DNA of 64,000 nucleotides from Catajapyx aquilonaris (GCA_000934665.2 JYFJ02001401.1:1-64000); one strand, 5' to 3'. Shown: positions 1 to 64,000, counted from the stretch's first letter. Notes: a model not told the origin generated them from the sequence alone. A program made the numbers and translations.

Positions 1-3000
1 GGGGGTGGGGGGTGGGGGGAGAGGATGGAGCCTGGAAATTATCTTGGGGAGTGATGCACCCTCTCGGAGGAGCAATTTGGTTCAAAAAGCATGGATCTCC
101 GGGAGGTGCCGATTACGAGGCCGTCCCAACTTTATCAAAAAGTTTTGGAAGTTGGGGCTCCCGTCCCCCGTAAGATTATGCCATTTGCCAAGGTGTGGCT
201 TCCGCTTGTGGATTCCTATCGCGAGACGCAGACAGAATAGTTTTGGCAGGGCGTACGCGGAGGAAGCCGACCTTGCCCTTTCCGGTATAATACACCATCA
301 ATAATCCGTTTGGCCGAGCAGACGTCGTTATACTGGGGGGAAGCGATATCGATTATTATTTCGATTGCACCGTAACTCGACGCGTAAAAAGGAAAGGGGG
401 GATATAGGAAAGCTTGTTTGTACTGGGCTGCTCCGAGGATCTTGTTCATGTCACAGGAGCGTCCAACCGGACGTGCTGTATGGCACTTGAAAATGTGGCA
501 CATCTTTGTGTACGCAGGGAATGTGTATTTAGGGGAAGTGTAGCTGCTTATACCACATTATCAGAGGCTTGTCGTGCAGAGTCAAATTAAGTTCATGCCT
601 TGAGCATACCCTTATTAGCATCGATGTTAAGATTAGCACTGTGAGCCACAAACAACTGGACGAAATTACGATACATTAGGCCGGAATACATATTAAGCAA
701 AAGAACAATTTTAAACTACAGTATAATATAACTTTGCCCAATTTTCTGGGCTACTTACAGTATATTGGATGGCGTGTTTACAGGGAAGGATAATGTGCAG
801 GATGTAACGTGGGTCGATTATTCTGTTCTCAACCCTCCTAGTCGGGCCTGTTCACAGGGGAGGCCTAACTGTCAGGATGTAATTCGACGCATAATTTATT
901 AAGGGAATGCAACGGCGAAGTAACGTCTCAGCTTTTCTGGCGGGCCCCTTACAGAATGAGATTGTAACCTAAATTTTGCGCGGAATTTCAGATTTCCGCC
1001 TCTTCGTGACCTATTTGTTCGGATGACCTTTTGCGACAAGCGAAATCAGGATCGTTACCCTTAGTCTACATTTACAAAGATGTCGTTGATTTTATCCGCT
1101 CTGCTGTATAGCTTCATTTGAAACAGAGTCGCGGGGATGAAATGCACCTCATTTCCAGGCCGTTAGTTTTAGTTCAGCGTTAAATTCAGTTGAATGCTGT
1201 GCTGCGTTCTCCTAAAAAGATGGAAATATTAGTTATCTCCACGGCCAACGGCAATGCCAAAATTACTCAGCGCTTTCATCTAGTTTACTCTTTGTTGCCC
1301 GGGGTCGATTAAAAATAACCTCGCGATAGGCAGGCTGCCCGTGATTGACGTATTGACAGACTCGACTACAAAGCGTTACGAAATTTTTACTGTAAATTTT
1401 CGTCAAAAGTATAGGGCTGGCACATTAGCCGAATCTTATGATGGATCAATGTAATGCCGAGTAATTATTGCCCATGTTGTGCACATGTGTGTTCCTATAT
1501 CATTCTTTCATATTTTAACAGTTGTGGGAAAGCTTTCTGCAAGGGAGCTTGACATAACTATTAAAATCATGTCAGCTGTTCAAATAAAATTTTCATCCCC
1601 CTCCCTCCCCCTCCCCGTGTGCATGTGAAACTGATGCATATCATTATGTATCCGGTGGCGGTCAATATGTTACACCTGTCAATACTAGTGATGAACTGGC
1701 CTCGTCATATGTGGCAGCACCGCTAATTTTGAAAGGTCAAACCGTGACATCCAGAGTGTTCCAGGCATTTTGTACCTGTCAGCTCCTTGCCAAGTCTTCT
1801 CCGCCTTAAAAAAAAATATTTACCTTTTATTAAGGAAGCTGGCGGCTGATTATGCGAAGCAATTAAAAGTTATCAACCCACAACAGCTGAAAAGCGCTGA
1901 TTACACAAATACTGCAGCATAATATTCTGTAGGAGACTCATTATGAAGATGGCCGTGTTTGCAGGACCGCAAAAAAAAGAGAGGAGTGATTCGCCTTGGA
2001 GATAACCGAGGGGGAAACCTTGTAGAGGAAACCGTTAGAGTGTGTACGTTCCACCCAACAGAAGCTAATTGTGAAGCTTGGAATCCTGCCGGCGGTCGAT
2101 GCGAAATTATATCGTGCTCTTGTGCCCTCTTCTGCTGCCAGCACAACTGAAACTGCACCACTTCTACACCTTTGATTGAAAAACCCTTTTTCTATGCGTA
2201 GGTTCCATGAACCGAGAGGGTAGAAGTAGGGGTGGGAGGGAGGGGGTAGATCAAAGGGGAGTGATCACTTAGGCGAATGAGATGGCGGATCGAATTGTCA
2301 TTATGGAAATAAAAGCCGTTCCATTAGGTGAGGGCCCCCATTTTAAAGGTGAAGTGACGTGGAGCCACTGGTATTTATGTTTGTGCTCCGACGCTTGATT
2401 AATTACTAATTATATCGAATTAGCCTGACAAAGGTGAGTTATATGCACGGGCTATATAGGTATAGCTACAAAGCTTCCATTAGAGTGGAGGCTAGTGCAG
2501 GAGCATAGACGGGGTTTAAATCCAAGTTAGAGTACATGCAGGATTCGGTAATGAGGCAATGGCGTTTCGTGCCGCCTCTCAGGGTCGCTGTCCATGGAGT
2601 ATACCTATAGAGCTGTTGAGATTTCTGCCCCTAGCAACAGATGCTCGATTGCGGAATTCACGCGCACAACGCAGGCGAGGTACGCTAATGAATAATGATT
2701 CTAAAAATAATTGCAATTTTAATATTGGACCGAAATTAGAACAGTGGAATCCTCTTTAAAGGCCTGATGCAGTTGATTGCATCTGAAGGGCGTATGGGAG
2801 CTGGTAATGTTCAACTATACGCCAACACAAGTGTATCAATATGAGCACTCGACCTGGAAATGTTATCGAATCTCAACCAGCCAGGGTTATTTCATTAGCG
2901 ACTGGACATTTTACGTAAGGACTTCAGAAACTACTTCACATGTGGAACCAACCTAATGGAATTGAACATGGAATATAATCAAAATGTTAAACTTGTATTT

Positions 3001-6000
3001 AATCCGAGGTGGTTAAATTTGTGCTTAATTGACACGAGACTAAATTAAAGGGAGCGTGTAAGTTGGGTAACGTTTGTGAATTCCGCTCAGTGGATTTGCA
3101 TCCATAGGGCGAAGTCATTTTCGGAATCAGGTATTCACCTGCAGGGAGGATCCAAGGGAATTCAAGGGCGTCCCTTGGGAGACGAATTGTACACATTTGC
3201 GTCAAGTGAATTACCGCTTCAACAACTCCCTATCGCACTATTCGTACCACAAATTTAGTGAGAGCCTCCTGCTGTCGGGATGCCTGGAACTTGAAGCAGG
3301 TCGTCATGTAACCTCGGGAAGAAGGCGGGAAACTTACATTGTCAGTGCCGTTATCAAATTAATCCGAGCCCTGCCCCCCTGAATATAAATCAACAAAGGC
3401 CGCCTTTTGCTTCAGGCCTACTTGACGTTTTGCAAATTCCAGGCCCTGACGCTAATGATAGAGTGGGTTTTGGGTGGGGGAGGGGATTTTAGGGCCAGAC
3501 CAGAATTCCACCGCAATCCATCCATCCCAGCATACACCACAGCATTTCCTAAGAACAAGGCAACCACGTGACGGAGCGGAGACATTATGGTGTCATTAGT
3601 AGGAGGAAGCTGGGCAGTAATTCCCTTTACAAGCAGTTCCCCAACCTTATTAACTTGACATGGTTACGTCCTATACCCCTATTTTTTTCCAGTGTTTAGA
3701 CAGGGCAACAAAATAAGTGCTAATAGGATGTCTTAAGCTACTCCGGTATCCCCACAGATTTTTAATCCTTCCATTGTATCCGCACATAATAACCGGAGAT
3801 AATGCGGCGCCTCCTCCTCCCAAAAAATAAACGATGAAAAGTTGCACAATGCGGCATTCACCACCGGTTCTTTATGATCTCTTCCAATAGCGACAAGTCC
3901 AGGAAAAGAATGGAGCCTTTTGTGAGAGACTTTTGGTGGGGGGGGAAGGGTATCCTTGCACTAAGCTAGGTCTGTAGGGGGGGGGGGGGTATGGGGAAGA
4001 GAGAAGAAGGGTATCGCATTCGCAACCTCGTTCGCGCGGAACGATAAGAGCCTGCCGGCCTCTAACACGAGAGCGCTCATTCAGCGTAAACCTTTCCATA
4101 AGGCCCTTCACCGTGGGCCACCAACTCTTTTTTTTGCAGCACGTCTCATGAAATTTGTGGCAAGGAGACAGTCCAGATCGAGTCGTCTTCAATCGATACC
4201 TCGAGGCGATGACGACATCTAAGGAGAAAATTTGTGAGGAGAAATGATTGTTGGCGATTTAATTTCTTCATGCCCTCTGAATACGATTGCATTTACACCC
4301 CGAATCACCCTGAAGCCTGGAAATCTCACACTAACTTTATGGCCGCGTTTGTGTGCGAAAATAGATGCATTTATATGAAAGGGGTAAAGTGCATGTGATG
4401 CTCACTTTTTTTACTTCATGCATCAGGCATGAAATCATGGCCATTAGCTTTCAGAGAATCGGACAGAAGCCCGCACTTTATGCCTCACTGGAATACCCGA
4501 GGTATTGACAGGGTTGAATGCGTTGTGCTGGAACCACACACAAAAATGGATATTTTTGCACAGTAGACTACCAATTGATTAGTTCGGTCATGTATGGAAG
4601 AACTGAAGAATAGGTGCTCAGCTTCCGTTCATACGTGAACTACTCGACCTTTTCATCTCCCATGCCCTACCCCCCCGCATGAACCGTCGACAGTTCGCTA
4701 ACCGTTTTGCAAAACGGGGCAATGAAATTCCGGATTTTGTAGGTTTGGCTCCGATCCCAAGTGCGCTCCGGATCTTTTCTCGCAGAAATCCTTGTTTCAG
4801 ACCCTGGGAGTGATTTTGCTCCGGGAACGAATTATTTGCATTCTCAGTCGGATTGTTGGTAGGCCCCGCTTGCCTCCGCTGTCCTGGAAAGAATCTTTGG
4901 GATTCCATCCGGGAGGGCAGGAGCCTCCCAGCCCGGATTATGTAGCCCACGTACTCCGGGGCCAGTAATGGAACTGAAGATTTTGTCGATTAGGACGTAG
5001 TTTCTCGGGAGGGAGACGTTTTCTGGGAGAAGGCGACTTTCACCTCTTTTCTGAAACAGTAAATTGCGTTCTTGAAGAAAACAAAGGGCTTAAGGGAGAT
5101 CGACCAGAACGAGAAAAAGAGGAAAAGACTGGAAAAAAAATCCCCCTTCATTACTCCCTTGTCGTGTTGTACCGGATATCGAATTGACGTGATGAAGTAA
5201 TGTGGGTGGAAATGAGGAAGTGGGATTCGCAGCTTGCTTACGGAAAATGTTCGGTCCTCTCACTCTACCAGATATAGGTTAATTGGCGTCTGTTTACGCA
5301 TGTCGAACACCTGATCGACACCCAGGGAAGCTTGTAGGATGGGAAATTGCCATTTTAGAAGCGATTTTTATAGTGTGGTCATAAATAAAACTTGCAAAGT
5401 AGCGAACTTGTGTCATGGCGAATTTATAGTCACCGATAAGAACATAATTATGGCAAGAGTTATGTGGTACCGGCCACGTAGAGTAAATAAGGCAACCTGC
5501 CAGTGATTCTGCTGCTGTTGATGCCTACGGAAGATCACTATGTTTCGAAGATGGCGTTTTTACCATGGCCCCGAATCGGTTCGATTACGTGGCACTGATC
5601 CATCCAAACGAATGACTTTTGGACCAGAAATGGACCTCGAATGGCATTGAACGCCGCTTACTATGTGAGCCAGCATGACATTGTTGAAGCCAAAGCGAAT
5701 GGCGTAGTCACTTTAATCATTAGTGTAATTGCCTGACGTAGCTAAGAGCCGACACGTGACACTTTCACGACATGCATGCTACTAATGTGTCCAACTTTGC
5801 CGTAAGTATGCAACAAAGGTACAGCAGAAATTATTACCTGATGTGAAATGTTGTTTTTCTTACAAAATTGACTTAGACTTGTTTCGTGTTAAAGACGCCG
5901 AACAAAAATGGTCTGGGCGCATTGTTGAACAATTAAATTGCAAGAAAGGCCTGTGCGGTAAAATGGAATTTTTGATGGAGAGAAACATGGCTGGAACGTA

Positions 6001-7454
6001 GACGCACTTTCACCTCAAAGGTGGGAGCAAGGCTCATTTCGCTATACCTTGCTAACACCTTGTAAGCGATACCCGCTCTCCTGTTGATATTACTTGGCAA
6101 GTTGAGCTGAACAAGCCTGAAGCAAAAGGGCTTGCAAGGTGTACGCGAATAGTATAGGTATTAACTCGCCTTGTGGATAGCAGGGAACTTGGAAATTAAT
6201 TGCCAATGTATATACATATGCACATCAGCCATTTCTCACGTTGTATCAAAATTTGTCGGATTTCATTCGAGGTACGTGATTTTACAGTACCACTTCAAAT
6301 TATTGCAATGTATATAGGTTTAATGTTGCAAACAAAAATTCAAATGGAAGAAACGGTTGATATAATTCGCACTTTTAACTTGGACACGAATTCAACACAC
6401 GCTGCAGCGATTTACTCCATTATTAAAAATTGATGATATCTAATGAATTCAGTGTGTGAGAGCTTTTCTGGTCATTTAAAAATTAAGCTTCATGTGTCTT
6501 ATAACGTTATAACTGCTAGCGACATGCTAAAAAGCTGGTTAAGTGCCTTGCCCGTCAGTAAATATGTTTTACTGGATATCCCAGTATTACGATGCAACTG
6601 CAGTCCTGCACCTGCAAACATGACTGCAACTGCACCATACTCAGAAGCGCATTGCATGTAAATTTGATAAATGCGACTGGTACTACGAGTGCAGTTGGGT
6701 ACCGCAGGGAGTCGATATAACTTATTTTTTAAAATAAATGAATACAGTATACAGATCTGACAACGAGTCTCATGCATGGAATTCAAGGCCCACATACATT
6801 GCAGGTGAAATATTCACAGCAGTTGGTCTGCATAGAGAGATCGCGTATTGTACCGACTGTATTTACCCACACCTGGTGCGTTACAGCAGTATAGTTTATT
6901 GGAATATTTCTGTCCTAAATGATTGCGGTTTAATTCTCCCTGCGGTCCTGGCATTCGATTTTGCAGTTATGTTTCATTGCTCCGCGAGGCGCCCGAGGCT
7001 TCTGGGACGGGGTGATGGGAAACTCATTTGCGCCTAAGCACTGAGAAACCCAATTTGTGATTATGCCACCCCCTGCACCCGGACACTTTCCAACGAATTT
7101 GGGCACCCGGACACCAAACTGTAACATGAAAAGCTTCTTGCTTCTGGTCCCCCGAGCTGTGCACAAAAGACCGTTTCTGACTCTCCCAATTCAGGTATAC
7201 ACGACGCGTTCTGCACTCATCCCGCGCACAAAGGGTTCGGCACAGGCGTGCGGGGAACCCCCGCAACAAAAAAAAAAGTACCAGGCTTGCATTTGGGCTT
7301 GTCTTTGTGCTCCACTCGATTCTTTCCGGAATAGCGAGCCGTGCCGGGGCTCTACCTACTCCATTATGCGTTAGTGGAGGCAATAGAAATGCAGATGGAT
7401 GACCCTGCTGGCGGAGTATGGAATCTCATGTTTAGCCAGGCAAAGGCTGTGGTC

Positions 7455-7762
7455 AGCGGCTTGGCGGCCCGCAAATTAAACGGCTAGCAATTTCAATAGT
7501 AATTGGAGCGAGGCGGCCATTTTTGTATTCTCGGCCCGTTTGTGGCGCGGTCCGTTGAACCGTGAGATATACGGGAGATGTCGTTTCCAGACCAGGCACA
7601 AGTTGACGGGAAAGTATCGTCGACCGGAGGATGGGAAAAAATCTTTGAACGGCCCTCTAGAGTCTCTATGGGGGTTAAGGCCTCGCATCCCTTTTCGTCT
7701 CCTTCACTGTGGAGACCAAGGGGGACGAATTTGGGACACGCTTTATCGAAATTCAGGTAGCT
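7455..7762 (+). promoter_or_regulatory. CpG-rich promoter / first-exon-like patch
   Basis: GCGGCCATTTT (YY1-type) at ~7514, high CpG density and a weak donor CAG|GTAGCT near 7756. The 7578 ORF runs up to that donor. Confidence 0.25.
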
Positions 7763-8454
7763 TCTGACAGACAGGAAAAGAAACGACATTTTGCTGCTTG
7801 CTGGTGGATGGTCCTTAGTACAAATCGGCTAGGTGCAGAAGCGACAGAGAGATGCGGTTCTTTTAAAGGCCTGTTGCGGAAAAAGCGTATTTACTGTAGA
7901 AAAAGAAGAGTGTCCGACATGTGGAGCACATTAAGTCCTGCAGCAAAGAAATCATTTTACCTGCTGGGTGTCACATTTTACGAATACACTGCGTAAAGTA
8001 TAACTTGAACTGAGCTGTCTATATAGAAATAGGCGAACCATTATTGGGTAATATTTATTTGTTGAGGAGAGCAACTCAGCGTGGAGGACCTGTTGCAATG
8101 ACAGTCAAAAAAATGATTAACTGCATTAAAGATCATAAAAGAAGCAGTTCTCTGAGCTTCTATTTTTTTAATACTTTTGGCGCAATATTAAATTCCGAAA
8201 ATGGTCTGAAACTGCGGCTTGCCCACCGCAGGAAGTCTGGATCTGACAAAGGGTGGTCCGTCGGTTTGTCGTCTGTGTAAGCCTGCACCCGCATTTTTCA
8301 CTCGTACTTGTTAAAGGAAAGGTCAGTAGATAACGATCGTGTGGCACCTGAACATGCAGAGAAGAAGAAAAAAACAGTAGACTATTACAATTGTCACTAA
8401 TTACTATCACTATACATATATGAGTTACAACAATATAATCTGCATCTATTAGAG

Positions 8455-8541
8455 AAGTGAAACCTGTTAATGTTGGACACTGACGATGACGGTTCCAAGG
8501 ATAATTGTCCAACATGGTGTCCAACTTCACTGGTTTTACTG
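8455..8541. mobile_element. Degenerate ~87-bp pogo/Tc1-like MITE
   Basis: Left end AGTGAAACCTGTTAATGTTGGACAC is an imperfect inverted repeat of right end GTGTCCAACTTCACTGGTTTTACTG, which is followed by TA. An extra internal TGTCCAAC copy is present. Confidence 0.55.
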
Positions 8542-11500
8542 TATGTTTGACACTGACGGTCCAACATAGACATGTTTCACTGTAGCTGCTAACCTGCAAG
8601 CGTATACATTTATACCCACAATACTCCACATTATAACTTACAATGGGATCAAATTACATATCTTGACATATGATGTATGCTAAAGTGTCAACCGGTTGTT
8701 TATTACATGCGCATTATTTATGCTTATGCGCCCATAAATCACACTCGAATCATCCCATGTCCATCACTTTTTTTTTTACGTTTCTTGCCATATATTCAGA
8801 ATAATCCATATGTATTTAAATGAGAGACATTCACATCACCTGTGCGCCAAATGACGCGACCTCCCTGGCTCAATTTTTCTCGCCCCTCCCTAAAAATTCG
8901 CGAAAAAAGAATCGTGATTACGTGATTAAGTACGTCCCACCCGTTGCGGCGCTTCATTAATAATTCATGGAGTCATCTGAGGACTGATTATGATTGACTG
9001 GTTGTTCCTGCAAGTGACGTCCGATTCTTTGATTGGGCAGGAGAGAGAAAACGGGAGTGTCCCTTCCCAACTGGGATGGTTCATGCCCGGTGTCTGGTGT
9101 AATTAGCAAGTTCAGCCGTTGATGAATCGAGGCTGGGGGGTGTCGCGCAATTGATTTTTCATTACCGCTGTCCCGATGCCTTTTCATCTCTGAGGGGGAA
9201 ATGATTTTTTGAAACCAGTACGTGTTTGTGGCCGAGTTATTCCCGGATTCCCCGGCCCCTCCTGGCTTCCAAATGCGTATATCCGGATTCAAGATCGGGG
9301 GGCGTTACAAGCGGTTGGGTTTAGGACCGGGGGTGAGAAAGCAATCCGGCCCGACCAGGTGGTCTCTAATTACTTTTAATTGCCTCTGTGGGCGAGCTTT
9401 GGCTATGGGTTAGCGGCAACGGCGCCTGGACATTATCTGACATTAGTGTCAGCATTAAAACCGGGGCCGCCCGTGGATGCGTAACGCCTGGCCTGAAGTA
9501 TCTAACACGTCATTTATTCCGAGTGCACCAGCCGAATTTGTGCAACGATTCGTATAGTTGCGTCCCCATATTCGGAAACATTTTATTTCCGGCAGTTAGC
9601 TCGCGAGCGTGGTTTCTCGCTCACACTAAAAAGTCGCGAATTCGCATTCGAGTTGCTAGTATAACACGTCTTTATTAGTGCTGTATGTACAGTATTGAGA
9701 AAACTGGGGCGACATAATTAGTCAGTGGTTTTTCAGTCGACACCCAATGTTTGACGCCGTCGCGAGTCAATTTTGACACGCAATGCTATAAATAATTCAG
9801 GAGATGCCTGGCTGGAAAGGTTGACAGAGTGTCGATTCGTGCCAGAGTTTACAGAGTCAGCCTGCAGCGGGTGCGGCCAGCTTTTCTTGGCCCATGATCA
9901 TGTTTTTTGGGGGGTGGCTTGTTTTGGAAAGCCCTGCCTCTGCTGCCACAGTTCCCATCTCTGCTAAAATGTATGACCTTTGAAGATCCGCAGCATGTTC
10001 ACTTGAACAGTGAAGATGCGGGTGTGTATATATTCAATATCGAGCTCCTTTCTGGGGCGAAACCGTGAAGGAAATCAGTGCTCCTCATTCGCACGACACC
10101 AGAGTGAGCCGAGTGGGTCTGTTACCCGCCTAATGGAGGCGGGGCTGCCAAAGATGGAACCAGTCGAGGCAAAATGGTTAGGGAAAAGCGTAGTCAAAGG
10201 GAAGGCAGAACCGCCACGATTACATCTCCTGCCTATCCTTTATACACCCCATGCTTCCTAAATAGGCCAAACTCCTCCCATCTTCAGAGCATGGCTGCTT
10301 CAATATACGTCTTCAAACATCGCCTGCAGGCTCGGTTGCGTGTATAATATATACTCTAGCTCCGTTTTCTTATCGGAGACTGATTCTGCTGCCTTGGCAT
10401 ATAGGCCCGTTTCTTTACGCGGTTTTTGGTGGGACAATTACGGCCAGAGCATACAGATTCATGTTGATTCAGCGATCTCAAGTATTTTGATGCTGGCGAA
10501 TGTGGAATCGAACAAATGACCTGCCTTTTATTGACTTATAATTTTTGAGTCGAAGCGTATAGAAAACATACTGTATATTGTTTGCTCGTTATTTCACTCC
10601 ATGCAGGCTGGTGTTTTTTTTTGCAAATTGTGCTGAATTTTTAAGTGTATTAGTATCGACTCACTGGAAAGGGTTTTTGCATTTTTTAGTAAGAGCGCAC
10701 AATAATTTCGTCGTAAATTGAGACCCTCCCACCCATAAAAATTAGCTGCCGTTGATAATGACAGCCTTATTTTATGGTCCTGGACCTGCCATGTTCCTGG
10801 TGCGCTGCCTATGCTTGTGCACTATACTGTAGGCCTCATTTTTCACATTTTTTTCCCCCCAACATGGCACGAAATTAAAAGGCGAGCCATGAAATGTAAG
10901 CATACTGAATCAATGTTGATTTTGCTGGAGCAGGCTTATTGATATAATGTATACCAAACCGTTACTTCGCCTAGAAGCGTCCAATATTCCTTAGGGATGA
11001 AACTCTCGAGGATTAGTTGGATTACATAATTTGAACCTTCCTCTACTTTTTTTTCTTCTTCTTACGCTGTGAATTACTAATGAAGTGAACTTATCATGAG
11101 AGATTGCTTGGATCAAGTGTGCAATAATGCGATAGCTATACATCATTGTGGTCGACAGCAAAGGAACAGTATCACATGGCTAGTATGAATAATAGGCTGT
11201 AAAATCGCGCCATGTTCCACGGATTGACTATAATTACACACAGATAATTGGCCAGACACGCAAACGTAGCATGTTTCAGAGCGAGTTCTAGGATGATCAA
11301 AATGTAATTATTTATTGAAACCTGGGTATAACATTGCGGTCATATTGAAATCCGATTCTCTGGACTACTCGGGTACATCTTGTGGTGGATTTGCTTTTGT
11401 TCGGCATAGAGTTGAACTGGGAAGCAGTATCGATCCAAAATGCGATACCTGCCGCTTCTCCGGCGTATATTTTGAGGCGGAACATAAACGGGGCGGAGTG

Positions 11501-11804
11501 AAAACTTAATCCTGCTGTGTAGAGAGACAAATCCGAGGCAAAGGCTTTTCGGGGGAAACTTATGAGCCTTTTAAAGCGCGCGGATTTGGAGAAGCAGGTG
11601 TGAAGGCCCACCTGTGCTCAATAAATTTTCGGGAGGTTTGACAATTATATTCTGTAACACGATTATCGCGTTTACGTGAAGTGACTTCTGAAAACTGATT
11701 TTGCACACTTATTGCTTAATTGCAAATACCTAATCAATCAAGAGTAATAAAAATTGGAGTTTTATTGGGATAGTCAATATAATACCTCATCATACTAAAA
11801 GCAA

Positions 11805-11857
11805 CGGGTGGTGTAGTGATTAGCCTTCCACTTCTGAGGTCACGAGTTCGATTCCTG
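11805..11857 (+). mobile_element. Degenerate tRNA-derived SINE head (Pol III A and B boxes)
   Basis: TGGTGTAGTGA (A-box-like) followed ~25 nt later by GAGTTCGATTCC (B box). Too short and deleted to fold as a tRNA. Confidence 0.5.
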
Positions 11858-14800
11858 TGATGTCGTGTTTTATTAAAACATCATGATGTGATGTTCTGGT
11901 AAATATTTTTGACATTAATGCAGAATGTGGGGTGATTACACTTTTTGTACTTATTTTCAACTCGAGAAGATTCCGCTCCTGATTTTTTTACTGCTTTGCA
12001 ATCAATTTCTTGCGATGTTATGGAGTAATTTGTCTCGTGTGACGGGAAAAATAATCGAGGCAGGAACCGCCCATTGGTGTTGTAAGTCAGATTTTAAGCG
12101 CTACTTTGGGAGGGAATAGCCCTGTTCTTGGTGAGACTTTTAATTAATCGGACACCCCTCGTAGTTGTAAGGAATTCAGCCCCCGAAGAATAAATCAAGG
12201 TTGGTGGATATTAGGCGCCCCTTTAGCTAACACTATAGCGTGTTAGATTCCTATTAAAGCTCATCCTTGTGGAACCATGTTCCAAAAATTCATCATCACA
12301 GTGAGATTGGAAGTCAGGAATTACTGTTTTATGCCGGTAATACTGGCCACATTAATTCACTATTTATACTTTAATATGAATGTGTTGCAATTAATGGCAC
12401 ATACATCGATTAGGCCCCTACTGGTCTGACGTTTGAATTATTTTAACAAGTAATGAGACCACTCATCATAATGCCGAGAGTTCTGTTAATTTGTGCAATT
12501 AAAGGTTTAATACAATGTGTAGCAGCCAAAATATTACTCTATGGGCACTGCAGCCATATTTATATAGTTTATATTACAGTGTAGAATATTGCTGAAAATA
12601 CCCATAGAAATTGCTGGAGTTGTGCTAGAAATTTACTATCCAGTTAATGTTGGAGGAACTTGGAGTGATTAAATTTGACAAGGTTTTAGCGCAGGTGAGA
12701 ATTACTTTACGAGCGCGTTAGGATTGTTTTGTATTTTAATTCAAAAGGAGCATAGTTCCTCTGTTGTATTTTGTGTGTATGCCTCTCTCGGGAAATGCCC
12801 CGGAAAAAAAAGGGGGACAGTGCTCATGCATTTTCAGAAGCAAACTGCTTTCCTGAGGCTGTGGCGATAAGCCGGAGAGCGAGAAAGAGTAATATGTTTC
12901 TCCCATTTCTAGGAGTGGTACAGTCTCGCCCAAATATGAGACATCGCAGTACTGCACTGCGCATTATTATTTTTGAAGTATCGAGCTGGCTTCCAACAAT
13001 ATAGCGGCTCTGTACTTGGGGACATACGTCAATATACCATGGGCCATACACGCCTTTCGGCCTGCACTTTTATGAGCGAGTGTACAGCAGCGTGGGTCGT
13101 AACCCGCTGTGCGGCCCACATTATTACCGGTTTATTATCGTCCCTTACACCTTTGCATTTCTACGGATCTGCAAAACCAGCACCGGATTATCGCCGACCT
13201 GGATAGATACAGAGGACGGTAAAGATTAGGGTTGTCGGTATCCATTTATTGGTGCCTGTCGCGGTGTGCCGGTAAAGCCAGGCGCCGTGGGTGTTGCGGA
13301 TAAGCCACGGGAAGTTTGGCGTGGTAAAAATGCTCATTACCATGTGCTGATGTTTCGAACAAACATTAATCGGATTAGGAACCCGAATTCGGAAGTTTTT
13401 TGGAATCACGCTGGGCCGACATGAACCGGTCCCAGGCCGCGTGAGGGATAAAATAATGGGTGGAGTGCGGGGTCAAAGGGCGGGTGAAATTGCCGGCAAT
13501 GAAAATGTCATGTTTTGCAAACAACATGTCACGGAAATGCTGTTTCTCAAATCTCTTTTTTTGAGGATATTCACCCAGGAATTTATTCCATCAAAATGCT
13601 CCGGAGTATGAATGAACATGTCATGTGCAGCCATATATGCTGGGGGGTGAGTCGAGCGGATTTTGAGGCTGCTAGATTCCGAAATGAACTTGGGGAGGAA
13701 AAGTTTCGTCGATAAATTTTAGGCTGCTTGCTTCAAGAGTTTAAATAGCATTTTATGCTAGTCGCAAAACTCGAATCCGCATTGACTGCACTCCAGGGTT
13801 TTGCTTCGTTTCTTTTTTTTTTTTTTTTTAGCAGGCGACTCATGACTCACTCTGTCGAGGCTGGGATGATCATAATTTTGACACTTTGTGACACAACTCC
13901 ATATTTCAGTCAAAGTGAAAGATGGAAAGTGGGGACGAATAGTAAGGAAAACGAAAGCCTTGAAAGGGTCGCGTGTTACCATTTTGAATCAGGGGCCCTT
14001 GCGAAACTTTATTTCTCTCTTCCTTATATTTTCACAAACAAGACTTGAAATCCGGCATCTCAACCCCCCCTGTTCACCTCACCTCCCCATCTTCTGAGGT
14101 TCCCTTTTTTGTTTGTTGTATAAAATCGGGGAAAAGTTGGGATGGAGTTTTGCTGTCGTGGGGGTCTAAAAAAGAAGAGAAAACGCTGAGAGTCTCAAAT
14201 GTTGGTTCCTTGTTTCTCACCGCCTTTGATCATTTTCTTTTCTAACAGGTTTTCATTACTATGCTTTCTTCATACGGAAACGCGACTCGTTTATGTGTAG
14301 TTAATTGAACATTTTGCACTGTCGAAGCCGTGAAAGAATCGATTAGAAGCAGTTAGTGAGCAATAACCTTTAAAGACATTGTGTGAGAACACACCCTAAG
14401 AAAACAAAACTGGGTTTTCCATTGTTAGCTCTGTTAACATTTCATAATGGCTTGGCTTTTGCTTGATTGGGATTTTGCTTTCTCACGCGTTGGGTGAAAT
14501 AAGAAACCTGTGGAGAGAATGACCTGATGAAAGAACTGCTAGTTAGATCTTCTTTCAGTGTATATCGTGCTGTAGTGCTGCAAAATTGATCGCTCCAAAA
14601 AGTAATATAACCGAGCCCTACATTCTCATTTTTCAAAGTTTGTTTGACAATACAGTGCGCAGATGGATGTGGATGAAAATTGGGCTGGAAAGCTGTTTTC
14701 AAGTTGGACCAGAAACTCCTGTTTTTGGTGCTGATGTTGTGCATTGCGGGCCGGAGGAAGATTCTGCGAATTTTCATTAATCATGTAGCCATGCGATAAA

Positions 14801-17800
14801 AATCTTGGGTAGGGCAGTGAAGCATCCAAGCGAGTTGCATTGTGGATCTGCTCCTCTGGGCTCTGGGATCTGTAAATGTAATGAGATGGGAACCTGTAAA
14901 AGCTGCCTGGCGAATTTTGTATCCGGGTTTTCATTAGCGCTACCGATTATTGTCAGACCTTAACGCTGGTAAGCCTGAGATTGGGACTCCCGGAAGTTAG
15001 AGCCTGGTTTTTGCTGCAGCCTCTGCTTGTTGTAGCGCTTAGAGAATGAGGAATGAGGCTGGGAGATAATGCGGGCTGGACATTATGGAGGGTGTTGGTA
15101 TTTGTCAACGCCGTTGCCTTTAATGTGGGATAGTGCGGTGTTTCTAAGCCGGTACTTTCCAGCCCGGATCAATTTTGATCGTTATTTTTGGGTTGGAAAG
15201 AACAGCTGCGTTCTAGTTCCAAGCCTGGCTTCAGAAGCTGGGTTCACACGGGTTTGGCAATAAACAGCCCGGGTCCACTTCCTGGATATGCAAATGCCCT
15301 CCAATATCGACTCAGATATGGACGGAAAACATGATAAGAAGGTGCCGAAAGTTGATCCATGTTACAGGTTCGATCCCTTTTTTCGGTCTGTTATAATCTA
15401 TATCAAATCACGGCCAGGACTTCGCATGACTTGTTCTTCAGGTCACGTCCGAAACTCCAGGCTCGGGATGGATCCATCCAGGGAACCTCGAAGGTTTTTC
15501 AGCTAGCTTATCAATGGACTGGGTCAGCCTCTTTTTAACGGCGGCGGCTGAAGGGACATGAGTCTAGGGCAACACTGGAAGAAAAGGGGAAAGAGAGAGA
15601 TGAATCTTCAGTCGTGAGTCATTATTTGAGCTGACATTTTGGGGAAGAAGAAAAAGTTCTGACATTGCCCTTTTCGTTTTCTTTCTTTTTTCCTTTTTTT
15701 CTTTCTTCTTCTCTAGATGAGGTGAACCTTTGGAGACCGCTGGAGGGGAAATAAAGGTTGCGTGCGTTTCTATAGCTATTCCATGAGTTAGGATGTTGGC
15801 CGTAGGAATGGATGATAGTCCATTACGGTCCGAGCGTCGAGAAACTCTATTTGACGAGTAAACTTGACACGAAGATGGTGCTCCGGAGTTTGAAATAGTT
15901 TTGCTGACTGTTTTCACACACATATAATTATGTTGTGTGCACAACTAAACGTTTCATGTCTTGTGATGCAGCACTTTTAAATTACCCGCAGTGGTTTTCC
16001 TGATTTATTAAGCTTATCTGGGACCCACCTGACTGTCTGCTGATTTACTTTCGACTGTCAGGATCTTTTAATAGCGCTTGTGCAGCGCAAAGTTAGGGAT
16101 CAATAGACTATTATTTTGAATCCACAGTAGGCCAACAAATCACAACCGAGGTACGGCACAGTGAGCAACCATATTGTTGGGAAACCGGTGCAATAGTTAG
16201 GTCCAAGCTGTTCATTGCTCACTACAGCGATTCGGCTAATCGGGATATTGGATTAACGAATCGAGGCTTTCCCATGTTGGAGTACATATTTTTACCTCAG
16301 TGCTGCTGTTGCATCCCTGTGTACGTTAATTTAATTTAGTAAAAGAGAGTGGAAGGAATACATTCCACTATGATGAATCCAAAGGAAGTTGTCATCCGCG
16401 CGTTTGGCTCATGTAATTTGTCCGGATGGTTACCCAATTTGGCAAACATTGATATTGGCAGTACACCTCCCAGTGTTTACCATTAGCAGGGTGGTCATCC
16501 AAGTCCACAATTCAAGAGGGGAGAATGGGGGGAAATTATGGAGTGTTTACCTTATCGACATGAGTACCTGATTTACTGCTTTAAAAATTTTTTTAAAAAT
16601 AGTTTGGGCTTGTAGATTGTAGGTGTCGTGGAGAAATATATTTTAAAGTCTTTTGCCCTGGAGACATTGGATTTTGGAAGACCACAGCGACTTGCATGAA
16701 CTGCTGGCAGCAATAAGTCGCACGTGTCCAGCGTAATCGGCTCACTATTTCATTGTGGTACACTCCTAATCCAAAAGCTTACTTGCGCTTCGCCGTACTC
16801 ACCCAGAGGATTTAGGACATGTTTTGAGCACTGTTGGAGAAACAATGTCAGGAAAGGCTAAGTTTGCGACTACTTAGCCAGCACCGTGCGGTACATCCGT
16901 GGAGCCAAGCTGAATAAATACGGGGGGATTCCCTGGGAGGTGGAATGGAATTAGTCGTATACCGGATGAGTGCAGCGCCTCTAATTGAATAATGGTGATC
17001 AGCCAAATTATGCTGATGAAGCCGTCACGCGTGGGGCATGGTGTCGGTGACCCATATCTAAACGTCGGCGCTTGATTAAAATGTATCAAGTAAACAGAGT
17101 CAACGAGAATAGTGTGCACTCTGGCTCGGGGAATAAACAGCCCCCGTGTAGCGAGTGATAATTTTGGCTCCGCTTTTACGCAGTGATGGCAGAAATAGAT
17201 CACTGATAGAACACTCCCAGAAGAGAGTTATTACTCATCGCTCTTTTAGGTAATTTCATCATGTCTGGTAGGAAGTAAGAGGGAAATGATTTAAATACCG
17301 GAGAGTTGCTCAGGTTAAAGGTGGGGATTCCTTAATCGGGGCTGTCTGTCGTCCCGTGAGGACACTTTCTGGATTACTCTTGTGCAGTAATATTTTATCA
17401 AGGCCCTAATTTCGCGTCTTCCTCTTTGCCGGCAGGACTTAATTTAAGGATTCCAGTCCAAGTGGTTAGTCTAAGTGCAGCGGCGGGTGTTGGTATAGTG
17501 ATGAATAGCTGAATTGGGCATTAAATCGACATATTCTAAGCCGGCATTGCTCAACTTTAATGGGGAGGACCGAATAGCGTAATTTTGGATGGCAGGCGGT
17601 TTATGGCGTTGTTTGCCCAATAATTGAACCGACAGCTATATTTTGCGATGTTTGGAAATGGCCGCGTAAAAACCTAGCTGGGTGGTGTTAACGAGGGAGC
17701 CTGATCTTTGGGCAGAAAAATATTGCCGGAAGAGATCGGATGACCTTGGCCTTTTTAAGTGCCCACTAAATAGTTTGTGTTCCCTCCCCATCACTATGGC

Positions 17801-17870
17801 ACGCGCTCTGTGTGCATTTGTGGTTTGGAAGACCATGGGCGTGAATTGATAGATGGCCCGGTTGGGAGTT

Positions 17871-17987
17871 GATTGGATGGCTGGCCGTACGTGACCGGAA
17901 GCAGAGTGGCCATTCAGACCGGATATCCGGAATTCCCGAAATTCCAAGGTCTGACCTTGAAAGTGATTGGGTCATGCTGCACGTGAC
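17871..17987. promoter_or_regulatory. Promoter-like motif cluster
   Basis: GATTGG (reverse CCAAT) at 17871 and 17965, CCGGAAG (ETS) at 17895, CACGTGAC (E-box) at 17980, all within 120 bp. Confidence 0.35.
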
Positions 17988-18205
17988 TTGCATTGTCATA
18001 TTCGCTGTTTATTAGGTCGAAAATTTTCAGATAGTGAGGGAATACTTGCAGACTGCGGACTTTTCACACGATCCTGTCATTGTATATTCGTGTAAAGGTG
18101 ACGTAGTTTATCGGCACGTGGCGTATAAAAAGGAGTTGAAGTGGATGCTGAGAGCGAGACAGAAGGGTGTCCTTATCGACTGGGGTGATGGCGGCGAGGA
18201 AAAGA

Positions 18206-18248
18206 AAGGAAGGAAGGAAGGAAGGAAGGAAGGAAGGAAGGAAGGAAG
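18206..18248 (+). repeat. (AAGG)n microsatellite
   Basis: About 10 perfect tetranucleotide units. Confidence 0.95.
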
Positions 18249-19704
18249 CGAAAATCTAATAACGTAGGGGCATAGAAAGCGGGTTTAGGAAGGTGCCTGA
18301 GGCAAAGTGCAGCCAGATTTTTCCCATGCATGGGCGTGTCCACGCAAATGAGTCGCGGGTTCGCTCCATTTGCAAATGTCACATCCCCTGTGGGCCGTGT
18401 CCTTCGGGAATTGTGCTGATGGGAGAGCATAACCAGCATTTTTTTTGGATGATGGTGGTTGTCGCTGCAGGGGGCGTTGGACGTTGGTGCATAACTCTGA
18501 GGGTCGTTGGCACAAGTCTGTAGCTATACTTGGGAGGCTCCTTTGTGGGCCTCAACGTCGGCGAGCGAGACAAAGAGGACCGAGGAGCAATTACAAGTGA
18601 GGCTCAGATTTCAGCATCCGGGTTGGACAGATTGGACCATAATTGAAGTATGGTCTCCAAATTAAGCGGAATTAAATTGGGGGGCCCGGCTCCGGAGGAA
18701 AAGGGAAATGTGTCGCTCCGGAGAGGAAGAAGTGGGCTGGAAACAATAACCGTCATCGTGAGCGGAATTCACAAGAGGAATTTTGATAATGACATTTTCT
18801 GTGCGCTAATTATATTGCGCCTGTTTCTGACGCTTATTACAGTTGCCGACCTCCTTTGTTTGGAATTCTTTTATGGCTGCTGGCTGAATCGGACCGGATT
18901 TTGCGCTACATGCTATACATATCCTGAAATGCTACTGGTTGTGGAAATTTTGTGGTTCCTATTTTTTCCTTCCGAAATAGCCATTTTCTGCTAAGCTGTT
19001 GCTCTAAATGCATGTCGATGACATGGAAGTTGCTGCATGTTGTTGTGAACGGATTTTTTTTGAGAGAGAGCCCCAAATCTTTTGACATGTGGACGCATCG
19101 CCTGACATATTTTGGAACATGGTGGGGGCCAGGGTTGATCCGGAATTGAGTTTGAGGATCCGGACCCACGAGCCCACGTCCCTCAAACCACCAGCAACCA
19201 TCAGGCGTCCTCCCCCTTTTTGGTATTGATCGTGTGCTGCCTCCACTGGCCCCATTTTCCCCAAGACCAGAACAGAGGGAGGCCAAATAGAGTTGTATAG
19301 GGATAGTAGTAGTGCTTTTTTGGCATTTTTTTTTTTTCATGAGTCAGGTTGTCACAGATAACTGGTGTGATTGACCTAGGAATTGGCAATTTTGAGGTTC
19401 ATGCCTGAATGCGACTGCACAGAGCTGATTCTTTACTGAGACGGAAATTGCACCCCAATTTCATTGATTGACTCGACTGTACCGCAATGAAAGCAATTTT
19501 CTTGCAGGAAATTAAGGTCTTATTGCGTTGCCATACACAAGTTATTTGATTTTGTTGGTCGAGAATACCCTTTAATTGAGGCGTCGTTGGCGAGTCCTGA
19601 GTTGTGGCTTTTGAACATTACCAGCATGTTGTTGTGTATTCATTGTGCGAAAAAAATGTTTATGTTGCATTACAAAAATATGACTGTAATCATCTGCTGT
19701 TGCA

Positions 19705-19739
19705 TTCTAATGGTTTCCTTTTTTCCTTCACAGGTAAGT
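19705..19739 (+). other. Recursive splice site (ratchet point) candidate RS1, junction 19733|19734
   Basis: TTCTAAT branch point (19705-19711), tract GGTTTCCTTTTTTCCTTCA, then CAG|GTAAGT: a consensus acceptor abutting a perfect donor. There is no AG between 19625 and the acceptor. Confidence 0.75.
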
Positions 19740-22593
19740 GACCGTGTTATTCAACCGTCTCTTGTGTCAACACTCTCTGGTCGTCTACGGGTAGGCTATT
19801 TATGGTCTATTGAACTCTCCTTATGCAACGACTGGCACAAAGCAGCAGGGACGACAGGTGCTCGTTTTGATAATTTGTTATAATAATAGCTGCAAGCCTG
19901 CAACAACAATAAACAATCATTCTTTGAAATGTTCGTGCATCTGTAATCATGGAATTATGGTAAATCATATATTAGTCGTGCACTATTTATTACGCTATAT
20001 TTGAATTCATTCAATAATTCTGTAGTTAACAATACCAATTCCTGTTCAACCAGCCACTAGTCATGATTATGATAACACTTGCATAGAGCCTATCATGTAT
20101 AGAAGCTAATATGATATAAAACACAGTAGACCTGCGAAGGGTCTCTTCTTTTTAAAAGTAGAAAAAAAAATTGCCCTAACGTAAGGCCATACTGTATTGG
20201 ATGTCAGCTTAATGCATCTTGGAAACACTCTCGCTCCACGGCGATGTTTGCTATCACTTTATATCACTCAGATCTTTACACTAAAGAGTAGTTATGGTCC
20301 TCAAGCAACGTTCAACACAGCCTCAGTGTTATATACTTGGCGTTAGTTATGAATGTGAGAGGAGAAATCAATGCGCAGTAAAATAAACCATGGACCTTTC
20401 CCTGTACCATTTAGTAATGTTTTTTTTAACCACCCCAAATTTATTAAATGGAACAAATAGCGGAAGCGATACCGTGGCTAGTTGAACAAACCTTTTCATG
20501 TAACTGTGGTATAGTTATCCGACCACTGGAAATGTCGGTTTTGGGCCTTTTGGGACCCACCACAGGATTTGTAACAATGCGGAAAGTAATAAAGCGGGCT
20601 GAGAGGGAGAACCTGCCATTTTTTAAGTATACGTATACTCCAGCTAGGTGAAAGTTTTTCGGATCGAATTTTGTGCGAATAGCTAGTACTGGTTATTAAT
20701 ATTCATGCAAGATGTAGAGTGATGCCTTAGCATACGCCCTAATTTCGGGGAAAGAAGTTTCATTAGCTAATAGAGGACCGGAGGGGGCGGGTGGCGAGTG
20801 AGAGACTGTTTTGAGACGCTGTTAGTGGTGCTTTTACCTCGTTTAATGGCCGCGGGGATGAAAGATAACCTGGGGAAAAAATTGTGAAAGGTCGCGTAAA
20901 TTTTGCGAACTTGACTCTTGCAGTCAGTGGTGGTGACAAGAACTTTGAAAGGCGAGGGCTGATAACTCATTGTGTAAGATGAGTGTTGGAATTTTATGGG
21001 TTGGAATTCACACGATTACTGCTTCCTCTGAAATGTCTACTAGTAGTGTAGTTAGTGCTGATGAAATCTTAGAAATCGTAATAAATAATGAGAAACTTAT
21101 AGCTAGGTAATTCCTGTCATATCGCTGTTGCGACTGAGAAAAGAAATTTATTTTCATTGAATTTGCGTTTTACACGAACCTGCACTATCTAATGATGAGC
21201 AGGCCATACGCTATGAAATAATAACGTTTTTTTCTGGTAAAAACTGGGCTTTTGTGCTGTACTGTCAACTGACGAGGGGATGAAAATGCGGGAGGTTCAA
21301 TTTAGAGCGGTACATTTACAGTTTTTTAAATATTTTTGCTTGTCAGGTCTGGTTTGGTGCTTATCTAACAGCCAAGTGGGGGACCGAAAAAAAGCAAAAT
21401 GACTGGTCCAGTGCGATATATGGTGATCCGGTTAGCCTTCGGCTGATGAAATTTTTGAGTTTCAACATCTGCTGAGCCTCTCTCTGTTGTGAATATCGAC
21501 TCCTGCAGATAATTACATACAACTGCATTAGCACCGGGAACGATATTAGGTCGTGATGAGGCTAACATAACAGGAATTATCGGAATTCCATGTCGGTGGA
21601 AAGCATCCCCCTCTCCAATCCTCCCAGCCCCCTGTTTTTCCGGGTGGGTTGTTTGGTTGGGGGATCCGGTGAAGAATAGAAGACGTCACAGTGGCCATAT
21701 CTCATGGAGGCTTGTGTAACGGCCTGGGATAGCCGCCGCGGTATCAAACTTCACTCGCTCGAAACCCACCCTGCATGGTCCGGATTCCCTCCAAGGGCCT
21801 AATGTAAAATGCCCGTTTTTCACCGTCCCGCCTCTTTATATAGAGGGAGAAGAGAGAGAATGGAAAGAGAAAATAGAGAAGCGGAATTCCGTGACTAACT
21901 TTCGACGCAATAAACAACTGGGCTGGAGAAAAATACTGGAGGCCTGCTTTTAGAGTGTACTTGAAGGAGAGAGAAAAATCGGATTCTGAAAAGGGCGATG
22001 ACTTCACATTTATTGTGGTTATGACCCGATTGATAACCATCATTTAGATCGAGGGACGATTTAATGGAGCGTGATCATGTACTAACAAGATGAATGACCA
22101 GTTAGAGCAGGAGACACACTGAATTTTAAATTGGCTCCGAATTACCCTTCCATGAAATGGAGCAATTTTGAAATAGTAGAGAAGGAACGTCATATCGATT
22201 TCCGTAGTGAACTAGACAAAAACGATCTGCTGATCAGTAAAAATTACAGAAACGAGTGTACTGAAAAGGTCGAAGCATGTAATTTCGACATCGTTATCTA
22301 TCACAGCTGTAGCTGTTTCTGCCGTTTTGACTGCTACTCTGACCATCGATCTGGCTTTTTAGCTTGTAGCCGGTTTACCACAAGCACTAGATTGGCATTT
22401 AAGCTTGAGTAGAGAACATGTCATTTAAGCATGTCGAAAAATTGTGCAACACTGTTCCCGTGCTAACGTTCAAAAGGTTATTGCACTGTACATATAGTGT
22501 ACTGCATATCATTTTACTTGATTATTTATTATTCGTCAAAAACCAGAGAGTGGATAATAAATTAATCCTTGCTTTGTTCAATGTTAATGTACA

Positions 22594-22627
22594 CGCTGTA
22601 AAAAAAATCGCTGTAAAAAAAATCGCT
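22594..22627 (+). repeat. 15-bp tandem duplication CGCTGTAAAAAAAAT x2
   Basis: Exact adjacent duplication plus a partial third copy. Confidence 0.9.
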
Positions 22628-25144
22628 TCAATTAATCATAATGTATTCTGGCTGTTGTTTCCAACTGGTTGCTCCTCTTTAACCTGGTTGCTGGGGACAA
22701 AACGTCTATATAACCCTTACATCCATTTCTAGTCGGTGGCTTGAGTCACCCTGTACAAAGAGTCATGCCGAAGCACAGGGATTAAATTTGCAAGCAGCCA
22801 CAAAGGTTCTAAAAAATTCTATTTGCACTACTTCACAGTAGCAGAATCTCCCATTGCATTACCCCCTCCCACAGAAACCACAAAAGCTTGTGTGAAATTT
22901 CTGTCACACGCAGGATAAAGCGGCCAACTATTGTTAATCCCCGCAGTCAATTGCAGAGAATCTTTTGTCAACATTGCATATATACCTCTCTAATTGGCAT
23001 TGGCCTCATTAATCCTATAGCGATGCTGCAATCCGCACTTACTAATAAGTAATTAATTACGCCTATACGGCCGATATATGCATCTCCATGGACACGACTG
23101 ATAAAATCTCCCTCTGGATGTAAACTTTCCTGAATGCGATAAATTCTCACGAATCGGGCGTAATTTTGCAATCCTAGCGTAATCCCATTCCGATGCAGTA
23201 CAGGGATTTTCGTATTTTCCGATATCGCGGGGAAAAAACTGCGGGGCGTGATTTTATACAATCGTCCCAGACACGAATCCGATTTTGCGGTAGTTTTGCC
23301 GCGCCAAAAAGAGGCGTGGATAAAGGATTTTTTGGAAGAGTTGCATTTAATCGCTTTTTTGCACAAGTTCATGTGAATTTCCACGTTAGGTCATTCCAGT
23401 TTTGCGAACCTCTTCATTAGAGTTTTAGCACGTTTGCGGAATGTGTTTTACATCCAATGTTCACATTTTTGTACGTGGAATTTCGCAGTTCTCGCAAAAA
23501 ATAAATGCCCTTTTGATGAATGTCCGACTTGTCCTGCGATATATGTTGCGTGTGGATTTCTTCGCGCAAATATTGCGATATGTGTCAAATCATAATTGAT
23601 GCGTATTTGATGGCCTTCTTTTGCTCTCTTTTTTGGAGAGGACTGCTTCCAGTGCAAGTTAGCAGATAGCGTGGCAGCTTTGCGAATCTGGTGTGGAAAA
23701 GGGCTTGTGCTGCAGTGCCGACGTTTTACGATTGGGCCAACAGATGGCAGGAGAGCTGTGTGCTGATTCGGTTTTATCCGGGAGCCCGAATTGGGTTGTC
23801 CCCGGAAATTGGTTGATGCAAGGCGGTGAACAACATTAGTGGCCTGCGTGATGGAGTAATAGTTTTTCCAAACAGTTTCTCTACAACTTTTGGGATTGAC
23901 TATGCTGTGCAAAGCCCAAGAGGTGCAGTTTAAAAAAAAAATCTTCATCCTGAGCATGTATGCAACCCAAGCGCTTCTTTTGAGTTGCAGTGAAGTGTGA
24001 TTCCAAGGGGCTAATATGGGCTTTGCCGTCACGAAGCTACAGAGAAACTAATAAGCACAAAATTTTAAAAATGCTACTCCCTGATTTTTAAAAAAATTGG
24101 CCGATGCAAGGTATTATGTTATTATCCGGAAGGAGGCTGAAATAAATCGGATTTATGACTTTTGGAAGCGTTGTATAAATTAATGTGGACATCAAGATTG
24201 TGGTGTGTGATAAATTGGAATTGCGCAGTGACGTGTGGGTTTGTCGTTATTTAGGAGCGACGGACGTAATAACAGTTTATTACCACATAAATGGCGCACT
24301 AAAAGGCCCAAATATTGGAGTTTTAAGTATCAACTATTGGCATTAAGTATGTAATGAAAGCAATATTGCACTTTTCATATCAGATGAAGCTTTGTACATA
24401 TTTATGGATAGATACTGGTGCACATACCTATGCATAGTTGCTTTATCTCCTATCGTCATACTAACAATTTTTCAGCCTGGACAAAAAAAAAATGTACATC
24501 CGTTTTATTTGCTGCAAATTTTGATGGCGCTTCTTTCGATATGCTTTATCAGTACAGTTGATGTAGAGGTGTACTTAGGCTATCTTAAGATGAAAAGATA
24601 AGAAGTCTCTAGTATGGATCCGTCTTTTCGTTTGGCAAACTCTGGCACACACACAAAAAAGAAACACTGGAGTTAGCAAGAATGCCATCTGTGAAGAGTT
24701 TGCGAATCCAGGTTTGGTCGCCTGACACCAGATGGCTTCGGGATCAATAAGTCGGATTTAGCGTGAAGATGACATTTGTTTTGGTTCTCTCTGTAGTTTG
24801 GTGTAATTCTGCGTTGTTTTACACATCCAAATTGTAAAGCCCAATGCATTTATCACGTCCATAATTTCATTGCAAGAGTTGTCAATGTCTCGGAAATTGT
24901 CACATGCATGTTGCATGTAATATTAAACGGCGGAAGTCATGAAAATGTCAAATTTTCCTTATTATTAAATGATTTGAATTGAGATATTCAAGCAGTCATA
25001 ATTATGTCAACTATTAGTACTCACTGTTTAAATATTCGTGGCGTTGCCGTGACCTTTAAAGCAGTTTGGGTTGTCTGGTATTGTTTTGACTTTGAATTAC
25101 CTCAGTGTCAGTACACAGAGTGTAATGCGATCCAATTATGATAT

Positions 25145-25229
25145 TGGTGCCCTCAGCGGGAAAACGAACGAGGCTGCGTCTAGAGAGCGTTTCAGAATGT
25201 AGCTGACAGCTCAATTCGCCTAGATAACC
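25145..25229 (-). pseudogene. Degenerate tRNA-like / SINE-head remnant
   Basis: Minus strand reads TAGGCGAATTG (A-box-like) ... GTTCGTTTTCCCGCTGAGGGCACCA (T-arm/acceptor-like end). Stems pair poorly. Confidence 0.25.
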
Positions 25230-28200
25230 TCCACAACAAATATTTGCACGCAACTAACAGTATTGTAAACACCTGCCGGTCACATTATTGTTTCCAGATC
25301 ACACGGCACATCATTTTAATGCAGCCCAATTTTAGGCGCACACTAATGATTGAATAACAATGCTTAGTACGTGATGGTAACGAGCAATGAGACCATCTGC
25401 ACTGAGAAGTGATGCACGTGACACGAAACTTATATGGAATTAACAGTTATTCTGAGCAATTATTTTGCGGTGTACGTGGAAATAGGCAGGTCTGGCGCAT
25501 CGCGGTTTGCGCATTTTGAAAAATAGGACGCCAACTTTTATTTGCATTCGGCCCTGTCAGGCAGGCTTTATAAACTGGTTGTTTGCGGACCCCATATGGA
25601 TCTGCAGTTAATTCTACCAATGACTGGCTATAAATCCGGATGTCCCAGCCAGTTTCAGTCCGGTTCATTTGAAACTAGATCTCGCATCCGGAGGAGAGAG
25701 GAGGGGAAAAAAAAGCAGAGAATCCAGAAATAAGGCTTGCTGGCTTTTCCTTCCTGTTCATCTATGGTGCATATTCGATCTCTGCTGCCGCCACCATTAT
25801 TCACGTCTGGGGACTGGAAGCGGAAAGTATTGGGGGAAAGAAAAGAAAAGGAGGCCTTGGCCCAGTGGCCCAACTGGCGAGTACTTGTCAACTGAAAACT
25901 TAAAATTTTGGCTCGGAAACCGATCTTTTAAAAAATCGAACCTCCGGAGTAACTTCCCGCCTCTGATGAAACCCAGTTCTCAGGGATAGGTCCGCATATA
26001 CGAATCTCAAAAGTAGCCATTACTTCCAAGAAGGGCTTAGCACCGGTTATAATGGCGTTTTCTGCTGAAAGTTAGTCAGACCCAAGTCCCAGGTCGTGTC
26101 GGGGGGCGAAAGGATGAGATCAAAGGGATTGTGGTGTAGTCGGAGAGTGGAGGAGTGTATAGAATGAGGTCGGAGGGCAAATCGTGAGGGAAAAGGCAAG
26201 GGGCATGGCAGCGTGACAAATTGAGTTAGGAGGAAGTAAGCTGGGCGGGGTCTCGACGACGTGGGGACCCAGTAAGAAGAGATGGTAGCTGCATTTATAA
26301 GGCGAGGAAGTCATTTAGTCGGCGGGGTATATGATGGTTCTCGGATTCAAAAGGTGGCTGGGCAACTCAGACCATATTGCAACACGGGGGTTCCCAGTTT
26401 TTGACGCTGGTAGTACCATGAATCAACTGTGGTTGTAATGTTCCGAGAGCCATAAATAATAATGGTCATAACGTTCAATTTGCATGTAGCACATCCGGAC
26501 GTGCCATTTAGTATTTTCTGGCCGACTTGTCTGTTATCATGCGTGTAAAGCATGATCTACAGTGCTTGCAGTTAGCTGGTAATAGTCGGGTGTAAGCCAC
26601 GCTGTGAAAATGAGGAAATGTGATCTTCAGAGCGTTGTAAGTATAGAATATTCTGGTGTGTTTCGGATCTTGCGGGGAGAGGTAATTAACTGCCTAGATA
26701 CCAAGGCTATATAGGTAGGGTTGAACAAAAATAAAGAAGCATGGAATAAGTTGCCTTATCTAGACTACAGTAAGCCGCTTTTGTTACGGCTCAAAGTTGA
26801 AACTTGAAGCAGTTCTAAATTGAGAGGTGGGGCTGCGATCTTGAGTAGGTGCATTTTTTTTTTTTTTTTTTGCTTCAGGCGAGAAGAGATTGCTTAATTG
26901 CTAAATGGCGCCTTAATGAGGGCTTCGTTATTGAACTGGGTGCTAGGCGTGATAAACACCACACAGCCTTAATTAAAGCATTAGGCTATTTTCGGGGAAT
27001 AATTATGAATTCGAAGCGATGGGAGGGAAGTGGATGATGTTCCACCAGCTTCTGGCAAACTTATGCCAACCGCGGGTCATAAATGGTGGCGATGAAATGA
27101 TGGTGTGTCATTAATATCAATCCGGGATTACGCGCAAGGTAATCAACTGGCGATGAATTTGTTGCAGTATCTAGTCTAGCCGCTGTGACTCTCCTGATAA
27201 TGGTCGGATGCAAGGATTCTGGATTAATGTACTAAATTTACTGCTCCTTGTTAATATTTGATGCAGTATTAAATTTACAGGAGGCGAAGTTACAGGACCT
27301 GACTTGCCCCTCTAGCCATCATCCCTTTATAATTAATTGACTTTCTGTTTATGATCCTTATTGAACGCTTATTGAACATTCAGTAAACATTAAAGTATGC
27401 AAAACTGAAACAGGAGTGAGGCGAGCTGATGAATTAGTGAGTCACAGAGCCTTAACTGGAGCTACTGCAACGCTGCCTTGTGTAATAATGATTTGCTTAA
27501 TCCAGAACTAATCACTTGTTCTGGGTTTGCCATCAATCACGAAAGCGGCCCGAAATACATGTAATTTAATAAACATCTTTCCTGCTTCATGGGGAATTAA
27601 TGTGAGGACCACCTCGATTCCTTTGCCTAGAACAAAGTCTAAAGCACCACTCTAGTTACAAGACTGAACCATTGTTTCTAGGGTATCGAATTAACACGCT
27701 GTTTTTTTCCCCCCGAAAAAGGGAATATTTTTGTTCCATCCTCTGATTATGTTCTAGGACGAGGGAGTCTTCTATGCCTCGCAGATAGGGTGTGGGTAAA
27801 AACCAGAGAAAAAAAAAGGCCGAAAGAGTTGAGGCAGAATCGATAAGTCAGTGAAGGGAGAGGATCTACTTAATGGTGGTCGTCGAAGCGCGTGCAATTT
27901 CCGAAGCAGACGATGCCGACTGGCACACAGAAGCCACCCCCTTCTGAAAAAAAAACCCTCCAAAAAGGAGAGAAAAAAACTAGGAAAAGTTAGCGGTGGT
28001 AGGAGCATCCATGGGATACCCAGAAAATGATGTAAACTTGATGGACGTGATGATACTGGCCGCTGAGGGAAATTAAAACTCGACGTTTGATATCAGTTTT
28101 CAAGGGAGTTTGAGGGCCCAGCCGTTGTCGTTTTTATTGGAGCGAAGCCTCCCAGAGTTGTGGATGTTGCAGAACACTCCCATGTGCTCTGGGGGGAAAA

Positions 28201-31200
28201 AAACCTTGGCGATATTTTACCCGGACCAGGGGATCGAATTTCTGTGGAGAGAAGCCCCTCCCCAGTATACGGAAAATGCGGAATTAATTGTGCGGGCTTG
28301 GCCTTAGACAGGGGATCGCGTAACTAATGGGTTCCATTTCTGCAGCTGGAAGAACAGGAAGAAATGGCTCTCTTGTGAAGCAGGGCCCAGACCCCACAAA
28401 GAGCCTCATCAGGTCTGGAGATCAAGGGGGTTGGAGGCTGATGCTGCTGATTTATCGCATGCTATACTTTCATCTTTAGTCGACCGGGCATTATCTCTTT
28501 AAGTGGAGGCAAGCTTTTTGTATTCGTACTGTACATAGGCGTATATGAGCCTGTATATAGTTAACCGTAACGAGGCCATAAATGTGTTGTGTTGTAAATA
28601 AGGCCACTAAAAACTTTGTTAGTTTGAAGCATCAGCCATTAACCGTAGGCTTTTACATGTAATGTGATCAAGCTAATTAGAACCACAAACCATTAGTGTA
28701 GGCGTTTACGTGTAATATTTCCCCCGTTGATTTGAAAACTGGTACAATTTGAGGCCATTCCCTGGCACCTAATTTGATACACGAGTAATTTTGGGCTCTG
28801 ATGTAACAACCATCCAAGTGCTAGCACTACGCTATATCTGTATAATTTCCTAGCCCACAGCTGGCTATGGAATTACAAACCCGTTATAACTCATCAAGTA
28901 TGACCAATGTAGTTTTTTCCTCACACATATTCAAAATCTTGTTACTGTGCTGGATATACTCGTAGTATTGTTGTACTGCGTTGCTAAAGCCAGCACTTCT
29001 GTTTTGATAATTATGCAATTTTTATATGTATGCTTTACGTATTAACATCATTTACACGATGATATTGAACTCTATACGATTTAATATATTTAACTTGAGA
29101 GTGTGCCTCTCATCTGAAAAGTGTGAGCTGTCGTCACCTCCCGGAAACTTTCAGCTGCGAAAAAGTGGCGTCAGGTTGCGAATAATACCCGGAGGCAAGT
29201 GAGCCGCGATTCTTCCACGTCTGATTTGCGAGCAGGTTGAAATATAGCCACGGGCAACCGCCATAAAACAACTGATTATAACAAGCGGCATCCTTTCTCC
29301 TTCCGCCGGTTTGTCTCTTTATAGCTGCAGCTGGCAAACACAAAAAAATGGAGATTAATCGCAGCGAATTTACCTTCTAAGGATGACTGCCGCCAATGCT
29401 AGGCTCACATGAGACGCAAATTAGCACCACCAAACTGGAGTTTGAAACTTTAAAAAAAAAAGTCAGGCGCTTGACATCCACGACTCAATCATCTGACGAC
29501 CCGCAGTCCTTCCATCGATTATCCCATTATTCGCAAATAACTGTATTTAAAGGTGACAGTTACACGTCAGCGTTAGTGGCCCTTTGCCGTTAATGAAAGT
29601 CCCCGTTTCTTTTAATCCCCGGCCATTATTTTTGAATTACGAGTCTGATGTGTGCGCGTTATTGGGTTGAACCATGAGCACATCCAATAATTCCGGTTGT
29701 ATTGTCGGATTATAACCTGCACCATGTGTTTGGATGCATGAGCTCCACATGGTTTGGGAGCTTTCAGGTGTGTTTTTTTGCTTTTTAGCCATTCTGTTGG
29801 AGGGGGTGGCAGAGTTACACATCATTAGTTCTAAGCAGGTGAAGAACGAGACGCAGGAGCCGAGCAGGGTAACACTAGCTCTGAATTATGTATTTGAGCG
29901 GGTTAGGAACATGCGCCAGGGTGATTATCAGCTAATTGATTTCAGGTGTTTTGCATTTGTAATACAGGCTTGCAGTACGCTAAGGAGTGACGCCATGCAA
30001 GTAGTCAGGTGTAGACTCGACGAATAATGCCAACACAAGAACCGGCTGTACCTCTATTGACATGTTGACAGAGGTAAACTCCAATTAACACAAGTTAGGA
30101 TGAGTATCATTCTGGGCAGGTTTGGCGAGGCCAGAATACTGCAAACAAACTTCCAAAACATACCAACATGCTGAGAGAGTCAGCTAATGTAATTAAAATA
30201 TTTGTGTCGAATTCTGATAATTTGCAATACAAGTTTGTGGTGAATAAACCACTGTGTTATCCGAAGCCCTCACGTGCCACAAACGTATGTCAATAGAACT
30301 GCATGCTCAGCCATTATGCTGTGATGAGAAAGCGCCTGCAAGTACTTACCAAATTAATCTTATTTCCAATGAGCAAAAACTGAAAAAGGTTCGGAAATCA
30401 GATTACAAGCTTAAGAGTAATTCTAAGCCGGATTTTGTGCCAAATTATTATGGGCATTATGTCAAGAGGATGTCGAGGCGGAATTCTTGCAGTGCAGTTC
30501 CAATTTTGTTTCTCAGTTGCACGAAGAATAATTCAGGCGTGTATTGTAAATTGATCTGTTTAGGCTAATCGCGGCAGATGCAATCCTGAAGCTCAAATCC
30601 CCGTTATTAGTACAAAATCCGGGTGTTTTCGTGCGCGTACGCCAGGCGAAAATGAAACGTTATAACGGAATTAATAAAACGAGTCTAATCTGCTGGGAAA
30701 TATTTCCATGAGTACAGACGTCGTCAGAGGCCAATTACAAACTCATAAATTTAAGAGGCAAGAGGAGCTTCCGGATAAGAGAAGCGCGAAATGGGGGTAA
30801 TATCGGGGAAAGAAGGTGGGTAATTGGGAAAGAAGCTGAGATGGAGAGGATATTAGATAGCTCAATTAGTGTGTGGAAGGAGTATGGCAGGGTTGGAATT
30901 AGAGGCAGCTCCCTGGTAGATGAAACAGACGAGGTCAAAAGGGGACGTGGACCCTGGCAAAACCGGGGATTAAACCGTGCCCTCCTTTTGGAGGCCTTTC
31001 TCCCGCGAAATTAATGGAAATTTGCTCGTAAGGTGCTTTAGCATGCGTCGCTTTTCTCCGTGCCCGGTTTTCTATAGGCCTCTAAGCGTGATGGATGTCA
31101 TAGGGTGTAAGGTTTCCTCGGGAAGATGCCCACATTTTGAGTTTCCCCCGAAGTGCCGCGTTGCGTACAGGATTCCTGGATGAAGCAGCAGCAACAGCAG

Positions 31201-33808
31201 CAGCGGGGCTCGAGTTCATTACCTGCTCTGGGCTCCCGCACTGCATTCTGGGTCAAGGAATAGCAGCCACTACAGAAAAGCCTTCCGGATTACATGCATC
31301 CTACTTCATTGCTGGAACGTGGAACTTGACACTTGGCTCACATAACGGGGCGAAGTTGCACTGGAACTTGACTGGGAACTGATTAGTTTGCACAGTGGAG
31401 TAGTAATGAATTAACACTGCTGGGCAGTATATAGAACTGTTACGCGAGCCTCTGCAGGACTCTGGGGCCCTGGATTGCAGTATATAGGACTTGAATCAAG
31501 TGCCCCGGTGGAACACGAAAGCCGTATTTCATATCAGAGGCCGTTATGATGGAGTTTATGATAGACTGTAAAAATCATCCGACCTCGTTCGGATAACAGC
31601 CTGGACAAAGAGAGTTAACTGTAACACGGAATGGTACTGAATGTAAATTAAAGACCTGAAATGCAGAACGATCAGCGTCACATTTGACTGGTTTCGAGAT
31701 ATGTCATTTTGAAGATCGTATTGTGAGACAATTATTATTTTCAAACATTACTGTAATTCCTGTGTCAGAAAACTGACGGTAACTAGATAGAACGTGTGAT
31801 GGTTGTGTGATGGGCTGCATTATACTCAATACATAACATCAAAATGTGACTATGATTATTCTGCATTTCAGATGTAGCCTACGACACGACGGCACGTGAA
31901 TGGAAATTCGATAAATGCATGCACCTTATCACTTTTTACTTGGTTATCAGATTACATATCGGAGGCAGTACAGTACTTGTCTGTATACTGTAATTCTGAC
32001 TTTTGTCCCGTCACTTGCGAAACAGCAGAATCTTTTCTGCTATTGTTTGGAACTGTGCTCTTTCAGAAGACTTATAAAGATCGTCACGGTTTATTGCATC
32101 TCAGAATCTTTGGGATTATTACAGATATAGGGAAGGGGAAACGGCTATGACCATTATATTGGAAGGGAACCATCACGGATAATGTTTTGTTCCATTCACT
32201 GTGGCGTATACTTGAGTTCAAGTATTCACATTATACAGCAGGAATGGATAGGATGAAATTATATGAGTGTTTGTGATATATCCTTTTAACATCAGATAAT
32301 TGCTCGCTGTACTGTAAGTGTGGCTGTTATACTGTATGTGTCCTGTATGCCACTGTAGGTGAGAATTTAATGCGACGGCTAGTCTATATGTCTGCTGTAC
32401 GCGAGGAGCTTTGTGACCACAGTAATGTATCCAATTTCACACGGATGTAAGTTCGTTGCGTTATAATGTTACAGCTCATGTTATATGATATGCAGAAATT
32501 CTCACGCCGAAGTGTAAGAGTAGGCTGCTTTGCGGGAAACCTCTGATATTCGATGTTACTCTAATTCACCGTCGATGAATGATTTTTAGACGATTTTGTG
32601 AGAAGGATTTTAAATATCTATCACTCATAGGTCTCGGAATTATTTTCTTTTACTCTTCCCTTCCACTGCCTTTTCTGCATTAAACAAGAGGAAATATGAA
32701 CAGTCTGCATGGATATATAATGTCTTCTATAATATATCATTAATAATTTACTCGTACTTGATGTATGGTGTCATGTTGAGACGTAAACAAGAGCTTTAGT
32801 TTCACGTTTAATATACTGTAGGCCTATACTGTGGGAGGGCTTGGCGTGACTTATAAAAATGACTGTATGAAATAAGCTTTCAACAGATGTGTCTATATCG
32901 TTAGGTTAATACTGCGGGGAACGAAATGAAGCTGAAACCTGAGCTTTATGACGTTTCTAATTTGTTGATGCCTGAACTTTGAGATAAAACTCCACCGTAC
33001 TTGGAGTACTTGTCATTCCAAACCCCTGCGAGTTGAAGACGAAAACAATCCGGAAAGGCTTTTGTAAACTGATTCCCAAGCTGGGAGCAGACTCGTTAAG
33101 AATATCATTTCACTGGAGGAAAAGGAATTGTTGATCATAAATGAAAGATGATCTTTTCGCTTTTCTTGTCCCTCTTTGCTGTCCTCCTCCTCCTCCACCT
33201 TCTTCCTCCCACTCGATCTCTTTGATGCAAAGTGGGCCGCAAATTAGGAACTGTGCAAGAAATCTTTTTCCTCTCTCCGGAAGAAGTTTAAAGTCCCGCA
33301 GGAGGGCGACGGGAAGAGGAATCTGACGCAATTCCTGCAAATGGCGTCTCCAATGTAGGCCTACTTTTCCACTTCTGCCATCTTTTACCCCTGGGGATCG
33401 GTCTCTCAAAGGACTTTTCTGCTCAGGACGCTTACCTAAGTTGAGAGAGAGAGAGCTCCCTGTAACTGTGTTTAGGGAGGGCTTGCAGCGGGGACCGTGG
33501 AATTAGAAGCAGTCGGGAGGAAGAGGCTAATGGTCGCCATTTTAGCCTAATCATACCGCAGGTGGTGAGGGGGCTAAGAGGGGAAAGACCCCAACTGGTT
33601 GTGTTATCATTCAGATGGGCGCGGAATATCTTAGTAGCTTCAGCCGTGCAGGATGACTACGGGATGCCAGGGGTTATGCAATTACTCTTTACTTTACGAA
33701 CTTCCGGGAGACTCGCATCCGTAACGCCATGAAAGGGTGATCAAAGCTCAGCCTCTGAAAGAAGACGAGGGGGAAAAAAATGCCAATGCGGTACCAATCG
33801 ATCTTGTC

Positions 33809-33828
33809 CAACAACAACAACAACAACA
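33809..33828 (+). repeat. (CAA)n microsatellite
   Basis: 6-7 perfect units. Confidence 0.9.
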
Positions 33829-36800
33829 GAGTCAACCCTCAAAAAAAGGAGTATTACCTCCATGAATCTATGTCGAGGCGACACATTTCTCATTAGTGAC
33901 AAATAAGTTCCTTTCCTATCATCAGCCAATATGGCACAGAAATATGTCGGATAAGTCACACTGAGAAAAAGGGCGGATTTCAATGCTCTCAGATTTTTTG
34001 AGATTAGTCGTAACCCCGTTAGTCAAGACCTGACTTTTTTTTTTCTTTTTGCCGTCTCCCAATTCCGGCATTCAATAACGATTGGCGCAACGAACCGAAC
34101 TGTTCCCTAATTGAGAATAAACTTCGGGAGTCCCAAAATTGGAAAAGTTTTTGCATGGTCTATTGTTCGGGAGGGGAGTGGTGATAGATATGCGTTCCTT
34201 TCAGACCAATATAAAGTGGCGGCTGATGTTATGAGCAGTGGCCGGATAATTCTCCCAGCCCTCATCTACCTCCACCCCCTTTCCCCCCCGAAATTAAAAC
34301 ATCTGGAGTTGTGGATATCTGAAACCTTCCTTCCTCACAGCGCCATACTGATAAAACCTTTCGAACTTTTAATTTATTTTCATTCCCTCTATTCCACGTA
34401 GATTGATTTTTCTCGTCTGGCTATAAATTGGACCTGAACCGGACTTTTATTGCTTTCCAGGGGGACCCAGAGAAAAAAAAGTGGAAAATGTGTACCCTAG
34501 TGATGGTTATAGAATGGATGTGCAGTAACTGAGATAAGCCGGGTGTGAATTGTGCCCTGTGCGTTGCATTAAATCGGAATTAGCGTTGCGCAGATATCCC
34601 GTGGACCTGTCAGGAGCGATATTTAGTTCGGAAGGAATGAGCTTGCTGCTAATGACGCCCTATTATTACTTACCCATCATGTACTAATGAGTTAAGGAGG
34701 CTCATTTTAAATTTTAACTGTGATTACCCGTCATTTTTAACACTTTGTTTACGTGCAGTCAGTCTCCGATTTCTTGGTGAGACTTATAATTTAAAGTTCA
34801 TTCATAATTTCTGATTCTATTCAATATGTAAGTGCAAGTGTGCTGGTGAAATGTCACTTACGTTGGACTGCATGGATTAATATTCACTTACGGTTATTAA
34901 ATTACTAGCAGATATGGAGTGCAGTTCGGTAAAGGGAGAGCACAACATAAATGTTTATCCTAACACGGCAGGGCCACCCTTGTGGCTCTCTTGTTCGCAG
35001 GGAAGCCTGACATCCAGGATGAACATGCAGTACAGGTATTATCTAAAAAATTCTGTGCCAATATTTCTGAATTGCACCAGGGTAACTGTTAGTGTTTCAT
35101 ATAAGCATTGCTAGAACGCACTGTGCATTTTATAAAAAGGAAAATGATCCGGTATTCGGTTCTCAGATGTTGATTTTGCTCTCTCCACTTTTTGTATAGC
35201 CCGAGCTTTTTCTCGTTTTTCTCTTTTTTGCTGCAGCCGGTATGGAAAACAGGCTACATTTTGCGCATTTTCAATATTTCATCTTTGTTAACCGCGTTGA
35301 CAGGGTGTTTGTTGCCAGCTGTTTTCAGAGGCAGCTTTAGCGACTGTGAGTAATATTCGTTCCACCCGAAGGTATAGTAAATATTTATAGTCCCAGCTGC
35401 CAACACTGCGTGTGGTTACATGAACTGTTTGGGTATTAATTATGCACACTTACGCGCTCTTTGGGCTGTGCAGGACTCATTTTGCACATTGTGCTTCCGT
35501 TCAAAAAAAAAAAAAAATGTAATATGCAGTAGACCGATACGCTTGACTTTTGTGAGGCAAAAAGAGTGGGGGAACATACTCAGCGAATTGTACCGAGGAA
35601 ATGGCTCGAAGCCACATGAACTAATATATTGTGTGCGTCAGGTTGTTCATTTGCCAGAGCGGATATGCTAAATTTGGATAACTCCATCTCTCATTCCATT
35701 CCATTCACCTGAAAAAATTGGGCACGAAATACTGATTACTGCAGGCTATCACTGAGGTATCGAGTGCGAGGTAGGTTCATGAGGACAGTACTATAACATA
35801 CTATAGGACAAATTACCGGGAACATTAATTTAACCAATTATACCCTTCCAATGTTACTGCAGTGCAGATCGATCATTGGACAAAAAAATATGACATTTGA
35901 CACTTACAAAGTTTGCAAAGGATAAAGGCAAAGTCTCAACACATCTTTCTGTGTACTTCTGCATTTTGCAAGCTCACCTAGAGTTTCAGGTTTCGAAATG
36001 CATCTGGAGGTAGTGGTGTTGGTTTCTGCGGTTATTCCTGCGAGGGACTAGTTAAGGATGAAAATTTAGAGCGTTACATCCGCCTAATTTCGCATCGCCG
36101 GCACCTGGAACTGGAAGCAGCCAAGAGTAAAATTTCTCGGCGGGGGGTTAACATGGGACTGCAATTAACCGTGTTGATTTTGGCTGCCGGAGGAAAGCAC
36201 ATATATTTCCAAGGGGGGTTAAGTTTGTTGACTTCTCTAATGTTGTAATAGAGCACCCTGGTGCGTATCGGACGATATTAGTTCGGGGATATGCCGTGAT
36301 GACATTACGCGAACCTCGTCAGGTTTATTTGAGATCCGTAAAGTAGCTTTTACCTATTTTTTTGACAGATAAATGAAAACATAATGTATGGGAAGAAACA
36401 CCAATTGCAACTATACCCATTTCATTTCCACCAACTGTTGTGTATATTGTAGTAGTTTTTTTTCTTGCCTCTCCTTGAGAGGACCCAGTAACGATGCTGT
36501 TGACATCGATCCGAGTCTTTTGTCCCGCATTGTCCAATTTTTTGGGGGATTGCCTAGGTGCCGAGTCCATTAGTTTCCCCCCTGGGAAAAAGGTGAAGAA
36601 TGGCAGTGGCCTAATGCAGTGCAGCCCTCAAACTCCATGACTGGGCATGAGGTTCCTCCAATTGTCCGGATGCCGCTTCCCCCCAGCAGAGTTTGAATTC
36701 TGTTTGGATTGTCCCGGCAACGGACGTGCCCAAGCAACTCTTACTTGTCGCTCCAGCTCTTTTGTCCCTTTCCATTCCCGGGCCTTAGATATATTAACCC

Positions 36801-38929
36801 TGACAAGGCGTCTTTCGCAGCCTGTCCTGCACTGCCCAGCACTATTCAGAATCAAGATGGTCAGTCCCTGCGAGAGTTTGAATGTATAGTGGAAGTTTTA
36901 AGCCTGGTTTTATGCCCGGCTATTGATCCGCAAGCCCTGTACACACTGGCATGGATGTCAGGTCTATGGAAACTGCACTTTTTTGCGTTGGCGATTAATC
37001 AGAACACTTTGATACAGGTTTCCCGTTTACAGGCCTGACAGACAGGGACATAGGCCCGGCTTTGATGAATGCGCAACGAATTGTTTGATACCATATCATC
37101 CTCCCTCAGTGGGATTTTGGGTCTGCGCGATGCATGCCGTAATCCTTTTGCTTATAAATTATGCTCACCAGTGATGTAGCGCTTCTGGCATTTATTTTGG
37201 CTTCTTGGGGATACGCCAGATGTATAGGAAAACTTGGTTTCTGTGTAGTTCCGGTCTAGGTTTATACAGTTTCAGGCTAGTCGGCTTTGGATTAACTAAC
37301 CTGGGAACGGTAAAATTGGATCCAATTAGCTCATGTCATTGCTAACAAATGGTAATGCCTATAGGTCTACACCGTCACTGAATTTTGCTTTAAGGTGTGG
37401 GCAAACGGCCATGAAAGATCAGGAAACTTGAATACATATGCTGCTTACGAAAGGCTTGCCATGCCGTTCAGAATATAGACTACTGTAGTACTATGATATA
37501 TGCTACTTCAAAAGGCATTTATCACTGTAACTAGATTTGCCTGCCTGGTGACATTTGTACGTATAATAATCCCCAGGTGCCCAGGAACTCACTGTGGGAG
37601 ATTCCTGGAATCCATGCCGAATATCCTGTTTCACATCAAAGCGAATTTGAAAGAGAGCCAGAACATCTGTCAGAAAACGTTGCCTTTCCAGCGCCACGAG
37701 TTTGACTTTGTGCTGTGCATCAACACGCTATTACCATCCCTTTTATGAATCTTACATCACGTTAAATTTGTTCATTTTGAGAGGGAAGGTGTACAGTATC
37801 AGCTCAGTTTTGATCAAAGAGTCTGACTTCTCAATTATTTTACGAAGCTGCTCCACCAGGGAGGCCTTGCATTGAGGCAAAAAAATAGAGAGAGAGTAGA
37901 TATGACACTGACATGTTGAATCTAGCCCTCAGGTATTTATAGCATTGTACGTATAGGAGAAAGTTACTGTATCATGAGATACTTGGTAGGCCTTTGTACG
38001 TAGATTATTAAGTTTATGCATTTATTAAGTTGAGAAGATTTTGAACCCATATCATCTTCACTCTGATATCACCTGAGGACTGCTGCCAACACATCTAAAC
38101 AGTCTGCCTCATAGTGACAGCCCGATCTTGATGGTAAACTTCTTCAGCGGTTAGCCCTGGTTAGCCCACTCAAACTTTTTTACCTCCAGCCAACCCTCGG
38201 AAGAAAACGAATGATATTGCGAGTAAATGTGTGCAACCATGGTAGGTCTGGCCTAGTTGGCTGGGGGGCTCCATGTTTATTCCTATTAGTGGACGGGAAG
38301 AAGTTTTGGTGGTTAGATCCAGTGGGCTTCTGGGGCAAATCTCTGGGGAGACCTGAGTGAAGTCGTGCGGGCTGGCAAGGGATATTTGTGAGATGGGCCG
38401 AGGAAAGGGATTCTTGCCTGCTATTTGCCGCCGGAGTTCTGCCTTGATGAAGTGCAGGGGAATGGAGGAGGGGGGTGGTTGGGTTGGCAGAGGGGGAGGG
38501 GTTCCCTTGCAGAAATTCCTACGGCGGAAGTAATTCGGCGGAGGGTTTTGTGCGGCTTGCATCCTTCCATCTGCTTGTTTCCGCCGCCTTGAAATTGAGG
38601 AGATAGACAAGAGGTGTAGAAACGCACGACTCCGCTTTTCTGATGCAGGAATGTAACGACGAGTGTTACGGAGCATCCAGGCGTAATATCCCACTCTCAC
38701 TCTCTGAAATGTGCCGCATACGCCTCACTTACTTTATTGTCCTCGGAATTTGCTGCTAAAAAGAGAGATGGGGAAGGGTTCAATAATCCGGATGTTCCTG
38801 GCATAGTCACCTGCATCTTCTCAAAAAAAAAAAAAAAAAAACCCTGGGGAGTGACTTTAAGGTCCATTTTGCGCCAGATTCTCGAGTTGGCGCCAACCTG
38901 GCAGAGAGAGAATGCGCGGGAGTGTTCCG

Positions 38930-38960
38930 GGATCCGGGCTCAGTTTTGGCTCAGTAGGCC
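38930..38960 (+). promoter_or_regulatory. Possible initiator elements upstream of the 39267 exon
   Basis: Tandem GGCTCAGT motifs, including TCAGTT (arthropod-type Inr) at 38940, about 330 nt upstream of the ATG. Confidence 0.25.
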
Positions 38961-39266
38961 TCCGGGAAGGGAGTCCGGGTGCGGATCTCCCGGAGATTGT
39001 CATCTCTATAGAGCCACCACCCTCTGGTTGTTGTCACAGTGGATGCGGTTCCCTCATTGTGGGGGACTAATTTGATTTTTATGTGGACGTCCTGTTCCGA
39101 GTGCGCTTTGTTTGTGTGAGTGGAAATGTTGCGGGAAGTATAGTCCGTTGTGGGTAGTAGCACCTAGCGAATACAATGTTGTGAACAGGTGTTGTGTTTT
39201 TGGTGTGTGCGTGAAACATTTCGACCGTGAGGTCACCGCAGTGACCCTCTCGGGAAAGTGCGGGCC

Positions 39267-39617
39267 ATGGACCCAGAACCCCCTACCTCTCCCGAGTCAC
39301 CGGTGACCCCCCAGCCTTCTTCTCTAGCCCATTTGAATGGTTTTGCGACAGCCCCTGGATTCTTTTTTGGCAAGCAAGTAGGAGACTGTAACCCTGCGGC
39401 CACCAGAGCCGCAGCAACGGCCGCGGCGGCCGCGGTGGTGGCCGAGGCTCTTTCGGTGGACAAGAAGAATAATTGCTTGGACCCCCGGAGACAGCTGGTT
39501 GTGACCCGGAGTTTGGGTTCAATCCGGAAGAACCGGCACCTGTGCGGAAGCTTCTCATTGGCTGGAGACACCATGGAAGGCATAATCCAGTGCCTGGTGT
39601 TCCTAAAGGCCTTTTCG
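39267..39617 (+). CDS. Probable first (or alternative first) coding exon of a large + strand gene; 117 codons, MDPEPPTSPESPVTPQPSSLAHLNGF...AAATAAAAAVVAEAL...MEGIIQCLVFLKAFS; product unidentified
   Basis: GC-rich open frame starting at GGGCCATGG (ATG 39267), with a second in-frame ACACCATGG (ATG 39573). Pro/Ser-rich and poly-Ala composition is typical of regulatory-protein N-termini. It ends at a codon boundary in TCG|GTATGT (donor GT at 39618). I saw no strong acceptor just upstream. Confidence 0.7.
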
Positions 39618-41786
39618 GTATGTGTTTGAAAGGGGGGGCATTAAAATTGCAGATGGAAAGGGTCGGAGGGGGGAAAGGGGTGGTGTGGGTTCTTTTTTTT
39701 ATTCGGTCGGAGTGCCCCCTCCCTATCCTCCCCTTCTGTGTGAAAATCGATATATCTCACTTCAGGGCTCGGGGAAGATGTTCCGAGGAAAAATGGGGAC
39801 GGTGGCCCATTAGATTTAGTAGGGCGAACGTGAGGGTGAAGCGTAGACATGTTCATTCTTTTTAGTCGGTGCATCCCATCATGTATAGCACAAATGGGCA
39901 ACACTGTGCTTTTCCTACCCAATCAAGCTTACCCACACCAACTCATCCGTAATTGCTACTGGGCAAAGGCTGTCACGTTCACTCCCAGTGCTGCCAAATG
40001 GTGCGTGGTTATTTCTCGCGGTTAAAATATTGTTTCCCGAAGCGGCATTGTTGTCGTTATGGTACACTGAGTGTGAAAAGTCTCGCATCGGGCCGGGCTT
40101 GTGCATCGGACGTCTTCTATTATCCGGCTGGATGGAAGATGGCTGTAGTGGGGAAAGTAGTTGGAAACCGGCCGCAGTTTCTGGTTCAATCAGGCCCCGC
40201 CGGAGAAGTTGTCGTGGACAGGGGCTGTGGAAAAGAAAGGGGAAAAAAGGGGGAAAAAAATCCATCCCGCTGATTTACTGGGTCTTGGTTTCAGTGGAGT
40301 AGAGCTACGGGCTTCTCTCTTTTGACGGCCTCCACACCACATAAATAAAGCTGTGGTTTTGCTCCGGTTTACTGTCCGTCTTAAAACCGCACGACTCACC
40401 CAATTATACGGCCTAATAGGAAGGGGTGCATCTGCGGCGAACAAGTTGAGAGGAAGATAATCAATATAGAAAAAAAAGTGCCTCAAGGCGGCTCCATTCC
40501 CACGTTCAACTACCAAACTTCGTTGGCAGTTATAAACCGACTTGGATGGTCGCTCGTGTTTATAATTGCGACATAGCCGGAGATCTTTTCAAAAGTTTGG
40601 GCCTAACTGCCTCGCCCCGAAAATTCTTGCCCAAGTTATTTTCCCTTCTTGCTTGCGGGGCGGAACTTGAATTTGTCCTTCTCTGGTAATCAATCCGAAG
40701 CTTCACGAGTAATTAAACCTAGCACTCCGGCACTCGGCAGAAGGACAGGGTTCTCCGATATCCGCGTGTTTCGGAATGAGTTACTGGGAAGCAAAACCAG
40801 ATACCAAATCTCAACTGAGCCTAATTATAGCCGCGGTTTCTCCAGAGTGGGGAGGGGGGGTATATCACTTGTGCGGAATTTCGTCGGATCATGGCTCAAA
40901 ATATACTGCAATTTTGGTCCTGGTTGGAGGCATATCCGTCTCCTCATTTTCATCAAGGGAGCACCCACGATAACAGGAAATGAGTGGGTTTCATTGAGGA
41001 CGGAGGGGACGACATGAAAGTATAATCATATCGTCAAGCCTGAAAATTTGACGCTGCTGTATAAGAGAGGCGCAATTACAAAAGGATTCATCTTCCCGGT
41101 TCGATAGGATGCGAAAACTGGGTTCTCTCTCACCACCCCGTTGCCATGGAAATATTTATCTGTAATCTATATGCGTCAGGTTTGCAGCAGGCCGGATTTT
41201 GTGGGATAATGTGTACGTCAATGGAACAAAACTGCCGCCACATATTTTCCGACGTGTCTGTTATCCATGTAGTACAGCTATATATAGGGAAAGATAATAT
41301 CCTGAAAGGTAGGCGGCGTGATAAGCGAGCCTGTTACCATATCCTGTTGGGATAATCGGAGTACATTGCTTTCATCTATACATCTGACCTTATTTTTATG
41401 CACAGTGTGATGTTTATTATCGTCCTATGTGGCAGTTTATATGATTAAACAACTTCATTGATAAAAGTGGACATGAGCAGAATATTGGATAAGTTATTGA
41501 TTTGAATTTGCGCTAGTACACTGTTATTATGTAGCTCGAACTAGTAAACAGTGCATTAATTAGCATCCTGAATATGCAGAGTGTAAACAACTTACTGCAT
41601 AGTTTGTCTAGTTAGAGCTGGTTCAGTGCACCTAGTAACTGCATAATAAAATAACAATTTTGGGTCATTAATACTTTAATCCAGGTTGAACAGTTTGTCT
41701 TTGGAATATTTGACATGCCTTTAATATTGCGAATTTATGCCAATAAGAATGATTGGGTCCAAGTTTATTATTCTGTACCCATAGAA

Positions 41787-41953
41787 GGGTGACTTGGGGC
41801 CGGTTTCACCGAGCTTGGTATATGATAAAACCAGGTTTCTTTAGGAAAATCCATACAAATAGATAGGGATTTTGAGAAATACCCTGGTTTTATCATATAC
41901 TGAGCTCGGTGAAATCGGCCCTTGGTGGTGCAGTGGTTAACGCTACAGCCTTC
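41787..41953 (+). mobile_element. Possible tRNA-derived SINE 5' end interrupted by the 41797-41921 MITE
   Basis: Removing the MITE and one TTG gives GGGTGACTTGGTGGTGCAGTGGTTAACGCTACAGCCTT, which has an A-box (TGGTGCAGTGG) and a D-arm-like context. No clear B box. Confidence 0.35.
41797..41921. mobile_element. 125-bp MITE, PIF/Harbinger-like
   Basis: 39-bp terminal inverted repeats GGGCCGGTTTCACCGAGCTTGGTATATGATAAAACCAGG / CCTGGTTTTATCATATACTGAGCTCGGTGAAATCGGCCC (36/39 match). TTG on both flanks is a 3-bp target-site duplication. GGGCC termini and a 3-bp TSD suggest Harbinger. Confidence 0.85.
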
Positions 41954-42090
41954 AAGATATGCCAAAAAGGGTATAGTCTCGACATGCATTGTGCAACTTG
42001 TACTGACACTTGTTAACTACTGCCCTTGTTTTGTTTTGATGATGCTTCTGCGTAGCACAAGTTAGCCTACACATGTATATCTTAATTTGT

Positions 42091-42126
42091 GCTAATAATA
42101 TCATTTTCTCTTATTCACAGGTAAGC
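42091..42126 (+). other. Recursive splice site (ratchet point) candidate RS2, junction 42120|42121
   Basis: GCTAAT branch point (42091-42096), tract CATTTTCTCTTATTCA, then CAG|GTAAGC. There is no AG between 42066 and the acceptor. Confidence 0.7.
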
Positions 42127-45124
42127 GCCAGTCCTTCCATAAAACGGGGCTGCAAGCAGTATACGTATGTAATAAAACCTGAAGTAATATCTGTGGACTG
42201 CGTGGGGCTGGCGCCCAAAGATCCCCACTCGAAAAGTCGGTGGGGTCCTCTATACAGATCCGATAATAACTGCGGGGCGGTGTTCATAAAAGCGCGTTTC
42301 CCAGCACGACTTGGCGACTTCATACATGGGTGCATTTTCTTTTCCTCCTGTCGGGGTTTACCGTCGGTCGGAGGAGGAGGAGAGGCAGCGAGCGATCCGT
42401 GAGAGAGAGGAAAGAAAGCCCATTTGATGGGCTGCAGGGGCCAGGAGGGGAAAAATCTACAGTCTGGGAGCTGCGAGATTCGATAAAATTGCCACATCTT
42501 ACCGGCGGGGGAGTCGGATTTTTTCCTTCTTCGTCTTTCAAGGGAGGGGGGGAGGGGTTGGGGAAGGGGAAAAAGAGAAGGAAAGGGGGAGGGGTCGAAG
42601 GAGGTAATGTTCAGCTTTTCAAGGCAGAAATGAAAGTTCACTGTAGGCGATGGGAATATGGACTGGCATGGAATCACTCCCAAGGTGGGAGGAGGGGTTT
42701 GGGAAAATTGGGTTGGAAAATCCGAAATGTCGGTGTAATGGTTACCTTTTCCTGGTTTTGAGGAAAATGCAAGCTGGCAAGTTTGCTCATGCGTGATGGT
42801 AGTGTTAAAGGTGAAGTTTGTCACAGCCACAAATTAGGACACTTCGGCTGTCACCTGAATTATTTAATGGAACTGTAAGACAGCAGTTCCTCGAATTCAG
42901 TGGACATTTAAAGGGGTAGGGGGTTTGTAAATATATACAGTAAATTGCGAGGAATTGTACTGTTATGATGCACAGGGGGATCTCTAATGCATTAGTTGCG
43001 TCATGGTTAGACCACAGCTGCACTGGCTGCAATAGTGACTAACGCAATTAGCGAGTCATAGCTGTAGTCATGTGGGTGAAATTGATTTATAATGGTTAAT
43101 GCCCTACAAATCTATGGTTATGAAAGGTGACGTTGTAAAAGTCATGATTCTAGAAATTGAGCGCTGTTTTTACGTCAACGATTGCCATTGAATGAGGGCG
43201 TAATTTTGCATGCACATTATAATATTGCGCAACAATGCGTCCGATAATCCATTGATATCCTATGAACATTGTTGGTCATTTATGCGCCTTTCCATATACG
43301 TCAAACACACTGTACCGTATCTACTTTTAAATAGTTCACGTACCTTTCCGGCGATAATGCTGCATTATTCAGGGCATGCGTGTAATGTATACCTTGCATT
43401 ATGCAGTGTGTGCAGTGAATACATGAGAACTATAGTGATTCCAATATTATGCGTCCTGATGTGATGGCTGATGTCATGACATTCTCATGGTTTAAAACTA
43501 GCTTACGAGTATTACGTATATAGTAATGATTTTTAGATTCGCGTTATGATTTTTTTAACCAATTTTAGGAGCTATGCCACATTGGATGATTCTGTACAGG
43601 CTTTGGATTTTATCGGCACATTAATCAGACTCTGTGTCCCATTCGATATCGGCCATTGTGCCTGGTGCAGGCCACCAATAAAAAATCGGCTAAAAGAAGC
43701 GAGTGAATAGGTGCTTGGGATTGCAAGTTGCATCCTCACCCACGTTGAGATCGGAAGGCGATGGCCATCGCCATTTCAGCGTCTCGAATGCCTGGAAGGA
43801 ACGGAAAAGGAGAAGGAGAGAGAGAGAAAAAAAGAAGTGTAGCTCCGAGAAGACGCTTCTGCCCAAAGAAAATCCAAAAGAAAAACAGGCTTCGGTGAAG
43901 TGCCAGGATTCCCTCGCTGGGTACAAAATCAACCTCTCCTAGCTTCTTCCCCCTCAGGGTTTTTCTTCCAGGAGAAAAGGGGGTCGCGGATGACACGGTT
44001 TGGAGTGAGAGAGTCTTTTGGAAAGCATAGGAATTTTTTAATCGGCGGATAGTTTCCCTCCCCCAACTTGTCAAGTGTCGGGTTATTCCCTAAAAAATCT
44101 GCCTGGGAGCGTAATTAAATTTCTTAATGAAAGCTTAAGGTACGAAGGCGAAAGAGGAAAATTTCCGGGCTGGTTAATCCCCAGGCAACAAAAGACGAAA
44201 GCCTCCGGGATGATGGAAGAGGATGCTCTTGCTTTTGCCGGAAAATCCGGGTCATGTTGTGCAATAACCGTTCGCTTTATCGATCTCGAACGTGTCTCCA
44301 CGATGGCCAATATCGCTCCCTCATTATCGGCTAATTATTGCTCCTAACGGCATCGTGATTAGATAGAACGGATTAGCCAAGTCATGTTGCTTCAACTTTA
44401 ACGGGGATAATGGTACAATGACGGTTATTGTTATCGGATGGCAAACTTTGTTGATGATATAAGTTTGAGGTTTATCATACCTTCAGATTGTGACAGGTGC
44501 GGTTGGGTTTACTGTTCGTTCTTTTCTTTACTGAAAAATTAGGGTTAATGGTCGAAACTCGTCAAATCCCCACACCATTAGACACGGGACTAATCGAGCC
44601 GTCTAATCGAATAGCAGGGCGATTTCGGAATGTGCGAATTGGAGGGGGGGAACTTCGCATCTGCATTTTAGCAGTATTGGAAATGAGTCCTCCCCGCTGC
44701 GAATGGTCAAATGGGTGGGTGGGATGAATTTTTGGAAGGGAACGAGATGGAAGTGGGACTTGGTAATGCGAAATTTATTGCGGAAAAGAAGGCAGTTTGA
44801 GGGGCCTGGAACGGTCAATAAAGGCGATGCGCGAAGGGCGCTTTTGCGTTAGTTATGCAGCGGGCATGGCGAATTTTAAAATTCAGGTCCGCTATCAAGC
44901 CCGGCAGAGTCGGAAGTAGGCCGAAAGGAAATGGAAGGGGTGCTGGAAAAGGGGGGGAAATAATTTTTTGGAACTGGGAAGAGAAAAAAAGAGATGGGGT
45001 GAGAATTCTGTTCATGTCTGTGGGATGATATTGGGTGATGTAATTACAGTGAAAATGGCAGATAAGCTCGCAATTTCTCCAATTCGTGGCTCCTGGGCGA
45101 CTGAGTTCAGATTGATTGGTTGCG

Positions 45125-45157
45125 CCCCCCCCCCCCCCCCCCNCCCCCCACCACCCC
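45125..45157 (+). repeat. Poly-C tract containing an ambiguous base (n)
   Basis: Homopolymer with N at 45143; local assembly uncertainty. Confidence 0.9.
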
Positions 45158-48100
45158 ATTGCGGAGAAAATGGCCCAAATGAGCGATTGTGGTGCCTGAG
45201 ACCTGAGAGTAATTCGGTCCGGATTCTTTTTCCACCCCTAGAAATGCCGATATACTCTGAGACTGGCAGCAAAGTTTCCGGATAGGTTGAAAAAAAAGGA
45301 AACCCAAGGATTGCTGGTTGGCATTCCGGAAGTGTTGGGAAAGCTATTTCCTATCGATTTGGGGAGACCAGTTCAGGTCTTGACAGGGCAGCAGGGGCAC
45401 CAATTCGAAAGGAGAGTTATGCCTCACACAATTCAAGGATTCGGGGGTAGATTCGAATGATTTTGTGCAGGGAAATTCAATGCGATGTTTACTGCTTGTT
45501 TAAACACTTTTATTTTTGGCAGGGGACAATTTGTTGTGAATCTTCACGTGCGATCAATAAGCTCTAGCGTAGTGCGTTTGGTGCGTGAGTGCATACTCGG
45601 GTACGGACTATGCGGGTTTGAATGGCGGTGTCAAATATTAAAGGGCAGGGTCGTGTCAGAAATGGCAGAGGGTGTCGAGGATAACATGACTCAGTGTGAC
45701 GTGCGGTTAGGGAATGTGTGGCAGGTCGTTGACAAGTCGGTATGTCGACAAAGTCGTTGACATATTTTCTCTTGAATTCTGGCAGGAAAGCCTGTTACAT
45801 ACTGTAGTAGTGTAAGAACTAAAGGTGAATATGTTGAGAGCACACGTATACAGAAAGGATGGTTTCACGACAGCTTGATGTGCACTAGTACGTATTTCAC
45901 GTGGAAATAATTTGCACATTGCTGGGGTTATTCGTCGATTTCCCCAACTCTCAAAGCCAGTTGGCATATCAGTGCTTGACTAAATCGAGCATTTAGAGAC
46001 GGTCCTCCCTAAGAAGTTTCCTGGCAAACTTTTAGAGAAAGCATATATTTATATTTTTGTGAGGGAATTTGCCAAATTCTCCACTGCAATAAGTCAGATA
46101 GCCCGTTGGCTTTTTTTTTTATCTGAGGATATTTTCAATTTCAAGAAATGTTGTCTTGGGGCGTATAAAATGTCAGCAAAGTATTGCAATAGGAGAGACG
46201 TTGACATAGCTGGAGAGTGGGCGGAGGGAAAGCATGTGAAAATATGCCTTGTGCCCCGTTGGCAACCATTTTTGGGCTCCGGAGATAATTCGCCTGATGC
46301 ATTCGTCCCAGCAGCAAATGTCAATTTGGACCAGAGGGGTGGAAGGGAAATGGATGTCTTTTTATAGCTCACGGTGAAAGTGACTTGGATGGAATTTATG
46401 GGGTAGAAGCACTTTTTACCAGCTCAGGACGTTAGGCCTTCCCTCTCTCCCGAGTTACTACGGCACAATATTTCGCACAAAGCTCGTATACCCTCAGATA
46501 CCTGGTGAGAGGCAGAGAACTACCCTTCAGCAATTGGCTCTGTAAACGTTATGAAGGTATTTACCTGCTCAGTGGGAAGCAAATATTGGCCTGAAATATC
46601 TGACACAATTCTGGTGCTTTGGAGTCTCCAGATATGAGGTCTGGTGATGATGTGAAATAACTCATTTGACTTCTCTGCAACTCCCAGCGTATGAGCCCAT
46701 CTTTATGCATAGCGTGATTGGCACCCTGGCGGGCACAGGCTGGGAAAATGTCACGATGCTTAATGCAAGACATGCCAGACCTCCCACCCTCCACCCCTCA
46801 AATCAGCAGGAATTTAATTACGTTGCCGTGGGGTCCAAGGACACGTCGCAAGGCCCCAAATTCAGCTCTCACCTTCAAACGTCAGCAAAAATGCGGGGGG
46901 TTTCGTTCGCATTTAATTTTGGGTGTCGGGTTGAGGCTTTTATTTGTCATGTGCCAGCGCGACACCGGGCATCGAGAGCCCTTATCCTTCCTAATCGCGT
47001 GCGAAGCATGCAGATTGAATGCAGTTGGGCATAAATCCTACCCCACGATTCGGACGCGGTGGACGAGTAAATTTTGATTCCAGCCGCGGCATGTGATAAA
47101 AAGCTCACTTATCTGCAGGTGAAAGGGCCGGAAAATGCGCAGAATATTACCGGCTTCTGAACCAGCAGATCTGAAGGGAAAATGTTGAAAAGAGGATTCT
47201 ACAAAGCATGTGGTAGAACATACAAACATTTGTTAAATTATTTTTTTGAGGGGGGAGGGTATACCAGGAGGACATGAATGGACAGTACAGCATTTATAAC
47301 ATGATTTAGAGCCAGAACAACAATTTTAAAGCCATTATATAAAACAACACCATACTAATTAGTGGTAGAAGTACAGTATATCCTAATGCAAACATTTTTG
47401 CAGAAATATTATTCGCGTTGTATAGTCTACATCCTGCTTAGGTAACACATTTAATGACAATACGGGGGGGGGGGGAGAGTAATGATGCGGTGGAAAAATT
47501 GCATGTTGCATAATTTTTGAACTTGTAATGAAAATGCAATATGTTACTGATCATATTGCATGTTTTGCTGTACTTCCAACCAATATGGTCCGTATGCTTA
47601 CAATTGGTAACATTCCCTCTGTTCAGATTTTTAGTGGTAGTTGCATTCAGTGCCTGTAATTGAATCGAGCCGGGTGTTTTCTCTGGCCAGGGCGGACACA
47701 GTGTAACTCTGTGACTAATTAGACTCATAACAATGCGGATTGGCACGTATCACGCGGATGGGAAGCGTTGACCATGAGAGCAGGGAGCATGAAATCTATC
47801 CGAATAATTTGACTCGTGTCGTCACGAATGCAGTTGGGGCTTATACCCCCCAAATTGATCCGTTTCCTGCCTACCAAATAACGTCCATTGCCCATCATTA
47901 AATATTGTAATGTATTCATCTCGCTAATCTGGAAATAATTTTGTACACCATCTTTCATCATTTTATGACAACGCGTGCCTAATTAGAAGCTCGAACACTG
48001 TCTTGACATTGTACTTCCACGTCTCCTGAAGCCTTGTACTGTACTGTACATACATATAGTCGAGATGGTACACTTACAGAGGTGCATATTGTCATATAAC

Positions 48101-49244
48101 CCAACCTACTAAATTACTTGTTCAGATTGATTTTACAGCTCGCTCTGTGCATATTGACGACAGAAATCCGTAAAATATGACTCCGTATTTCCAGGCCATT
48201 ACAGTACGTGATGGGAGGCAATTTCTCGGAATTATCTGAACGCATTTCACCCGTTTATGGAGTCCTGCAACAAAATATTCCCTTTGTGGGCTCAAATCTT
48301 CTGATGATGGCAACAAGGAGTATCATTTTTTTAAAAATCCGCCTCCTCTTCTTTTTCTCTCTCTTCTGCATCCTCATCCACTATACCGGGACTTCGTTAT
48401 TGGTCTTTGCATAGCCCTAGGCACAGAAAGCACTTTTCTTTGAAACGAACTTCCATTGTACTGCTTCCAATTTCAGTGCAAGGTATCCGATTCGAAACTC
48501 GTCTAAAGAGAGGCGTCGTCGTATTTAATTCCGCGAGGAGGGGAGGTGGGTTGCGTTATGAGATTGCGAGGCAGGCGGAGGGGGGTTCATCATAGCAAAG
48601 GTGCTCTCAGGACATAATCTGAGAGCGCGAGTTCAGTAATTCCATGAGCGGCTCTGGTAATTAACCGGATCGTTTCCGGGGGTGTTCCGGAATTACCTGG
48701 CTTCCTTTTTGGGGCTGGAGACTTTGGCTACAAAATTTCCTGCTTGGGTTTGCAGGCGAGAAATGCTTCCTCTGAAGCGACTTGGGGGGAGGGACAGGGT
48801 GTGGGGGGTGATGGGGTGGGGTCCCATCATGGCGATGCCTTCATTTCGCGCTCGATTTGGCTTCACTTTGAAATCATTACCCGGCAGGGCGCGACGGGGG
48901 CCAATCGAAGACGGAATTTTCCGACTGACGTGCGATGCACCACCTTCGCTGATGCGTCTGCTGCAGGGATTACTGGTGATTCACGTGGGATATGCCTTTA
49001 CATGCGCCTCGGGTGCATCCGTTTAGTGCCAACGTTGCGTTGAATATCAAGAATTAGGCGAAGCTGGAATTTTTCTGCAGTCCTTTTCAGCATTTCTACT
49101 CACAATGGGGTCCTATAGCCTTGGTCTGGAATTTGGAAATTTTGTACACAAATAGCTCAACCATACAATGTTAACACGCATTCCACCACTTTTCAGCACC
49201 AAAATGTCAATCCTCGATAAATTATCGTGGGTTTAAAATTCTCA

Positions 49245-49510
49245 AAATGGGCGGCCGGGAGCGCATTCAGACTCCTGCCTTTTCCGGGTGACGTCATGTC
49301 GCTTTTACATATGAGCAATTTGATCAGCGATGAAACCAATAATTGTTTGGAGAGAAAGTGACAATCACGTTTACTGGCGGTCGTTCGATTCGGTGGCTAG
49401 GCGTCGTTGTTATGCGCGCTAACAAAGCAAACAAACAAAGGAACAAAGCAGCTCGGGTGCGTTCGTGTCTCTGGACCACTAGTGTTTTTTTTTTAATCGT
49501 GTGACGTCAG
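49245..49510. promoter_or_regulatory. Promoter/enhancer-like motif cluster with two full CRE sites
   Basis: TGACGTCA at 49289-49296 and 49502-49509, TTCCGG (ETS-like) next to the first, CCAAT at ~49337, GGGCGG at ~49250; CpG-rich patch. Confidence 0.4.
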
Positions 49511-50452
49511 AGGGCAATACTATACCGTGTAATTACTGCGCATATGATGCTCGAAAACTAATACGTATTTCTTCAAACAAGAAACACCGAAATTAATTAT
49601 AACATTATGACATATTTTTTTTTACATGGCTTTGCAAAATGTAGGCTAGGACACCATTGTGCTTTTTTGCGTTAGGTAGATTTGATGGCCTATACATGCA
49701 TATTGCATCAGCTGTATACATTTACAGTACCCTACACTGCTACTGGTATGTTATTACAAATTTATACTTGAAACAGTATGTGGTGAGAATGCTAATCATT
49801 GTGAGAGCTTACACGGATGTAACATTATGTACGTGGGTAAGCATTTGCGAAAGAGCCTAATTTAGGATGTTAACTATTAAAATATTAATGTTGCCATATT
49901 TCAACCATAATTTATATCCTGCATTTGGTGACTTAAATTAATTTGTTAAGGGGGCTGACCCGACACAGCCTTACAGCTGCAAAGCATTTGGTCACTGTAC
50001 TTTTTACACATTGTAATAATTTTGTTCATCGTAACATTAATATACTCGCAGACTTACAGTACTTAGCTAAAGCTAGATACACGGCCATCTGCAAAAATAC
50101 AAAAATTAGAATATCTAGCCGGGATAGATATTCTGAATTTTTTGCAGTTGGGTTTTCCGTGCAGGATTGACAGCGGCTCTGTTTTTTTTCGTTAAGAATA
50201 TCATCATCAACAACGTCTTCAACGTCTCTTTCACTGTGGATGTTTTTCATGTAACTGACAAACGTCACGGAAAAGGCGGAACGATCTGTTGCATCTGCTA
50301 ACCCAACAGTATACCCGCGTGCCTGCTCAGCATGCATCTTTAACAATGGCCCAACTGCAGAAGGGGGCGCGCCATATCCGAAAATTAGAGTGCGAATGTA
50401 GCATTTTTTCTCGTCTTTGGGTACGACCGGGTGCGGATTTTTCCTCGAAGGA

Positions 50453-50472
50453 AGAGAGAGAGAGAGAGAGAG
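50453..50472 (+). repeat. (AG)n microsatellite
   Basis: 10 dinucleotide units. Confidence 0.9.
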
Positions 50473-51949
50473 CGAAAAAAAGAGGAGAGAAATCTTTTCT
50501 CGTTACCATACAAAAGCTCCTGCGCTGTATGAATGCGAAATGGGCGTCCGATGTTGGAAAGTGCACGGTTCCCCATTGGGAATTCCTGGCAAGCACGGGG
50601 CCGTTTGCCAAATTAAAGGCAGTTTCCCACTTGGGACAGCTGTGCCTGAATGCTTCACGCCCTATGGTCAATGTGTGTGTCGACATCCGACGTTAAAGAG
50701 TCAAGAGACGGCGTCTACTGCTCCGGAGATCGTGTTTGTTCTGCGGGAGACGGAGATGCTAAGGTCTGTCTCCTGGGTCCAGAGTTGCTCCCTGGAGTTG
50801 ACAATATTTCAGTTTTTCTTTCCTCCACCTGCGTGTTTTTGTGTGCAAGGATGGTTGTGTGTGTGTATACACCTCGACAAAAGCTCCGGCGGTGGTGAGC
50901 TTTTATGGCTGTTTGCCACACAAGCAATTTCAAAATGTCGAGCAAGGCCTGCAGGGAGATGTCAACCCTGTTTGCGTCCCCCGGAGAGACCAACGGAGCA
51001 GCGTCCCAAAACGAATCGGATGCCTTGCCAAAATTTTATTTTCGAGTTTGTACACAGTACGTTTTTTTCTCTCGTTTTATTTTCTCAACGTTCCTCTTGT
51101 TCTGAACTTGAAAAACTGGCAGGTTTGACGTCGTGCTGTAATGTTGTCTCGCTTCTTTTTTCTTTATCCTGTTGGTTTTATTACCTGAAAATTTAAGAAA
51201 AACTCCAGGTGAACCGTGAACATTTTCCCGTTACATGTGGCAGAAGTGCAGCTAACATCCTGCGCCGGAGCCAAGGAAAAGTTCCGCAGTTGACAAGTTT
51301 TCATTGAATGCAGGATCCGTTGCAAACAAGTTTCAGTTTATAGTTACATGGCAGAAGTTTTCAACTTTATGTCAGGTCATGTTACTCTGAACTCTGTGGG
51401 TGGCATTAACTTTAAACCAAACCGATATTGAGAAGTTAATGATGCAAAATGTAGATTGTAGAACATTACTTTTGGCATAAAGTTCCATGATCACGTACAT
51501 GACATTTGTACGCGTTTTCCCCCTGAAATCATTTTTAAAGAAGTAGTAAAACTAAACATTTTGATGGACTTACTTTTTTATTTTATGCAGTTCATTCTTG
51601 CACTCACATGCAAAAAATTTCAGACACGTCGTAGAGCAATTAAAAGTACGACAATTAAATTACTAGCTATCACGTAAATGACAAATTTTGGAAATGCAAA
51701 TCAAATGTAACACTTGGCAAATTTATTTCTGCGAGTTTATAATGATGTCAAGGTAGAATTTTTTTACGTAGTTGAAAGAGAATCTACAGTTGTGATTTTT
51801 TTTACACTTATACATTTAAAGTCGTACTTCCCAATTTTTTAAAACTATCTATCACGTATGTGACAGAGTACAAATTACATGTGTATTTTAAGTATATTGT
51901 AGCATTTATTTGTGTAAATGGTTACACCATACACATAACAGGTGTACTA

Positions 51950-52122
51950 CAGATGAATCCGGATACAACAGCCTCGGCTATAACATACTTTTGGTTATAA
52001 GAGACTCGAAAAACCGGTCCATTTCCATAGTATGTGGCTTTTGTATTCGGCTATAACAGACCTCGGTTATAACAGACTGATTTCCGCGATCCCTTGAAGT
52101 CTGTTATATCCGGATTCAACTG
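51950..52122. mobile_element. ~173-bp MITE, Tc1/mariner-pogo-like
   Basis: TIRs CAGATGAATCCGGATACAACAG / CTGTTATATCCGGATTCAACTG (20/22 match). TA lies on the left flank (right flank is GA). Internal repeats of CGGYTATAACA type. Confidence 0.85.
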
Positions 52123-52335
52123 GACTACCTTTAGTATAACTGTAATTTGAGCAAAACTGTTTTACAAAATACAAGTTAAATAGGGTTCAGGATAAATGTA
52201 ATTATTTAAAGGTAATTACAATACCGTACTTCTAAGGCGCATAAGATTCTACCGGGCTGTAATATCTAAATAGTCATATACTTGTGTGCATCAACAGATT
52301 CACTAAAATATGACCAGTCTGCCTCAAATTATAAA

Positions 52336-52491
52336 GGCGCGTTTACATGTAAGCGATTTGATCGCGCGATGTCATCGCCGAGCGATGAATCCAATTCTTT
52401 GGGGCGAAAATCGATTGTTACCATGATTGTTACTTTCGCCCCAAACAATTGGCTTCATTGCGCGATCAAATCGTTCACATGTAAACGCACC
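52336..52491. mobile_element. ~156-bp MITE (foldback, possibly Harbinger-like)
   Basis: TIRs GGCGCGTTTACATGTAAGCGATTTGATCGCGCGATG / CATTGCGCGATCAAATCGTTCACATGTAAACGCACC (32/36 match), plus an inner inverted pair TTTGGGGCGAAA / TTTCGCCCCAAA. TSD not clear. Confidence 0.8.
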
Positions 52492-55400
52492 AGTGTTGGC
52501 AATATTTGCACTACTCTATAATATGAGTTATGTCCAGTTGGTATTGCTTAGAATTCTCAACATTATGGTGATAATTAAAACTTTATGACCGACCCTCGTA
52601 CTTTTCGTTGCCTCATCACATTCGCATGCACTCTAACTACTTTCCTGAACTACCATACCAATCTATCGCACATGTTCCAGTAGATGCGTGTGATAGTGTA
52701 CTATGCCAATAGATTTTGTTGAAAATTTTAATTTTGTTCATGCAGGAAGTGAGCTATGTACTTTTTCTTAATTTCACTAGATGGACCATCAGTCCAAACG
52801 ATTATTATTTTTGATTTGTATTCAGGTTGAAATGAGAGATAGGTGACAAATTTTATTACTGTCACATACGTGATCACGTAACTGTCAAACTAATTATGTA
52901 AAAAATCTGTCAGTTTTTTTCCAGATGATATAGCCAAACTAACTTTGTAATGGTGATAAGAAAACATTTGCTGCATTAATGAGCCGCCCACAACAACAAT
53001 ATATTGCAAGTTTATATCATGTATGTGACATTGAGATTTTATTTATTCCATGGAAGCTGAATAACATGCAGGAATGAGATATAATGATAAATTTTGAAGT
53101 GTTATGTACTAGTACATATGTGTTAAAATTGGGTTGCTATATTAGAAATATTTTTAAATAATCGCTAAGGATGTAATTAATTCTCAAAAAGACAATACTG
53201 AATACACGAAAATGAACATTCCTTTACATACTACACTTCAAATAGTCAATTATAGTCATAGATATTTTTTTGACACAATATAAATAATACCACTGGAAAG
53301 AGTACATGAATTAATAATGGTAACGCAATTTTGATTTAACAACTTTAACAAATGAGCCATGGTTTCAAATTCCATGGAACGACCCTATATTTTATTTTTG
53401 GGGCAGTTTTAACTTTTGGAACTTTGTCGGAGTGTGTTTTATTTTATAAAAATGATCATTAGATAAACATGCGCAGGGTAGAACTCCTCCGAGTACTTTT
53501 TAAATTTCGTTCAGAGGTGGAAATATCGCAAGGCTGGATATTTCTGCACATTACGGGCATTAGTTTTTAAATATTGAAATTTTTAAAGTCAGAAGTCTGG
53601 AAGGATGAACACCCCTACCTTAGTACTGTGTAAGCCACCAGACAATCCTCGAACCGTATACTAAAATTAAATCCGACTGAAGCCCATAGTTGCCTCATGT
53701 ATAGACTAATAGTGGAAGTACAGAAGATCATATTTATTTCTTGCGACATTATCGGAAAAATTGCATTCAGCTTAAGTAAATGATGGGACAAATATCTCAA
53801 ATGCCTTTGATATATCACCACTTCGATCTAGCGTCATTAATAACTATGGATTGTTATATCTGTAGTATCACATTGGAAAGAAATATTAAGATACGGTACT
53901 TACATTGTACATTGTGCGAGTTATTAATTCTCGAGAGTGAAGGAACTAGTTTCTCCCGTTTTACGAGTTGGAGAAAGGACGTCCTAACATAATACCAGTC
54001 ATGCTGTTTGCATAAAGGTCATAAACCGTAAAGTTGACAAGAGAATCCCATTAGCACTTTGGCCTGCCTGCAAACTCCCGAATGGTATATAGCCTTGTAC
54101 TGGGAAGAATATGGAAGGTATTTATCTTAGAATTCCATATGGCATGAAAGGACCATTGTTCCAAAAATTAACACTTGAAATTTATTGTATTTTTTTTTTT
54201 AAGAATGTAAGTTTGCCTGTGAAAGTGCGATTTCTGCTGTATACTATCGGATTCTGCTCGTCACGATGTTGCTACGACTCGGCTGTATTGCATCGGATTC
54301 GCGTGTGCGAGACGACGTGAAATATCCATTTGTGAATCTGGGAAATTCCATCGCAGGCGGTGATAGACACGCTTCTATTAGCACAAGAGCTTCGGTACGT
54401 GTGAGATTCGTACCACATCTGGCCTCGCATGGATGAGCCATATTTGCGGAAACGATGCTGAGCACCAGGCGTCAGGGAGCTTTTATAAATTGGCAACCAG
54501 TGTCAATGGAATCTTCACTCTATATAGCTCATCCTCGACGTTCAATCTGGGAAATTGGAGTTCCTAGGAAGTGAGGTGGCGGACGGACTTGATGTATGTA
54601 GAATGGGCGACGGGGAAACGGGAGGCTCTTTATTTCATCCACAGGGTTTTGAGGATGATGGCGGCGGAAGCACCTTGGAAGCAGAGTCTCACCACCCTAT
54701 CGGAAAGGCCTGTTTGGCACCGGAAATTAGGATTGCCGCCTGCATTACTCGTGTCGTGAATGGCTCATCACTGTCAAGCTACTTCTTCCCACAGGGATCG
54801 TGATGGGGGCTGACACGCCGAAATGGACTAAGGCGGAGAAAAATTCAAGTTTGGCCTAAGAGGGACGTTTCATCTCTGTTGACTTACAGTGCTAACGTTA
54901 TAGGCTCTGGAACGGCGCCTGTATGGATAAGGCCGTAATGGATGTTCATTTCGGTGCATATTACGGCTAACTTGGTTATAGGTGGCTCGCTGCACACCTG
55001 CAAAGCGGCTTTGATATGATAGTCATATAACTGGAGGGGGCGGTACAGTCTATAAGTGGCAGTGCCAACTGGGGAGCGATGTAAGACGACAGGCTCTCTC
55101 AGATGCCGGACGCCTCGCTAGGTTGACAAACGGCCGTACTTTGCGGGAATGACGATTTCATGGAGATCAGGTCTGCTGAAATATTGCCTAAATTTACACC
55201 CTTCTTTGCCCGGGTCATTATGGGCGTAGCCAGATATTTGGAATGAAGAAGGTATATTTTCTGTTGAGAAGGTCATAGACCTGGCTTTTCACCCTCGTAT
55301 TACATTCGGGACTATCGAGCAACTGACATTAGGTATGACAATGATCTAACATACAACTGCTCGTAAAAAGAGTTAACGAGCTGTCAATTTTATAGGGTAG

Positions 55401-58400
55401 ATATTCCCAGCATGTGGGAACATGGCTATGATCACTATAGTTAGCAAGACTCGAAACGTCAACGTGCACTGTGATGCTTATAACCTGCCTATAACTTTCT
55501 AGTTGACTAGGCATGGCGAGACAGATTTTCAGGACAATTACTCATTAATTTTAATCGCCGATAATTATCCGATCCGGCCTGCAAAATTTGACCTGCACAT
55601 AACAGCTCTCTATCAAGTGTCTTTTAAACTAGCAATTAATGATCGGCTTGTACCATGCAGTATGCAATTCACCAGCTATGGCCATAGACACCAGACAGGG
55701 TGATTGGCACATGCTCTCCCTGTGTACTTGCATTTTAAAAACTGGCAGTCAGTGAGGTCTGCTTGTTTGGTAATAATTACTGTAATGTGCATCGGATATT
55801 GCAAATATTTTTTATACCAAACTTTTGCCAAGTTATGTGTTTCTGAATGATCTCGAATTTATGACTTTCCGAGGGCTGTATTGACAATGTATTACCGTTT
55901 GGTGCTTCGACATCCAGTTTATACCATAGTTTATAGAAACAAATTCCTCCCATCTCTTCCGACCGAGACCTTTTAGTCTTCCGGGACGATGTCCTAATAA
56001 TTACCCAAACTCTGGGACCGCTTGGGCTCAATGCCGCCGCCTATTTCCGCCGAATATTTCACACCCTATGGACAGGCTCCTGCAGGGAGGAAAGCCATAA
56101 TGGAATTTGGCCCTCCCTCCTGAAAGTTGCTACGCGATAGCTGTTTGCTTTTGGAAGCCTCATTTTTTTCTTTTTTTTTTTTTGGCCCTCCATGGCTTTC
56201 ATTTCCCCAGGTCTTTCCCTGGTAATAATGGCAAGTTTGGGCAGGATTCGTCCCTGAACTCCCCAAGTCGCATCGCTTTTCTTCGCAGGGAATATGTCTG
56301 GGAGCGGGTCTAATTCCTGCATGAAGCTTGTTTGCAGGCATCCTCGGGATGCTGCCACGCTGTTTTAGCAGCACTGTAAATAAGGAGGAGGCGGTGTTTG
56401 CTCAAACTCCCGCGGGCTGCAAAGCTTGGAATGGCCTCATTCCCATCACGACTTTACTCCTGATGCTGCTTTACGCCCTGGAGCGGGCCGCGCCAGGAGT
56501 TTTCTTTCCGCCGAAAAAGGTAGCTGTTGTCGTCACTGCCGAAATGTCAAGGCGGCCTAAGACCAGGCTTTGAAGGATATACCCTGCAGGGAAAACGGGG
56601 AACGCGGAGGTTTCAAAATGCAGCACTGGAATGAAACTGTAATTATGGTCGGGGCCGGAGAGAGGGGGCTTTAATGCCATTGTGGGGCCGATTCCTTCAG
56701 GGGCATTTCCTTGCCGAGTTTGTAGGCCGAAAATGGAGCTTGCGAGTTATGTGACCAGCCAGTTTTTGGACACTGCAGCCTGAAGCAATTTAATGTGTGC
56801 TTTGTGCATCCAGCAAGGAAGTCCTGTAATGATTCCTTCCTCTGGAAGTCTAGATTGAAGACGCTTTCTCTAAAGACCTGTTGGGAAATTGTGGCGAGAC
56901 TGTGGCCAAATGAAATGAGCCTGATTCGCCTGTAAACATCCCAGGTGCCACGTCTCCCGTCTCACTAGCGACCCTCTGGCGGAGGTGGTGCGAATGTGGG
57001 CAACCAGCGGGTGACGCACTTGGCTCTCTCGTTTGTTTTTACCACCTGTGGTGTCGGGTGTTCCCAAAATTGCCTCCGAGGTTGTTACTCCACCAATCCG
57101 AGACACAGACGGAGCGAAGTTCTTGTTACTGAAGCAAAACTTTGAAAAAAATTCTGGGCTTGAAGCGGCCCCAGTTTCCTCTCCGGGGAGCCGTGGATTC
57201 ATTATCATAATTTTCCTCAGACGCACTCTCGGTGATTTGGTGGTAGTCGTTGCGGAAACAGGCCTTTAGAATTCGAGGACCACTGCCAAACATTTCTCTA
57301 TGCCGACTGTGGAGGGGAGGAGGGAGAAGGAGAAGGAGAGAAAGAACTTTGGCAGTGTGGGGGGGAAGGGAGGGAGGAAAAAAAAGTTGGTGGGTAGAGA
57401 GAATCGATTTGCCGAAAGACTTCTAACAGGAGTAATTATCAAAGGTTTTTCGCGTACTCTGAATCAACCGCGGTTTTGTAATGATGAATGTTCTCGCTGG
57501 AGTGTGCTGGTAGCAGAATAACAAGTTTTCGTTTGATCTGCTGTAAGTCACGGTTGCGTAATAACATGAATTGACAGTAGCAATTCATATTTCCTGTGAT
57601 GTTGCATTTTCAGATGGCTAAAAATAATCGTCATTTGCCTCTTTTGTTCATGGGATATAGGTTGTGTTAGGTTGTACGCATATTGGGCGATCCGAGGTAC
57701 GATATTGGGGTTCATATTGCCCGAACATTTGACACATATTGTAAATATAAAAAAGCGACATTGAACAGAGTAACATTTCGAAGAATTCATTCGAGTTAGG
57801 TCAGGCCAAATAAGCCCATACCATAGGCCACGCCAGATCCGATTATTTTCTTGAGTGCAGATACTCCCAACACTGGTTCTTATTTCTTGCCTGGCGCCTG
57901 CTGCAGTTGAAGGAGGCCTGCCTTCTAGCCACCCCAGCAGCCATAAATGAATGCGCAGCTTTTGAAATAAAACATAAGCCTGGATCCCATGGAGCCATTC
58001 GTGTTTCTGGCGGTTGTAGTAATGGACGCTAGAATTCACGTGCTGACGAATGTATACACTTGGCGGTCATTTTGTACATCGCTTAGGCGAGGAATTTACC
58101 CACTTGTTACATATGGTCTGCATGAACTCTCTGAACTATTTCGAGCAATGATTTTATGTAAATAAACTTGAGTTGTCACAGTCACAGTGGGAGATGAAAT
58201 TTTTGCTGAAAATAGCTTGTGTCTAATCGGGAGCATACGTTGTATGATACATAATTTTCTATGCTGCTTCTGCACTTTTCGATCAACTCCATGACAACAT
58301 AATCATGGGGCTGTTTTGATCGCGACGACCTAATGGAAATCTGGGGGGGTTATAAAAATTTGTTGTTTGTAGTAACGAATCGCTATCAACTGAGATGACT

Positions 58401-61400
58401 TCATTAAGGTGTGTACGGCCCCGGCTCTAGTTACCGTGTTTGGGAGTTTGGGGGGGAGGGGGGGGGGGAATAAAAAGTGATGATGAGAGAGCTACCCCTC
58501 CGCCTCTGTTCCGGCTATGAAAATGTAGATGAAAGTTGCACGATATTGGATCGAGCTGTAACCCAGCTGCATATATATGCTGCTGTTGGAGGGAAAAGTT
58601 TCGGGTTTCATTGCGCCAATCCCGAGGCAGATTAAATAGCCGAAATGCTCCGCAGATGGACGGGGATCCAGGGTTGTTATTATCCCCGGAAGGCAAAGGA
58701 GTTCAATTTTGTTGGAGCTTGGACAGCAGCAGCTGGAGATACATAGATAGATAGAGCCCCCGTGGTCCTCCATATTCGATTTTTTATTATTATTATTTTT
58801 TTGTCGGAGGAAAAATTTCCCAAGACGCTCGTTATGTACCCGATTGGGAAATGCGGTCCGGGTGATGATCGTCAGAGTGTATTGGCCAGCTGGGGTTCCT
58901 CAGGACTCTTTTTGTCATTTCCGGAGTTGACATGGAAGGGGGCAAGATTCCCCTGGTGCTGCATACAAGATCCGTCGAATTATAGATCACATAATGGAAA
59001 GCAATAATCGATCTCTATTATCCATCGCACGAGAGATGGCCAGCGGGACATTCCGGCCACTGACCGAGTCCAGGGGCATCTAATTTTTCTTGCACTTTTG
59101 CTGGCGTGACCTGCCATCGAAAAGTCTGCGGGAGACTTCACTATTAAGAGCCGGTTGTTGAATAATGGGCCAGTTAAGCTCCATAGGAAAACACTCCACT
59201 TAAACTACACTCTAAATCATGTACCGATTTATTTGGGTATGGTATTTTGTGATCCACCTACAGTCTGTACTGCCTTGTAGACGGTATTTGAATTCCAGGT
59301 CGGTACATCGTGATGTACCATTTTCAAGTCAGTACATTTAAACTATGGGCTGTCTACAAGTCAGTACTGTATAGAAGTTATTTGTTGATCACAAATTACC
59401 ATATCCGGAATGGTACGTGAATTCCTGTGTAAGCTTTTATATCAAAGAACCGCATTATCACCCAGAGTAGATGTTTCAACTAAAGAGAAGCAACAATGGC
59501 AACAGGTGACAACTGGTTGCTGGCGTGAACAATCCATCTTCCCCCGAACCCATTTTTGGACCGTGGACAATTTGGCGACACGGCATGATCCCAGTTCAGA
59601 GCCCTCTTAATAAGCGACCTTTCAGATGGGCGGAGCTTTGCCGCAGTTCCTCTTCTGTCGTGCAACGAGTAATAGTAGCATTTACCAGCACCATTATACC
59701 ATCCACTCCTGATGGCGTCTAGTGTCGCCCCTGTTCACTAATTGGGCCCATGGTATCGATCCCCGACCTATCGCTGTAATTCAGACCCTCTCCTGGGTAT
59801 TAGGTGTGTGGGGGGGAGGGTCCTTTTCAACTGACGAGTTCTGACTTTCCTCTCCCTCCCCCAAATTCCGCCTCACCAACGATGCCAATTGAGCCGTGAC
59901 ATTTTATTGATAGTAAGCCTCTTCCTCGTTAATGGCGGGTGGGGGAATCCAGCGTGCCGGAGCAGTTTCCCCCCCTCTCAAAAAGGGTCCGGGAAATAAT
60001 CTGGATTGGCGAGCAGTGTTTCCCTGGTGATTTGCATGATGAAGAATGGGGGGGGGAGGGGGTTGTTGTCGTCAGCAGGAAGTGTATAGCAGAGACGAGG
60101 TGCTATGGTGCGTGTTATAGGGTGGCATTTGGAAATTCAAACGGGTCGACTAATTATGGGCAGTTAATTTTAATTGCTGTTTGGGATTTCATTTGGAACC
60201 AATAACCGGGAGTGGCCGGGCAGTTTGTCTTTATAATGAAAGCGAGGTGCGGAAATAATGCGCATCCATTGCAATCAATGTGCACTTTTGTCAGGCGGGA
60301 GCGGACCTGGAAATTTCGGTGAGCGTACTGTCACTGCCCGGTTTTTAGCTCACAAAGGTCGAGCTTAACCCCCATGTGCATGTTCCGCTGACACCAAATG
60401 GCCGACACCCAATTCCTGAGCAATAATGCCAGGAGATGTAAATTTTGTTCCATCATTGTTTACACTGGGCGATGCGAGAAGAATCTGAAAAATGCAGTGC
60501 AGCTCTTACGCAATATTCGAACTACATAATGTGTGGCATCACTATATAGAAAGCCACATCCAGCTTGAGTAATGGCTCAGAATTATTCGAATTTTTGTAC
60601 TTTTTTTCACTTCATGTGCGCTGGACGTCAGATGCAGCTGAAGATCTGAGAGCGTTTAACTTGGAAGAATATCCCTCTGGGGGTAATTACAACTCTGACA
60701 CTTCCGTCTAACTTGACCCGACGTAAAGAAATGGTGCCACCGTACATTTTTATGGCGCGCAATATATTTTCACTTCTACTCTTTTCGTCCGTTATTTTAT
60801 TTTTTTTCTGCCACAAACTGCCGTGATAAATAACTCCAACTGGCTGCCTGTCCAGATAGGGTTAGTTGGTCTGGGGCTATTATTTAGCTGGAGCTTCCAT
60901 TGCGGGCAGGGATAACATCTCCGCAAGGCAATATCCAAGACTTGCGACAGCAAACTGCGCCGTCGTCACAGCGTGAATTCTTTTAATTGGAGGACTGCCT
61001 GCTTTTGTCGCATTGGGGGCTGTGGACCAGCTGTCTGACCGAGGACTCACTAGGACTATAACAGTTATAGCCTCCGGACTTATACAGTGCATGTACTGTA
61101 ACCAGACGCTGTTACAACATAGTCATAGCGTGGAGAGAAAAATTATATTAAAAGGTAATTAAAGCGAGTGGAGGGAGAAGGACACATTTTGTTAAAGAGC
61201 AGATGATTACAGTGGCTCGTTCTCGAGTTGAGGCCTTTTTTCAAGCACTACTTGAAGGCATTTGAATATATTTATTGCATCAGGAAATAGATGTCGTGGT
61301 AGTTCATTAATTAACTATGTTAGAAGACGGAAATGGTAGCTGAAGACGTAAAAGAGCAGCATTAATTGAAGTGTACTTGAACCTTAAGTTTCAGGCCAGT

Positions 61401-64000
61401 TATATGAGCTGACGGTATATTTACTGAAAAAAAACATTATTGGGCCACTGCTATTTGTGCATCAACAGTTACAACCAAAATATAAATTCAGGTTTGAGTG
61501 ACACATGTGCCTCCTCTCATCACGGTCATAATAACAGCATTTTCAAAATTGAATTTTATCTGTGATTGTAACTTGCTTATAGTAATGGCAACATATGTGA
61601 TGTTATGAAACCCTCTAAAACATGATATGGATGACTGACGATCATATAATTCGGTTGTTCGATTGCTCATTGCATCCCTGCTTAGTAATCTCCAATTCCA
61701 CAGCAGGAGTAGTTCATTGTTTCGTGATTACTTTAAAATGCTGGCAGCTGTTGCGCAGTATGCTGTACTTGCACTACAGTTGGTTAATTGAAGGCTTCGG
61801 GCATATGAGCTAATTAATGTTGGGGGCTTGTTTAATTGTTAGCTGATACCTGTTCAAACAGCGAATTATTTTGGTTTCAGTTCATTCACTGCTGGCAACC
61901 AAACGATACCCAGCTCGGCATATACTCGACAAAAACAAGGATCAGTTGATGTATTTTCGATGTATAAAATTAGGCGACGCACCTGCGTCCAGGTCTCGGG
62001 TGTAATTAAATCGGACAAGAGAGCGTGACGAACGACACTTTGATATTCGATCATCGGCAGGCCGTAAAATACGACCGCTGTTCTGGTTTCAATTTGTTCC
62101 CGAGAGTTTTCGTCCCCCACGAGAGCGACAAAAAAACCCTTCAACCACTCATCATCACATTCCACTCCGACTATCGATGCCTAAAGTCCGCAGCAAAACC
62201 CGGTATGCGGCTATTTATCAACACAACAAGGGCAACTGTGGCCACTATTGGATTGGATGCAAACGGCTCCCGGTCATTAAAAAAAGAGTGACTGGCAAGC
62301 TTAATGGTCGGATGACGTACCTGTTATGATTGGATGGGTGTCTAGTGCCATCTTTGTGGCAGGCCGAATGGCATTTCAGTATAACCAGTGTTGAAACTGC
62401 TGCCATATTGGCGGGGGCCGGCCAATTATGATTATCGGTCATTATCCACGCGATTACTGACACGGTGCGTGATGGAATAGTGAGATCAGATTGGTAAGTT
62501 GTAACAACCGTGACAAAAATGAACCGGCGCGACTTATAATTACTTTCTGACACTACTCCTCTGATGGCTGTACTTTTTCAGAGCGTGTACATAATGCATT
62601 AGGTTGGGAGACTGAGGCTGGGCCTTCGCGATTAAACTGGTTGCAGGAAATGGAGCACATGGGAGCCCATTAAAGGATTTCGGAACGCTTATTAGGCCTG
62701 GTGTTATGATGCCGTAAAGATCGCGACATTTGCGGCGATTTGGCGCGTTTGCTGGGGCTCTTAGCCTGAAGGCCCGTACATTGCGCACGGGTTTTCAGGA
62801 CAGTGCGTTTTAGTCGTCTCGATCAAACCGGATTTGTTGCGAGGCTGTAAAGACCCGCCAAAAGGCATCCAGCGCCTATTTACAGCATGTATTCCCTGAA
62901 ATGTCACTTTGAACAGCCTGGCTTTAATTTGCGCCGTAATTACGGCGGACCTAGCCCGTATGGTCACTAAAGTCGGATTGCTAGCAGTTGGGACTAGTTT
63001 AACCGCTCGGGCAGAACTTTGAGAAGGGGAAAGTCTGGAGAGACCCACCCTGTTTGGAGAACCCACTTAAAAGTTGACAAGTCCCTGACAGCACGAGAGG
63101 GAAAGCTTCTTCTCAAAATTGTCTCCAAGACTTGAGGACATCTTGACTGCGAATGAGTTTCACTGAAAGGCAGCGGATGGGAAAACCCGACTTTTTTGAC
63201 ATCCTTGAGTGACTATCTTGACCTGCTGGAAAAAACTTGGGACACTCTTGTCCGTACTTGATGTACAGTACACCACTTGCCTGCCAAGAATATAGGTTTG
63301 GCTGGAAGGAGCAACCTGACCCAGTACCTTATTAAAAAATCAATGACAGCATTAATTCTGCACACTCGTTCTTTTGACCTCCAATATTGGAGCACAGCCT
63401 TAAGCATCGCACGTTTTATATGGGCTCCACTCCAGGTGTTGATTAGGTTGGACCATTAAAGTGGTATAGTGTTTCATCCTGGAAGTTGGGCCTTCCCGCA
63501 ACGCAAGAGAGGCTTGCAGGATTGCTCTGAAGTGTTAGGATAAACGTCAGTTTCGTATTTCATGCAGCAAGAGGCATATGCCTACTGACTAGTGATATAA
63601 ACAATGGATATAAAATTGATAAAAAGGTTGATGAAGATATTGCTTGAGGCGTATTTTAACATAAAATATCACATTAGTTAATTGAGATGGTTAATATTCA
63701 CGGTGTTTGCTTTCATACCGGAATGTTTGCGAAAATGTGGAATTGATGAACATGACAATCTTGTTTACATTGGATTCCAATAACAACGCGTGTAATAACT
63801 AAAGTTGAACCGATTTACAAGCTTTTGTTTGTTGTTTACAAGGGGATAATCGAGCGATTTTGTGTCGTACGATCTCGGCCATCATTTATGTAATGTTTTT
63901 CGCTAGATATTAACAGCTGTGTTGTTGAGTAAGTGCATTCGCTCTGATGTATTTGCTAAAACTGAACGGTTATGTACCCATTTCAGTCTTATTGTGATGA

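Follow-up and report, generated by a model that had tools for sequence, protein, structure and literature searches.

Two AG|GT sites lying 22.4 kb apart on the + strand of a 64-kb stretch of DNA (the window, by which we mean the whole stretch analysed) raise the question of whether they are ratchet points, at which a very long intron would be removed in steps, or something more ordinary. A preliminary description of the same DNA had proposed that both belong to the recursive splicing of a giant intron system and that, if the host was neither a fly nor a vertebrate, the case might be unreported. To our knowledge, the only organisms with solid genome-wide evidence for recursive splicing are Drosophila and, to a sparser extent, vertebrates.

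Both sites join a complete acceptor to a strong donor

At site 1 (ttCTAATggtttccttttttccttcacAG|GTAAGT, + strand), a CTAAT branch-point motif (positions 19707 to 19711; branch A at 19710, position -24, 23 nt from the G of the AG with no AG between) precedes a pyrimidine tract and the acceptor TCACAG (19712 to 19733; 17 of 20 pyrimidines over -23 to -4). The AG at 19732-19733 closes an AG-free zone of 107 nt, and the GT at 19734-19735 opens the regenerated donor GTAAGT (19734 to 19739), which agrees with MAG|GTRAGT at every position (cag|GTAAGT, 9/9). Site 2 (gCTAATaatatcattttctcttattcacAG|GTAAGC), also on the + strand, repeats this arrangement: a CTAAT motif at 42092 to 42096 (branch A at 42095, position -26, no AG before the acceptor), a pyrimidine tract with the acceptor TCACAG at 42097 to 42120 (15/20 pyrimidines over -23 to -4; AG at 42119-42120; AG-free zone of 53 nt) and a regenerated donor GTAAGC at 42121 to 42126 (GT at 42121-42122; cag|GTAAGC, 8/9). 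The boundaries are 19733|19734 and 42120|42121, and the regenerated donors start with G at 19734 and 42121, respectively. The branch point, pyrimidine tract, and AG-free zone that had been described at both sites are thus present in the sequence, and the core TCACAG|GTAAG is identical between them, as had been stated. The two sites have this 11-nt core alone in common and resemble no other sequence in the window, and an origin of the sites as repeat or transposon copies is ruled out.

The host gene is neurobeachin

The sole coding exon found in the window, at 39267 to 39617, lies on the + strand like both sites, in agreement with the earlier same-strand claim; site 1 is 19.5 kb upstream of it, and the site 2 acceptor is 2,503 nt downstream of its donor (39618-42120). 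Comparison with related proteins identifies this exon (117 codons, ending ...GDTMEGIIQCLVFLKAFS, phase 0) as the alternative first coding exon conserved in neurobeachin, the gene known as rugose in Drosophila and connected with synaptic function. Its matches carry neurobeachin names and the Pfam accessions PF20425, PF06469, and PF15787, and its terminal block GDTMEGIIQCLVFLKAFS comprises 24 invariant columns across 12 sequences. The best relative is 76% identical and the named matches listed are all arthropods, which supports the proviso that the host is neither fly nor vertebrate; the host exon and gene structure are of arthropod type.

In annotated decapod isoforms and in a partial Drosophila neurobeachin-like protein, GDTMEGIIQCLVFLKAFS is joined straight to LVGGEFDMELNF; the junction from ...KAFS to LVGGEFD is direct in annotated arthropod isoforms, and no extra exon occurs there in the matches listed. 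The LVGGEFD partner exon is absent from the 64-kb window, so the intron opened by the exon's donor (tcg|GTATGT, 39618 to 39623), which holds site 2, measures at least 24.4 kb. The very long introns proposed earlier are therefore in keeping with the host, since neurobeachin is known for giant introns and over 24.4 kb separate 39617 from its following exon. No canonical N-terminal neurobeachin exon was found in the window by tblastn with 24 N-termini chosen among the 150 representative matches listed (nothing below E = 0.1), and when six of the first 26 matches were used along with these N-termini, 39267-39617 was the only exon recovered.

Candidate exons downstream of the sites

By analogy with the Drosophila model, as given in PMC8605326, each site may be followed by a short cryptic exon. 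At site 1, a possible recursive exon of 57 nt (19734 to 19790, + strand) would stop at cgg|GTAGGC (19791), a weaker donor (6/9); at site 2, a possible frame-shifting exon of 44 nt (42121 to 42164, + strand) would be ended by tac|GTATGT at 42165 (6/9), a hexamer identical to that of the coding exon's own donor. The regenerated donors (9/9 and 8/9) are stronger than these closest credible donors further downstream (6/9 at +57 and 6/9 at +44), which were picked by eye among many GTs; because downstream GT dinucleotides are common, the donors add little weight to the cryptic exons. An alternative site 2 exon of 48 nt, ending at tat|GTAATA (42169), would be in frame.

This in-frame version would also suit a different reading, which we consider unlikely, namely that the sites are starts of real exons that are at least sometimes retained, whether as cassette or poison exons, as 5'-UTR exons of an upstream promoter, or as Ubx-like expressed recursive exons; the acceptor would then be genuine and the sequence after it would be present in some mature RNAs. 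Read so that AG|GT falls between two codons, the sequence does stay open for 49 codons past site 1 and 93 codons past site 2, the latter in phase with exon 39267-39617, but the direct joining of ...KAFS to LVGGEFD in annotated arthropod isoforms counts against such an exon. The 130-aa frame through site 1 has no homologue at E up to 1 among 5.8 billion proteins, a Pfam search of the open frames gave nothing at E up to 0.1 (the sole match up to E = 1 being SPOC, at E = 0.21, in the site 1 frame), and five exact open reading frames around both sites and the exon are absent from a 15-billion-protein collection. Moreover, two unrelated exons both starting with GTAAG would be improbable unless that donor was functional, and exons with a functional donor at their start would be recursive exons again.

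The combined signal exceeds chance

The preliminary description had cautioned that a bare YAG|GTAAG arises by chance, and the counts agree: AGGTAAG occurs twice on the + strand (sites 1 and 2) and once on the - strand, at the level expected, and GTAAG occurs 40 times per 64 kb on the + strand. Its argument from the full acceptor architecture proves sound, with motif counts, decoys, and simulations all placing the two sites well beyond chance. A YAG with at least 15/20 pyrimidines is found at 53 of the 3737 AGs on the + strand, both sites included, and adding a CTAAT 15 to 45 nt upstream with no AG between leaves 7 acceptors on the + strand and 10 on the - strand; GTAAG follows directly after 2/7 and 0/10, respectively. 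About 0.004 would be expected among the seven (from 40/64000), and the looser branch motif YTRAY gives 2/34 (+) and 0/44 (-). At odds of about 40/64000 per site for GTAAG at an exon start, accidental donors are unlikely if the acceptors are real.

A composite splice-signal score, built from standard splice features only and devised post hoc with the sites already seen, ranked sites 1 and 2 first and second (41.0 and 36.3) among 202 AGGT sites on the + strand; the best scores elsewhere were 32.5 on the - strand and 32.4 and 34.7 in two reversed decoys, and neither the observed top score nor the observed runner-up was matched in any of 300 order-3 Markov simulations. The full acceptor-plus-donor signal at both sites is non-random. 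We regard as quite improbable that the sites arose by chance in intronic or intergenic DNA that has no function, a reading to which the unremarkable count of bare AGGTAAG, the post hoc nature of the statistics, and the missing TT hallmark of fly sites (see below) lend some credit. On the control strand, a fair but weaker resemblance at 33436 (TAG|GTAAGC, 15/20 pyrimidines, AG-free zone of 18 nt, no CTAAT) likewise shows that a site of the loosest kind may occur where no gene is known. Against this, the combined features of both sites exceed all decoys and 300/300 simulations, and two GTAAG among seven acceptors with CTAAT and an AG-free zone compare with about 0.004 expected.

Very improbable, finally, is that the sites are ordinary 5' splice sites ending pyrimidine-rich non-coding exons (of neurobeachin 5'-UTR variants or of another + strand transcript) or dual-use AG|GT donor/acceptor sites, since, for all that CAG|GTAAG is the donor consensus, matched here at 9/9 and 8/9, and that dual-specific AGGT sites are described in the available text of PMC10809524, a CTAAT at branch distance with a pyrimidine tract and an AG-free zone of 53 to 107 nt would be an unexplained coincidence at both sites, and the sequence, read by eye over the span of an ordinary exon 5' of either, offers neither a persuasive acceptor nor a persuasive promoter.

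Position of the sites relative to introns and transcription

The exon at 39267-39617 sits between the sites, so both cannot lie in one intron of the isoform that starts there. Site 1, being upstream of the exon's ATG, would be usable only in transcripts from a promoter outside the window. The strand skew is consistent with one + strand transcription unit over the whole window, as G exceeds C in 32/32 2-kb bins and T exceeds A in 26/32, the skew is equal (0.09) upstream of the exon and within the proven intron, and related loci have matching skew on both sides of the exon. It is this uniform skew that points to a putative promoter upstream of the window for site 1. The CpG profile has no island marking a promoter near the exon, and the whole window has no Rfam family at gathering score.

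Fourteen metagenome loci from three lineages carry the orthologous exon and were all scanned for AG|GTRAG. None of the 14 has this motif downstream of the orthologous donor, within 3.4 to 3.5 kb of downstream sequence in four loci (100% identical over the compared stretch) and 0.4 to 2.1 kb in the other 10, which counts against the ratchet reading. One weak AG|GTRAG was seen 5.4 kb upstream, in two identical loci of the 14 scanned. A relaxed scan for YAG|GT with at least 13/20 pyrimidines, covering the seven loci with at least 1.5 kb of downstream sequence, yielded one weak GTTTAC site at +410 in four identical loci. The 14 loci align to the window over the exon's last 56 to 76 nt only and are too distant elsewhere.

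Discussion

Our preferred reading, at a probability of roughly one half, is that both sites are Drosophila-type ratchet points of neurobeachin pre-mRNA that act with short cryptic exons. The recursive splicing proposed in the preliminary description gains from the architecture of the sites and from a host with long introns, and loses part of its claim to be unreported; in the isoform that starts at exon 39267-39617, the two sites do not share an intron. We envisage that, in transcripts starting from exon 39267-39617, the donor at 39617|39618 would be spliced to the acceptor ending at 42120, so that ...KAFS-coding sequence would meet GTAAGC and a strong 5' splice site would be rebuilt; this site 2 donor would then serve to take out the rest of the intron, 22 kb or more, as far as the LVGGEFD exon outside the window. 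Transcripts from the putative upstream promoter might instead be ratcheted first at 19733|19734 and next at 42120|42121, with removal of the 22.4-kb segment and skipping of the internal first exon. A short cryptic exon, of 57 nt at site 1 and 44 nt at site 2, would probably mediate recognition, as in Drosophila, and as the cryptic exon's weaker donor would lose to the regenerated GTAAG donor, none of that exon would be kept in the mRNA.

We further propose, as a tentative possibility, that TCACAG|GTAAG (versus TTNCAG|GTAAGT in flies) is a lineage-specific ratchet core in the neurobeachin gene of a non-dipteran, probably non-insect arthropod, with 42121 serving two promoters. If so, 42121 would be the first stop, 2.5 kb past the internal first exon, for one promoter and the second stop for a far-upstream one, and ratchet-point splicing of giant neural introns would span arthropods beyond flies. 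The ratchet pair is, on sequence grounds, a well-founded prediction that falls short of a discovery. If validated, such a pair in a distant arthropod would imply an ancient origin for the mechanism and its sequence code, would show which motif positions, e.g., -5, can vary, and would provide a concrete example of alternative promoters sharing one ratchet in a synapse-related gene.

Several known systems bear on this prediction. Vertebrates have few recursive sites, which often serve in the quality control of upstream cryptic exons; Sibley, in 2015, reportedly described vertebrate recursive splicing through RS-exons, and the locus analysed here is similar in involving a long neural gene and an AG|GT with a candidate exon-defining donor downstream, unlike in its arthropod-type host exon and gene structure. 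The Ubx microexons mI and mII (Hatton 1998, as cited) and other recursive exons that are expressed likewise regenerate a donor at the exon start and are kept or skipped, whereas annotated neurobeachin isoforms among the matches have no exon between ...KAFS and LVGGEFD. In the cryptic RS-exon model of Joseph and Lai (PMC8605326, in the part available), such exons are about 50 nt long and generally out of frame; the stretches of 57 and 44 nt, each ending in a donor weaker than the regenerated one, resemble them, as does the out-of-frame length of the 44-nt exon, the difference being that the downstream donors here are predicted, 6/9, and chosen by eye from many GTs.

Beyond Drosophila and vertebrates, our literature search, covering partly accessible texts, returned one motif-based case, the 230-kb intron of NPF1 in the migratory locust (PMC8892266, available in part), and no paper pairing "recursive splicing" with "neurobeachin" or "rugose." The locust case is alike in its non-dipteran arthropod host, its motif-based prediction, its very long intron, and its branch point just upstream; its site has support from U2AF65 RNA immunoprecipitation, while ours are predicted from DNA sequence. 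As this paper already invokes recursive splicing outside Drosophila, the suggestion of an unreported case is weakened.

Fly ratchet points, which are zero-nucleotide recursive splice sites (Burnette 2005 and Duff 2015, as cited; Pai 2018, PMC6110457, in the part available), provide the closest comparison. They differ from our sites in host, in having known upstream donors, as site 1 does not, and in carrying TT at -5/-6 in 196 of 197 cases (10.1101/006163), where both sites here read T(-6) C(-5) A C A G. An exception with C at -5 exists but is rare: the exact core TCACAGGTAAG is found in 1 of the 539 rows of experimentally detected fly sites (PMC6110457, supplement 1), flagged high-confidence, compared with 38 occurrences of TTGCAGGTAAG and nine of TTACAGGTAAG. 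Rugose, under three unverified FlyBase identifiers, has no match in five supplements of that paper (S2 cell data). The first segment of 2,503 nt before site 2 is a little under the fly minimum (2,596 bp) and would be short for a mechanism whose presumed role is to split long introns. Fly recursive introns span 11 to 133 kb in mostly neural host genes, with segments of 2.6 to 63.6 kb and branch points at -36 to -21 (10.1101/006163), and 63% of Drosophila introns longer than 40 kb have a high-confidence recursive site, with first introns enriched (PMC6110457, in the part available). Site 2 likewise lies in a long first-type intron (at least 24.4 kb) of a neural gene, the 22.4-kb spacing is inside the fly segment range, and the A of the CTAAT motif, taken as motif presence only, falls inside the branch range at -24 and -26. 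Both sites share with fly ratchet points a prominent pyrimidine tract (17/20 and 15/20) and the juxtaposition of a strong acceptor and a strong donor (YnNCAG|GTAAGT).

Results

Two candidate ratchet points on the plus strand, site 1 with its AG/GT boundary at 19733/19734 (ttCTAATggtttccttttttccttcacAG/GTAAGT) and site 2 with its boundary at 42120/42121 (gCTAATaatatcattttctcttattcacAG/GTAAGC), were read directly from the sequence, which matched the preliminary description of both (a CTAAT motif, a pyrimidine tract, an AG-free zone, and a common core). The branch A of CTAAT lies at -24 in site 1 and at -26 in site 2; pyrimidines occupy 17/20 and 15/20 of positions -23 to -4, respectively, and the nearest upstream AG is 107 nt and 53 nt away. 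The core TCACAG/GTAAG is identical at the two sites, with no further copy on either strand of the window; beyond this core, no similarity was found between site 1 and site 2 or between either site and the remaining window, in which repeats are nearly absent. Two stop-free frames overlap site 2, at 42043-42402 (+; 119 amino acids) and 42111-42833 (-; 240 amino acids); neither had a Pfam match, the exact open reading frames were absent from the protein collection, and both are probably noncoding.

The sites might instead be exons that are sometimes retained, which we consider a possible but doubtful reading. The nearest plausible downstream donors, at +57 for site 1 and at +44, out of frame, for site 2, each match the consensus at 6/9 positions; the regenerated donors match it at 9/9 (site 1) and 8/9 (site 2) and are the stronger at both sites.

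Chance was the second alternative. The bare motif AGGTAAG occurs twice on the plus strand of the window and once on the minus strand, GTAAG occurs 40 times on the plus strand, and AGGTAAG is not enriched; the earlier caution that the bare motif is at chance level and that the case rests on the acceptor context was borne out, the context being exceptional. YAG with at least 15/20 pyrimidines accounts for 53 of the 3737 plus-strand AG dinucleotides, both sites among them. Requiring in addition CTAAT 15 to 45 nt upstream with no intervening AG leaves 7 sites on the plus strand and 10 on the minus strand, and GTAAG directly follows 2/7 and 0/10 of these, respectively (2/34 and 0/44 with the looser branch motif YTRAY). 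On a composite score that was designed post hoc, with the sites already seen, from textbook splice signals (number of pyrimidines, match to the donor consensus, branch motif, length of the AG-free zone, and Y at -3), the two sites reached 41.0 and 36.3 and ranked first and second among 202 plus-strand AGGT sites; the best values elsewhere were 32.5 on the minus strand and 32.4 and 34.7 in two reversed decoys. In 300 order-3 Markov simulations, neither observed value was attained (maxima, 36.0 for the top site and 32.8 for the second-best site). We take the observation as confirmed and not due to chance; to judge from these signals, the two sites very probably represent genuine splice-signal composites, and coincidence is an unlikely account of them. 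The strong donors would also suit sites in dual use or simple donors that end unannotated exons, a reading that, set beside the acceptor context, we regard as very unlikely.

Two weaker sites were also noted. The sole minus-strand AGGTAAG, at 33436 (ctctctctctcaacttag/GTAAGC), follows a CT-repeat pyrimidine tract (15/20 Y), lacks CTAAT, and has an AG-free zone of merely 18 nt. As a fair look-alike on the control strand, it counsels some caution about the comparison above; it may have arisen by chance or may mark an antisense transcript. The third-ranked plus-strand AG/GT, at 17249 (ctcatcgctcttttag/GTAATT; 15/20 Y; AG-free zone, 20 nt), is not claimed as a further site because its score of 31.0 falls within the decoy range.

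The sole coding exon of the window, at 39267-39617 (+), begins with ATG and runs for 117 codons to the donor tcg/GTATGT, and both sites lie on its strand, as the preliminary description had it. The named matches to this host exon, whose fly counterpart is labelled by MDSLERLMRAAPLP, were arthropod without exception and included an aphid "neurobeachin isoform X1," a moth "Neurobeachin," Drosophila proteins annotated "neurobeachin-like, partial" and CG15464, and decapod proteins with neurobeachin Pfam domains. The final 18 residues of the exon, GDTMEGIIQCLVFLKAFS, do not vary across 12 aligned sequences, and in the decapod proteins and the partial Drosophila protein this block leads straight into LVGGEFDMELNF, the conserved beginning of the neurobeachin body. 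The named matches and this junction therefore identify the exon as the alternative first coding exon of the neurobeachin gene, called rugose in flies. The closest match shared 76% identity across 42% of the exon, so that the source organism, judged by this exon, is neither a fly nor a vertebrate, as the preliminary description had allowed, and has no close relative within the protein collection; the block of the exon (LAGD) resembles the decapod version more than the insect one (LTGD).

The exon beginning LVGGEFD, which follows ...KAFS of the host exon in annotated arthropod isoforms, was not found in the window by tblastn in which 6 of the 26 first matches served as queries; the intron downstream of 39617 is therefore, on this search, at least 24.4 kb long, and site 2 lies 2,503 nt inside it. 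The canonical N-terminal exon (...KFAVLIGL...VLNL) was likewise not found in the window by tblastn with 24 N termini chosen from 150 listed representative matches. The ATG of the host exon lies 19.5 kb downstream of site 1, which therefore cannot act on transcripts starting at this exon; it could function only if neurobeachin has a promoter upstream of the window, with the host exon as an internal alternative first exon. In 2-kb bins, G exceeds C in 32/32 and T exceeds A in 26/32, and the skew is equal (0.09) across 1-19733, 19734-39266, and the intron after the host exon; related contigs L002-L011 show the same skew on either side of their exon. In mammals, transcribed DNA is known to carry an excess of G+T on the sense strand. 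If, as we infer, this rule carries over to the present organism, the skew suggests that the whole window is one long plus-strand transcription unit; this compositional signal is the only support for an upstream promoter.

Fourteen metagenome contigs from three lineages carry the orthologous exon (one of these a clade 90 to 100% identical over the compared stretch), and their alignment to the window is confined to the last 56 to 76 nt of the exon. No AG/GTRAG was found downstream of the orthologous donor in the 14 contigs scanned (3.4 to 3.5 kb available in four mutually identical loci and 0.4 to 2.1 kb elsewhere), a result that counts weakly against a positionally conserved site near the exon and does not address sites deeper in the intron. 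Contigs L004 and L007, 100% identical over the compared stretch, have at position 348, upstream of their neurobeachin first exon and 5.4 kb from the end of that orthologous exon, a ctatcag/GTAAGA with a modest tract (13/20 pyrimidines), which was too weak to be called.

Two long palindromes and one ambiguous base were also observed. A near-perfect 125-nt palindrome at 41797-41921 (+/-), roughly 200 nt upstream of site 2, is predicted to form a hairpin whose stem measures about 60 bp (-84.3 kcal/mol; z = -15.3; 0/200 shuffles equally stable) and has the appearance of a MITE or a long hairpin RNA; its best Rfam match, mir-754, was not significant (23 bits versus a gathering score of 84). The second, at 52336-52491 (-94.6 kcal/mol; z = -12.6), is unrelated to it in sequence and sits where the window is richest in AT (GC, 0.32 to 0.37). 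The single N, at about 45000-45150 within a G/C homopolymer-like run (X in GGGGXGGGG of translations), is probably an assembly ambiguity.

Discussion

The most economical reading, to which we assign a probability of roughly 0.5, takes both sites as ratchet points of the neurobeachin pre-mRNA that work as in Drosophila. Site 2 would then serve both promoter classes, and site 1 solely the unseen upstream class. Experimentally, a ratchet point is defined by junction reads, sawtooth coverage, and lariats.

In a preprint, Duff et al. (10.1101/006163) described 197 fly ratchet points in introns of 11 to 133 kb, with removed segments of 2.6 to 63.6 kb, branch points mostly at -36 to -21, a pyrimidine tract more prominent than that of ordinary acceptors, and predominantly neural host genes. 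Pai et al. (PMC6110457) give a high-confidence site for 63% of fly introns longer than 40 kb, with typical segments of 9 to 15 kb and enrichment in first introns. The present sites resemble these in architecture, branch distance, and 22.4-kb spacing, and site 2 also in its long neural intron, in which site 1 would lie only given an upstream promoter. They may also fit the model of Joseph et al. (PMC8605326), in which a ratchet point is recognized via a cryptic exon of about 50 nt, usually out of frame, whose donor is outcompeted by a stronger regenerated donor. They differ from fly sites in that the TT found at -5/-6 in 196/197 (10.1101/006163) is lacking, because both have C at -5; among the 539 rows of the table of Pai et al. 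(PMC6110457), the core TCACAGGTAAG appears in one, a high-confidence site, compared with 38 for TTGCAGGTAAG and 9 for TTACAGGTAAG. The first segment at site 2, 2,503 nt, is also marginally shorter than the shortest fly segment (10.1101/006163).

A locust case of recursive splicing has been published (PMC8892266); a hairpin was described at its branch point, as one is predicted near site 2. The suggestion that the present sites might be an unreported case holds insofar as the organism is neither fly nor vertebrate and gives way where the mechanism is concerned: it is already known, and the locust case is in print, so that these candidate sites would be a further example of a known mechanism rather than a surprise.
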